From: Trichoplax sp. H2
Taxonomy: Eukaryota
Length of the DNA: 64,000 nt
NCBI GenBank assembly: GCA_003344405.1
Contig: NOWV01000165.1
Span: 62,001-126,000, forward strand
Direction of reading: 5' to 3'
A program made the translations under genes and the position numbers. Positions within the stretch are counted from its first letter, which is position 1; each line of letters opens with the position of its first letter. Below the pieces are notes generated by a model, which did not search any database, was not told the origin of the DNA, and saw only the letters and a program-made list of their open reading frames with translations. This document shows, piece after piece, positions 1-64,000 of the stretch.

Positions 1-1290
1 AATTTTTATCGTTGCCTTTTCTTTCGTATTTATCATTTTGGCTAAAACGGAGGTAAATCATTAATTATCAAACTTTAGCATATACTACGAATGAACCAAT
101 TCTAATCATATTTATATTACTTTATTGAATCGTAAAGTTAACGACTTCAACTGCAAATAATTATATAAATTACTGAAGAGAGCTACATATTAGTAGTGTA
201 TTTATTAGAACTTTGAATTTTATATAGGATGTTTTCAGCACTTTTCCACTAACTATGGTCAAAGTCTTGGTTATGATGGTTGGAGAATTAGATTATAATG
301 ATACGATCGTGAAAGCTATTTCCAGTGGCCGGATTAGCTATCCCAATAATATCTTGCTACTGCTTATGTTTGTCATATTTATATTCCTAATGCCGATTCT
401 GCTCATGAATTTGATGGTAATGCATATCAATGCACTCAATTGTGATTAATACTTGATGTATTGATAAATGTTACTGTTCATGTGCAAGCTATGGTAATCT
501 ACGAAATGAATTTTATATAGATTGGTTTGGCTATTGGAGATATCGATAAAATTCAAAAGAATGCTATTTTGGGACGTTTAGCAATACAGATTGATTTCTT
601 AGATGATCTGGAAAGATCGCTACCTACCTGGCTTAGAAAGAAACTTTACTCAAGTTCTGTTGTACGAAGACCTCATACATTTGGATATAAGGTAGCTTCA
701 GTAGCACGGCTTATAAATGCGAAGCGAATAACTAGGAAGTAATCTAAATTCTGTAATTTTAGTGTATTTAAGTAGAAAATGAAAACATGGTCTATGACTT
801 GTCATTAAAATTATTGAGTAATCCTCTAGAGTAAAAATTTATTGGAGTAACATCATAACTATCTTTGAGAGCAGTTCAAGCGTGAGTTAAATTACATTTC
901 TTTCTTTTCAGCTCTATTCAGTATTCTATGGCGATATAGCCCAACATGAAGACGATGATAATGAATTATGGGTGGAGGAATTTGAGAAACTTCATCGCGA
1001 AAGCGATTGGCAGAGAAAACAGTTCGTTCACTAAATTTGTAACAACACTAGAACTGCTACTTGCCTCAGTATGTATAATAAGTATCTTTATAAACACTTA
1101 ATCTAATATAACATACATTTTTCTTAGGATTAGAGCGCTATTTCATGAAATTGAAAAGATAACTATTGCATTAACGGATATCCAAAATAGTAATAGAAAT
1201 GATCAGATTTTGCCAGTTGCACAAGACCCTGCATCACTGGATAGCCATTTGGCAAGAGAAGATAATCTAGATAATACCTCACAATTTTAA
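1..1290 (+). CDS. TRPA1-like: Gene A: TRPA1-like channel, 3' part only (end of S5, pore, S6, TRP-like helix, coiled-coil tail); 5' part lies before the window
   Basis: GT-AG exons <1-52, 228-416, 521-691, 912-1021, 1128-1290 (TAA) splice in frame: IFIVAFSFVFIILAKTE / DVFSTFPLTMVKVLVMMVGELDY...MPILLMNLM / IGLAIGDIDKIQKNAILGRLAIQIDFLDDLERSLPTWLRKK. This matches the TRPA1 S6/TRP-like helix signature (MNLLIGLAVGDI...LEKKLP). Confidence 0.93.
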
Positions 1291-3038
1291 ATCAATTACA
1301 GACCATAACAAACAAGGGATGCTATTACCGCATAACTTTGCGTCTAAATTAGTAGGTTGATTCGAAAAATTTATTCTTATTCAAGTACACGATAAATATA
1401 GTTTAAAGTAGAAATTGCATTCATCTCTCATCTCTAACACTTCGTCTGCTAAAACTAACTTGAAAGTAGGATAATAACTTATTAGGACGGTAATGAATAT
1501 TGGTACGCTTCGTAAATATAAACTTAATTAATATTGGTTCTAATGTTGAATCTACTAAATAATTAGATATCAAACTAGTAGCAAAGATCAGATATCTATT
1601 TTAAATAAATCCTGTTCTACAAACATTATTTTTAACAAATGTATGTGGCCTATATTGCTCATAATGTATAATGAGAAAAATTAGCTAGTTATGATTATGT
1701 ATTGGTATTTAGCTTTATATTCTATCTCACAGATTACTTGTAACATTAACAATGCCTTTACTTCACATTACATATTTCAAAGAAGTAGAGACGATATTTC
1801 CATACTCATATATTAATTTAGTTAAAATGAGTTACAAACAGCGGTACATTGGCATACCTGTGCATGTTTTATATCATACAAAATTGATAAAAGCGACCAA
1901 TGTATTAACGGTCCATCATGCTAGGGCAAATGCTTACTTTCCTCTACCTCTAATCCAGTAATAAATGAACATAGTTATCGATAGAATATTTGAGTTAGCC
2001 TGATAGCTAATTGGCACGAAAAAGAAAGCATCTACAATTCATCAATTTTTTAATTATTATGCAACAGCGATTAAGTAGCTATAGCCCTGCAATTCTGTAT
2101 TTACAAGCGATATTTTTACAATTATTGTACATATCTATTATATGAAGGCTTATAATCAATACTAGGAATAAGTTACATATGCTCTAGTGCGTCCCAAGCA
2201 TATCGGTGGAGTATTGCGTACGGTAGTTATACTGCATTTATGCAGGATATCATGATATAAATATTTTTGATAGAAAAATTATAAAGTTAAGATTTGCCCC
2301 TGATTGATAATGAAAATCGTTTGATTATTAGCAGATATTGTAAACATTTAGACTACCAATCCTTTATAACGTTTAATGAGCTTGCTCATGTTGATTGGAT
2401 ATATAAGACCTCCATCATTTTTAGTAATTACATTAAATGAAGTTTCTGCAAGTTAAACTAATACACTCAATACCATAATAATTCTTGCATTCAGATTACG
2501 TAGGATGGATGAAAAACTGTAGATAAAGGTATATTGCCGATTTACCACATCTTTCAATAAAAATACCTTACTTACATAGTCGATCCTTGCTACTCTATGA
2601 TTCTACCTGTCTATTTCTAAAATGGAAGAATGCTATAAAGCATCAGCTTACTAGAAATTAGATATAACGATACTTAATAGACAGAGTCAAATTGTCTGCA
2701 TCATTACAATTAACAATCTGTTGACCATATTGCGACATGGAAATAATTCATTTATCTCTGTTGTTGCTATGGCTTAGGACAACAGATTGATTTATAATTG
2801 AATAGGGCTTTATTTTATCAGTATCATCCAAATAAAGCACGGGTTATATCAAGTGACCTTTTACGTCAGTCTGCAACCTTATGCATTATTTAGCAAAGTA
2901 AATTTGGATAATATTTTGGTGCAGTAAGAATGTAATATGACTATAGTTTACAATTTTAATTGGAATGCCATTAGAAGATCTTGTCGATGTCTGAAATTAA
3001 TCCATTCTTGAATCAGTCAAATCAACAGTAACAGTAAA

Positions 3039-6000
3039 ATGCCAAGAAAGCCTACAATTACTAGAAATGGGAGTATCTTTGATGCAGCAAAGGTGAATCC
3101 TGCTCATGACATAATTCAGGTAGGAAATCAATCATTTTTATGAGTAGTTAATGCAATCGTTTCGTATTAACATCATCACAATTCGCGATTGATCTTGATA
3201 CGTATAATCTAATCCTAGTGATAGCTATGTGTCTAATTAAATATCTTTGCTTAAATCTTTTTAGAATAAAGTTAGTAATATTTTCTCTATTATTCCTGTA
3301 ATTAAATTAATGTTCGCATACGAGATTTTATTGAGTAGTATTTTTAGCAGATTAAGCGCTACAGAACTGTCATAGTAATACACCTGATTACAGTTATCTT
3401 TTATTACACTATGAATCTACCAGGTGAAATTTTCCTATTTCAAATTGACTATAGTGCGCTATCTCCATATTATTAGTTTTACTTTTACTATGTAACGCTA
3501 ATTTTAATTAGTAATGGTGTTGATCACGTTGGATATTTACCATATTATACATTGAAAAGTAGCTATAATTTATTTAATAATTGTGTGTTGCTTAGCCAAT
3601 TCATCAAAAGTGGCTATTGTTCACATTTACGATGACATTTATCTGGAAAACAAAAATTAACCAATTGTATTAATCGAACTATATTTTTCTGCCTACTAGG
3701 CATCGAAAAATAGCGATATGCTGCTTTTACAGCACTATTTACCCCGCAGAGGTACAAATATCAGTAATAACTCTATTGACCGCAATCATTTATCATCGTT
3801 ACACTATGCTGCAAGAAACGATGACGTGGAAAGGATTGAAGCAATCATTTCTCATAGTTCAAGCGGTATGTCCAATTGGATACAGACTACTAAGACTTTG
3901 TTAACAGTTTTAGCATCAGTGTTCTTCTGCGTAATGATTTTACTGATTTCAATTTCACAACTTGTGCATTACCGTATAGTATAAATTACAAAAGATGCTA
4001 AAAATTTTAATGCAATTAAACTTAGAAACACCAAGTTGTAGTCCAACTATTGCATATTGTTATGTTTTTAGTAATGAGTTCACTCCGTGAGTAAGATTTG
4101 TAACTAATATTTATTATTGATGATCGGTATTTATAGCTACATCAGGTTACATATCAATACGATTACAATTTATACTTCCTACTACAATTAGTAAATTATC
4201 AGTCCGTCTTTTACAATGTTATCCCTTACAGTATTAATTGACCGTATCATCATGCGCCGATCAATTTATTAGACTTTTGGACGTCTTCGTATCAATATTA
4301 ACGTGACTTAACGTCACTTTTCTACAATGATGTTTTACTGATTCATAATAATTTGATGAATTGTATTAGATGTAAATATCAAAGGGCTCGATAACATGAC
4401 TCCATTACATTTAGCAGCTACATCTAATAAAGTTGCTGCTTTAAGGACGTTACAAATGTATAATGCAGATTCTTGTGCCCAAAATTCTGAAGGTAATATA
4501 CCACTACATTGTGCAGCAAAAGCAGGAAGTTTAGATGGTTGCAGGGTTAGTAACTCCTTTTACTGACACCCTCAAGTAAATTTATTTTTTTCTTGCCTAA
4601 AAAGGTGTAAATTTAACGGAAAAGTCTAAGTTTCTTATCGTTTACTCTTAAATTCATACCCAATTACTTTGTAAATAAGAGTAACAGTTTTGCTGACAGC
4701 ATTTAAATATTAGATTTAGCAAGTACGTATCTCGAACATGTTAGATAGATTTATATGTACGGAAGTAGAAAGATAAAGGAAACAAACATAAATAATAAAT
4801 TAAACTTTATTTAATGACAGCCTTTCATTTAATCACGCCTCTAAATGATAGTATTTGCTAAATACTTTTATATCGATTTTACTAGTAGTATCGCATCGCA
4901 TGTAAGATCAATCTCATCTAGGCATTCTAACTATTCTAAGATTTCGATTTTATTGATTGATACATAAAAGGTCTAAGAAAATAGAAATATCGGAGCTCAT
5001 TGTGTCGTAATGGATAGTAGCTAGCTAAGATTCCTTTTTAGTTAGTTAGTCGGTTGGATGGTCAACTAGTTTTTCAATTGATATTTAATTGTAAAGACTA
5101 TAATCTTGGGTGCCAAGATTCCTTCAGTAATAAATGATAGTAAATCTCTAACTATCTCGTCTACATCATCTGTGACGCTATAATTATACCATAGTATTCG
5201 GTCGTTAGAACTGAATTATTTGGTGATATAGCTAATCTTGCCTCTTTAAGTTAGCAAGTGGTGTTCTCCGCAAGGATTGGCGTGTGTAGACTACTTTGTC
5301 ACTAGTGGTGTGTGACACCACCTAAGTTAATAACAGATCTAGATCGTAATAACTGTTCAGTGCCCTCACTTTAAGTTATTGTTTCTTACAGATATTGCAA
5401 TTAGTCTATTTATCTTAGACTAATAACATCACTTATGAATTTCTATTACAGGAATTACTTAGCAAACAGCCATTTACGATAGATTGCATAAATAGAAACG
5501 AAGCAACGCCATTACATATGGCTTGTATCGGCGGTCATGCATCGGTTTGCCTAGAATTAGTAAGCTAAAAGTACCTTTGAAATTATAGAAAGAGGTCTCA
5601 CTTAGTTTTATTTTGTTTTAGCATAAAATGGTAACTAACCAATAGGAGTTTTACAGATTAATCGTGGGGCTGATATTATGGCTAAAACTGCTGATGGTAG
5701 TTTACCAATTCACATAGTAGCTAAGCAAGGTAATGTGGAAATTATGGAGCTATTACTTTCAGCTTACACAGCGAAATATTCTCGCCGAGAAGATTACATC
5801 ATGGAATGCAATTATGATGGTGCTTCAGTTTTACATCGAGCCGTACAAGGGCGTCAAGAAATGGTATAATCAATATTTCATTCTTTGCGACTTGCTTTTA
5901 TGTTATTATAGCAACATTAGCGAATTACTTCACTATTCATTTTTTCGTGGTCTTAAGTCTTTTCATTTCGATTAGATATAAGTTTATGCAATATTCTGAG

Positions 6001-9000
6001 TATTGTTTATTTATTCTTGCCATAACTGTTATATTATAACAAAAAGTGATAAAATGGATTTGCTGACTCATAACTTATCATCTATAAATCTTAAACATAC
6101 TCGATTAAATACGAGAATGGCAGCATCTACTACATTCCAGATAGAATACAGTGCATGTTCCTACTTTTTCCAACCGATTCTATACATAAGTACATTCTAT
6201 CATACAGTTAAATCAATTGCGATACTGTCAAATTATAAAATCCCTGTACTCCATCATATCGATAAAATCTTATATTTAAAACAGCTAATAGCTTTCCTAC
6301 GTAAATAATTTTAGGCTATTCAGTTTTGCTTAGACAATGGTGCAGATACTTCTGTTCGTGATGTAAGTTCAAGAAATCTGTAGTTGCTATCGGACTCATT
6401 TTGTTATCCTAATGATAGACTTATTTGCAAAAAATAGCAAATTAACGCGTATCTGATAATTGCCTACTAAAATATTTAGATATAGATTCTTTGGATTAAT
6501 TAGGGACTTCTTTTCTTCCATATCATTAATTAGAAGCGTGGATTTACTCCTTTACACTATGCCGCAATCAGTAATCACAGCTCATTAATGCAACTACTAA
6601 TACAAACAAAACCTGCAATCGATGCACGCGATGATGATCACCGAACCCCATTACACCAAGCAGCAATATTTAGTTTTATCGACATTATGGAAATATTAAT
6701 CAAGGCGGTAGGTATTTAAAATCAAGCAGAATCCTTGGCATATTAATTGCGCTATTTGGTATAGTATTGGACTTCGTATATTCTCTTTGTGTATGTGAGC
6801 CAAAAAACTTCTGGATTCCTTTATTTTTATAATATAGTAGAATAGATTTCTATTTGATCACAAGTGACCGCGTAAATGATTTCTCCTAATGAAGTAGCGT
6901 GGAATTAGATTCTAGCTTAATTTCAGACCATTATCTTCTTATATGTATTGAATTGATGTACTTTAAACTGTTTATGGCAACTAATGCTAAAAAATTTTGT
7001 AAACAGTCATTTAATGATATCCTAATTCAGTAGTCTGCTCTTATTTTGTTAGGGAGCTAGTATCGATGCTAGTGACAAAGAACAAAATACACCATTGCTC
7101 CTAGCTGCTTATAGAAATAAGATTGAAGCAGTACAATATCTAATCGACCTCCATTGCAATATTCACGCTAATGATATTAAAGGAAGAAATTGTCTGCACT
7201 TAGCTATTGCCGGAAGCAACGATGAATTGGAGTTACTAAATTATTTATTATCAGTAAATCGATATCTAGTTATCCTAATGTTCTCGATGCTGCCTAAGCA
7301 ATTCTAATTACAGCATATGTAAACATTTGGGGAAAGATGTCTACTATTAAAGAAAATAGTCATGGTGTAATCTATCATCTCTATTTTAGATTTATAAAGT
7401 ACCATATCTTGAATCAACTGATAACTACGGGAAAACTCCGTTACATTATGCTTGCCAAGATGGAAAATACAAGGTATGTTCATTTCAGAAATTTTCTAGT
7501 GTATCAATTTTTAAATTTTATTCTAAGTGAGCCGTTAAAAATTCGCTTAATGATGGCTATGGCTAACCATTTATTATGACAGATTGTTAATTTACTATTA
7601 AAGTATGAAATAAATGTTTACCTGGTCGATCAAGATGGCAATAACTGCTTCCATTTAGCATGCAAGTAAGTTTATTATAAGTAATAAGTAGCTGTTAATG
7701 CTATGATAATTGTGTTACGTATCTTAAGATTTAATGTAATCATTAAAATAATATAGGAATAGTTATCCTGATATTGCAGAGCTGCTATTAAACCATTCAG
7801 CTGGTCTATTGAATAGTGAAAATGCAGATAACTGCAATGGCTTGCATATCTCCGTGATTAAAGGATGTCCTAGTACCGTTAGATTGCTACTTCAACATGG
7901 GGCTGAAATTGATCGAAGGTTAAACCAAGAAAATTTAGCTTAGCAACTTTGTGCTTACTATTCGTAATTTTAATCTTATCGATTATTTTTGTGATAGAAA
8001 TGCTAGCTATAGCACGCCACTAGATACAGCTCGTATGAATGGTTCTCACCAGATTGTTCAATTATTAATTGATCATGGTGCAGCTCTCAATACATTAAAT
8101 CGATCTGGGGTACAAATTGTTTAAACAACAATAATTACAGGGCGATCGATAATCCAGTTCTGTATTCTACAACTGTATATTGCTAAACTGATAATTTACA
8201 AACATAAATTTTCTCGTATTCCCGGATATTTCTTTTAGGAATCAGCATTGCACATTGCAGCAAGACATGGCAAAGCAGATATTGTTAAACTTTTATTAAA
8301 TTGTGGAGCGGACTGCACAATTGAAAATAACCGTCAAAAAAATAGTCTAGAGATTGCAATCCAGCACGATCAACAAGGTGTAGCCATTGAAATTGCCACC
8401 AAGCCCAAGTAAGAAATTATAGAAATAAACGTAGGAATTGATTTTGCCGAAGATTTGAACACATCATCATCTCTTCTATATAAGCAAATAAATTTAGTAT
8501 CAAATTCTAGTAAATAAAATTAAATAGGAGCAATTTTTTCAGCACCAGAATTGATTTTGCTAAAGATCTAAGTGTATAAGCAGCTTATGCTAATGTAGCT
8601 ATTTGATTTATTAATAAATTTCAGTAAATATATTTAAAAATAAGTAATCCATCTGGTGTAGTTATAGATGGTACTTAAGCATCTACGTAGACCATCAACT
8701 CATCCAAGATAACTGTATAAATAAAAGTGCCATCGAACTTCAGCATGTATAATCAATATTGAACTGGTTTAGTTTTAGGAATGACTTTGCTAACAATTCC
8801 GAGAGAATAACAAGTTCACATATCTGCAGTGTTTGACTTTGCTATCTAATATAAAGGAAACAAGTATTGCATATTCATTTAATGGTCAGAATTAATTTCT
8901 CTACTATACTTCACAAATAAGCAAACCAGTTAAATTTTAGCCGTATACTGATTTTATTCCATCACCTGCCATTTCTAACTAATGGAAACGCAAGGTATAT

Positions 9001-12000
9001 TTGAACTTTGCTACTGTAAGTGACCTACTGCCTACTCAATCATCAGATTTCCAAAGTCTCATGGTCAAATTAAATTTTAGATCTATAGGATGACATTCAA
9101 TTATATTACAATTCTTATTCATTTATCCCGTAGCAAGATGAAAGGGAACCCGTTCTGCTAAGTGTAATTAGTGTGTAGATCATGCAAAGAAATTTATAAC
9201 AGCGGATTTTATTACTGATTCTCTACCGATTGAGATACCGTACTATGTAAAAGTAAAACAAGCTCTGGCAAGTAATGAAAACTTCTTACAATAGTAGATC
9301 ATAGGAATAAAGGACAAAAAACTATAATAACAGAAAAACTTAGATACGTAAATATGTTATCTAACTTGTTTACAATATGACTATGGCGAACAACATCATT
9401 AAACACTTATGGAACTTAATATGAGAATAAAATTCTATGATTAGTATTACACTCTACGAAGCTGAAATCAATATATTTGAATCATCACAAATGTTACTTA
9501 AATATACCCTATTATTGTCAACAACCTAAGATTTTGGTATTATTTTTAAGTTATGCCTAATTTACTTCTACATAAAATTTGACAACATTAGCTTGTCTAA
9601 TAACTTCACTACACAGGAATATAAATTCTACTACATAATGAGATTATGTAATATTTCTTTTACCGTATATGTTTACACCAATTTCTAGGTCTTATTTTCT
9701 TGTTCTTGTTAATAGAAATCGCGATCTTTTGCTTAAAGTTGGTAAAGAGAACATAACAACAATGCAATCAATTATCCAAAAGATGCCAAAAGTTGCTTCG
9801 GTTAGTTAGAATCGTCACCAGCTTAAATATTTTCTTTTATAGCACATATACCGTACATATAACCTAGACCAAGTTAGTTAAGAAGGATCCCTACTATCGG
9901 CAATTTTTACGAATTTTTTTCCATCAGCTCAATTTTAAAGCATCAATCTATACTTTTTCAAACCTAAAATATTTCATCAACTTTATACATCGCATTATTT
10001 CGATATTGTATCCCACTATGTAGGAAGTGATGAATACCTGCATTAAGAAATCGTCAACATTTGATCGCGAAGGCAAGAATATCTATACAGTGAGTTAATT
10101 TCATTATTTTGGCTGTTTTTCCTTTAGAGTAGAAAAGATAGGATGGAGAAATATACTTTAAGAATAATTTAGAGAATGAAATAAAAAGACCGCATTAAAC
10201 TAGATACCAATGATAACCTTAAACTGAATATGTTCTTATTCTCTATAAGCTAATGAGAAGTAAACTGCATGGTAGCTAATGACAACTCAAATTTCATATA
10301 GCGCTATCATTTTATATTTATGAAATTATAGATAGAATATGATTTTACTCTGCTTGAACCTGGAGAGGAATTGGAAGAGATGTACAATTTACCCAAAGGA
10401 ATACATAACTTAAATGCACTAACAGTAACGTATCAGCATATAGAATTATTTCGTAGAATAGCGACAAGAATATGATGATAAACCGTCAGAACGACTAGTC
10501 GTCTCTCACAGCATGCTAGCTAGAACGATCAGCGTAACTTTAGTCATATCATAATTGGTTTTTGCGTATACTTTTGCAACTAAGCCACTTCTACAATTTA
10601 GAATTTGACACTATTTAAACTATATACGATTTTCAATGTGCAGAAAAATGACTGTTTAAAATTTCCTACCCGTATTTATTACCTATAGTCTACTAATACG
10701 ACAACATCAAGTTTTATTAATAAGCTTAGCTTATAACAAAAACTTGAAGCGTAAGGAAAAGCTTTCCCAGTACAAAGCATTTCTTAGCAAGATGAGAGTT
10801 TAATTTATTTCGAAAGGAATTAATATGACAATTAATACCAGTTTTACGTTCTTTGTACAAGATTTGTGAAATCGTTATAGCTATATTTAGTCCATTAGCC
10901 TAATTATCTCATATATTATCTTATCACTATTGCAACAGACAATCGTCTCATCTAATCACGTCGGTCTCCTCGAACATCCACTTTCTGCAAGATTGTTAGA
11001 TACTAAATGGTTAATTTACTATGCTTGTAATCTGTTATTGATCATCTAATATAGTGATATTGACGTTGTTGGTTTAATACGTGATCCGTCATCAATCTTA
11101 GGTCGCATTTTGGTCGAAGAGTCTACGTATTCAACTTAATGATTTATATCTTATTCATCGTGGCTTTGACAGCTTATGTCCTCAATATTGAAGATTATTT
11201 TAATTCAGCTTATAGTAAAGTCCACTTAATAGGACTTCAGCCGTCGAATGCTTTTTCAGGAAATGCCAAACCCGCTAGTCGTTCAATATCTGCCTTTTCT
11301 AATTCAACCAGTAATGGTACCGTAATTGATGTAAGCGAAAAGAGTAGAAATGTTATACTGTTTTTACTATTTTAGTAACTACTCGGCAACATATCTTTAC
11401 AGTCATCAAATCTTTACAATCTTTATTAATAGCTACAATTTAAATGTATTTAACCGAAATTTAAAATATCCAACTTATTAGGATATTGCGAGAAACCATT
11501 CATCAATTCCTATTCTTAAAGCTCTTATTCTAGTATTTTCGATCGTCAATTTGATTCGTGAGATTTTTCAGCTCTATCACGAGGTAAAGTAATCTATCAC
11601 CAAATCACTAGTATTGAAAACGTACTCCCTTTCCTAAGTAGTTTATCGGTCTATCCGTCACTTTTTCTCGTATTATTCACTATTATTTACTATTTTAAGT
11701 CACCTTGACTTAATCGACGAATTAATCTACTTTGATACCTCTAGAAGTGGAAATATTTCCTTTCCTATGAGAATTATTTTGAAATCGCTTTGCATACCAG
11801 TGTAATTGCCTTTGCCGTAGGTCCCGGAACAAGTTCTTATTTTTGGGCAATTGGAACATTTTCTGTTCAATTAGCATACATAGAATTAGTGATGTTCTTA
11901 AGAAAGTATGTTGGATTGTTAATCTAATTTAACCACCATCTTAGACATCTCACGGTTAATGCATATATACATGGGATAATTATCAGTAATATTTTGTATT

Positions 12001-14068
12001 CTATATATTGAATCTTTGCGTTCTTTGATGGATACAACAGACTTCCAGTTGTAGGAAAATATGTCCTTATGATACGATCTATGGTAAACACTATTCTGAA
12101 GGTATCCACAATGCAAGTAGAATGTAACTATAGAATACTACAATCATTCACCTGATCTACAGCGTTTAGACGATAAATTATGGCGATTAAATCATATATG
12201 ATATCTTATTTATCTACTAGTTTTTACTGTATTTTCATATGTCCCAAAGAGTAAAATATTTTATTACTTTCCTTAGGTTATGATTATCGTATTTATCTTT
12301 GTTATGGGTTTTGCTATCAGCTTTGGGATGCAATGCCTCCATGAGGTCGGACAACATGGTGAAAGTTGAACTTGATTAACTATTCCTTTCCAAACTTTAA
12401 AAGCATATTGATTATTCTAATTGTTACTTAACTGTATATTTTGTTAAATAAAATTATGTTTCAAGCTCGTATAAAGAGATTAAATAATGTATTAAACACT
12501 GAAGTAAACTTTTCTAAATACTAAGATATCTTAAGTATTCTGGTCGTTTCTTATTTGTATTTCTCTAATTTATAAGTTTTTAAGTGGTATTATATAGAAG
12601 CTCTATACCTCTCTATAGCGATTAGTTTGACTTTACTGCTATAAAAATTTTAAATATTATATTGATTAAATTTACTTAGGATATATTTGCATTAAACAAT
12701 TCCCTAGGTGGCGTTCAGTAACATCTTCCTGTCTGTTATTAAAGTAATTGATATGATGGTTGGGGAAATTGATTACAAAGATGTATTTCTATCTGGAATT
12801 CAAAATGGCGATATAGCCTATCCTGGAAGTTATGCAGTTTTAGTCATTTTAATTATATTCATTTTTATTATGTCGATCTTAGTCATGAATTTGATGGTAC
12901 GTATGAATTAACAATTGTTTCTACTAAATTAGAAGTTACTTCTATAATTATTTATTGGAAAATTTTGTTGATGCTAATATATTAACCAGTACAGTACGAA
13001 AGTTGATTTATCACGTAGAAGCAAGGCATAATTATGGTAGTTTCTTTACCTTTTTTACATAATATAGCGCGTATACCTGTATGCTATGTTTTCATTAGTC
13101 TTACTTAGTATCTTAATATAATAAAGAAACTAGTAAAATGTAATGACCGATCGAATATTTGCTGTAAAATCTTTTAAACTATGGATTTCAGTTGCCAAAA
13201 AATTTATTATATGTTTAATGATCAGAAGAAATTCTTTATTAGCCATAATTAATACAGGAATATGTAAATGTACTCTAGTAAATGCTACACCTGGCAGCTA
13301 GTCAAATAGGAACGCAGGATGTGTATTTATTTTGCAATATAATATAGGAAATATACTCCGCATTCAATATTAGTATGAATTCTGGATTCTTCTTAATTTT
13401 ATTTTAGATTGGTCTAGCTGTTGGTGATATAGCCGAAATGGAAAAGAAAGCTAAACTTCGACGTTTAGCAGATTTAACTGACTACTTCTACAATATTGAT
13501 AAAATTATGTCACGTCATCTTCGTAAGCAATATAAAATTGACAAGATTACATGTACTGAAGTAGAACGGATTACAGTAAGTATCGTAAAAACGAATATTC
13601 ATAAAATCGTCAATAATTCAAAAAACTTGCTATGTAAATTAACGGTTAAAATAAGATATTAACTACTTAAAATTACTCATTTTCGAAACATCAGATAGTA
13701 CATTTTGTTTTCTAGCAGTAAAGAAAGCTAATTCTCACAATTCTATTAATTAGACTGTAGATAAATCAAATTCAAACGAATGCCTGTTTGAATCGCACAA
13801 TTCTGAAATAAGCTCTCAGATGCAAGAAATGGTTCGTCAATTTGAATCTCAAAGAATGAGGTATTCGATGTTTTACAGACATGTTTTTTAAATTGAAGAT
13901 ATTGAGCATTTTTGATGAGATCTCTTTAACAGTACCCTCAAGTTTATTCTGTGAATATGATCTCATTACGCTGCCATTTTCTGTTTACATCAATTTAATA
14001 GACTGGTCGCAATGGAAGAAAAGCTTAGATTTATATGCCAAAATATGGATGATACAAGCACTTCTTAA
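3039..14068 (+). CDS. TRPA1-like: Gene B: complete TRPA1-like channel, 26 exons, 1079 aa, about 16 ankyrin repeats plus 6-TM channel domain
   Basis: Exons 3039-3119, 3700-3865, 4370-4545, 5452-5559, 5657-5863, 6315-6362, 6534-6707, 7053-7253, 7390-7473, 7583-7665, 7757-7918, 7998-8109, 8239-8408, 9716-9800, 10024-10089, 10332-10424, 10939-11009, 11102-11330, 11482-11583, 11745-11905, 12041-12101, 12277-12345, 12708-12896, 13408-13575, 13754-13860, 14002-14068. They sum to 3240 nt with no internal stop. Motifs: repeated TPLHxAA ankyrin motifs, pre-S1 LLEHPLSARLLDTKW, pore MMVGEIDY, S6 MNLMIGLAVGDI. Confidence 0.92.
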
Positions 14069-15544
14069 TAATTCAATCATTAAAAGTACCGAATAGAATA
14101 GCAAAATGAAAATAGGATTGAAATACTTATTACGACTTCTGCTTCTTTAAGTTATTACGTATACCAGGTTAATAGGAAAATTATGAATATTTATATTATT
14201 GCAGTATTAAAATTTATAAAGCTGGCTTCAAATAATCTACCTAGAATAAAGGACTACTAGAAATATATCGACGTTTATAGCATTCCATTAAACCTACTGG
14301 AAAATTATTAATGCTTAAATACTTTTAATACAGTATAGTCCAAGTAATTTATTGCTAGTGTGCTGAATTTCTGAGCTATCTTTTAATTAAGAAATATCTA
14401 TGGATATTAATGCGAATAATATAAATTCGAAAGCTGTGATAGTCTATTTACCGGTGTTTACGCAAAATTCATTTATGCTTTGCCTTAAAATATCCCTTCA
14501 TAATAGTCTCTTATCGTAAAAAATAAATTAATCCACTTGTGAAGCAATCTGATTCAAGGTCATGTGTTCATTTTCAATATGAATGTATCTTCCTAATTTG
14601 TCATTAGTTGTAATGAACAAAATGGGCATTTTTCTATTGATTAGTGGTGAACAAGGGTAAGCTGTCGTAAAGTAAAATGAGAAATACTAACACTGCAACT
14701 ATTACGACTAAAGAAGCAAATGATCAAAATCGTCATCTAAAACCAGTATCTATTAATACTTATTTTAAAACAATTTATGGTCCGTACCATCGTCGCATAA
14801 CTTGCGAATATGTCCGTTCCTGAACCAATTAGAAATGAGATAAGACGTGAAATGCATGATCTAATGACTATTAATTAGTCAAAGCAAAATTCATGTTTCA
14901 ATCTGAAGCAACAGTGTTAACATTTTACTTCTAACTTTCACATCATTTGATTTTCAATCAGAACTTGCTTGGCCAAATTATTAAGGACACCAGTGAAGAG
15001 CGTGCAGATATAGTTTGCTAGCCTAAAATACATAACGAGCGTATTTCATGTTCATGCGACAGTAATAGTGATAATATTTTTGTTATATAGCTATAATCTC
15101 GAAATTAACAGCAACATCATTACTTACATATAAAGTGGAACGTAGTAACTGTTATTACTAGTTATTACTATGCGTTGAGATTGATATGATACTTATAATT
15201 TAGTATATTGCCTGAGTGTACAGTGCACATGCAGTAGTTAGAAAGCGACAGCGGCCCACGGTTAGTACTGTACAATGTAATCCAATTCTGGTTGGTTACA
15301 ATACTTGAAATGTTTTAACTAACAGTATATAGCATATATATAATTGTAGCCCATCAAAATTATATTATAATTCTACTGCAACCTACCAGTACATTATCTA
15401 TAAATAGTTTAGGATAATATCACCTGTTTGCACTACCAAGACAGAAATATCTGTGGTTAGAAAGCAGTTGCACTTATTATAGAACGATCATCTATTTTAC
15501 TATTTGAGATCATAAACAATTATACTAGCAATAAAAAGCAGCAT

Positions 15545-15565
15545 GAGCTAATTTCGACGTCATAG
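15545..15565. promoter_or_regulatory. Conserved upstream 21-mer with a CRE-like core, upstream of gene C
   Basis: GAGCTAATTTCGACGTCATAG is identical at 29251-29271 upstream of gene D while flanks have diverged. It contains CGACGTCA, a 7/8 match to the CRE TGACGTCA. Function is inferred. Confidence 0.4.
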
Positions 15566-15821
15566 CTAATAAACATATGACATAAGTCTCTCAGATTACA
15601 AGCATGCAACAACATGAAAAACTAGAAATAACGTCTGGATTACTTGAGTTAAATTGCGTGTATTACCTGTTCTTAATATTATTTATTAATGCATAGCAAA
15701 TAAACATATGACATACGCCTTTCAAATTACGAGCATGCAATAACGTGAAAATCTAGATATAACGTCAGAATTAGTTGAGTTTGGTTGCGTGTTTAACCTA
15801 TTCTTAATATTGTTCATCAAT
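15566..15821. repeat. Two-copy ~130 bp direct tandem duplication upstream of gene C
   Basis: aataaacatatgacata...cagattacaagcatgcaa...ctagaaataacgtc...ttgagtt...ttgcgtgt...ttcttaatatt occurs at about 15566-15690 and 15696-15821. Only one copy lies upstream of gene D (about 29272-29390). Confidence 0.85.
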
Positions 15822-16131
15822 AGTGGCATAGTGTGAAATAGAATTAGACATAATTAGTAAAGGCTTAATTGAAAAATATCATGATGTAAAAGGAATATTT
15901 TCAGTTGTATATCCAAGCCATGTAAATACGCCTATATACGTGATCAAATTTGTTTACAATCTGTTACCTTATGGAGGTAAAAGATAATTAAATTAAAATT
16001 CTATCTATAATCATAAAAAATAGCAATTTCAAACTATGATTTCATAATAAAATTTAATTATTAAAATTCTCCTTTCGGATAATACTATTTTGGTTCAAGT
16101 TTGTATTTTGATGCACTAAAGTTGTACAGCA

Positions 16132-19100
16132 ATGGAGATGCTTAGAAGATCAGATTGGTCGAAAACTTCGGTTTTATTTAGTAAAACAAAGAATGTAGAC
16201 GCTCACGATATACTACAAGTAAGATCAAATACTAAATACTTTCACTCTTATTGTAGCTTACTTCTTATACAGTAAATAAACTAAAGTACAAATACTCGCT
16301 GTCTGAAATAAAGCTATCTATAACACCGGGAGAGTATCTTTGCCCATTTAATTGCAATTTTTATTCGACTTTTCTAGACCTATTTGCTAGAATTTGATGT
16401 ATTATTAAGTTAATCGTCTCTTAACATACAATACTTTCAACAAAATTTCGAGTACTTCAATCGTTTTATGACATGAAATTATTACGGTATATATCATCGA
16501 TTTAAATAACTCCCTACCATTTAATTAAAGTTTTTAGTTACTAATTCTTTACTAAAACATGCCATCTCACCTTCTTTTCTATCACATGAAGAATTTATCA
16601 ATCTACATTTTATTCACTATCCTAATAATAATGTTAGGCTGCAAAAAGTAACGATATGCTGCTTTTGCAACAAGCTCTACCAAATGAAGAAATTGGAACA
16701 CTTGCTAACCAACTGGATCGCGATCGTTTAGCCCCATTGCACTATGCGGCAAGATGTGGTAATGCTGAAGTCATTGAATGTTTAATCGCAAGGGGTGCAG
16801 GTTCGTTAATCATCTAGTAGCAACTACTTACAACGTAAAAGATTTGATGATATCTGCAGTAATTATAGTTATTAATTTTGATTTAATACCCATTATAATT
16901 ATCGAATTCCTGACTGCAAATACCGTCAGATCTCATTATTGCTGTGTTATTTCATCTTAGACATTAATATTAAAGGCCTAAACAATGTAACACCACTACA
17001 TTTGGCAGCAAGGTATAACAGATATACAGCTGTAAAAGTATTACTAATGTTCAATGCTGATATCGGCGTTAAAGATATAGACTCTAATACGGCACTGCAC
17101 TATGCAGCAAAAGGTGGGAATCAGAAGATTTGTGAGGTAAAACTGAAAAAGATTGGAGATATTCTACTCTGCTAGTTTATGTCTTCATTTCTTACTAAAG
17201 TTACTAATGTCAATCATAATAAGAAGCGCATTACTTGAAATCCAAGAATTATAGTAATTATTATAAAGAAGACATAATATAGATGTAGAAGACGACAGTT
17301 TAATTAGACAAAACCAACAAAATTACAAAGCAAATCAATTGCCACAAATATTTTTGATACATTTTTGTTCTAATGAGTGCTTTATGGTAACGGGAATAAA
17401 AGTACTTAGATTAGAATATGATACCAGTAGCACCGAAGCCAGTTATTTATTTTTGTCCATAGGTATGCTTTGCTTAAAATTACATTACATCATCCTCTAA
17501 AGTCTTAACATATTCGATTTCAAGTGATTTAAAAGATGCAGCAATACTATTGTACAGTATTATTGTCACAAACAGTAAAAAAAATACTTAATTAATTCGA
17601 GTTTTACTCATCATCAATTACCTTACAGGAATTACTCAACAAGCGCCCATCGTTAATTGATAGTGTAAATGCAGATGAAATGACACCTTTACATTTCGCT
17701 TGCAATACCAATCATGAAGCAGTTTGCGTCTGTCTGGTAATATATTGAATCAAATATCTAATGCAATAGACAGTCGAGTATCTACTTCGAGGGAGGTAGC
17801 AATATAATTCGATGTTATGTCTCATCCGCTATTATTGCAGATTGAAAGAGGAGCAGATATCTTACGCAGAACTGCTGATGGCAGTTTGCCGATTCACTTG
17901 GCTGCTAGTAAAGGAAATACGAGTCTAATGGAATTATTATTGACTACTGGGGAGGCAAGATATGAACGTCGTGAAAACCATATTGTAGAGTGCAATCACG
18001 ATGGTGCCTCCGTTTTACATCGAGCAACTCAATGTGGCCAAAAAGAGGTTAGGATTTCTTTCAAAAATCTATAGATTGATAATGATAATATTTTATTTAC
18101 TGTAGAACTTGCTATTTTTTGTTAAATCATTTCAAAACTTAGCACTTAACCAAACTAATCTTACTCAATTCAACTTGATAGGCTGTCATTTTTGCCTTAG
18201 ATGCTGGTGCCGATGCCTCCTTAAGAGATGTAAGTGTGTCTTGATTGAAAACTTGCAAGAAAAGTTTCTATAATATGCATTCTTAAGTCAATTGTACTAC
18301 AACGATATACTGGAATGCCATAAAGTTAGTTAGCTTAGCCAATCAAACTGCGAATGATAATAGTGGTATTGCTCTGTAAAGATTGTTTTAATTTACAGCA
18401 AGTTAGGACGTCTCTTAATAGTTATCCTTTCTTTTCAATTCGCTAACAGAAAAATGGCTATACACCCTTACATGTTTTAGCTATTACAGGCAATTGTGAG
18501 ATTTGTCAAATTTTGATTGATAGAAGAGCTGCTATTGATGCTCGTGACAACGAACAACAAACTCCATTGCATCATGCAGCATCATTGAACCATTGCCAAA
18601 TAGGAGAACTTTTGGTCAAAGCTGTAAGTCAGGGTTTTAATTTGCTACTATAAATAGATATCAGGCTGCATTGCCAACTACAGAATAAAATAGTAACACT
18701 CGCTTGCAGTAAATCGATCACGAAACCCCAAATTTGTATAAAATAAGGACTTTATTCGATCTTTACTAGTGCAAACTCCCGTCGCTTTACTGACGGTTTA
18801 CGATAATGTGCTCATTTAACAGAGGTTCAGTAACTATCAGATCTCTGACTAACGAACATTATCCTCTTAGAAATACTTTTTGTAATATGATATATAGCAA
18901 TCAAAAATAACCGGGACAGGGGAACTATAGTAGGGTAACACTACGAATTGCAAGAGAGCAATAGAACTAAGAGTACCTACTGATGTGTATNNNNNNNNNN
19001 NNNNNNNNNNGCTAACAGAAAAATGGCTATACACCCTTACATGTTTTAGCTATTACAGGCAATTGTGAGATTTGTCAAATTTTGATTGATAGAAGAGCTG

Positions 19101-22100
19101 CTATTGATGCTCGTGACAACGAACAACAAACTCCATTGCATCATGCAGCATCATTGAACAATTGCCAAATAGGAGAACTTTTGGTCAAAGCTGTAAGTCA
19201 GGGTTTTAATTTGCTACTATAAATAGATATCAGGCTGCATTGCCAACTACAGAATAAAGCAGTAACACTCGCTGGCGGCAAAATCGATCACGAAACCCTA
19301 AATTTGTATAAAATAAGGACTTTATTCAATCTTTATAAAAAGAATAATCTGCACCTGACTCTAGTCTAGCTATCTACAACTACTAGAAAGACTTATAGGG
19401 AAAAAACTACCAGAATAAACTAAAATTGCCTGTTTATATACTTTTTAGTAGCGTTTGTAGCTACAATTATCATAGCAACATCCTACCTAATTTTGCCCGT
19501 ATGCAAATTATTATTAGTAAAAAAATTTTGCAGCGATCTATAATCTAATGTCGTAACAACTACAGTACACATTATTTCTGCTAGCCAAAGTACGATGAAG
19601 TAATCATTTCCTAATATATGAGTTACATATGTATTTTTNNNNNNNNNNNNNNNNNNNNGGTCAATTCTATACCAATCATTATAATGTGTCTAAGGATCGC
19701 TGTCGTATGCAAGCAAAGCTTGCTCTGTCGATAACAACCGTTATAAGAAAATGTAACAATCAAAATGGCTGTATAGAAAACTCTATAAAGATTCTATGTT
19801 TATTCAATTTTCATCAGAATATTACATGAAATCAAAATTTAAAGGCCCAGTGGCCACCCTTAGCGATATAACGAATACTATTTTAATAATCAGTACTCTG
19901 CAGAAATTACTACCTTAGAGCTATTCGTTTTACATGAAGAAATCTTGAGGTTAAAAGTACTGTAAGAATCTTATACTGACCTATTGAAATGAACCCATAA
20001 TCAGAGTCATTTAACAGTAGTATAAATACCCCCGCGCTGCTCGTTTCAAGGGAGGGTGGGCGGGATAAAAATAATAATCTGCACCTGACTTTAGTCTAGC
20101 TATATACAACTACTAGAAAGACTTATAGGGAAAAAACTGCTAGAATAAACTAAAATTGCCTATTTATATACTTTTCGTAGCGTTTGTAGCTACAATTATC
20201 ATAGCAACATCCTACCTAATTTTGCCCGCATGCAAATTATTATTAGTAAAAAAAATTTTGCAGCGATCTATAATCTAATGTCGTTACAACTACAGTACAC
20301 ATTATTGCTGCTAGCCAAAGTACGATGAAGTAAACATTTCCTAATATATGAGTTACATATGTATTTTTACCTCTAACACTAATAGTAACTCAGTACCCTA
20401 ATGTACGAATATAGTTATAGGTACTCTACCATAGAATCTTCAATTACAGTCTATGGTGATGAGCTACTAAATATGCCTAAGACAAACATAGACAGCGCTA
20501 TTGTACATCATGCTAGACATGCCTAATAATCTACAATCCAATATAAAATTAGGTTGTACTGCTATTCTACATAATTTAAATTGAATTTGTGAGAGTTTGA
20601 CTGCTGTAACCTCTATTCAGGTACGATATTTCAGCGAGCAATAAAATTTTCAATCAAAGTTACGAATGATAATAAAAAAACTGCTTCATTCCCTTCCTAC
20701 AGTACCGTTCTTGGTTTAAAATAAAATGGAAAAATGTTGACTATTCTCTACTTAAATCGTCATTTCAACTAGGGAGCTAATATTGATGTGGTAGATGCAA
20801 AGGGTAAAACACCTTTAATTTGTGGAATCTCTAGAGGTCGTACAGAAATAGTTCGATATTTGCTTTTGTCTGGCAGCAAAGTTGAAGGAACTGATACAGA
20901 AGGAAAAAATTGCCTACACTTAGCTGTAGAAGGATCCTATGAAGATTTTGATGTAATAAATTGTCTACTGACAGTAAGATGATCCACTAACTCATAATAA
21001 AATTTCATCGTATTTACTTTATTCTGATCTCTAATCGGAAACTTTATACCAGTAATAAATTTAAATTTACTCTTGGCTTCTTGTTAAGAGAAAATCGTCG
21101 GAGCTTTTAAATACCACAGATCATCACCGTAGAACACCCTTTTATTATGCATGCAATAAGGGAGACTACAAGGTAACTAGAGAGTATCAATTTATGTGTT
21201 TTATCATTACTATTATGATAACTTACGCTTTTTGACATTTCGAGTTAGTAAGGTAATTTATTAAATTGGATTAGATTTTCGAAAAAATGCTCCAATTTCA
21301 GCTCGATTTAGATATCACCGATGAAGATGGCAACAACTGCTTTCATGCGGCATGCATGTAATTTTATAGCAAACTAGTAGTACTTTACTACAGCATTGTA
21401 TAAGGAATTCTAAGTCGCTTATATCCTGAATTATTTATGATATAAATTACCATTATGATAGTAGTATAGTATAATTAATTTTCTACCAGCTTAAAATTAT
21501 GGTATACTACACCTTATAACAAATAGCAACCTATTTTTTTCAGAGGTATTTGTGTCTATCGTTCTGCCAAGAAATTTTATTGATGTTTCTATCTAATATT
21601 AACAGAGCTGGAAGATATGAAATTATCAAAACATTGATCTGCCGATTTCCTGGTCTACTATGCAGCGAAGGCGAACGTAATTATACTGCTTTACATATGG
21701 CTGTGGCTAACGGTTGTCCATTTACAGTGGAAACTCTACTAGATCGGGGAGCTGATACTTATAGAAGGTAAGTATCCATAATCAGATTATCTTTTTCCGT
21801 TTTTGAATTATTGGTACTATTGATATTCAAGACATAGAGGTTATAGCATTACTAACGATTATAATTTTTCTATTGGTTATTTATACATTTATTGACAAAT
21901 TAACCAGGGATTGCAGCTATTCCACGCCTCTAGATATCGCTTGTATGAAAGGTTTTTCTCATATTGTTAAAATTTTAATCAACTATGGAGTGGATATAAA
22001 CTCCGTTAACAAAGCTGGGGTAACATTCGCCATAGCCATGATATTACATTAATTATGTGTATGATAACACACTATTTTTAAGCCAATTCATACGATTGCT

Positions 22101-25100
22101 ATATTTTACTCAATATCTAAAATATGCCAGCAATCTTTACTAGATAGTATTATTATCTAAATTACCTCAGATTATATCGCTACCTGAAGTCTAACCCTAC
22201 TAGCGGTTAGATTTCGATCAATATAAATCAAAATATTTTGAATGCACTACAATTTTCTTCATGATAGGAATCAGGATTGCACATAGCCGCTCAGTACGGT
22301 CATACTGAAATTATGAAACAACTTATTGATAGCGGAGGTGATTTATCAAAAGAAACAGTCAGAGGAGAAAATCCTTTAGAAGTTGCTATCCGATATTGTC
22401 AACAAGATGTTGTTACCGCAATAGTAACCTTATTAAGGTATACATTATAACAAAATAAAAAATTCATTTTAAATGTTCTAACTATATTCGCATAATAAAC
22501 AAATTTCACTAAGATATTTATATTTGAAACTATCGACAGTAATTGTTGCATGTTATTCGATTGCGAGCTAAAGGATCAGTATAACTGAAGCAGATTAGAC
22601 TGAATGGAGTGTTATCCAAAACAAACTACGAACCTTAACCGTAGTGATAGAAAAGTCATTACATTCCGCATTAAATTTCTGATAATTATTTCACTTAATA
22701 CTAATGGCAAGGATTGCTTTTATAATCAATTAGTGCGAAAATAACGAGAACACAGATATAGTATCTTACGCACACAATTTCAGCATTATCCGTATCAAAT
22801 TGATAGCAGAATAAATCTTTAAATCGTTTACGCTTGCAACCAACCGTTAGGGAAAAGGATCTTTTATTAAAAGTTGGAGAAGAAGGCATAACAACATTTC
22901 AATCTATCGCCCTAGCTATGCCAGAAGTAGCAGAGGTTATATCTACTACATAATGATTTTTTCAATAAAAAACAGTGTCAGTAATGAAATATTCAATATA
23001 TTATGGCTGCGATGTATGATAAATATCAAATTGAGATAATCCTCAACGGAATTCACTTTTGGTAATCATTTTCAAGATTCATGGATGGCATTAGCTAACC
23101 AATTTTGTTACATTACAGAGTATTATGGACAGATGCATTACAAAGATCGCCACATCAGATATTAAAAACAAAGAGAAAATTTTAGTAAGTTTTATTAACT
23201 GTTGTTTACGTAAGCATTATTTATCCGTAATCGAATCAAATGATGCTTATTGCCCCTAACAGATAAAGTTATTATGAAATTGCATAGGGCTTAGAGGTGT
23301 ACTAAAATAGAATTAGATTTAGCAAAGTTATACTCGAGATCTGCGGATAATTATTTGTTTCTTTACAATGAAATTATTAACTATCAAAATGTTAGCAATT
23401 TATTTCATCAGAGCTTAACCTAATTTTTGTCAGTATTTTTGCTAAGGTGGAATATGACTGTACATTACTTGAACCTGGTGTTACGTTTGAATATGCACAT
23501 GGAGCTCCAAATGGAATTGGTAGCTTTAACGCTTTACTGGTGAATATAAGATTTTACGTCCGGTGTACACGCATTACTATAATTTTAAATTTTTATTAAT
23601 TAATACTCTTCAGTTTAAATCATGACACGCTAATAGCAATAGTATAGCCAATATACATGGAGGATAGTTTAAGCTTGTAATTTTGGACGACATTTCAAGT
23701 TAAATACGAATCGCACAAGCCTAGTATTAACTCACGATCGAATAATATCATCTGTATTTCTATACAGTATCTACCAATATTAGATGTAAAATTAAGTATA
23801 TATCATATGAACAGATTGTTACGCATTATATTTGAAAAAAAATTTCCAATCTGACTGGAAAACAATTAAGAATGTTAAAGACTATCCGTGAAAAAAGTTG
23901 TAAAATTGCTATAAATGACTATCATCAGAGCACGTACTGCATATGCATATGTAGTATGCTTACCAAAAAATAGATGGCTAGTAAAATAATGTCAAGAGCC
24001 GTAGCTTATACTGAAAGCCACACAAGCTGAAAATTGATTGTAAAATTAAGCCCTCGTTTGACTACAATCTATAATCCGGTACTTCGAAAATAGCCTAGTA
24101 TAAACATAAAACTAAAGAGCAATGCTACTGTGCATTTGAGTGCACAATTCTTAGTAGTTCAGCGGTATTTAACAGATTTCGTAAGTAAAAGTAAAGATTC
24201 AGAAGAATTATCATGCTTAGTAACATTCGTCGCATTAGTTCATAGTGATATAAATAAATTACAGTGCTAACTGTAGATCTTATTTTCGTAGACAATAGCA
24301 AAATCGAACCGTATTAACTTATTAGAGCATCCACTTAGCAGCAAACTCTTAAATGTTAAATGGTAAATATTAAATATAGAACTGATAACGCTGATTGCCT
24401 ACGCGTATAAGTTTAGTACGACATAACTATTAGTAATTTATAAATGTATTGTTTACTATAGCGTCTATCAGATCCATTCATCAGATTTGTATTTTTTACC
24501 TTTTTATAGGAGGCAATTTGGTCGATATGTGTATTATCTAAACCTGTTCACCTATATCCTTTTTGTTGCATCCTTAGTGACATACGTACTTATTATAGAA
24601 CAATTCTATAAAAACAATTCTGGAAATACAATCACGTTTAAAGGGCTTAGCCCACAATCAAGTATTACAAATTCATTCGAGGTATCATCCACGACTGTAA
24701 CTGCCTCTTTTGAAAATAGCACAAATAGTAATGCGACTACTCCGCCAAATGTAAGTTTATGAGGAAGATATCTACTGCAGTTAGTTATACATAAGTTTAT
24801 CTTTTAAGTACATTAGAGTATACGAAACAGCTTTAAAGCTGTTTCGTTTTCATGAATGTTAGTATATTGATATAACTGTAATTATTTAGTAAATAGTAAA
24901 ACTATACTGTTAATACCTAATTTGTTGAATTATATTAAACATCATGTTATAATGTTTCTAAAGTAATAATTTACACTCACGTACCTAATGGGGCTACCAG
25001 AAATGAATGCAGCGAAGCATGCCATACCATACATTTATAATTTTTGACACATATGAAATCAATCTGACGACATTTTCTAGCTTTAATAAACTAAATATGA

Positions 25101-28100
25101 TCTTATAAATGGGCAATTTCCCTTAAACTGCGTTATTAAAATTTATTTATTAGTGGTCAAATAATGTCCTAAAATTGTTTCACCTAAGTGTATATTAAGG
25201 ACTAAAATCTCACGAAGTACAGTAACACAATGAGAAGAGACACTTTCTCTTCCTATCACTTTTACTGTTATACCGCTACGCCGGTAATAAAGACTAGAAT
25301 CATTCTAGAGTAAAATCACTAGGCAATCTGCTATAAAAGAACCATGCTTCCTTTAGCGATCCCTAACCAACTATGCATAGTAGTCAGTGTAACCCACGAA
25401 GAACTCGGAGAAATCACTAAAAAGCACTTTATTCATCATTGACGCGGTCTTAAACAGATATTTAATATTATGATAGCTCCAACCGCATCCAGAGTTATAA
25501 TTTTAGTAAATTTTCTAATGAACGCCAGCGCATCTAAAATATATCATTCAGGACTTCTTAAAAATCCGGTCTAGCTCTGTCAATTACCACATTTCTATCG
25601 CATGAATTACTACTACAATTTAGCATAATTTTGTATTAAATCTCCATAGTTGACATATAAGCTATAATCAGTAATTTTAGATAACAAACTGTGTTAGCAC
25701 CTACGAATAATTCAAGTACTGTAGACAGACTATTTTCAATCCTAAGACGTTCAAATTTAGGTATAATCTAAATATAATCAGGGCTTAATTTACTACAGTC
25801 TTTACGATAAATTTCCTATTAAGTCAAATATGAACTTATCTTTCTAAAAGTTAACAGTTGATTATCTTTCAAGGTATTTTACTACCGTTGACAGTGTGTA
25901 ATTAAGTTTTCCATAGTGTATTACTCGTTTCTAGATTACAGTATATTATAGTTCTTAGTTCATACATGTTCCATATCAGCAATACTGCTTAGTCATATCG
26001 TTATCATACGTTATGAAGATATTGATATTCTAACAGTAATTAATAACAATATTCTACGTAGCATGTTGTTCTTTTCCTATTGTTTATAAGTTACGGATTC
26101 TATGAAAGCCACTTATCTTACTAAAAGTGTGTTCTACTATTCACCCGTTCTTGAGTAGGTTATTCTCTTCAATAAACTACATTAATAACTGCTTTGTCGT
26201 CAGTATCATTATGTGTGGCCGACCAATGATAACATTTCCCAAGAAAGTTAGCGAACGGCTTAAGATGATATGATTACTGTCATTATTTCTTGTGTATTCT
26301 TCAAAGTAACACCGTTTGATTTCCCAATCCAAAAAAGAATCTTGTTCTGCACCATTGTCTCTTAATTCTTACATACAAATTAAACTTTTTATATAATAAA
26401 GATTTATAATATATCCTATAAGTATATAAGATATTGCCGCCTAGTCATCAGAAATAGTAATAGAGAAAAATATTGATTTGCAATAGTTTTGATGCACTGC
26501 ATAAAAGTGGAAATTCGATTGAAATTATCACAAGATTTCCAAAAACTCATAGTTTAATTCCGCTAAAATGTAGGACGCGGTATCATTTATCCAATCTTTA
26601 TTGATCTTCCGAATTCTCATTGCCTTCTTCTCAATACTGAATGTAATTCGCGAGCTATTTCAATTAATTCAAGAGGTAAGACAATATATGCTTATCATTG
26701 TTACATTATTTAAGTGCTGTAATTTTAGGATCATTCATTTAAGACTCTGTCTAGACTGATTTCAAACTGTGTCGTACTATGTTCTTTTTTTAATAAGCGA
26801 GGACGCTATTTTATGTGCTTCGAAAACTATTTTGAGCTAGCTCTTCATGCTATGGTCATCATTTTTATTGCGGATGGTAACACTAATCCAACTACATGGT
26901 CCATTGGTAGCATCGCCATTCAAATGGCAGTTTTCGAATTAGTCATATTTCTAAGAAAGTAAATTATCAGCATTTTTCTAGCAGCGTTTTAAATGTAATG
27001 TGTATTTAATTTACTGCATTATCTTGAACTGATGCAACAATAACGTAATAAATTCATTTACAGATGTAGTTATAATTTAAAATAGTATTGTAATTGGATT
27101 AATTTAATAAAAGAAGGATTAATATTTATCGCATTATTGAAGTAACAAATATCCATTCACAGGCTACCAGTTATTGGAAAGTATGTACTTATGGTTCGAA
27201 CTATGACTCGTACCATCGTAAAGGTATAGTTATGAACGGTCATAGCTAAGATAGCATTTACCACCGTAATTTGATTTTATCGTTTTATCTTAGTAGCAGA
27301 TATCCATGTTTTTACGAAATAAAAATATATGCCCATGGCTCACCTTTAAAATATTAATCATTTTCAATTAGGTACTCGTTATTGTACTTATATTGGTATT
27401 TGGTTATGCTATTAGCTTTAATATGCTATGCAGTCGTCAGGTTTGTAAAGTAGACATGTAAGATTTCAATTTCAATATCTATGCTTATGGTTAATCTGAC
27501 AAATCCATCTTTCTCGTTATTACCGCAATTATAATTAAAATAACATAAACTTCGATCTAATCTGTAAAATTACAGGACTTTAAACAATCATCATTAATAC
27601 TCAAAATTTATTAATAATATCAGGCAGCATTCTACAATATGCCTCTATCGTTTATTAAAGTTATCGATATGATGATCGGTGAGATCGACTATAAAGATCT
27701 CTTTCTAGATGGCGTTAAAAGCGGAAAAATTCCTTTCCCAGCTGGCATCGTGACATTTTTTCTACTAATGATTTTTATCTTAATAATGCCGATATTAATC
27801 ATGAATTTGATGGTAATCTGTTTAATTTATTATACATGGTAATAAAGGCAAATAGGAATGGAATTAATATGATTTTCATTTTATTTATATGCAGATCGGT
27901 TTAGCTGTAGGAGACATCGCTGAAATGGAAAGGGAAGCTTCACGACGTCGATTAGTTGATTTGATTCTTTTTTTTAATAGTATCGAAAAGGGTGTACCCA
28001 AATTTTTACGTAAAAACTGTAAATTAATCAAATTTACTTGCACTGAAAAAGGAAATGTAGAGGTATCATACATTGCTTGATATTAGCAGTCACAATCTTA

Positions 28101-28480
28101 AGCCTTAATATCATTTCGCGAATTTCTAAACCTAATTTAGTCTTAGATAGCTACTTACTAGCTGCATTTATTGAAAGTTACCGAAAAATTTTATCATTAT
28201 CTTAAATGTAATAGGTCAATAAATTAGATGCAAACGAAGCCAAGCAAAAACAATACTATGAATCTATCGAGCAGCACATGAACAAAATCGAGCGTATACT
28301 ATTAGACCAGCAATCAAGGTTTAGCGAATAAATTCTTGATAATCGCTTTAGCTGTATTACTAATTCATATCTAAACCATAATATTATTGTCAATCTCTTA
28401 AATATTGCAGACTAGAAACTATCGAAGCTAAATTGGAATCTGCAGGAAAATCTGAAACACCACCATTAAATGAAGAATGA
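16132..28480 (+). CDS. TRPA1-like: Gene C: complete TRPA1-like channel, 26 exons; closest paralog of gene D
   Basis: Exons 16132-16218, 16638-16800, 16961-17136, 17629-17736, 17841-18047, 18182-18229, 18450-18623, 20773-20973, 21089-21172, 21275-21357, 21606-21767, 21908-22019, 22268-22437, 22851-22935, 23119-23184, 23447-23539, 24292-24362, 24510-24750, 26574-26675, 26798-26958, 27163-27223, 27372-27440, 27624-27812, 27895-28062, 28215-28318, 28411-28480 (TGA). Intron phases match gene B; pore IDMMIGEIDY; S6 MNLMIGLAVGDI. Confidence 0.92.
18991..19010. other. Assembly gap (20 N)
   Basis: Run of N. Confidence 1.
19011..19638 (+). repeat. Near-identical second copy of gene C exon 7 (19019-19192) and intron 7 without the Helitron; probable alternative-haplotype contig
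   Basis: 19011-19335 matches 18442-18765 and 19336-19638 matches about 20066-20368, with scattered SNPs. It is bounded by N gaps on both sides. Confidence 0.85.
19639..19658. other. Assembly gap (20 N)
   Basis: Run of N. Confidence 1.
24822..24847. repeat. Perfect 26-bp palindrome in gene C intron 18
   Basis: ACGAAACAGCTTT|AAAGCTGTTTCGT is its own reverse complement. Confidence 0.95.
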
Positions 28481-29250
28481 AGTTTTTAATTTTGTATTTT
28501 TATAACCATACAGTACAATAATTATAGTATATTGTACTTGTATGTATATACGCATGAATCTTTAGAATTTGCCTCATATCTAAGTGTGCTATGGAAATAA
28601 AATAGGAACTACTTATATGCAGTACAGTATGATGCTACAAACGCCATATTCTGGATTATTGGATATTCTTAGTTTGTTAGTTTCGTAGATTAAAAATATT
28701 AGATTTGATCATATAGATATTGGGTATGTTTTTAACATACAGTCGAATATTGACATACTAAGCCTACTAAATATGTTAGATTAAATAATATATACGCACT
28801 CTTTATAATTTAGCAGCATTGTGAAATCAGTAAAATCTTAATGCTACTCTGTAACAAATAGACTAAACTACCATATCGACGTTAACTACCGTATATCACT
28901 GAAATCGGTTTGTTCGGTATGTTCTACTAACGATCACTGCTATTGATCATTTCACTGCTTACACAAGTAATATTATTTTTAACTTCGAGAATATGGATAT
29001 GTAACGAACTATCGCTCTTAATACGATGGCAAAACATGGAATACATCATACATTTTTAGACTAGCGAAATATATTGGTACACCTATGAACCGACAAGTAT
29101 TGTATCTATAAATTGTCAATTAACAGGCTATAATAATATCATCTATTAATGTGCATTATTAAGAAAAAATATCTGCAGTAAGAAAGCAATTATGCTCATT
29201 CTAGAATGAGATCTATATGCTGTTCGAGTACTTGCAAAGAAGAGCAGCAA

Positions 29251-29271
29251 GAGCTAATTTCGACGTCATAG
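29251..29271. promoter_or_regulatory. Conserved upstream 21-mer with a CRE-like core, upstream of gene D
   Basis: Identical to 15545-15565. Confidence 0.4.
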
Positions 29272-29701
29272 GAAATAAATATATGACGTACATCATCCAA
29301 ATTACCAGCATGCAATATAATGAAGAACTAGAAGTAATATCAGAATGAGTTGAGATTAAATTAATACCTATTTGTTAGCATTGTTTGTTTATAGTACCAT
29401 ATTGTGAAATATAATTAGACGAAATTGATAAAAGCTTAATTGAAAAAGATCATGATATAAAGGAGAACGTTTTCAGTTGCATATTTGAGCCATGTAAATG
29501 TGTAAACGGTTATATTTATTTACAATCTGTTGCCTTATGGAAATAAACAATAATTGAATTAAAATTCTGTCAATAATCCCCAAAAATAGCGATTTCAAGC
29601 GATAACTTCAAAATAAAATCCAGCTATTGAAATCCTTCCTTTCGATAGTATTATTATCGGTTCAAGTTTACTTATATTTTGATGCACTAAGTTGTACAGT
29701 A

Positions 29702-32700
29702 ATGGAGATGTTTAGAAGATCAGATTGGTCGAAAACTTCGGTTTTATTTAGTAAAACAAGGAATACAGCTGCTCACGATATACTGCAAGTAAGATCAAAT
29801 ACCACGTTGTTTTATTGTCTATTACTTTTAATACAATAACTAAACTAAACTAAGCGCGAATGCTAGTAGTCTGAAATGAGGCTATCTTAGATACCTAGAG
29901 AGCATTTCTGCTCATTGAAATGCAATTTATATTCAACTTTTCCAGGCCTGCTTGCCGCTATTTTATGTATTATTATTAACTTAGTCGTCTCTTAGCATAC
30001 AATACTTTCATAAAATTTAAGTCTTTTGCTGGTTTAATAACGGTAAAGTTAGCATAGATATCATCAATTCGCATAAATCTCTACCGTTTAATTAAAAATT
30101 CTCCGTGACCACGATAGCAATTCTTTACTAAAATCATGATCATGCAAACATATCGTCTTGCCTTCTTTGCTATCATATCGAAAATTTTATCAACCTATTC
30201 ATTACTCTCTATGCTAACGCTAATATTAGGCTGCAAAAAGTAGTGATATGCTGCTTTTACAGCAAGTTCTACCAAATGAAGGAATCGAAATATTTGCTAA
30301 CCAACTAGACCGCGATCGTTTAGCCCCATTACACTATGCGGCAAGAGGTGGTAATGTTGAACTCATTGAAGGTTTAATTGCAAGAGGTGCAGGTTCGTTA
30401 ATCATCCACTAGTAACTACTTACAATGCAACAGATTTGATAATATTGACAGTATTATAATTATTAATCATGAATCAATATGCATTATAATTATCAAATGC
30501 TAGACAATGAATGCCACTGGACCTGACTATTTCTTTATTATTTCGCCTTAGATATTAATATTAAAGGGCTAAATGACATAACACCACTACATTTGGCCTC
30601 AAAGTATAACAGATATGCAGCTGTAAGAGCACTACTAATGTTTAATGCTGATATAGAAGCTAAAGATACAAATTCTAATACGGCAATGCATTATGCAGCA
30701 AGAGGTGGAAATGAGAAGATTTGTGAGGTAAAACCGGAAAATATTATCGGTATTCTACTCCGCCAGTTTAAATAGTGTAGTCATTAGTAGCTATTGTCGG
30801 TACTATGAATCCTTTTAGATCATTATGTAGAATACCACCGTTAAAAATTTACATCTACAGCTATATAGCGATTCTTTACTAAAGTTACTAATGTAAATCA
30901 AGATACAAAACATGCATTACCTGAAATCCAAGATTTATCGTACTTACTATAGCAACAACTAGGATATAAAAGTTGAAGACGACAGCTTAATTTGGAAAAT
31001 TCAAAACAAAATTATAAAGTAAAATCAGTCGCAACAAAAAGTTATTGATACATTTATATTCTAATGATTGCTTTAAGGTTAATGAGAATAAAAATGCTTT
31101 ACACTAGAATATGATTTCGTAATCAGTTACTCATTGCTGTTCATAATAACACTTTACTAAGAAATACGTGGCATTATTCCCTAAGAGTCTTAAAATGTTC
31201 GATTTCAAGAGATTTAAATGATAACTATGAGCATAGTATTACCATTCCAAGTAGTAAAATAAAATACTCAAATAGTTCGATTTTGCTTATCATGCTTATC
31301 AATCACCTTATAGGAAATACTCAACAAGCGCCCATCCTTAATTGATAATGTAAATGCAGATGAAATGACACCTTTCCATTTCGCTTGCATTGCCAATCAC
31401 GAAGCAATTTGTATCTGCCTGGTAAGATATAGAATCAACTATCCAAGTCAATAGATTTTAGAGTAAATATTTTAAAAGAGGTAAGAAGATAATTCAATGC
31501 CATATCCAATCAACTGTTATTAAAGATTGAAAGAGGAGCAGATATCTTACGTAGAACTGCTGATGGCAGTTTGCCGATTCACTTGGCCGCTAGCAAAGGG
31601 AATACTACCCTGATGGAGCTATTGTTGAGCACTGGGGAGGCAAGATATGAAGGTCGTGAAAATCATATTATAGAATGCAATCATGATGGTGCCACCGTTT
31701 TACATCGAGCAACTCAATGTGGCCAAAAAGAGGTAGTTAAGGCTATTTTAGTCTATACCTCTTCTATGATTGTTTACTCTAACACGAAATTAGTTATACT
31801 TGAGACAGTAGCTTAGTGCGTATAGCTTGATATTTATAACTGACAAGAAGCGATAGAAATAATTTTTGTAACAAGTACCGGAACCTAACATGTTTCGAAT
31901 TATTAGTCTGTAGCTAAATGCCTCTACATGGCAGTATGTATCAAGGATAGTCCTGGTAACAAATACCTTATACACTTCAAAAAACTAGTCTATAGCTTAA
32001 TTAGCGTTCGTGATTGACAATGGCTGATAAGATATAAGAAGAAAACTCTTTGCAAACAAGTGCTTTAGGTGCTTTATAAAACATTAGCCTACAGCTTTGA
32101 TATATTTAATTGACACACAACAACACCAACATTCTTAAAACTAGAGTATCTTATGTTGTATAACTGGAAAAATTAGTCTATTACAGCCTAACATGTCAAT
32201 TGATATCAAACAGCAATCTTCTATGCGTAAAATATCAACATCTACTTTAAAAAAACTAGCTTGCTTTCAAAATTCTTACTCGACAAACGGTAAGAATAAC
32301 ATTTACATTCACAGCCTATAAGCAATAGGCATCTTCCTTGCACGCGAAATCCTTCGATACTTCCCAAATTATTCCATAGCATAATATTCGAATGGAATAA
32401 TGAGCAATAATTATCATGTAAATTTCTTCAACTATCAAACTAATCCTGCTAAATTAACTTGATAGGCTGTCATTTTTGCCTTAAATGCCGGCGCCGATAC
32501 TTCCTTAAGAGATGTAAGCCTATTTTTGTTGAATTCTTAAAGAAAAAGTATCTATATTATGAAGTATCAAGTCAAATGCACTTGAATATCATGCAAGAAT
32601 GCGATAGAGTTAACGAGTTGCAGTGAAGCCCTAAATAAGCTTAAGACTAAGACTATGGAATAATGAAAAAATTGATAAATTTATACGTTAGGTTGTAAGA

Positions 32701-35700
32701 CTGCATAGGTGTCTAATTGTGGAAGATGTTTACCGTACGTCTTGTAGTAATTTTATTGAGATGTTTATATTATGATTCTGAGATAATATTAGATAGCGTT
32801 AATTATGCTAGTACTGTGAGATTTGTATTGTGACGCTTTAATTAGAAGTGCAAATTATGAATTGATAGCGCGATAGTAAATAGATATGAACTTATAACTT
32901 AATTGGTAAGATATGATTGTGCTTGAAAGAAAATCATTGTGCAACTAATTATATATAAATTGTGAATATTGCTGTGATAGTTCATATAGTCCAGAGACAG
33001 TCTGATTGCAGTTAGCTAGTCCTTGATAGTTCTAAGACGAACCTAATCTTATGTAATAAAGTAAAGTTTACAAGGAACTGTAGTTCTTTTATATTTTTGA
33101 GAAGACACTTTATCACACTAGCTTAACCAACCAATCTACATACGATAATAGTATTGTTCTATAAAGATTGTGAATACGCGCAGTCTCTTACTTTATATCA
33201 TATAACGATGACTCTTGAAATTTTTTCTTTTCAATCTTCTAACAGAAAAATGGCTATACACCATTACATATTTTAGCTATTACTGGCAATTGTGAAATTT
33301 GTCAAATCTTGATTGATAGAAGAGCTGCTGTTGATGCTCGTGATAACGAACAGCGGACGCCATTGCATCATGCTGCATCATTGAATCATTGCGACATAGG
33401 AGAGATTTTAGTCAATGCTGTAAGACATTGACTTAATTTACTATACAGATATTTGATTATGTTAAAAAATAAAATAATAAAGCCGCAATACCCTCTAGTC
33501 TTCATAATTTAAAATGAAATTTGTGAGAGTTTGACTGTTATAATCTCTATTCAGATACCACATTTCTATAAATAGCAAAATTTTAAATTAAACTCGCATA
33601 AGATAGTAAAAAATTGCCTTGTTCTTCACCTACAGTTAGCATTTACTTTATAATAGAAAAATATTTGACTATCTGGTAATCTCTACTTAATCATTTTTTC
33701 AATTAGGGCGCTAATATTGATGCCATAGATTCAAAGTGCAAAACACCTCTAATTTATGGAATCTCCAGAGGTCGTTCAGAAATAGTTCGATATTTGCTCC
33801 TGTCAGGTAGCAAAGTTGAAGGAGTTGATGCAAAAGGCAGAAATTGCCTACACTTAGCCGTAACAGGATCCTTTGAAGATTTTGAAGTGATTGATCGTCT
33901 GCTGACGGCAAGATAATCCACTAAATCATAATAAAAATTTTCATCGTATTGACTTTATTCTGACCCTTAAGCGGAAATTTTATACGATTAATTTAAATTT
34001 ACTCTTAGCTTTATGTTTAGAAAGAATCGAAGGAGATATTAAATGCTACTGATCATCAAGGAAGAACGCCCTTTCATTATGCTTGTCATAAGGGATGCTA
34101 CAAGGTTCTAGAGAGTATTGATCTAAGTCTTGTCATTGCTATCGTGATTACTTGTGCTTTTACATTTCGAGCTAATAAGATAATTTATTATACTGGATCA
34201 GATTTTCGAGAAAATGCTCCAGTTTCAGCCCAATTTATACATCGCCGATGAAGATGGCAACAACTGCTTTCATGCAGCATGCTTGTAATTTCATAGTAAA
34301 CTAGTAGTAGCACTTTACTACAACATTTTAGAAGGAATCCTAAGTCATTAACATTATCCCGAACTATTCATGAAATAATTTACAGCACGATATATAATTA
34401 ATTTTTCTAAGTACTTAATTATGGTATATAGTACGCTGTATGCACTAACAAATAACAAGGTTATTTGTTTTCGGAGATATTTATACCTATTAAACTAGTA
34501 TAAAGATTGATCACAATGATGCTTTTATCTGATATTAACAGAGCTGGACAATATGAAATTATCAAAGCATTGATCTGCCACTCTCCCGGTCTACTATGCA
34601 GCGAAGGCGAACGTAATTACACTGCTTTACATATGGCCGTAGCTTACGGTTGTCCCTTTACGGTGGAAATTCTACTAGATCGAGGAGCTGATACTTATAG
34701 AAGGCAAGTATCCATAATCTGATCATCTTTTTCAGTTTTCGAATTATTTTGCTATTAAAATTCAATATAATGAGCCCGCAGTATGTATTATAAGCCTCCT
34801 ATTTTATCTGTTAATACTTATTTATGCATTTATTGGGGGATAAATATATAACTAGGGATTGCAGCTATTCTACGCCTCTAGATATCGCTTGTACGAAAGG
34901 TTTTTCTCATATTGTTGAAATTTTAATCAACTATGGTGTAGATATAAACTCCGTTAACAAAGCTGGGGTAATATTCGCTATATCCGTAATATTAAATTGA
35001 TTGCATGTATGATATCAAACCATTTAAAAGCCAATTCATATGGTACGATTGATATAATTTACTCGAAATCTAAAGTGCCGGTACACGCACTATCTTTTCA
35101 AGATGATATTTTATCTAAATTGCCTTAGATCATGCCATTATCTTAATTTTAACTGCCAGTAACATGCAAATTCTGATCAATATTAATCAAAAGATTTTGC
35201 ATATAATATAATTTTCCTCATGATAGGAATCAGGATTGCACGTAGCAGCTCAATACGGCCATACTGAAATTATAAAGCAACTTATAGATAGCGGTGGTGA
35301 TCTATCATTAGAAAATGTTAAGGGGAAGAATCCTTTAGAAGTGGCCATCCAATGTTATCAACAAGATGTCGTTACTTTGATGGTAACCTCATTAAGGTAT
35401 ACGAACATTACTACTAAATAGGAAATACAATTTATTATCTTATAACTATCGATATATTTAACAAGCTTTATACTAGGACATTTCTATTCGCAACTACTTA
35501 CAGTAATTATTGACTATTATTAGATTGTGAACTTATGAATCAGTATAACTTTAGTAGATTACATTGAGCGGAGTATTATACTTAATAAGCACAAACAGTA
35601 CAAGACTATTTGTGATGTTTCGAAAGATTGAGTGCCTGTCATAATCGCAAGAAATTGCAAGAGAACAATTTCCAGAAATAGTGGTCTTTATTGCCGTTAT

Positions 35701-38700
35701 TATGAGAAGTAGTGTAAGAGCGTGCATAAATGGTGTGAACTAGCCGAATAGATATAGTAAAGCAGAATGGATGAAACTTGCAAATTTACTGTTTAACTTG
35801 TAGAACTAACTAACAAACGAGATGCTATAGACACATACAGATAGGTTTTATATAGTGAGAACCAAGGCTGCAAGAAGTTATTTATAAATGCGAATGAGTA
35901 ATAAAAATAACCTACTTCTAGGTTAGGATAGTTCTATAATACAATCCAACTAGAGTATAATTAGATTTCCACCGTGTAAATTGGTAAGTGTACAGTAGAT
36001 CATACATTCGCTTATACGATGTTATGCTACAACACAGTGGAAATTAATCTTACTAAGAATAGGCTATAGCGTATATAGAAGCATACACTACACTTCTAGT
36101 CGCTTAAACTACGAATCTAACAATAATAGCATACTTGGATTACATTCCGAATTAAAAATTTTGATAACTAATCTGCTGAATGCTAATAGCAAGGATTAAT
36201 TTCATAACCGATTCATCCGAAATATTAACGCGAGCACAGATATAGTAGCTACGCGTTTGCAATATTTTCCTTATTAAATTGATAACAAAATCAATCTATA
36301 AATCATTTACGTGTGTATCCAACTATCAGGGAAAAGGATCTCTTATTAAAAGTTGGAGAAGGAGACATAACAACTTTTCAATCTATCATTCTAGCGATGC
36401 CAGAAGTAGCCGAGGTTATATTTATTATATATAAAATTTTTACTAAAACTACGTCACTATATTATAATAGCGATAGCTGGTCAATATCATATTGAGATAA
36501 TCTCCACTGAAATTAACTTTTAGCAATCTTTTCTGAATATATTTATGTATTGTATGACCTATTCAATTTTACTTCTCTGCAGAACATAATGGATAAATGT
36601 ATCACAAAGATCGCCTCATCAGATATCAAAAATAAAGAGAAAATTATGGTAAATTTCATAACTGATATCCATCTTAGTATAATCAGCCTGCAGCCAAATC
36701 AAATGACATTTTAAGCTCTTAAATACTATAGTTGTCATCAGATTATGCAGCATTTCGAGATGTATTAACCAAGAGTCAGATTTGGTAAAGCTCTGCAACA
36801 AATCTTTGCATAATCGCTATATTTTTTGTTTTCAATGAAAATATTATCCTTCCAAACTTGAACAATTTATTTCTTTGTAGCCTAACTTCATGTTTGTCTG
36901 TATTTTTGCCTTAAGGTCCAATATGACTGTACATTACTTGAGCCTGGTATTGAATTTGAATATTCCCATGGAGCTCCAAATGGAATCGGTAGCTTTAATG
37001 CTTTATTGGTGAATATGAAACTTTACGTCCTGTTTATCACTACAATTTTCAATTTTTATCTATAAATTCCTTTCAGTTGAATATATGTTATAGCAGTATT
37101 ATAGTTACGGTACATGTAAGTTAGTTAGTTTGTATTTTTAGCAACATTCTAAGATAAATACCAATATCAGAAGCCAAATATTAACCCAAAATCTAATAAA
37201 ACCATCTGCATCTCCATATATGCTATCTACATTAGGTATAATATTAAATTTATATTATAAATTGCTTGCTATGTATTATATTCCGTCTAGCAAGTATTTC
37301 TAATTAAAAGCGTTATAAACGGCTATCATCGAAGTATATATGAGTATACATACAATATTCTTACCCAGCAAGAGGTGGCTAGTAAAATAAAATCAAGTAC
37401 CATAACTCGTACTGAAAGCTGAACAATGACGTACACTGAAATATTGTGAAATAAACTCTCATTTGATTGTATTCCATACTTTGTAAATAGCCTAGTGAAA
37501 CATAAAGCTAAGGAACAATGCTACTGCACCTTTCTTAGTAGTTCAATAGTATTTTAGCACATTCAGTGACGTAAGTATAGAACTGAAAGAATGATCTGGC
37601 CAAGTAACAATCATTGCATTACTTCATACCAATATTAATAATTGTTGCACTAAGGATCTCATTCTCTTAGACCATAGCAAGATCAAGTCGTACTCACTTG
37701 TTGGAGCACCCTTTATGTAGTAAACTCCTGAATGCCAAATGGTAAATACGAAATAAATAATAAAACTGATTGCATATTAGTTTATGCAAGCGTTGTACTT
37801 TATCGTATTATAATTGTTAATAAAATTTAAGATTTTATCATGTAATGTTTATTAGATTCATTCGTAAGATTTGTATTGCTACTTTTAATAGGAGAAATTA
37901 TGGTCGATTTGTTTATTTTCTAAACCTGGTCATCTATATCGCCTTTGTTTCATGCTTAGTTATGTACGCAATTAATATAGAATTGTTCTATAAAAGCCAA
38001 ACTGGAAACATAATAGTGTTCAAGGGACTGCAGCCACAATCAATTATTTCGAGTGTATCAAACTCAGCATCTCCTACTATAACTATTCCATTTGGCGATG
38101 GTACGAGTAATAATATGACGTCTTTGCATCATGTAAGTCCATAAGCCAGATATTCAGTTACACGTATAAGCTTTTCATTAGTTTAAAGTATCAGGAGTAG
38201 CTTTCTTGTAATTACATAAAGTTTAGGTACAGTATGCATTCAAAAATTAGAGAATAAAGTAAACTATTGACTTGTATTGGCATTCATACACTTAACCTAG
38301 AGGCTATCCGATTGAAATTATCGCAACATTGCCATAAGCTCGTCATTTCATTTCGTTAAAATCTAGAACGAAGTGTCTTTTATTGGATCTTTATTAATTC
38401 TCCGAATCCTTATTGCTATCTTTTCGACATTGAATATTATTCGAGAAATATTTCAATTAATTCGAGAAGTAAGACTGTATACTGTAGAGCCATCAACGTT
38501 AGGTTTTTTTAAAGCTGTAATTTTCGTATCATTCACTCAAGACTTTATCTATACTAATCTTAAACGATTTTATACTTATATTCTATTCTTAAAATAAGCG
38601 AACAGGTTATCTTATGTCCTCTGAAAACTATTTTGAGTTAGCTCTACATGTTATGGTCATCATATTCATTACGAGTGGCAACACTAATACAACTATATGG

Positions 38701-40702
38701 TCCATTGGTAGCATTGCCATCCAGATGTCAATTCTCGAATTAGTCATGTTTCTAAGAAAGTAAATTAAGAGCCTTTTTTCTGGCAACATTTCGAGTATAA
38801 ATTGTATTTGATATACCGGATTAGTATTATAACTCGTCAATAATGTGAAAATTCATTTACAAATGTAGTTAGAATTTAAAATAGTACCGTATTAGAATAA
38901 ATCATAAATTTCGGTATTTAATTATATCGGTAAATAGTGAATTGACATTTATCGCGTAATTGAAGTAGCAAATGTTCATTAATAGGCTACCAGTCATTGG
39001 AAAGTATGTACTGATGATACGAGCTATGATTGAAACCATTTTAAAGGTATGCTCATATGCAATCGCAGCTAAGATAGCATCAATCATCGTAATATAATTT
39101 TTATAATATTAATTTAGAACGGTTTAGTTATTTAGCGTTTTACGAATTGTCAATCTGAAATGTCCACAGCTCATCACTAAAGTATTAGCCATTTTCAATT
39201 AGGTACTCATTATTGTACTTATATTGGTGTTTGGCTTTGCTGTCAGCTTTAATATGCTATGTAATAATCAGGTTTGTATATTAGTTATGTAGGATTCCAA
39301 TTTTAATATACAGACGTACGGTCTACTTGTATTGAATCAACCTTTGTCACCAATACCGCAATTATAATTAAAATAATGATTTAAACGTCAGTATAAGCTA
39401 TAATTTTCCTCTAAATAATCATTTATTAATACTCTAAGTTTCTAATAATACCAGGCAGCATTCTACAACTTGCCTCTATCGTTTATTAAAGTTATTGATA
39501 TGATGATCGGCGAGATCGACTATAACGATCTCTTCCTAGATGGCATCAAGCGCGGAATAATCCCTTTCCCAGCTGGCGTGGTGGCATTAATTCTATTAAT
39601 GATTTTCATCTTGATGATGCCGATATTAATCATGAATTTGATGGTAGCACTATTCAAAATACTTTATATTAATGAACGCAATAAGTGAATTAGGATAATT
39701 TTCGTCTTATTTATACACAGATTGGTTTAGCTGTAGGAGACATCGCAGAAATGGAAAAGCAAGCTTCACGACGTCGATTAGTAGATTTGGTTTATTTTTT
39801 TACCGGCATCGAAAAAAGTTTGCCCAAATATTTACGTAGAAGCTGTAAATTGATCAAGTTTGCTTGTACTGAAAAGGGAGATATAGAGGTATCATATAAT
39901 CTTTCATTCTAGCAGTTACTAGCCTAAGGCATAAAGTCATTCTGTTGATCTCTGACACTAATTTCTACATATACTGGTTGTAACGTTTTCCAAACTCTTC
40001 TACTTTGTAATAAGGAAGATTTGATAGAAATCTCCAGACGAGTCCAGTAGAGCTAGAGTATAGAACTAAATTTTGTTGTCCTTACTACATTGTTATACAG
40101 TCGAACAAAGCATAACAGTTTACTAACGGCATATTGCAAATATCAATAAATGCGATAACATTCTTAAAAATAAAATAACAGCCGATAATTAATTCATGAT
40201 AAATGATAATATATCAGAAACGTATTCAGGCAACTATTTTACCTATAACTTCTTCTAGAAGTTACATACTACAGATTTTATACCTAAGTGATTGTGTTAC
40301 TGTAGTCAAACAGAATAAGTGAAAGTTGGAATGAGCTTATAATATAGAAACTATGTCGACATGACTAACGAAAATCTTATTTCGTAACACTGGCACAGAA
40401 ATTGCAATTATAGAATATTATAAATAACTCTTACTGTTACTTTACTCGTATAATCTAAATAGGTCAATAAATTAGATGCAAACGAAGTTAGGCAGCAAAA
40501 ATACTATGAAGATATTAAGGAACAGATAGGAAAAATCGAGCGTATACTATTACAGCAGCAATTAAGGTTTATTGAAAGCAACATAGATTATCGCATTAAC
40601 TGTTACACTCATATCTTTATATCAACTTCATTTTTTAAACATTGCAGGCTAGAATCTCTCGAATCTGAATTACATTCTGTAAAAGCATCTGAATCTCCAT
40701 AA
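29702..40702 (+). CDS. TRPA1-like: Gene D: complete TRPA1-like channel, 26 exons; recent duplicate of gene C; two GC-AG introns
   Basis: Exons 29702-29788, 30230-30392, 30552-30727, 31314-31421, 31526-31732, 32466-32513, 33246-33419, 33707-33907 (GC donor), 34021-34104, 34202-34284, 34542-34703 (GC donor), 34856-34967, 35227-35396, 36330-36414, 36583-36648, 36916-37008, 37671-37741, 37892-38132, 38367-38468, 38599-38759, 38986-39046, 39203-39271, 39455-39643, 39721-39888, 40463-40566, 40648-40702 (TAA). Exon lengths equal those of gene C except the last, and introns are alignable to gene C. Confidence 0.9.
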
Positions 40703-41732
40703 TTAAATGAAGAAAACCATTTTAATCAGTATAAGCACTGACAGTTCTATGGTATATTAATCATAGTATGCTATGTTAGTATAGATATACCCATAGAAAT
40801 TTAGAATTTGCTTCGTATCTAAGCATGCTTTAGAAAAATAATATGAATTACTTGCATTGCGTATGATTAAGGAATATAATTTAAATGTTATGCATGCTAT
40901 GAGAATTATTTATATAACAACCTGAATTCATATCAGCTACTTACAAAAGATATTGTATATCATGAAATTATCTAATTAATACGTAGAAAACAAATATTTC
41001 CTTTATCGATAATTTTTCTTCAATGTTTATGTATTGTTCCGTTAGGTGAACCAAGTAATATGTTCAATTTTCTCAGTACTTAGAGAAAACGGCTTATTTA
41101 CAGTCTGATCCAACAGAATCAGTTGATTAGCGGGTTCTAGAGCAGTTAGCACAATTCTAGTACATCAATCATGATGGCAATTTTAAGATTCTTACGTGCA
41201 ACAAGGTTGACTATATCTTACTCTATTCGATATTTATACCTCACAATAAAGTTAGAGTAGTTAAGATAAAAGTCTGCTTTATTATAGCTTATAAGAATAT
41301 AGGTTCATATGAGCTAGATATAATAAAAAAATGGTACCTCGATATTTATAACGTCTGACCACTTGTAGGTATCGGATTTATATACTTGAGCAACCAGATA
41401 ATCTGCTACCTGCTAACGACCATGATCATAACTCTCATTCTCAAGGGCACTAAAGTGATGGAAAGGATCTAAATTTTTATGTACATTTTCATGATTTTAA
41501 CGATTTAAAATTCAGGAAATATAGTATATTAATAAAAGCTCATTATGATCGCAGTTGATCATAAAAGCTGTGAATTTATCATTAGCTAGAAATAATTAAG
41601 ACCATATTGTCGTTATTATAAACATCTTTGTCATCTACCATCTGCTACCTTCTGTGAGAAGGTAATTTTACTTCTCTATAGCAATATAATAATGGAAACA
41701 GCGTTTTTATCTTACAGTATTTAATAGCAGAA

Positions 41733-44700
41733 ATGGAACCCTATTCAAAAAATTCGGGAATGCTGCGATCTACATCATTATTAAATAAAACCAAAGCTCC
41801 TTCTTCCTACTATAGCCTACAAGTAAGATATGTTACATACTGCTTATAAAAGCTAGCTATCAAATAGTCATTTTTAATACATCATAAAAATACCTGTCAG
41901 CCATTAGCTCGTCCACTATAGAAGAAATAAAGCTAAGTGTTTGCAATATCAGCCACTGTCAAACCTTATACGTTAAACATGTTAAATTTAGACACCTACA
42001 ACCGGCGATCTGCTATTCTTACGGCATGGTATCCCTGATCAAACTATCACGTATTTAATAAATGAACTAAATTCGGATCAGCTATCCCTTTTACATTATG
42101 CAGCGAAAAACGACAATGTCGAGATTATAGAATCTTTAATTGGACGAGGAGCCGGCAAGTTTATTTTCTTAGACCGTACATCATGAAATATCATTATTAT
42201 GTCAAACATTAACGTCAATTTATACATTCTTCTACTTTATTTACTGAACCTGTAAATCGAAAACCATCAAATTGACTAATTTATTTTATCGGATCAATTT
42301 TAGATATTGATATAACTGGCTTAGACAATGCAACACCATTACATTTGGGCGCCAAGTACAATAAGTTGTTGGCTGTTCAAACACTTCTAGGTTACGATGC
42401 TAATGTTCAAGCTCAAGATATCAATTTGAATACTCCATTACATTATGCTGCTATGGCTGGTCACTTAAAAATATGTGAGGCAAGTATATTCAGCTGGTAG
42501 TATCGTCAATAAGGACTCTGCTTCACTCTGTAGATATTCATATACTATTACACAGTGTATAATTTAAACTACTTTTAATTAGTAAACGTTTCGATTTTAA
42601 ATCCATTCATATGAGTATTTACACATGAACGTCAATACTAGTACAAGTCCTTAATGAATAATTCATAGCAACTTTTAAATAAGTAACTATTTAATTAGTG
42701 ATCGTTTCAATTTTGGAGCTTTTCATATGAGTAATTTACTCATTAAAGACTAAAAAGCTTTGATGGCCAACTAACTTTTTACCAGCGGTAGTTTCAATTT
42801 TGAAGCTTTCCACGATAGTATTTACGCACTACGAACAATATTAGTATAAAGAATTGACGACTAATTCATAAGTATTTTTAATTAGGAAGTTATTAGCAAA
42901 AAGCATTGATGACTAATTCATAATTATTTTTAATTTGTGACTGTTTCAATTTTGAAAGCTTCCTCATAAGAGCATTTAAATATTAAGGATAACATTTGCA
43001 CTAAGTAGTGACAACTAATTCATAACCATTTACAATTAGTGATTGTTTCAGTTTTGAGCATTTACACTTTAGGAGAATTATAGATGACCAACTCATAATT
43101 GTTTTTAATCAGTGACCGTTTCAATTTTGAAGCTTTCCATGAGTGCATTTACATATTAAGGATATTATTTGTACAGAGCAGTAATGACATTACAGCTGTT
43201 TCAAAGCTATAGACTTAATTCATGATATGTACAAGTGATGACTACTTAAAAACCATACAGTATTCACTAGAATATAACCCCATTTAGTCTTACCAATCAT
43301 AGAACATGGCGTGCAACAACTTACCAGCTCAAGAGACATTATAACAAATTGGAAGCAAAAGTATATCGTAGCCAAACCTTAATATTTAACTAGAATTGTT
43401 GTCATTACCTTACATTTAAAACTAAGTGTACAAGCTACAATCTTTATCATAAACAAGAAAAGTATGGTCTTACTTGCGTATTGACTATTGCTATATGTGC
43501 TTACAGGCATTAATCAATAGACGACCGTTTATGTTGGACGAACAAAATAAAGATAAAATGACGCCCCTGCTTCTTGCCTGTCATTATGATAGAGATTGTA
43601 TTTGCAAATATTTAGTACGTTGATTATTTTGTTCGATTATTTTATGGTAATTAAATGCCATACTGTCACCGATACGATGTATAGCTCGAAACCATTATAT
43701 TTTACTACCACAAATTCGAAGCATCAGTACCACTGACGGTCATTTATCCTACAGATCGATCGAGGTGCAGATATTACGGCAAGAACTACAGATGGCAGTT
43801 TACCTATTCACATTGCAGCCAGTAAAGGCAACACAGATTTAATGGAATTCCTATTAACTAGCAGAGAGGACAAATTTATTAACGGCGAAGAACAAATCGC
43901 TAGTTGCAATTATAGCGGAGCCTCAGTTCTACATCGTGCAGTACAGTGCGGACAAGAAAAGGTATCATATACTAGTAAACTACTTTTACGATTAGCTGCT
44001 CAGTGGAGCATACCTAACTGCTACCTAGACCATATCTAGGTGTAACTGTAATGGTACGCTTAAAAGAGTTAGATTTAACTCGAGGGAATAAAATTAAATT
44101 TCACTATTAATTAATGATGGATGGACGCATATTGCCACTGAAGATACTTTTGTATATTTTAGGCAATTAAATTCTGTTTAGACAAAGTTACGGATATTTC
44201 TATTCAAGACGTAAGTTACGCCTGTAAGATTATTATTTAACACATATCAGTAAACAATTGTATACGATATTCAATTTATTTAATACATCCGACTATTTAT
44301 TCCTCATCCCTATTAAAAAAAGATCGATATATACTCATATCGGGTTATTCTGAACTGTAACTTTGAAATACATTCCCTACTGATTTCCTACATAGTAGCT
44401 GCTATATCTTCAGTACTTCTCTATGTTATAATAAATAATTCGTAAACTTAATTCATATAAGATCGACTAATATATTAATTAAAAATTTTAATCAAGTTAC
44501 ATATTGAAATGATTCCATAATTGTAGCATGTTCAATTATCCATATTTCGTTATTGTATAAAGTAATATTGAAAGAAGAAAAACTGAGTTAAATTAAACTA
44601 CCAATAATTGAAGTACAAAAAATAAACTAGGGGCAAAATAACAGTTTATAATAACTTTAGCAATAATCTTAGCAAAATTCCTAAACGAGTGACAAAATAT

Positions 44701-47700
44701 AGGCAGAACTACTGGCTTAACCAACCAAACTATTAATTAATGAGATAACTGACGATTATCCTAGACTTTACACGTCTTTTTCTATCTTCAACTGCACTAA
44801 ACTAATGAACTACGCCAACTTCCATATGCTAGGCAGAGCAGTTGGTTGTATTGCACTATCCAGCTATTATTCTAAAGTATTCCAAATTAAACTAGCAATC
44901 AAACACATACAATGAAGATAAATTGTGCCCTAGATTCCCGAAATTACTAAATTAATATAATCGTAGTTTAGTATAAAATTGTACATTTCTATAGTTTCTT
45001 TAAGACAGAGAAACAATCTTATATTGGATCCAAGATCGGATACTCGGCTTCATACAGTATGAAATCATAAAGTGACATAAACATCTACTGTAATTAATGA
45101 TCAAAATTAGCTGCATATATTTTCTATTACAATCTTTGAATTGCAACCTCACAATATCTCATTTTTAACAAGAATTTAAGCTAATGATTATCTTAAATTC
45201 TAACCCGAATAAAGCAGTCGGGTTATAATATACTAAGATACTAAGTAAAATCTACTGTTATAATCAGCCAAGTCATATTTTTTAAGCTAGAATACTTATT
45301 ACGATATAAAAACTTGTCTAGCATAAATACAATACAAAAACTTGAAGGAGAATTCTAAAAATTGACCTTCATTACAGTACTCTATAATTTATTCTTCATC
45401 ATATATGTACAATATCGATTTCTACATCGATAATATATATGTATAGTATCATATTACAACAAAATAGCGGTAGGAGTAGTAGTAAGTACAGTAGAAGGCT
45501 AATATAAGCGTGAAAACGCTTTTATTTAGCTGAAGAGTGTGGTGTGGATGTGTGGCAAGTTAGCAAGATCATTCAACAGAAGAGAAAATAATATCAGAAA
45601 TATAGCATACCAGCAATTTTGATTAACACTTTCACTCCAAATCTTATTTAATATTATAGTTCATATTTACTGTTCCTATTGATAGTGTAGGAGTAATTTT
45701 AAATATGACCGTAGAATTAATGCTATTCCATGAACTTTAAAATAAAAAGCACCATTACTTGAGACTATACTGGCAATAGTCGTTTCTGTCACTGTGAATT
45801 CATACAAATTGTAATACTTTGCTGGCCAAGAATGAAGTATCTTTATTTTTCAATTTAGAAAAACGGATTAACTCCTTTGCATACAGCAGCCATTATTGGC
45901 GAAGACGCTATATGTCAGATTCTTTTACAGAAAAAGCCTGCTGTTGATGCGCAGGATAATTACGATCGTACGCCATTACATTATGCTGCATCATTAAATC
46001 ATTTGAAGATCGTTGACATGCTTCTCAGTGCTGTGAGTATTGTTCATTTATTACGATATTACATTCTCGTACATACATGTAGTGTAGAATGAAGAAATGA
46101 TTTACATTACAGTTAACAGATAGATGAGTTATAAATATCGAAAATTGCCGAACCTAAGGTGTAAAGGTTACAAATGAAAATGCAATTTTCATTTAATGTA
46201 AATATCCAAATTATCGTGATCTCTATATTAAATAATGAATTCGTAAGTTTTTTACTCACTTTTTGTCGTAATAATCGAAACTTCACTTTCCTGTAAACTA
46301 CATTTATACGCTCATATGTCTCAGCTACTCTTCAAATCTAGGTTAAAATAAGGCTATAATGTGGAATTTTCTACAGAGATACTAAAATTCTGTTTGGACA
46401 TAAATAATATTTACGTTATCATTAATCGCTGTCTATTATCAAAATTTTCTATAGGCAACTTATTACAGTGCAAGTTAATATGTAGTATTTCTTTATATCA
46501 TTACTTTGATATTTTTCCTTAGACTTGATTACTATCATAATGCCATTCTACATATGAAAGTTTTTTTCGAAATGCTAGTACATCAACACCACGTCAGTAT
46601 CGTAATAATATTCTACTATAGAGATGTCAATGCTTATTAATTTTTAAGAAAGAAATCTGTACACATATTCATTCGGCGATTATGTCACACAGTAAAATTA
46701 TGAAATCTCTGCATTCATTGCCAATTATTGTATGAAAATAAGTATTGATAAATCGATATTCAAAGTTACATGGGATTTTTATGCCTTAATAGGGTGCGAA
46801 CATCGATGGGAGAGATTACAATCAATTGACACCTTTCCTATGTGCTGTTATTCTTAATCATTTTTCAACAGTCCAATTACTGATCGACCACAATTGTCAA
46901 GTTGACGTCGTTGATAAGTCAGGCAAAAATTGCTATCATCTTGCCGTTATGTACGACCAAGATTTAAGTTTATTAAAATATATTCTAAGGGTAAATTTCA
47001 TTATAATTTAGGTGCTTACAAAATTATGTAAAAGTAAAATTGTATTAAAAGCTGATCAACTATTTTACTAGAATGTAGATCGTTCACTTATTAATGCTGT
47101 AGATGAGTATGAAAGAACAGCGACATTTTATGCTTGTAAAGCAGGAAAGACTAAGGTTATCTGTTCATTTCTAGTAATTAATTAAATAGCGTCGAAATAA
47201 TACATCAAATCTTAATTCACATTTCGAATAAATGAATTAAAGCTATAAATAAATCACTGATAATGCATGCTTACGAGTTTATTCCAATAGAGTCAATCAT
47301 TCATCAAGCAAGATGTTATAATTTTAATTCTAATTTAGAATTAGCTACTATTACATATTTAACTTTTATATTTAAATTTTATTTTTGAGTTAGGTCTTGC
47401 AGTTATTATTAGACTATGATCTAGATTTAAATGTCATTGATGAAGATGGCAATAACTGCTTACATTTTGCTTGCAAGTAAGTCCTATATCAAAGGAAACG
47501 GGATTGCACTTTTATTAAAATCATGTGGCTCATTTTAAATATATCATCTAGCAATAACTAATTATTTGAAAATATAGTCCATCTGTAATATAAACATTTT
47601 AACGAGTTATATATTTTATCTTACGAAGTAATTTGATATGTGTTCTTGGTTGTGATCTCTAGATATTAAGTCATAATTATATAGTTAAGTCCGTAACACA

Positions 47701-50700
47701 AACACTGAGCCAGGGATAAATTTTATCATATGAAGTAATTTAAATAAAAAAATTGCAGTTGTGATCTCCAGATGTTAATTCAGCACTCGTTGTTTGTTAA
47801 AACTACTCTTGTGAAAAAGTGTAGATAATATACTACCTACGGTAACTTACATCTTCAAAGTGATTAAATCCAGCTCCGAGTGTACATCGGATAGCACAAC
47901 ACGTAGCATACTTTTCATTGGTAGTTTTAAATATACATTAACAACACGGTCCAGCTATTCAATAAGGTGTCTAAATTAGCGACTAAACTTAGATACAACC
48001 CCACCTCAGCTACGTGTTCTTTTGAGCTCTTTATGTTCATACTACTAGATAAACAATGTCGCACTTTGATATTATAGTTACTAAGTTCAAAACAAGAAAT
48101 GCTATGTTAAACTATAACCGCAAAGCCTGCATATATATTTCCAGTAACTAATCAAAAACTTTCAGAAGACGTTCATAATCGAAATACTGAATTTTTTGTC
48201 ACTATAATATCAAAATTCGAAAAGCACTTATGGCATTATTTATGTACACTACTTCAACCGTATCTATATGCAAGGGATTACTGCAATATTTAATGACTAC
48301 CATATCATAATATTTTTGTCTAGGGAAGAGTGTGTTGATACACTGAAGATTCTACTTCAGTATTCACCTCAATTACTATGCAGTGAGGGAGAAAATTGTT
48401 GTAGTCCATTACATATCGCCGTTGCCTATGGTTGCATCGATAATGCTGAATTTTTATTAGCACAAGGAGCTGATATCAATCGGAGGTGATTGATAACTTT
48501 TCGAAATCAATAAGAAAAATTAACCAATTTTTACACCGTTATTTATGTAGCAGTAAAAGAATAATAGTTTCTTGCTGATTTATGCGCAACGTTAGAGATT
48601 GCTGCTATGAAGCACCATTAGATATTGCTTGCATAAAAGGCAATACTCAAGTCATTCAGATACTGATCGGTTACGGAGTTGCAGTTAATTCTATCAATCG
48701 ATTGGAGGTAGCATATAAATTACGGATGTAATATTAAATTAACATTAACATACTTTGGCCTAGAAACTCTACTTCTTATGCGCTACATATTCCATAATTC
48801 TTGCTCTCTTACTTTTAAAAAGCTTCTAAATATTATCATGTAGGAATCAGCGCTTCATATAGCCGCTCATCATGGCCAAGCCGAGATAGTTAAATTACTA
48901 ATGGATCATGGAGCTGATGCCAAGATTGAAAACTGCTGTGGTAAAAATTGTTTGGAGGTAGCCATTGAAAATGGTCAAGTCGATGTAGCTATCGAAATTG
49001 CAATAAGGCCTTGGTAAAAAATAGAGCTGTAAAAGTAACTCTAAAATTCTAAACTCGTAGCGTAGTTGTTTGCGAAGCTTTCCGATATTCGAAGTAGATT
49101 TTGTACGGTCTAAATTCAAACGATAATCAAATCGACTTCTGTTAAGTGTAATAGTTCTACTCAATATTACTGGAAGTTACTTCTACAAGTTCATAATATT
49201 TCTTTATATTAGATTACACTGAATGCTGTAATAAGTGGAAAATTTAGCTTACATACTAATTATTTCCGATATATTTGAGCGTGGGTATGGCAAATTTTGT
49301 TAGTTATTCATTATAAATTCCAAGCTACTGTAACATGAATACGTGAAAATCTGCAGTTAAAATACACATATAATCCCTAGAAGACTATAATCATAGACTA
49401 AAATAAGATATCATATTTATTATCACCTCCTAATTAGATTATCAGCATTAAAGCAGAAAAACCTAGCTCAGAGACTACGCTAATCATTTCCTTAACACAA
49501 CTACTTACACAGATGCTAAAATATTTATTATATATTCTTGAATATTGATTTATTTATAGTAATCATGATATGCTATTTAAAGTTGGAGATGATGGATCCA
49601 CGATAATGCAATCCATTGTAAAATGGAATTCTAAAGTTGCTTCGGTTAGTATTATTTATCTACCGTTACAAACATTCAGCATAGTTAAGAGCTAAAATGT
49701 GATTACTTTATTTGGTCATGGAGCTGAACCTAGCGAGCTTAATAACTTCTATTGCAGAAGAAGAAATATTTCTTTTATCAACACATTATAACAAATTCAA
49801 GAAATCTAGATTTATGATCGCTAATCATCTATAATTCCTTTTGTAAAGGCAATTATGGATACATATATAACGAAAACTCCACTAACAGAGAATCATAATT
49901 CAAATATGGTTATGGTAAATTTTTTATAGCCGTAATAGAAAAAATTAGTACGATACCGTAAATGCCCAAAGTGTGAGAAGTAAGAATCAGCATTGCAATA
50001 ATTCTAAAATTTGAATAGTGCTCAATACAACATCTATTAGAGTTATTATACTCTCACATGTCCATTATAAAGATATTAAATATGATCACTTAAGTATAAA
50101 ATTGTGATAAGAAATCTAAAATTGCCATTATTACTACAGGTAGAGTACGATTTCTCAATACTAGATCCAGGTATTGAGTTTGAAAAAAATCACAACCCTA
50201 CAGATGGAATCGGTAGTTTCAATGCTATAAAGGTAAAAAATTAGAGTATTGGAGTTTTTATGTTATAATTAGTTGCTGTCTTCTGTTGAATCTATATAGA
50301 AGTGATTAGATATAAATGTTAGCGTCCATATCTTATTATAAACAACGCGAAATGAAATTTAATATTTTAATTATGATTTAAATTTGTTTTATTATAATAA
50401 TAGATCACTGATATACAGCTTGAATACAAGTGTAATACGTTATATGTTATTCTACTTTCTATTTCATTAGACAATTGCATCATCAGATAATATTAGCCTA
50501 CTTGAACATCCATTGTCTGTCAAATTATTAGATACAAAATGGTAAGATGATATTACTACAAATTAATTTAATGATTCCCTAAATTATCTGCTGCTCAATC
50601 CGTGCCCATCAGATTAATTCCCTTACTTGTATCATCATCAGGTTAGAGTGCGGCCGCTACATCTACTCCGCTAACTTAGCTGTCTATACAATTTATGTTA

Positions 50701-53394
50701 CGATCCTGGTCTTTTACATCCTTCAAATAGAAAGACTGAACCAAAGTACCGCACACAAGATTATATTCTTGGGATTTACAAGTATTTCATCAACTCAAAC
50801 AACAACTACTACAGCTTCTTCCTCCTGTAACTTTAGTCACACTGCCAACCAGCAACATAAAGTAAATTATGCGTTATTTTGAATTTTAATAGCTATAATA
50901 TATTTAATCTTATAGCAAATGCCTTTAAATATTATTAAATATATTGTACCTAAAGATATATCTAGTTTCAATCCTATCGAATCTTATTATGATGCAACGA
51001 ATTGAAATACTCTTTATTTTTCAATGTATCCAGAACGGATTAGTATTTCACAAAGATATCCATTCACTAGTTGTATGGAAAGTCGTTATCTATATCTTCG
51101 CTATAATCAATATTTGCCGAGAGCTTTATCAACTATATCATGAGGTAATTTGCTAAGAATGGTTTTACCGTTTTGATAGCTTTAAGGGTTGTGACTGTAT
51201 TGCCTTAAGCCGCTTATTTGATTGCTAGATATCAATTTGTCGATCTTATACTGATTTGCAATTACACCATAACTAACGACCAAGAACGTTATAACTATTT
51301 TAATACTATATTTTTTATTAGAGAATTCGATATCTTTTGTCATTTGAAAACTACCTGGAGTTATTTTTACACAGCGCCATTTTAGCATTTGTAGCTAATC
51401 CCGACTACTCATTTAATACAATCTCTTGGGCTTTGGAAAGTTTAGTTATTCAAATATCATTTATAGATTTAATTTTGTTCTTAAGAAAGTAAGCCAGCTG
51501 ACAAAACAAATTATTTTCGTACAAATCATTCAAAATAATCATTTTTACTGGAATAGAACGAATAATTGTTATACATTAATATTACCCCCTGACTCATTCA
51601 TTAGGTTACCAATTATAGGAAAATATGTGTTGATGATGCACCAAATGATTTGGACAGCAGCGAAGGTTTTCATTGATAAATAAAACGAATGAATATGATG
51701 GATTATCAATCTATGTACAGTGCTCGTATACAGTCTGAGGCCTAATTAAAACCATATTATTCATTTAAAGGCCACAAACGCCTAATCTTATATTATAAAC
51801 TGTACAAATTGTATTCTTTCTTGGATATTCCTATATAATAGGTCATGGTAATCATGATCTTCCTGCTATTCGGATTTGCGATAAGTTTTTATACGCTCTG
51901 CTATCGCCAGGTCGGAAAATTAAAGATTTACGCTTAACTGACAAAAATAATAATTTTACTTATAGCCATTAGCTGATAATCAAATATTAAATAAAGATAA
52001 AAACATAGTTCAGCTTACCCTTACTACCCAACAGTTATCATTGTAAGACTTGCAAACATTAAGAATTTTAAAACATTGAAAGATTGAACAGTTGCTATAG
52101 AATATCTATTTATCAATATGCAATGATGCAGTGTTATGAATATTATTAAAATGTTTTATTTATGTGTATTAAAATTTTAGATGTCTTTCTATTCCATGTC
52201 CCTATCATTTGTCAAAGTAATTGACATGCTGGTCGGAGAACTGAACTATAGTAGTCTTTTGGAAGCCATTCGTAAAGGCAGCATCGCTTATCCTGATGCA
52301 TATATGCTGCTTTTTCTAATAATTATCTTCATTTTCTTCATACCGATCATCATGATGAATCTACTGGTAACTTTTATGTAGCCTAGTTAAAATTGTAAAA
52401 TAACGTTACTATAGCCTAGTAAATACATATATTCTATCTAAATATTTTACATAATATTACTTGAGCAGTTATTATAGAATAAACATTGCACTTATGAAAT
52501 ATAGTGATAGGATCTTCATCCATTCATCACTGTTATACCGTCTTTATTCCACTCTATCAGCCATTACTCACATTAAAAAAAATTTATGTTCATAGAATAA
52601 ACGTGGAATATTTTCGTTAGTTTGAACTGAATAAATTAACGATTATTAGTCAGTTTTAGCTACCTATTACTATTAGCTAAATACAAACTAGCTAACGGAT
52701 ATTCTTATCAAATTCACTATGTAGTCGCTTATTGAAATAGATCAAATAATGATTACTCTCTAATTGGATAACATAGATCGGCTTAGCCGTTGGCGATATA
52801 ACTGAAATGGAAAAGGAAGCTAGTTTGCGGCGACTAGCTGATTTAGCTGATTTCTTTTATAATATTGATAGAGCTTTAATACCTCGCTTTCGTCACTATT
52901 ATGCTATTAATAAGATCAAGTGTAAAGAATTTGGCAATATTGTAAGTCATAATCATTCATATATTTAGAAGTAATTATGATCACTCAAAACAGTATATCA
53001 TGGTTGCTAAATTCTAGTGGTAGTCATAGGTTAGAATGTTTGAGATAGCACATTACTGAAGATTTATCATCATCTTAAAAAATAATTATTCGGATGCTTG
53101 ATAATGATCTCATTAACGCTAGAATATGCTTAGAAATGGCGCAAAAGAGCAAAAACAGGCTAAAATTATCAGTGATACAAAAGTAAATTCTGGGATGCAG
53201 ACACAGTCTTTACGGTAATATTTCTCATCATACTTCTGGTTGATAATTTCAAGTAATATTTATTCAATCTTGCTATATTTTGTACAAACTTTTTATATTT
53301 TAGGCTTGATGCATTGCAAGATAGATTGAGGCTTATGCAGTATAGTCTTGAGAAGGCTTTACATCAATCGCCAAATGAGTCTCCTTCGAAATAG
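41733..53394 (+). CDS. TRPA1-like: Gene E: complete TRPA1-like channel, 26 exons; closest paralog of gene F; two GC-AG introns
   Basis: Exons 41733-41822, 41992-42154 (GC donor), 42304-42479 (GC donor), 43507-43614, 43755-43961, 44163-44210, 45859-46032, 46793-46990, 47072-47155, 47394-47476, 48324-48485, 48596-48707, 48844-49013, 49560-49644, 49849-49914, 50140-50232, 50471-50541, 50642-50861, 51034-51144, 51322-51488, 51605-51665, 51842-51910, 52181-52366, 52777-52941, 53123-53214, 53304-53394 (TAG). Pore IDMLVGELNY; S6 MMNLLIGLAVGDI. The start codon and exon 25 boundaries are less certain. Confidence 0.88.
42570..43190. repeat. Degenerate tandem repeat (about 6 units of roughly 70-150 bp) in gene E intron 3
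   Basis: The core ttaattagtgaycGTTTCAATTTTGAAGCTTTcc...gagtatttac...gactaattcataa recurs near 42588, 42704, 42791, 42942, 43046 and 43118. It is absent from the paralogous gene F intron. Confidence 0.85.
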
Positions 53395-56090
53395 CCGGTT
53401 TAAAGTTCGTAAAATCAATCATAGATCTCATTTAATTTGAAATTCATGGAATAAATCCTGTTGTTAGCTCAGGATCGAAATTAATCAGATACAGTAGATC
53501 GGATTTCATTTGTCCTTAGCATAAGTTATTATCTTTCTCGAGCGAAATTTTGATTTCTAATAATTCATCAAATAAGAAGCAAACAATTATCTAGAAATAA
53601 ACTAGATACATATTGTTTCGTTATGGTAATCATCATAATTCATGTGCACTATAACAATATTAGGATCAGGATAATAACTCCTTGTAAAACAGGTAATTAT
53701 CTAATTTAATGCTATAAGAGATTTGCTTTTAAAATATTTCAATAATAATAATTAATTAACCCTAGCCAGATACAAAGACACCTTTGACATGATTTATGCA
53801 CGACAGTAATATATTGTTATGATAAAATTTCAATTAGTAGACAATTTTGATGCAAATATTTATTTACCGCAATTATGTCCTGATTAGTAAAAATTTCATA
53901 AATAGTTAAATTACTTCCGGTTGTAACAAGCGTTAATGTAAAATGTTAAAAAGTTAAACCTGATTTCATCATATCTACTTGTAATAAAGTGACTTCAAAA
54001 TATTAAAGTGAGACTTAATACTTCTTGTAAAGCTTCAATTTTTGATTAGACTATTACGAACTGCAAAGACGATTGATTTAATTTCTAAACTGACCTTGAA
54101 TATTTGATCCATGCAGCAACCTTTCATAAGCTGTTTGAATAATTCATAAATTGATCATGGCAGCCAGAATATTGCAACCGAATGTCAATTTTATAAACTG
54201 ACTGGCAAGTTATAAATTAAATACTGTCACGAAGCGATTTTTTCTTTAAAATGCTTATCTTATTTGCGTCAGATAACATACCTTTATCTATGGATAAATG
54301 CATAGTTTTATAATATTGCCTACAAACTGATAACCAATGTTTCTGTAGGTTCAGTATAAATTGAATGAATTTCAATAAAGTTTGGGTTCATTTTGTCTAG
54401 AGAGAGACTAGAAGAGTTACCGTTTCTCCTAACGATAGGAGATCGTCCGGGAAGACATACCTGACAATAGACTCGTACAGTGTATAATTTCTCTATGATA
54501 ATTCTATATTTCATCGCTACAAATTTCGATTTGCAATAGTTATAAACTATAATTGTCATCTAAATTAATATCGCCTGGTAAAGAATTCGTAATAGTACTT
54601 TAATAACTTTGCAAAATATCGCAAATATCACGCAAGTAGCAAACACTGCCATCATTACACATGGTACGTTGATACTCTTCAGTAATTTAGTAACGTATAA
54701 AACTGCTAAAACTAGATATTATTGAAGTTTACAACCGATGATTTTATCTTTTTCACACATTAGATCAAAACAGTTAGTTATGCGTATCGGAGTTCGCTAG
54801 TATCGCTAGTTTAATTAGAAGAATCAAGAAATTGAGTTCGCTAGCAATCACCTACTAAAATGAAAGTAGGATTGTAACTTTCGATCTTAGCCCAAATTTT
54901 ATCTAAATAATAAAATTGCATCACATATTTTTATTTAAGATGTATACTACCAAGGTTGGGTCATTATATGAATTTCACAGGGTAGAGATTCTATTTCAGC
55001 TCCCAATTTAACAAACATATTTATTCTATTTTAAGCTTCTTTCACTCGATCAGCAAATAATAATGCATTGTAAAGGCTGAGTCAAGATTTTTTAAAGATA
55101 ATCAAATTAGTAGAAAGGGCGGTATTAATAAAATGAAGAACATTCCGTGCAAATTTTCATGTCGGAATTTTAACCAAACTTGACACAACAATGCTGGTTG
55201 ATCAACTAGTGTCAAAACAATTGTCATGTTCTCGTTATTTCAACTATGATGACAGTTTAAAGACAATACCAACTGATTAACCTTCGCCAAAACAATTAAC
55301 GTATTCGTGTTATTTTAAGTGTAATGACAGTTTTAAGCTATTTATTGTTGTAGCTAAATAGGATCAATAATTATATTGATTAAAGCAATTATACTATAAT
55401 CTTTTATTGACCGCCGATTATGACTGTTGGTTTAGTCAATAATTTTCAATTTCGGAGTACATAAGAAGGAAGTTGTAAAATGCTTTTACTGTTTTCCTTC
55501 AATTATATTGAAATGATATAAACTGCAAAGTTTTAGTAATACTGCAATAAAGCATAGATTATAATTATCATTATATGTCATGAATCATTGTAAATGGTAA
55601 ATGAGCATATGATGTAGTTTAGAGGCGTAAGTTCTTGCTCGCATTTCATATCCCACTCAAAGATACTTCTGCCTTGCTGTCCCTATTAGTTTCGTATAGG
55701 AACATACAGTATTTAGATAAACCAACCTAATTTCAAAAGAGAAGATTATCACGATGATCTAGAAATATACGCAGAATACAAAAGCCTCTTCATATTTATC
55801 AATAAAAGCCTTGTTTTAATTATTTGATAATGGTACAGTAGTAAACAAGACCATACTGCCATTATTAACAACATTTTCGTTGCCACCTCCCACGGAATTA
55901 TGCGATAGCTATAATTCTTACCGCTTATGAACAGAAAATAATTGATACGAGATTAATATGACGCTATTCCAATATCCATTCTATTAAAGTTAATACCTTA
56001 CCTATTATTGCCATTTTGCAGATAGTAAAAGATTTATATATCATCCTGACACCAAAAAGAGGAATTTATTTTACGCCTAAAATTTCAAGA

Positions 56091-59000
56091 ATGCTGCGAT
56101 CTACATCATTACTAAATAATACTAAAGCTCCTTCGTCTTATTATACTCCACATGTAAGTTTTTACTGCAAAAGTATCCATTGATATAACCTATCGAACTT
56201 TTATTTGCAAATTATACAATTATACACGCATAAAGTCAATTTAGCCTATTAACTATCCTGCAAAGTACAACTAAGATTATGTTACAAAAAGTGAAGATTT
56301 GATATATAGTAAACCATTGTCACGCATTTTATGTGGATTACAATCACTTTAGATACCTACAATTAACGATCAACCATTCTTACGACATGGAATACCTGAG
56401 CAAGTAGTCCCACATCTGATAAATCAGCTAAGTTCAGATGAATTATCTCCTCTTCATTGTGCAGCTAAAAATGATGATGTAGAGATAATAGAATCTTTAA
56501 TTGAACGTGAAGCCAGTAAGTTAACCTATTGGATAGTACGTTAATTTCAATATTGGAGTATGTGTCTTCAAGTAATCTTTGTTTTTACTTACTAAACTTG
56601 AAAATCCAAATAATCAACTTAACTAATTCATTTTATTGAATTGATTTTTTAGATGTTAACATGCCTGGCTTAGATAATATGACACCATTGCATTTGGCTG
56701 CCAGACACAATAAATTGTTAGCTGTTCAAGCGCTTCTCTCTCATGGTGCTAATGCTCAAGCTCAAGACGTCAATTTGGACACTCCACTACATTATGCTGC
56801 TAGAGCCGGTCATCTAGAAATATGCGAGGCAAGTTAATCTAGTTAATGGTCAAAGCAATAGGAGAATTCTACTTTATTCTCTGGATGGTTACATGTTAAG
56901 AACTGATTGCAATTTACAATGGTTATTAATATGTGCCTAACTAATTTCAATCTCAACAGCTACGTATTTTACAACAGTCATTGTATCTAAACTGCAGCAT
57001 TAATTCTAAATATCTGATGATAGTGCTATCACTTTTAAGATCATTTGATCAATTTTATATTAATATGCAATAAAATTTTCAAAGCATTCGTCACGTAGCA
57101 TCTTTTAAAATATTTCGATTAACATTGCAATTTAACCTTATCGGTCATAGACGATAATACAAGAGAATCTAACAGTTTTAAATTTTCACACCAAATTAAA
57201 AATAGATCTATGGAGCATTCCTGAATATTTAGTTTGAAAAATTTTGTCATAGTATTATAATTAGCCACTACGCAATAATCTACGTAGTTCGTAAACGAGA
57301 AAATTTTTTACGGAAATATTAATTTTGCAGTATGTTTCACAGGCGTTAATCAATAGACGACCATTTATGATAGATGAGCAAAATAAAGATAAACTAACGC
57401 CATTGCTTTTGGCCTGCAATTACGACAAAGATTCCATTTTCAAGTATTTAGTAAGTTGACCATTTAAAGTAACAACGTACTGGCCGGCATCGATTTCATC
57501 CACAAGCAGGAGGATTAATACATCTATTGCAATCGAAATATTTCGATGCCCGTTTTCCCAATTTTATTTTTATTTCACAGGTCGATAGAGGTGCTGATAT
57601 CATGGTAAAAGCTGCAGATGGCAGTTTACCAATTCACATTGCAGCTAGTAAAGGCAAAACAGAATTAATGGAATACCTATTAACTAACGGAGAGGACAGA
57701 TTTATCAAGCGTAAAGAACAAATCTCTAATTGTAATTATAGCGGAGCGTCAGTACTACATCGGGCAGTTGAAAGTGGTCAAGAGAAGGTACATCCATCAC
57801 CCTGAATTTAACCATATAATGGAGTACATTTTAATATGTATTGATATACTCGAAAGCATTAACAGTAAATTAACGTTGTAGGAAAAATTAGACTAAAAAT
57901 AACCCTCCAATTTCATACCCTAAATTCCATACTAAAATTGATAGCTGTAATAATATCTTCTTTAAGTAGCGTTAAGTATTTTAAGGTAGACGATGATAAA
58001 AGGTATAAAGGATTTTATTGAGATACAAGTTATAGGCTAACAATGATATGGTTGTTATAGACAAGGTATTTGAGATAGCAGGAACGTAGGAACTGACTAG
58101 CGAGTTAGCGTACAAGGGTATTTATAGGTTTTAGATGAGATTGAGATAATATCTTTATATGTATAGCATGTCGTCTATATGTCGTCATGATGTCGTACAT
58201 TATGAATGTAATACAATGCAGTACTTAAACGGCATATGATAAGTATTCGTATATTAGGATATTACTATACTAGGCATCTTCTATATAAGATCATAATGTT
58301 ACAATAGCTAACAAATAATTCTTATCTAATTTATTTAGGCTACGATACTCTGCTTAGATATCAATCCTGATATTTCTGTTAGAGATGTAGGTATTGGCTG
58401 TCTGATAATGTAGCTTAATGCAAAATGTTAAATAGTTATCAAATGAAGTTCAACGTTATCTATAAATGTTATGATGTACATGCAATTCTTCACGTTCTCT
58501 TAAATAAACCATCAAGTATTTTAAAATAAAGATATCGCTATCGAGATTAATTTCGTGATTAATGTTTCTATTGTGATAAGGTCTCATTTATCTAATTTTT
58601 GCGTAAAAACTGTTATTATTGTATATATTAGACAAATGGACTAACCCCGTTACATGCTGCAGCCATCAGTGGTGAAGATTCTATATGCAAAATTCTATTA
58701 GAGAGAAAGCCTACCGTTGATATGCGAGATAATCATGATCGTACGCCTTTATTTTATGCTGCATCGTTAAATCATTTGAGCATCATTGAAACCCTCATCG
58801 ATGCTGTAAGTCTGATTCTTTTCATGAATATTATGATATTTGTAAACAGAAAGATATTGCAGTCAATAGCTAGGCTGAATTATAGATAATATAAAGAAGT
58901 TTGACCTAAGACGTTTGAGGTACATAGCACAATCCTCATTTACCATCGATATTGAAGAAATTATACCAATTATCAATTAATTAATAGCTCAATGAATTCA

Positions 59001-60381
59001 TTCTTGAACTGTATTTTAATAATCATTAAATTCATATTCCTGAATATTGCATTTAGTTTCGAGAAGTATCTAGTGGCTTGCTTCCAAATTTAAATTACAG
59101 CAAAGCGATAATGTGCAATATTCATATCTTTTGAAAATTTCTAAAATTTTATTAAGAAAAATAAATCCTTTTATGGCACGCTATCCTTAGTCTCCATAAA
59201 AGTGCACAAGTTTTGAATCATTTTACCTGTATCTCTAATATATAAGAGTTCAACATAGATAGCTTATTGCAGTCTAATAGTATTTTCGGATCTGGTTGCT
59301 TCCTTATTTTTTTGGAGTTTGATCGACATCCAGCGATTTCTATACACGAAGGAAATTATTTTCGAAATTTACTAGTCGACTGTTACTTGTGATACATGCT
59401 TTTACGGTAGTAATAATCTACTTTTTTAGTAGTGTATACCTATTAATTTGCAAATGATTAAATCTGTATAGCATATGCATCCGCATTACAACGGGATATA
59501 AGAAATATTCTAAGATTACTGGAATATTCTCATAACGTTTAAAACTAAGAAAACCGATGTCCAAGTAAATACAATAAACTTTAAATTTTAATAGGGCGCA
59601 AATATTGACGAAAGTGATTGCAATCAATTAACACCTTTTCTATGTGCCATAATTCACAATCATTTATCAACAGTCCAGTTACTGATCGGCCGCAATTGCC
59701 AAGTTAACGTCGTCGATACGTCTGGCAGAAATTGTTATCATCTTGCTGTTATATATGATAAAGATTTACGTTTGCTAGAGTATTTCCTAGAGGTAAATTT
59801 CATGATAAATTAAACTTATTATAGATGCTGCCTAAAGTATCAACTGTTCAAAAATTAATTATTTATATGCTAGAACGTGGATCATTCACTTACTAAAGCT
59901 GTGGATGAGCATCAGAGAACACCGATATTTTATGCTTGTAGAAGGGGAAAGGCTGAGGTTATCGATTTTTCAGTACCATATTAAATTAAGTAATAGTAAT
60001 CATATATCAATTCTTAATTACTCTAAAGTATATTAAATAGTACTGGAGATAAATTGCGGATCATGCCAAATATTGCAACTAAATATATTTATTAATACTG
60101 AATTGAGCTAAGATTATATAAAACTTAACATTTGTTTCTAATTTTTGCATTAGGTCTTGAAGTTATTACTGAACTATGATCCAGGCTTGAATACTATCGA
60201 TGAAGATGGCAATAACTGTTTACATTTTTCCTGCATGTAAGCCCTATGTCAGTAATATGATTAAATTTTGCTTCATTAAAAGCTACTATATAAGGTAAAT
60301 GTTAATATGTTATTTGACCATAATTAGTACTGGTACCTGTAGTATATAAGATTCTATATAGATGTTAGCTTAAAACTGTGG

Positions 60382-60417
<36 letters not shown>

Positions 60418-63400
60418 ATATATATAATGATAGATAGTCTTTTTTAGTAATTTATACCTTGCCTCGTGCCATTAGTACTTAAATAATTTTTCATCAACTA
60501 TTATGATGCAGAATTATTATATTTCGGTTTACAAGCATAATATCCGCTGGTATTTCTATCTCAAAGAAATAAATTCCTATGCCTTCCAATTCATTTCTTA
60601 GTTGCTATTACAGCTACTATATACTGATTTATATCCCTAACATTACACGATTGACAGTATGCAATACAAAACCTATTTTCTCGTTAAAATGCATCGTATT
60701 TATCTCTAAGCTTTTCAATCTAATTCTTCTAATTTATCGAATGCTCTCTCACAGTACTATAGAAATAGAGTTTAGAACAAAATCACTTCAAAGATTATAT
60801 CTAATCATAAATTGCTAACGTTAACGGGTATCTAGTCATACTTGTAAGAAAGCTTTTACAGCAACTTATACGGGCTATGATACCATATTTTTTTTGAGTG
60901 AAGTAGCACTTGTAAATCAGTTAACATATCTTCACTAAGCTTAAATTTATGGTTCTTGTAGTTAACTGCCGTCATCAATTTCCTTTACCATATAAAAGCA
61001 GTCCCATCATAATTCTCTTTATATAGGGAAGATTGTGTCGAAATTCTGACGATGTTACTTCAGCATTCACCTCATTTACTGTGCAGCGAGGGAGAAAATT
61101 GCACTACTCTATTACATATTGCCGTCATGAATAGCTGTCCTAATAATGCTCAATTATTACTAGAACAAGGAGCTGATATTAATCGAAGGTCGTTGATTTT
61201 AAACTACACTATCAATAATAATATTACCTGCTCTTAAATTTACTACCCGTGTAATGATTAAAAATAAAACCATTACTCTTAATTTATATCATTAGAGATT
61301 GCTGTTACGAAACACCATTAGATATTGCTTGCATAAAAGGCAATACTCGAATTATTCAGATGTTAATCAATTATGGAGCTGCAGTTAACTCTATCAATCA
61401 ATTCGAGGTAGCATATAGAAAAACCTATATAATACTTATCGTAAATAACGTGTTGCAACGTACTTTGACCTAGTAGCTATTTCTAATATGGTATGCGATC
61501 TATAAATGTCACTTACTCTAAGGTATTTCTAAATACTAATATGTAGGAATCAGCTTTACATATAGCCGCTCACTATGGTCGAGCCGAAATAGCCAATCTG
61601 TTAATGGATCACGGAGCAAATGCTAAGATTGAGAATTGTTATGGTAAAAACTGTTTGGAAGTAGCTATTGAAAATGGTCAAGTGGACGTAGCTATTACAA
61701 TTGCGATAAGGCCTTGGTAACTGATAGAATTACGATACTCAGTTGTAAGACTAAATTCATAGTCATTTTCTAGTTTTTCTTAAATTTATGGCAAATCTTA
61801 TAAATATCTTTACAAATTTACTGTCGAGTTTTAAAAGATAGCAATATTATTTGCTGCTAAATGAAATAAACCTGCCTTGTCTTACTAGAAACCACTAGAT
61901 AGATCACTTTTCTGCAGTTAATACAGCGTCAATTAAAACACTAAAATAAGCGTTTAGCCAAACTGTTAGCTATATTTTTTATTTACCTTGTTGAATATGA
62001 ATTACTACCATTGTTCCGTGATCAATACAGATTTTCTTTCAGAGTATAACTAAAATCCAAGATTCTTCAGCCAATGCATTCATAGTTTTTTTAGATTGCA
62101 GTAATCAGTAAAAAACGATAGATTTAAATTAGACTATGGTTGCTCAGAATTGAAAAGTTTTAATTGACAGACTATATCAACTATTTACACGTAGATGTAA
62201 TAACGTACATAATTTCGTAATAATTGTTAAATATTTTATAATTACGGTATTGTCTATAGCAATCATGATATGTTACTTAAAGTTGGAGATGATAGAATAA
62301 CAACAATGCAATCTATTGTGAAATGGAATTCCAAAGTTGCCTGGGTTAGTAAAATTTATATTTTTCATAAGCATATGATACAGTTAATCAAAGAGTAAAT
62401 AATACCATTTCGGCCGGTAACGAACTGAATTCAATAAACTCGAGGACCTCTACCATAAATAAATGCTTCCTTTATTAATCTATCACCGTAAGAATACTTA
62501 AAATTCAGACTTTCGATTAATAGTCTTGCACAATTATTTGTCATAGGCGATTATGGATAGCTATATAACGAAAACTACATTGATAGGGAATCATAATATG
62601 AATATGGTAAGCTATTTATTATTGTATCGATACAAGTAGACATTCAGTACATTATCTCATGATTTAGCGCTCTTACAAATTACTAGTAAATAACAAGAAC
62701 CATTTGAGCTTAGAATTATGAAATAACAGTCAATTAACAATTATTGCTATAGGTCAAATACGATTTCTCAATAATAGATCCGGGCATTGAGTTTGAAAAA
62801 AATCATAACCCTGACAATGGGATTGGTAGTTTCAATGCCGTAAAGGTAAAAATTAGAACATGCTAGCATTCTATGCTATTATCTGAAATATTTCGCCCTT
62901 AAATCCTTATTGAAGGTATTATAACGCATAAATATCGATACCTGTATCAATAAAGATATTCAGAATAAGATCTGGCTAACGATACAGTATCATATCTAAA
63001 CATTTAAACTATATTTAACTTTATTGCTAATACAGGTATAAGTATCCAGCTTCATTTTTTTTCTTCACTAGACAATTGCATCATCAAAAGATATTAGCTT
63101 ACTTGAGCATCCATTGACGGCTAAATTTTTGGATACAAAATGGTAAGCTTACATTATTACGTGCGAATCAATGAAACATGGACCTCTTGCTCTTCAACTT
63201 CAATCCTTATAGACAATCTTTCCCTCATTCAGGTCAAAGTATGGCCGCTATATTTATACTGCTAACCTGGCTGTCTACACGATTTTTATTCTCATTCTAA
63301 TCATTTATATCCTCGAAGTAGAAAGGCTTTATCAACATTTAACAAGTAATATAGTCTTTCTAGGGTTTACACGCCCAACAGATCAACCAGCATCTTCTTC

Positions 63401-64000
63401 ACTTCTTTTCTCAAATCAGACTGACAATGACCATCATAAGGTAAATTGTGACTTTAAATTTCCAGCTAATTACATAAATCTTAGAAATCATCCTTAAACA
63501 TTATCAAGCAGATAATTTGGGGATATTTAATATATTTAATCATGATGAATCCTACAATTGTATCATGAATTAAAGTATTTATCTCCAATATATCAAAGCC
63601 TGGCTTAAATTTTAGAAACATCTACAATTCGCTAAGCGTCATACGAGTGTTTATTGCAATTTTTTCCGCAATCAATATCTGTCGTGAACTTTTCCAATTA
63701 TATCATGAGGTAATTCGCCAAAATCATTTCATAATGTTAAGTAATAATGCTTGAGTTGCCTTACGGCTCATACCTACGGGAGGCAACTTAATATGTAATA
63801 ATAAATGATTAGAGCTACCAGTCTAGAGATTCTTGTAAGTATTTTCCTTTCAAAATTACTTATAGAGAATTCGGTACCTTTTATCGTGTGAAAACTATCT
63901 AGAGCTGATATTACATAGCGCCGTTTTAGCAATTATTAGCAACTCCAATCATTCAGATGGAACAGCTCTTTGGGCCCTAGGAGCCTTAACTATTCAGATA
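56091..64000 (+). CDS. TRPA1-like: Gene F: TRPA1-like channel, exons 1-20 (ankyrin repeats through S4), continuing beyond the window
   Basis: Exons 56091-56153, 56353-56515, 56653-56828 (GC donor), 57343-57450, 57581-57787, 58339-58386, 58632-58805, 59595-59792, 59874-59957, 60154-60236, 61027-61188, 61296-61407, 61547-61716, 62260-62344, 62547-62606, 62753-62845, 63072-63142, 63233-63440, 63599-63709, 63866->64000. Collinear with gene E; pre-S1 LLEHPLTAKFLDTKW. The start is uncertain because the frame is open upstream to an AG at 56021. Confidence 0.88.
60386..60427. repeat. (TA)n microsatellite in gene F intron 10
   Basis: About 14 uninterrupted TA units at 60386-60414 plus a short interrupted extension. 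Confidence 0.95.

Follow-up and report, generated by a model that had tools for sequence, protein, structure and literature searches.

A head-to-tail array of TRPA-family channel genes on a contig of Trichoplax sp. H2

Introduction

Thermotaxis and behaviour guided by chemical cues both occur in Trichoplax, an animal that has no neurons. Members of the TRPA family carry a long N-terminal ankyrin domain, about 14–17 repeats, before the channel domain, and several genes of this appearance follow one another in a stretch of 64,000 nucleotides (“the window”) from a contig of Trichoplax sp. H2. The locus raises the question of whether these genes form an intact, lineage-specific expansion, or whether some of them are decaying, are paralogs older than the placozoans, or are repeated only in the assembly.

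Results

Gene content of the window

Spliced alignment gives six TRPA-family genes, A to F, which fill the 64,000-nt window and all lie on the + strand. Gene A is truncated by the window start and gene F by the window end, so the array does exceed the window at both ends, as the initial annotation of this DNA had noted. The four complete genes (B, C, D, and E) have 26 exons each and encode 1072–1083 amino acids. The features, in window coordinates, are as follows.

1..1290, + strand: gene A, 3′ part (S5 end, pore, S6, TRP-like helix, C-terminal helix); the 5′ part lies beyond the window start
Gene A exons, + strand (spliced alignment to P0137, P0136, and P0212): 2–52 (cut by the window start), 228–416, 521–691, 912–1025
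1159–1290, + strand: gene A last exon, tentative
228–446, + strand: gene A pore, Ion_trans (Pfam, 28.2 bits)
3039..14068, + strand: gene B, complete, 26 exons, 1079 aa; ATG start, TAA stop, all introns GT–AG
Gene B exons, + strand: 3039–3119, 3700–3865, 4370–4545, 5452–5559, 5657–5863, 6315–6362, 6534–6707, 7053–7253, 7390–7473, 7583–7665, 7757–7918, 7998–8109, 8239–8408, 9716–9800, 10024–10089, 10332–10424, 10939–11009, 11102–11330, 11482–11583, 11745–11905, 12041–12101, 12277–12345, 12708–12896, 13408–13575, 13754–13860, 14002–14068
15561..15811, no strand: 131-bp tandem repeat upstream of C, 1.9 copies (Tandem Repeats Finder score 369)
16132..28480, + strand: gene C, complete, 26 exons, 1077 aa; equals NCBI “TRPA1 [Trichoplax sp. 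H2]” P0001 minus its 27th exon
Gene C exons, + strand: 16132–16218, 16638–16800, 16961–17136, 17629–17736, 17841–18047, 18182–18229, 18450–18623, 20773–20952, 21089–21172, 21275–21357, 21606–21767, 21908–22019, 22268–22437, 22851–22935, 23119–23184, 23447–23539, 24292–24362, 24510–24750, 26574–26675, 26798–26958, 27163–27223, 27372–27440, 27624–27812, 27895–28062, 28215–28318, 28411–28480
19011..19638, + strand: 628-bp piece between N gaps (18991–19010 and 19639–19658), with a second copy of C exon 7 at 19019–19192
29702..40702, + strand: gene D, complete, 26 exons, 1072 aa, recent sister of C (spliced alignment)
Gene D exons, + strand: 29702–29788, 30230–30392, 30552–30727, 31314–31421, 31526–31732, 32466–32513, 33246–33419, 33707–33886, 34021–34104, 34202–34284, 34542–34703, 34856–34967, 35227–35396, 36330–36414, 36583–36648, 36916–37008, 37671–37741, 37892–38132, 38367–38468, 38599–38759, 38986–39046, 39203–39271, 39455–39643, 39721–39888, 40463–40566, 40648–40702
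41733..53394, + strand: gene E, complete, 26 exons, 1083 aa; GC donors at introns 2 and 3
Gene E exons, + strand: 41733–41822, 41992–42154, 42304–42479, 43507–43614, 43755–43961, 44163–44210, 45859–46032, 46793–46990, 47072–47155, 47394–47476, 48324–48485, 48596–48707, 48844–49013, 49560–49644, 49849–49914, 50140–50232, 50471–50541, 50642–50861, 51034–51144, 51322–51488, 51605–51665, 51842–51910, 52181–52366, 52777–52941, 53123–53214, 53304–53394
56091..64000, + strand: gene F, exons 1–20, 837 aa so far; leaves the window inside exon 20
Gene F exons, + strand: 56091–56153, 56353–56515, 56653–56828, 57343–57450, 57581–57787, 58339–58386, 58632–58805, 59595–59792, 59874–59957, 60154–60236, 61027–61188, 61296–61407, 61547–61716, 62260–62344, 62547–62606, 62753–62845, 63072–63142, 63233–63440, 63599–63709, 63866–64000

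The four spacers measured (B–C, C–D, D–E, and E–F) are 1030–2696 bp long. A Pfam search of the 103 + strand stop-to-stop ORFs of at least 57 aa finds runs of ankyrin exons, and each of five such runs is closed by an Ion_trans pore exon (228–446, 12708–12908, 27618–27839, 39449–39685, and 52181–52378). With the cut-off at 25 bits, these pore exons score 15.5–28.2 bits when taken singly, compared with 40.5, 39.7, and 37.9 bits for P0001, P0137, and P0164 as whole proteins. None of the 94 off-exon ORFs (at least 50 aa, both strands) reaches a Pfam cut-off, and there are no Rfam matches and no tRNAs within the window, which bears out the earlier impression that no other recognizable gene is present. 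A contig 177,176 bp in length carries P0001, P0002, P0137, and P0164, of which three bear the name TRPA1 [Trichoplax sp. H2], and the window is a part of it that is taken up by a head-to-tail TRPA-family array.

Exon structure and splice sites

Thirteen exons are constant in length across B–F, exons 21 and 22 are constant also in B–E, and because every difference in exon length is a multiple of three, all 25 intron phases are common to the copies. The models of all six genes are free of internal stops and frameshifts, with CDS lengths that are multiples of three. Six same-strand genes with shared intron phases, 26 exons where complete, and open frames throughout had been proposed from the first reading of this DNA, and the spliced models agree on each count.

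Acceptors are AG in 119 of 119 introns and donors are GT in 115 and GC in the remaining four, which are carried by D, E, and F and stand without exception in the context G|GCAAGT; several of the spliced models close only if GC donors are permitted. In gene D, the GC donor is at intron 11 (AAG|GCAAGT), where C has GT in the same place, and the stop lies six codons earlier than that of C. The GC donor at intron 3 of gene F is also found in E; in addition, gene F starts at a downstream methionine and has an exon 15 of 60 nt compared with 66 nt in the other copies. On sequence grounds, these deviations of D, E, and F appear compatible with function.

Public models were recovered for B, C, E, and F, those of B (P0171), E (P0164), and F (P0002) being fragments. 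P0164 (605 aa) corresponds to gene E from exon 12 onwards, its full length aligns to the window, and its long HSPs are 92–100% identical. P0002 (808 aa) extends past the window, inside which only its residues 1–679 lie. Gene A has its closest relative in P0137 (54% identity over 166 tree columns, 59% in tblastn HSPs). The public model of gene C, P0001, has 27 exons and is reproduced letter for letter from 15501–28900 when exon 7 is extended to 18627 and a further exon is added at 19050–19192, the latter belonging to the near-identical second copy of exon 7 between the two 20-N gaps. This second copy differs from the first (18450–18623) by one base in the exon, and flanking intron sequence is common to both. 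The 628-bp piece is probably assembly redundancy, the alternative being a very recent exon duplication.

Domain organization and fold

Sequence comparison and a predicted structure both identify the array genes as TRPA-family channel genes. Against solved structures, P0171, the B-like C-terminal half, matches nine distinct TRPA1 chain sequences (E = 6e-38 to 7e-34) before the next family, TRPV1, appears at E = 5.7e-6. Residues 51–725 of P0137 are collinear with human TRPA1 residues 56–736 in one stretch (E = 9e-115). Upstream of each pore exon, the exons carry Pfam matches of the Ank family; Ank_2 stretches number ten in P0001 and seven in P0137, and the pore and S6 blocks of the array genes align with TRPA1. 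A Foldseek search with the AF2 model of P0164 (pLDDT 81.8, pTM 0.72) returns TRPA1 at all of ranks 1–16 (E = 1.7e-19 to 1.6e-14, TM 0.54–0.65), and TRPV5, TRPV3, and TRPV6 follow only from E = 2e-12. The genes had been called TRPA1-like at the outset, and the best matches in sequence and in fold are indeed all TRPA1.

In TRPA1 structures, S6 is followed by a TRP-like helix, the coupling region contains a small β-sheet, and the C-terminus forms a coiled-coil helix. In the P0164 model, the transmembrane region is formed by long helices at 209–255 and 294–495, followed after S6 by a helix at 498–523; strands are found at 134–138, 162–168, and 536–542, and a final helix at 545–596, of which residues 545–564 have a pLDDT below 50, and a monomer model cannot reveal a tetrameric coiled coil. 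Each subunit would comprise an N-terminal ankyrin domain of about the length seen in human TRPA1, followed by a pre-S1 coupling region and six transmembrane helices; the pore loop would carry an acidic residue at the filter, S6 and the TRP-like motif would be conserved, and the subunit would also have a cytoplasmic Ca2+ site and a long helix at the C-terminus. From what is known of the family, the subunits would be expected to form tetramers acting as Ca2+-permeable non-selective cation channels.

Sensor, filter, and Ca2+-site residues

Residues are numbered as in human TRPA1, checked on chain 6pqq (C621S mutant). We take Cys621, Cys641, Cys665, and Lys710 to be the electrophile-sensing residues of human TRPA1, with Cys621 and Cys665 as the main sensors; E788, Q791, N805, and E808 presumably form the cytoplasmic Ca2+ site, and D915 is presumably the acidic residue of the selectivity filter. 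The Cys621 column has threonine in B–F, P0137, and P0269 and serine in P0136, and no cysteine is found in the Cys665 column of B–F. B, C, and D retain Cys641, which is tyrosine in E and F; Lys710 is kept in all copies scored, the corresponding region of gene A lying outside the window. Since Cys621 and Cys665 are missing, electrophile sensing by the classical route is improbable, and the copies probably do not use it.

The equivalents of the Ca2+ site are kept in B–F as RE..(F/Y)Q and ENY(F/L)E. The selectivity filter reads GE(I/L)(D/N)Y in A–E (the pore of F lies beyond the window), so that D915 is replaced conservatively by glutamate, as in Drosophila, and the S6 motif MNL(M/L)IGLA(V/I)GDI is kept. 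The fastest-changing part is the extracellular S1–S2 loop, which is rich in serine, threonine, and asparagine. The likeliest role of the copies would be as polymodal sensors of thermal, chemical, or mechanical stimuli, each tuned differently and placed in epithelial or peptidergic cells.

Divergence and selection

Protein identity is 78.3% for C/D and 71.4% for E/F and falls to 44–48% for the remaining pairs among B–F, so that E/F form a second pair and B is more distant, as had been proposed. Gene A is 34–38% identical to B–E over 156–162 aa. The suggestion that A is the most canonical copy did not hold up: against five non-placozoan TRPA1s, A reaches 30–37% and B–E 25–36%, a comparison that covers 154–172 residues of A. 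The claim of alignable introns and flanks in C and D (about 15400–28620 and 29100–40860) is matched closely by blastn, which aligns 15390–28614 with 29109–40853, including 5470 of the 9115 intron bases of C and 840 of 1551 flank bases; two overlapping matches (15390–15655 and 15692–17179) arise from the 131-bp tandem repeat. Introns of E and F align in part (1007 of 8410 bases), and older pairs over 3–31 bases only.

The NG86 dN/dS is 0.285 for C/D (bootstrap 0.23–0.35, dS 0.41) and 0.195 for E/F (bootstrap 0.15–0.24, dS 0.88), pairwise values that express constraint averaged since the split and not the present-day function of both members of a pair. Older pairs have dN/dS of 0.17–0.22 with saturated dS. 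By this measure, both young pairs are under purifying selection, and the pairwise ratios (0.29 and 0.20, rounded) lie below the value near 1 that the initial annotation had named as speaking against its reading of a sensory repertoire.

It is nevertheless conceivable that the array is real and that several copies are decaying or silent, which would bring the effective repertoire well below six. The four non-GT donors of D, E, and F, the earlier stop of D, and the shorter N-terminus and 6-nt-shorter exon 15 of F could be read in this way, and the fragmentary public models of B, E, and F could mean weak transcript support. We consider this reading improbable, however, because an open frame of about 3.2 kb over 26 exons is preserved in the four complete copies and one of 2.5 kb over 20 exons in F, the GC donors stand in a strong context, the young pairs keep dN/dS at 0.15–0.35, and the residues of pore, gate, and Ca2+ site within the window are intact in every copy. 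One of the GC donors, being common to E and F, predates the split of these two genes at dS 0.88.

Phylogeny and origin of the array

In trees built from the channel half of the protein, with a hand-picked 37–58 of the 355 proteins fetched, A–F form a clade with P0137, P0269, P0136, and P0255 (UFBoot 100/SH-aLRT 99 in a careful search with 37 rows), which is found again with SH-aLRT 99 in a 50-row tree without P0269 and in a 58-row tree rooted on TRPN1. Within it, (C,D), (E,F), and B–F with P0255 are each supported at 100/100, P0137 is sister to A, and P0269, from another contig, is nested, so the clade is not confined to the array. P0136 and P0255 are proteins without an assigned organism, and “placozoan-only” is thus not strictly supported as a description.

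The clade has a long stem (0.50–0.56) and stands apart from bilaterian TRPA1 and from four further H2 TRPA-like genes. In the 58-row tree, where the outgroup branch is very long (8.16), it falls outside a 99-supported group of vertebrate, insect, Octopus, Owenia, Lineus, and Amphiura TRPA1. Its sister group is unstable: the clade joins basal TRPA of anthozoans, oyster, sea urchin, and hemichordate with SH-aLRT 89 (58 rows) and 23/84 (37 rows), whereas another tree sets it beside TRPA1 proper with a support of 52. The nodes that connect the major TRPA groups are weakly supported, and we call the genes TRPA1-like, a name that claims no orthology to TRPA1.

Six other TRPA-like genes of H2, all named TRPA1 by NCBI, encode proteins of 1010–1154 aa with ankyrin repeats; P0137 is on the same contig, and P0269, P0273, P0233, P0309, and P0331 are on four others. 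A precomputed Ion_trans domain is given for four of the six and is absent from the listing for P0273 and P0233. Since P0233 with P0273 and P0309 with P0331 lie outside the array clade (58-row tree), the TRPA complement of placozoans falls into no fewer than three old lineages; one of them, judged by these trees, is the expanded branch formed by the array.

These two pairs in separate old clades, the weakly supported deep TRPA nodes, and the saturation of dS among A, B, C/D, and E/F, which makes the older splits ancient in absolute terms, would also suit a set of TRPA paralogs older than the placozoans that stayed clustered ever since, with no lineage-specific expansion. That history is very improbable, given that none of the three trees places a named non-placozoan sequence inside the clade, that its support is 99 to 100/99 on the long stem described above, and that exon structure is identical across the copies. 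One strongly supported clade, with no scatter over old TRPA clades, is what the initial annotation had expected of a lineage-specific group, and a family expansion specific to placozoans is supported by the trees.

The genes share orientation, adjacency, and exon structure, neighbours are each other's closest relatives, and the order A, B, C–D, E–F along the chromosome mirrors the tree, as the serial tandem duplication already proposed for this locus predicts. The array would have been built by repeated local duplication of the unequal crossing-over type, and we regard such an origin within the placozoan lineage as probable. That the repeats come from the assembly, through haplotypes left uncollapsed or contigs wrongly joined, is extremely improbable, since local redundancy, marked by the two 20-N gaps and a piece that repeats C exon 7 almost exactly, is apparent for the 628-bp piece only, whereas even the closest pair differs at 22% of residues with a dS of 0.41 and older pairs at more than 50%, far above allelic divergence.

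Relation to other TRPA repertoires

Bilaterian TRPA1 (human, PDB 6V9V/6PQQ; Drosophila, PDB 7YKR) has the same domain order and size as the array genes, with six transmembrane helices, the pore loop, the S6/TRP-like motif IGLAVGDI, and the long C-terminal helix, and identity to three vertebrate and one insect TRPA1 is 23–27% over the full length. Further differences are the extracellular S1–S2 loop, which is longer and variable in the array genes, and the many tandem copies in place of one gene. Another comparable group is the “TRPA1-like” or basal TRPA class of cnidarians, lophotrochozoans, and ambulacrarians, described in the accessible part of PMC11526382 (citing Himmel & Cox 2020), which, like the array genes, consists of uncharacterized channels outside the TRPA1 clade proper; the same part names cnidarians, ecdysozoans, and lophotrochozoans as holders of the basal TRPA subfamily, and placozoans are absent from this list.

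Molluscs offer a parallel, with eight TRPA1-like genes in Haliotis discus hannai and expansions also in oysters and scallop, and the portion of PMC12980990 at hand reads such paralogs within one phylum as sensory adaptation. Several TRPA1-like proteins of Ostrea edulis sit on one 94-Mb record. Compared with the mollusc expansions as far as that source presents them, the host here is nerve-less, and tandem arrangement, 26-exon structure, and selection regime are directly demonstrated in the array. The array genes are already in GenBank as TRPA1 and TRPA expansions are known from other phyla; the array therefore extends known biology and does not establish a new principle.

For Trichoplax itself, the thermotaxis study of T. 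adhaerens (PMC10498350) names, in the part available, only TRPM, TRPML, TRPP, and TRPV homologues, and supplement 2 of the 2026 TRP survey (PMC12980990) gives for this species a set of seven TRPs with no TRPA; in the available parts of the published TRP surveys examined, we found no placozoan TRPA expansion. The array also speaks against a proposal in the accessible part of PMC11526382, namely that tandem duplication may seldom affect TRP genes of large size. In one placozoan at the least, the TRPA repertoire is large, intact, and selectively maintained.

A more far-reaching reading, speculative and on the whole unlikely, is that neuron-less placozoans rely on a private TRPA radiation for much of their sensing of temperature and chemicals, with at least seven tandem genes on the contig and at least 12 TRPA-like genes genome-wide, lacking the classical electrophile-sensing cysteines, diversifying mainly in the S1–S2 loop, and possibly partitioned by cell type or combined in heterotetramers as a sensor code. 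If true, this would fill in a sensor class so far missing from the picture of pre-neuronal sensing, the commonly reused Trichoplax TRP catalogue having no TRPA in the parts available. For expression mapping and for heterologous assays, the corrected 26-exon models provide concrete candidates.

Gene models and layout of the array

Six TRPA-family genes, named A to F in 5' to 3' order, lie on the forward strand of the window. Among 103 forward-strand stop-to-stop ORFs of at least 57 aa, a Pfam scan finds a run of ankyrin exons followed by an Ion_trans exon five times, and a sixth ankyrin run leaves the window at the 3' end. The genes were modelled by dynamic-programming spliced alignment, with P0001 (the NCBI "TRPA1 [Trichoplax sp. 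H2]" protein of gene C) as first reference and then a 26-exon version of C with GC donors permitted; gene ends were modelled with the public fragments P0171 (B-like), P0164 (E) and P0002 (F) and with the paralog P0137, a further TRPA-like protein of the same contig. P0001 as sole reference with GT-only donors gave spurious micro-exons (2–35 nt) and, in D, one stop codon that was read through, because of the GC donors and of a duplicated exon 7 inside P0001.

Genes of the array, from spliced alignment (window coordinates)
2–52, 228–416, 521–691, 912–1025, forward strand: exons of gene A, 3' part; tentative last exon 1159–1290
3039–14068, forward strand: gene B, 26 exons, 1079 aa
16132–28480, forward strand: gene C, 26 exons, 1077 aa
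29702–40702, forward strand: gene D, 26 exons, 1072 aa
41733–53394, forward strand: gene E, 26 exons, 1083 aa
56091–64000, forward strand: gene F, 20 exons, truncated by the window end

The models confirm what the initial annotation had described, six same-strand genes with shared intron positions and phases and 26 exons where complete, and its open exons also hold: the final models are free of frameshifts and internal stops, and each has a CDS length divisible by three. Thirteen exons are of identical length across B–F, and exons 21 and 22 additionally across B–E; the remaining length differences are always multiples of three, which keeps the phase of each of the 25 introns the same. Every acceptor (119 in total) is AG; the donors are GT at 115 of 119 sites and GC at four: 34704 (D intron 11), 42155 and 42480 (E introns 2 and 3) and 56829 (F intron 3), each in a strong G|GCAAGT context. 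The C donor corresponding to that of D intron 11 is GT; the intron-3 GC donor is common to E and F and is therefore older than their split.

The four measured spacers (B–C, C–D, D–E and E–F) span 1030–2696 bp, and the earlier reading that no other recognisable gene lies between the copies stands: none of the 94 off-exon ORFs of at least 50 aa on both strands reaches the Pfam cut-off (two sub-threshold rows are at chance level), and neither Rfam families nor tRNAs were found in the window. The window is AT-rich throughout (GC 0.29–0.33) and contains two runs of 20 N, at 18991–19010 and 19639–19658. As had been noticed from the sequence, the array continues past both window ends, where A and F are truncated. 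P0137 shares 59% identity with A, and nothing in the window matches it at 90% or more, so it is a gene separate from those described here.

Family assignment and predicted fold

Sequence and predicted fold both give good support for placing the window genes in the TRPA family. P0171, which covers the C-terminal half of a B-like protein, matches nine distinct TRPA1 chain sequences from Drosophila and human (E 6e-38 to 7e-34), with TRPV1 as the next-best family at E 5.7e-6. Residues 51–725 of P0137 are collinear with human TRPA1 56–736 in one stretch (E 9e-115), so the ankyrin domain is close to the human one in length. For P0164, which represents E from exon 12 onwards, an AlphaFold2 model based on a 30-row alignment reaches a mean pLDDT of 81.8 and a pTM of 0.72; in a Foldseek search of the PDB with this model, ranks 1–16 are all TRPA1 (E 1.7e-19 to 1.6e-14, TM 0.54–0.65), and TRPV channels come next, from 2e-12. 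The NCBIfam scan returned only sub-threshold, ankyrin-driven matches, including TIGR00870 "trp" at 23–48 bits against a cut-off of 499. In a representative protein search with P0001, most of the 150 proteins listed are ankyrin-repeat proteins of 1500–6500 aa, and about 20 are usable TRPA channels.

Phylogeny and the TRPA complement of Trichoplax sp. H2

Trees were calculated in IQ-TREE under LG+C20 from the protein's channel half (about 476–488 kept columns), with rows hand-picked from 355 proteins; seven redundant rows were left out, and P0065 is without a TM match. The three trees comprise 50 rows, 58 rows rooted on ray TRPN1, and 37 rows reduced from the 58 in a careful run. In all three, A–F form one clade with P0137 and the database proteins P0136 and P0255, supported by SH-aLRT 99 (50 rows), SH-aLRT 99 (58 rows) and UFBoot 100/SH-aLRT 99 (37 rows); P0269, from a 586,970-bp H2 contig, falls inside it in both trees that contain it. 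The paralogs are thus not scattered over ancient TRPA clades, and no named non-placozoan sequence lies within the array clade of these hand-picked trees of 37–58 rows.

Within the clade, A pairs with P0137 (98/89) and {P0136, P0269, B–F, P0255} form a group (99/97), in which B–F with P0255 (100/100), C with D (100/100) and E with F (100/100) are recovered and P0255 is sister to E/F (99/95); the placement of B is poorly supported (61/26). Four other H2 proteins named TRPA1 fall outside the array clade as two groups, P0233 with P0273 and P0309 with P0331, and bilaterian TRPA1 proper is a group of its own (support 99). Which group is sister to the placozoan clade differs among the trees, and the support is weak (89, 52 and 23/84). 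Since the window genes form a clade, other H2 lineages lie elsewhere and TRPA1 proper is separate, the trees identify the array as a lineage-specific expansion of one among at least three TRPA lineages in the H2 genome. Of the initial label "TRPA1-like", the family assignment stands, TRPA1 being the best match in sequence and in fold; these trees do not, however, justify the term TRPA1 orthologs for the genes. Beyond this contig, H2 has at least five more proteins named TRPA1, spread over four contigs: P0273 and P0233 share one, and P0269, P0309 and P0331 lie on one each. Counting P0137 and genes A–F as well, this genome has at least 12 TRPA-like genes.

Relatedness and divergence of the copies

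The closest copies are C and D, with 78.3% protein identity, and E and F form the second pair proposed from the first reading (71.4%); the remaining pairs among B–F are 44–48% identical, and A is 34–38% identical to B–E over 156–162 aligned residues. By blastn, C and D align nearly end to end (15390–28614 vs 29109–40853), in agreement with the coordinates first proposed for a pair with alignable introns and flanks: of the 9115 intron bases in C, 5470 align to D, as do 840 of its 1551 flank bases. For E/F the intron alignment covers 1007 of 8410 bases, and for older pairs 3–31 bases. A had been regarded as the most canonical copy, which its identities do not bear out: the part of A in the window is 30–37% identical to five non-placozoan TRPA1s, compared with 25–36% for B–E.

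The divergence of C and D is uneven along the gene. In most 100-codon windows dS is 0.22–0.44, with 0.86–0.87 at codons 601–800, and DNA identity by blastn is 69% at 22658–24666 vs 36139–38048 and 71–78% elsewhere. On this basis, the mosaic may reflect partial gene conversion between neighbours after an older split.

Selection

Nei–Gojobori estimates, calculated with our own script and with 95% ranges from 1000 codon bootstrap replicates, give a dN/dS of 0.285 for C/D (dN 0.118, dS 0.412; 0.23–0.35) and 0.195 for E/F (dN 0.171, dS 0.876; 0.15–0.24), with none of the 1000 replicates above 0.44. Older pairs lie at 0.17–0.22, where dS is saturated. Ratios near 1, which the initial annotation had named as an outcome that would refute its reading, are thus absent, these values being pairwise averages and no proof of present-day function for each copy. 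By domain, C/D dN/dS is 0.24 in the ankyrin part, 0.14 in the linker, 0.34 in the TM part and 0.62 in the C-terminal tail.

Functional residues and the S1–S2 loop

Human residue numbering was anchored on chain 6pqq, whose PDB title names a C621S mutant. We take Cys621, Cys641, Cys665 and Lys710 to be the electrophile-sensing residues of human TRPA1, and E788, Q791, N805 and E808 to be those of its Ca2+ site. Position 621 is threonine in B–F and the related H2 proteins, Cys641 is present in B, C and D and replaced by tyrosine in E and F, the Cys665 column is without a cysteine throughout B–F, and Lys710 is conserved. All four Ca2+-site residues are conserved in B–F. The S6/TRP-like motif MNL(M/L)IGLA(V/I)GDI is likewise retained; the selectivity-filter aspartate is a glutamate in A–E, the same as in Drosophila. 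From sequence, we infer that the copies would be working cation channels, Ca2+-modulated and lacking the classical electrophile switch.

The fastest-evolving part is the extracellular S1–S2 loop, encoded by exon 18, which is rich in S/T/N, 63–71 residues long, and longer than that of human TRPA1. In the loop, C and D share 35 of 71 residues and E and F 31 of 62, compared with 78% and 71% identity over the whole proteins, and each copy carries 1–3 N-x-S/T sequons.

Exon 18 (S1–S2 loop)
11102–11330, forward strand: gene B
24510–24750, forward strand: gene C
37892–38132, forward strand: gene D
50642–50861, forward strand: gene E
63233–63440, forward strand: gene F

Origin and significance of the array

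Serial unequal crossing-over would produce such an array of head-to-tail TRPA genes, and is proposed because of the single orientation, short spacers, identical 26-exon structure, sister relationship of neighbours and intron similarity that falls with divergence. A lineage-specific repertoire built by serial tandem duplication had been suggested from the outset, and the single clade, the sister neighbours C/D and E/F and the shared orientation and exon structure uphold it; that reading as a whole is essentially right. Its interest had been tied to a neuron-less placozoan host, which Trichoplax sp. H2 is. The encoded proteins would form tetrameric, Ca2+-permeable sensor channels.

The genes themselves are already known, being in GenBank and named TRPA1. 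The full-text literature that was searched does not describe a tandem array of TRPA genes in placozoans, a point on which further papers may bear. In the parts consulted, a thermotaxis paper gives the T. adhaerens TRPs as TRPM, TRPML, TRPP and TRPV (PMC10498350), and no TRPA is among the seven T. adhaerens TRPs whose accessions are tabulated in a TRP survey of 2026 (PMC12980990, supplement 2). TrpA1 is among the genes queried by Najle et al. 2023 (PMC10580291), in whose supplement 4 Drosophila TrpA1 belongs to OG_16, an orthogroup that collects ankyrin proteins indiscriminately and has many placozoan genes. TRPA expansions are reported in molluscs in a portion of the same 2026 survey (PMC12980990), and a passage of a review suggests that large TRP genes may seldom undergo tandem duplication (PMC11526382). 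The array, in which a sensory channel family has expanded in tandem within one lineage, is of moderate interest; its main value lies in candidate sensors of a nerve-less animal and in correcting TRP catalogues and public gene models.

Public models and peculiarities of single genes

P0001 has 1126 aa and comes from a contig 177,176 bp long; it splices onto 15501–28900 as 27 GT-AG exons with an identical translation, which makes the window a part of this Trichoplax sp. H2 contig. Exon 7 of C is present twice, at 18450–18623 and 19019–19192, with one base different in the exon and shared flanking intron sequence; the second copy lies in a 628-bp piece flanked by both 20-N gaps, and part of it (19050–19192) is spliced into P0001, giving a 47-aa internal repeat. 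Redundancy in the assembly is the probable source of this second copy; a real one would be a duplicated in-frame exon of 174 nt.

For B, E and F, the public models recovered are fragmentary, with 517, 605 and 808 aa, respectively.

Public models (window coordinates)
9651–14065, forward strand: P0171-like (B)
48582–53391, forward strand: P0164 (E)
57367–64000 in the window, forward strand: P0002 (F)

P0171 mismatches the window at a few residues, and may for that reason come from a close relative, for example T. adhaerens. P0164 begins within intron 11 and uses an exon 16 acceptor 45 nt upstream (50095), which adds 15 residues found in no paralog; exon 6 is missing from P0002, which starts in exon 4. 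F has no methionine where E has its first, and its predicted start is the second, nine codons later (56091); its exon 15 is 60 nt, vs 66 nt in the other copies. The D stop (TAA, 40700–40702) lies six codons ahead of that of C, which has a proline codon there. About 320 bp upstream of the C start codon is a tandem repeat (15561–15811; 131-bp unit, 1.9 copies, 84% matches), of which D apparently has a single unit.

What the first reader, a model, noticed from the sequence alone, without database searches (positions are those of the whole stretch)
18766..20065. Polymorphic Helitron captured together with its empty site
Seen: the filled version reads cttta|CTAGtgcaaactcCCGTCgctttactGACGG ... gggtgggcggGA|taaaa, while the contig between the gaps reads cttta|taaaa at 19335/19336 with the same flanks on both sides. 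On the minus strand the insert has 5'-TC, 3'-CTAG, an 18-nt subterminal hairpin, an A|T target and no TSD. Established: this is the full diagnostic set for rolling-circle Helitrons. Inference: a heterozygous and so relatively recent insertion of at least 632 bp in a TRPA intron, implying recent Helitron activity. No RepHel ORF is visible in the sequenced parts. No ORF-based annotation would reveal it.
Basis: partly seen in the sequence, partly recalled or inferred. Interest (0 to 1): 0.78.

Follow-up and report, generated by a model that had tools for sequence, protein, structure and literature searches.

The report
Recent Helitron insertion in Trichoplax
One chromosome copy of a Trichoplax ion-channel gene carries a rolling-circle "Helitron" jumping gene in an intron while the other copy is empty, which suggests that transposons in this animal, described in print as inactive, moved not long ago.

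Summary
The scaffold holds both alleles of one intron site. The filled allele is split over two contigs (insert arms 18766-18990 and 19659-20065). The empty allele is a 628-bp contig between two 20-N gaps, with the break at 19335|19336.

On the minus strand the insert starts with TC and ends with CTAG. An 18-nt GC-rich hairpin lies 13 nt from the 3' end. The insert sits between A and T, with no target duplication and no terminal inverted repeats. By the window's own statistics this combination has a chance of about 1e-4 or less.

Public contigs of four runs show single-copy depth (about 20-60) on the flanks. On the arms the depth is 1,200-14,000 in most bins, and 75,000-185,000 on the terminal 44 nt that hold the hairpin. 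The insert is therefore a member of a large family.

Two runs (X1, X5) carry the filled allele's own flanking variants (10-11 substitutions plus 1 deletion) joined with no insert. The insertion is thus younger than its haplotype.

The host is a TRPA1-like gene of Trichoplax sp. H2. I could not test for a RepHel partner.

Verdict: a non-autonomous canonical Helitron, polymorphic and probably recent. It is a new member of a known kind. Papers on Trichoplax call its transposons inactive.

The parts
18450..18623 (+). Ankyrin-repeat exon of the TRPA1-like gene on the filled haplotype. The 5' splice site gtaagt is at 18624.
   Evidence: Pfam Ank, E = 2e-13. It matches P0001, named TRPA1 [Trichoplax sp. 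H2].
18624..18765 (+). Intron sequence, the left flank of the filled allele, ending ...cttta.
18766..18990 (-). Helitron 3' arm (right terminal sequence). The CTAG-3' end is at 18766-18769 and the 18-nt hairpin at 18779-18796. The arm runs into the first gap.
   Evidence: In one search the summed depth is 75,000-185,000 for 18766-18809, and subfamilies diverge after 18817.
18991..19010 (.). Assembly gap of 20 N. The interior of the insert is not sequenced.
19011..19638 (+). Contig of the other haplotype, the empty site. It holds a second copy of the exon (19019-19192) and the uninterrupted target cttta|taaaa at 19335|19336.
   Evidence: In one search, X6 record 25 (1,808 nt) covers it with 0 differences, and X3 records 9, 11 and 12 cover 19011-19634 of it with 0 differences.
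19639..19658 (.). Assembly gap of 20 N.
19659..20065 (-). Helitron 5' arm (left terminal sequence). The 5'-TC is at 20065-20064.
   Evidence: In one search the summed depth is 780-13,800, and loose-end consensuses of other copies also end ...GGGA followed by T.
20066..20772 (+). Remainder of the intron, the right flank of the filled allele, starting taaaa. The next exon starts near 20773.

Best explanation
The insert is a non-autonomous canonical Helitron (rolling-circle DNA transposon). It lies antisense in an intron of a TRPA1-like channel gene of the placozoan Trichoplax sp. H2 and is present on only one of the two haplotypes. The short-read assembler could not merge a filled and an empty allele, so the scaffold strings them together as filled-left, gap, empty, gap, filled-right.

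Inferred mechanism, from established Helitron biology: a RepHel transposase encoded elsewhere nicks the element strand at A|TC. It unwinds the strand 5' to 3' and stops at the hairpin plus CTAG signal. The single-stranded or circular copy is then pasted between an A and a T, with no target duplication.

The element belongs to a large family. Its roughly 50-nt 3' end is shared by many subfamilies.

The same flanking haplotype exists without the insert in other runs. The insertion is therefore younger than that haplotype, and the family was active recently.
For: **Shown directly**
- Ends TC and CTAG, an 18-nt hairpin 13 nt from the 3' end, an A|T site and no TSD. There are no terminal inverted repeats, no RNA-family or tRNA hit, and the chance of the combination is about 1e-4 or less.
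- These are the defining features quoted in passages of PMC4778049 and of the HELIANO preprint.

**Family (4 of 4 runs laid, at 80% likeness or more)**
- 371-525 contigs per run lie on the 1,300-nt stretch, and 93-163 of them are at least 99% alike.
- Flank bins 19030-19469 have depth 17-96. Arm bins have 1,193-13,840, apart from the three bins noted in the Against line. The terminal bin 18766-18809 has 74,721-185,145.
- Repetitiveness stops at the insert ends, because the flank bins next to 19335|19336 are single-copy.
- Of the loose-end consensuses shown, two in X6 (4 and 5 contigs) end ...GGGA then T. One at the other end (3 contigs) is read as flank A followed by TTAG. On the minus strand these are A|TC and CTAA|T.

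**Polymorphism**
- X1 record 2 (19229-19404, depth 22.7) has 10 substitutions plus 1 gap. X5 record 17 (19011-19404, depth 29.2) has 11 plus 1.
- These counts equal the differences between the empty contig and the filled allele's flanks, yet both records cross the site with no insert.
- In X3 the empty allele crosses at depth 13.4. The other haplotype's contig (17.3) carries the left-flank variants, but no contig with its variants is seen at 19342, 19361 or 19374. That haplotype reappears at 19525-19634.

**Host gene**.
Against: - No second copy of the element was seen as actual sequence. Family evidence is summed contig depth, which the tool warns is not a copy number, plus 3 loose-end consensuses with agreement of only 0.57-0.62. 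Only 24 of 322 loose-end rows and 32 of 1,810 contig pieces were shown.
- Not every arm bin is far above the flanks. X6 has 40.7 at 18942-18985. The bin that runs into the first gap (18986-19029) has 18.6-317. X6 has 783 at 19646-19689.
- No contig spanning a filled junction was among the rows shown, so the filled allele outside the assembly rests on X3's haplotype stopping at the site.
- The interior is unsequenced, so the two arms could belong to a composite or nested insert.
- The hairpin stem is only 5 bp and its folding energy is not unusual (z = -0.83).
- No RepHel ORF is in the window (0 of 132 ORFs of 58 aa or more), and no genome was held to search.
- Published surveys found only degenerate Helitron protein fragments in T. 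adhaerens: 17, none marked as a complete ORF.
Confidence: 0.78

Rival explanations
1. Another kind of repeat that also inserts without a target duplication, whose ends merely look like Helitron ends. Examples would be an unclassified placozoan element or an IS200/IS605-like single-strand transposon.
For: 3.8% of the Trichoplax sp. H2 genome is 'Unknown' interspersed repeat, and only 0.01% was labelled Helitron (Kamm et al. supplementary Table S2). No RepHel partner is shown. The hairpin is short.
Against: The joint chance of A|TC, CTRR|T and a hairpin is about 1e-4 or less. The loose-end consensuses shown for other copies give the same A|TC and CTRR|T junctions. I know of no other eukaryotic class with this set of features; that statement is recalled, not tested.
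Confidence: 0.1
2. Assembly artefact. Contigs 1 and 3 ran into dispersed repeats by mis-joining, and no insertion exists at this site.
For: The assembly is short-read and was extended with guidance from a reference genome (PMC6057997 passages). The arms are high-copy repeats. No junction-spanning contig was among the rows shown.
Against: The two independent contigs break at exactly the same nucleotide of the empty allele, and the two breaks show opposite ends of a structured element. In X3 the matching haplotype reaches the site but does not cross it, whereas in X1 and X5 it crosses.
Confidence: 0.06
3. The filled state is ancestral, and the empty alleles arose by precise loss of the element through excision or deletion.
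For: An empty site alone cannot give the direction of change.
Against: The empty state is found on two haplotypes that differ at 22 positions in 628 nt, and the filled state on one only. The loss would have to be exact to the nucleotide twice, or be carried over by gene conversion.
Confidence: 0.05

Closest known systems
Helibat / Helraiser family of vespertilionid bats (canonical Helitron)
   Same: 5'-TC and CTAG-3' ends, a palindrome just upstream of the 3' end (19 bp, 11 nt upstream in Helraiser; 18 nt, 13 nt upstream here), insertion between A and T, no TSD, no TIR, and many non-autonomous copies (PMC4778049 passages).
   Different: No sequence similarity was tested. The host is a placozoan. 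No RepHel-coding master copy is known for this family. The stem is only 5 bp.
Non-autonomous Helitron-N families (for example HelibatN; Lep1 of Lepidoptera)
   Same: Short, non-coding elements in which terminal sequences are conserved while interiors vary. Here many subfamilies share the terminal ~52 nt and diverge after 18817.
   Different: For Lep1 I saw only the search listing. Here the length is unknown (632 bp or more) and the interior is unsequenced.
'Unknown' interspersed repeats of Trichoplax sp. H2 and T. adhaerens (Kamm et al. 2018)
   Same: The family is probably part of the 13,784 unclassified repeat hits (3.62 Mb, 3.82%) reported for Trichoplax sp. H2.
   Different: Those repeats were left unclassified, and TEs were judged 'probably inactive'. 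Here a class is assigned and a presence/absence polymorphism is shown.
Helentron / Helitron2
   Same: Rolling-circle elements without a TSD and with a 3' hairpin.
   Different: They insert between T and T and have short terminal inverted repeats (HELIANO preprint passages). Here the site is A|T and no TIR was found.

Membership tests
Helitron (canonical, Helitron1-type) | 5' end begins with TC | tested here: met
   On the minus strand, 20065-20064 reads TC. Placement has a 1-nt ambiguity. The two loose-end consensuses shown for other copies keep ...GGGA before a flank T.
Helitron (canonical, Helitron1-type) | 3' end is CTRR | tested here: met
   On the minus strand, 18769-18766 reads CTAG. One consensus of other copies reads CTAA.
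Helitron (canonical, Helitron1-type) | Short palindrome or hairpin about 10-15 nt upstream of the 3' end | tested here: met
   An 18-nt hairpin at 18779-18796, 13 nt from the end, with a 5-bp stem holding 4 G:C pairs. Such stems occur in 0.09% of 36-nt windows. Its energy z-score of -0.83 is not significant.
Helitron (canonical, Helitron1-type) | Insertion between host A and T, with no target-site duplication | tested here: met
   Filled cttta|...|taaaa against empty cttta|taaaa. The same haplotype without the insert is seen in X1 and X5.
Helitron (canonical, Helitron1-type) | No terminal inverted repeats | tested here: met
   None of the 12 inverted pairs found joins the two termini.
Helitron (canonical, Helitron1-type) | Multi-copy family whose copies share both termini at A|T sites | tested here: inconclusive
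   Multi-copy status is clear from depth and from 371-525 contigs per run. The ends of other copies were seen only as 3 low-agreement consensuses. No genome was held, the window holds no other copy, and the metagenome scans found 0.
Helitron (canonical, Helitron1-type) | Autonomous relative encoding RepHel (HUH Rep plus SF1 helicase) with the same termini | not testable with these tools
   No genome was held. 0 of 132 window ORFs hit a Rep or helicase family. The literature reports 17 degenerate Helitron protein fragments in T. adhaerens, the largest 3,543 and 2,463 bp. Their termini were not examined.
Helentron / Helitron2 | T|T target and short terminal inverted repeats | tested here: not met
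   The target is A|T and no TIR was found.
SINE or other retroposon | Target-site duplication, an A-rich or simple-repeat tail, and a tRNA/7SL/5S-derived head | tested here: not met
   There is no TSD, no tail at either end, and no Rfam match at E of 1 or less in 18300-20600.
Cut-and-paste MITE | Terminal inverted repeats plus a TSD | tested here: not met

The most novel reading that the evidence does not exclude
This Helitron family is still transposing in clonally propagating Trichoplax lineages. On this reading the insertion arose in the lineage of the sequenced clone after it separated from close relatives that carry the identical haplotype without it. That would overturn the published view that placozoans have no active transposable elements. 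It would also reclassify a good part of their 3.8% 'unknown' repeats as Helitrons, and it would provide presence/absence markers to date and order the clonal lineages.
Probability: 0.35. Interest if true: 0.62.

Novelty: new member of a known kind. Interest (0 to 1): 0.45.

Why it matters
Two genome papers describe Trichoplax transposons as scarce and inactive. One tabulates 'Active TE: None' (PMC2871265). The other calls them 'probably inactive' and labels only 0.01% of the genome as Helitron (PMC6057997).

Three findings sit against that picture:
- a high-copy Helitron family in the same genome;
- many contigs at least 99% like this copy;
- an insertion missing from an otherwise identical haplotype.

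Together they indicate recent rolling-circle transposition in one of the smallest and supposedly most static animal genomes.

There is also a practical correction. The public TRPA1 gene model carries a false in-frame duplication of about 47 residues, because the scaffold contains both alleles.

Tried and rejected
- **Other copies in the window.** There are none. blastn, a 31-nt pattern with up to 3 mismatches, and blastn-short gave only chance-level words. An exact 11-mer shared by both arms at 18812 and 20007 is at chance level (E = 0.67).
- **Exact scans of JGI metagenome contigs** for the 31-nt and the 22-nt 3' end: 0 and 0.
- **Earlier notes of this scan.** There is no look-alike by sequence and no Helitron note for this genome.
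- **SINE or RNA origin.** 0 Rfam matches.
- **RepHel in the window.** 0 of 132 ORFs. ORFs under 58 aa (169 of 301) were not scanned.
- **5' end fold.** Nothing unusual (z = 0.51).
- **RepHel in Trichoplax proteins.** I did not search for it, because I had no query sequence from a tool.
Only one read-laying run was allowed, and 4 of the 20 runs were used.
- **Depth holes and the missing right-flank contig of the filled haplotype in X3.** These may be due to the tool's filters and are not counted as evidence of absence on their own.
Full report
**1. What is in the sequence**

The window is AT-rich eukaryotic DNA of 29-33% GC. It carries a head-to-tail array of at least five ankyrin-plus-channel genes on the plus strand. 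Two runs of 20 N lie at 18991-19010 and 19639-19658.

The first contig reads through an ankyrin exon (18450-18623, splice donor gtaagt at 18624) and 142 nt of intron ending ...cttta. From 18766 it continues as ctagtgcaaactc followed by ccgtc-gctttact-gacgg, until the gap.

The third contig starts at 19659, ends its foreign part with ...gggcggga at 20065, and continues taaaa....

The 628-bp contig between the gaps repeats the exon and the left intron part (97.2% over 324 nt). It then runs straight on into the right intron part (95.7% over 305 nt), joined at 19335|19336. A base-by-base comparison gives 9 differences on the left and 13 on the right. The middle contig is therefore the other haplotype, not a copy of the same reads.

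One base (an 'a') could belong either to the flank or to the insert.

**2. Is it more than chance?**

Read on the minus strand, the insert begins with TC and ends with CTAG. An 18-nt hairpin (18779-18796) lies 13 nt from the 3' end. The host bases on either side are A and T, and nothing is duplicated.

Using all positions of both strands of the window, P(A|TC) = 0.020 and P(CTRR|T) = 0.0051. A hairpin of 5 bp or more occurs in 21% of the 36-nt windows upstream. The joint chance is 2.2e-5, or 8.8e-5 after allowing for the free choice of strand and boundary.

The hairpin alone is weak evidence. Its folding energy is ordinary (z = -0.83). However, a stem with at least 4 of 5 G:C pairs is found in only 0.09% of windows in this DNA.

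No inverted repeat joins the two ends. No RNA family matches 18300-20600.

**3. Host and gene**

An exon-derived peptide finds a 1,126-aa protein named 'Transient receptor potential cation channel subfamily A member 1 [Trichoplax sp. H2]' (P0001). Its exons map to 16132-28477, several at 100% identity. The pore region matches solved TRPA1 structures (best E = 1.6e-6).

Two earlier notes of this scan place other pieces of the same genome in Trichoplax. The insert lies antisense in the intron between the exon ending at 18623 and the exon near 20773.

**4. The family**

No genome is held for this window, so I used public runs. Twenty runs under two coded organism names hold the stretch. I laid the contigs of four of them (X1, X3, X5, X6; four studies) on 18766-20065 at 80% likeness or more. 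I chose that stretch because it holds both arms and the empty-allele flanks without any internal repeat.

- **Number of contigs.** 371-525 contigs per run lie on these 1,300 nt. Of these, 93-163 are at least 99% alike, 133-188 are 95-99% alike, 102-148 are 90-95% alike and 40-43 are below 90%.
- **Summed depth.** The flank bins 19030-19469 have 17-96. The 3' arm interior (18854-18985) has about 1,500-8,600, except 40.7 in X6 at 18942-18985. The bin 18810-18853 has 17,800-23,900 and the terminal bin 18766-18809 has 74,721-185,145. The 5' arm has 783-13,840.
- **Rough size.** The tool warns that such sums are not copy numbers. Taken only as an order of magnitude against the 24-58 seen on single-copy contigs, they suggest tens to hundreds of copies of this subfamily and a few thousand copies of the terminal 44 nt.
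- **Where repetitiveness ends.** The flank bins that touch 19335|19336 are single-copy, so repetitiveness ends where the insert ends.
- **Subfamilies.** Several sets of contigs share 18766-18817 and then diverge (loose ends after 18817, 18821, 18823 and 18835). Many subfamilies therefore share the 3' end. One single-copy locus has two 3' ends in tandem (a joint from 18802 back to 18774 with 16 nt between, depth 35-40, in X1, X5 and X6).
- **Ends of other copies.** Of the 24 loose-end rows shown out of 322, two in X6 give ...GGGA followed by T at the 5' end. One gives flank ...A followed by TTAG at the 3' end. On the minus strand these read A|TC and CTAA|T. Their agreement is only 0.57-0.62, as expected if the flanks differ, so I count them as weak support.

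The conserved hairpin end with variable interiors is what Helitron biology predicts. In the bat element the 3' palindrome acts in termination, and new 3' ends and chimeric interiors arise by read-through (PMC4778049, passages).

**5. The alleles in other runs**

One search gives the exact differences between the empty contig and the filled allele's flanks.

- **X1 and X5.** In X1, record 2 (19229-19404, depth 22.7) has 10 substitutions and 1 gap. In X5, record 17 (19011-19404, depth 29.2) has 11 and 1. These are the numbers expected for the filled haplotype's flanks. The positions listed are 19259, 19260, 19274, 19277, 19279/80, 19328, 19342, 19361 and 19374, plus 19160 in X5, and they match. 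Yet both records run across 19335|19336 with no insert. The exact empty haplotype is present beside them (depth 18.3 in X1 and 16 in X5). These two runs therefore hold both haplotypes, and both are empty.
- **X3.** The exact empty haplotype crosses the site at 13.4. A contig with the other haplotype's left-flank variants has depth 17.3. No contig with that haplotype's variants is seen at 19342, 19361 or 19374, although it reappears at 19525-19634 (record 13). This is the pattern expected for a filled/empty heterozygote at about half depth each. No junction-spanning contig was among the rows shown.
- **X6.** Only the exact empty haplotype is seen (record 25, 1,808 nt, 0 differences, depth 23.6). 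Part of the 3' arm interior is at near single-copy depth (40.7, against 3,740-5,287 in the other three runs). This suggests that the subfamily expanded in some lineages only.

The insertion is thus missing from an otherwise identical haplotype over 175-393 nt, so it is younger than that haplotype. The empty state occurs on two haplotypes and the filled state on one, which makes insertion far more parsimonious than precise loss.

**6. What is in print**

- **PMC2871265** (passages and supplementary file 2). TEs make up 0.13% of the T. adhaerens genome and the table reads 'Active TE: None'. There are 17 Helitron-like protein fragments totalling 12,820 bp, the largest 3,543 and 2,463 bp. Complete ORFs were found only in hAT and mariner elements.
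- **PMC6057997** (passages and supplementary Table S2). For Trichoplax sp. H2 the table gives Helitron 144 hits and 11,978 bp (0.01%), and 'Unknown' 13,784 hits and 3.62 Mb (3.82%). [quoted passage not shown] The assembly was MaSuRCA followed by reference-guided extension. [quoted passage not shown]
- **PMC12221973** (passages) discusses Mutator elements in placozoans and does not contain the word Helitron.
- **Full-text searches.** 'Trichoplax' + 'Helitron' found 16 papers, 'placozoa' + 'Helitron' found 19, and 'Trichoplax' + 'rolling-circle' + 'transposon' found 4. None has a title or abstract that describes a high-copy or active placozoan Helitron.
- **HELIANO preprint.** It names neither Trichoplax nor Placozoa in its main text.
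- **Repbase and Dfam** could not be consulted, so the family may be deposited there under some label.

**7. Mechanism and confidence**

- **Shown:** the structure of the ends, the target site, the absence of a TSD and of TIRs, multi-copy status, the insertion polymorphism, and the position and orientation in the gene.
- **Inferred from established Helitron biology** (PMC4778049): mobilisation in trans by a RepHel protein that nicks at A|TC, unwinds the strand, terminates at the hairpin/CTAG and integrates at an AT dinucleotide.
- **Not shown:** the transposase source, the full length, that the arms form one element, and the time of insertion.

I put 0.78 on 'polymorphic non-autonomous canonical Helitron'. 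I give about 0.35 to the stronger reading that the family is still active in these clonal lineages.

**8. Verdict**

This is a real and well-read finding. In kind it is ordinary, a new member of the Helitron class. In context it is of moderate interest. It assigns a class to part of the unclassified placozoan repeats. It is also concrete evidence against the printed statement that Trichoplax has no recently active transposons.

Noticed in passing
window 18450-18623 and 19019-19192; protein P0001 residues about 264-370: The public TRPA1 gene model of Trichoplax sp. H2 contains the same ankyrin exon twice in frame (...HHAASLNHCQIGELLVKA then ...HHAASLNNCQIGELLVKA), because the scaffold carries both alleles. 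The second copy, about 47 residues, is an assembly artefact. The two alleles differ by one His/Asn change (18591 C against 19160 A).
   Followed up: yes
window 1-64000, plus strand: A tandem array of at least five TRPA1-like paralogues (ankyrin repeats plus Ion_trans). One ends near 740. The others span about 3,700-13,660, 16,132-28,477, 29,700-39,900 and 42,000-53,000, and a further one starts near 56,350. The paralogous exon at 33239-33443 is 87% identical to the exon next to the insert.
   Followed up: partly
window 19470-19645 (also 20199-20368): The intron just right of the insertion site has summed contig depth of 84-405 against about 20-60 nearby, with several variant contigs at 19489-19503 and 19600. 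This looks like a second, low-copy repeat unrelated to the insert.
   Followed up: no
window 18774-18802 (seen in contigs of runs X1, X5, X6): Elsewhere in the genome one single-copy locus (depth 35-40) has two copies of the Helitron 3' end in tandem, separated by 16 nt. This could be an insertion next to an existing end or a read-through event.
   Followed up: no
window 18942-18985 and 19659-19780: Run X6 shows only 40.7 (and 783-1,076) summed depth where X1, X3 and X5 show 3,740-5,287 (and 2,245-10,633). X6 also carries only one haplotype at the locus. It seems to be a distinct strain in which this subfamily did not expand.
   Followed up: no
window 18812-18822 and 20007-20017: The same 11-mer (tcatttaacag) lies 46 and 48 nt from the two ends of the insert, in direct orientation. 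By blastn-short it is at chance level (E = 0.67), but the symmetric placement is curious.
   Followed up: partly
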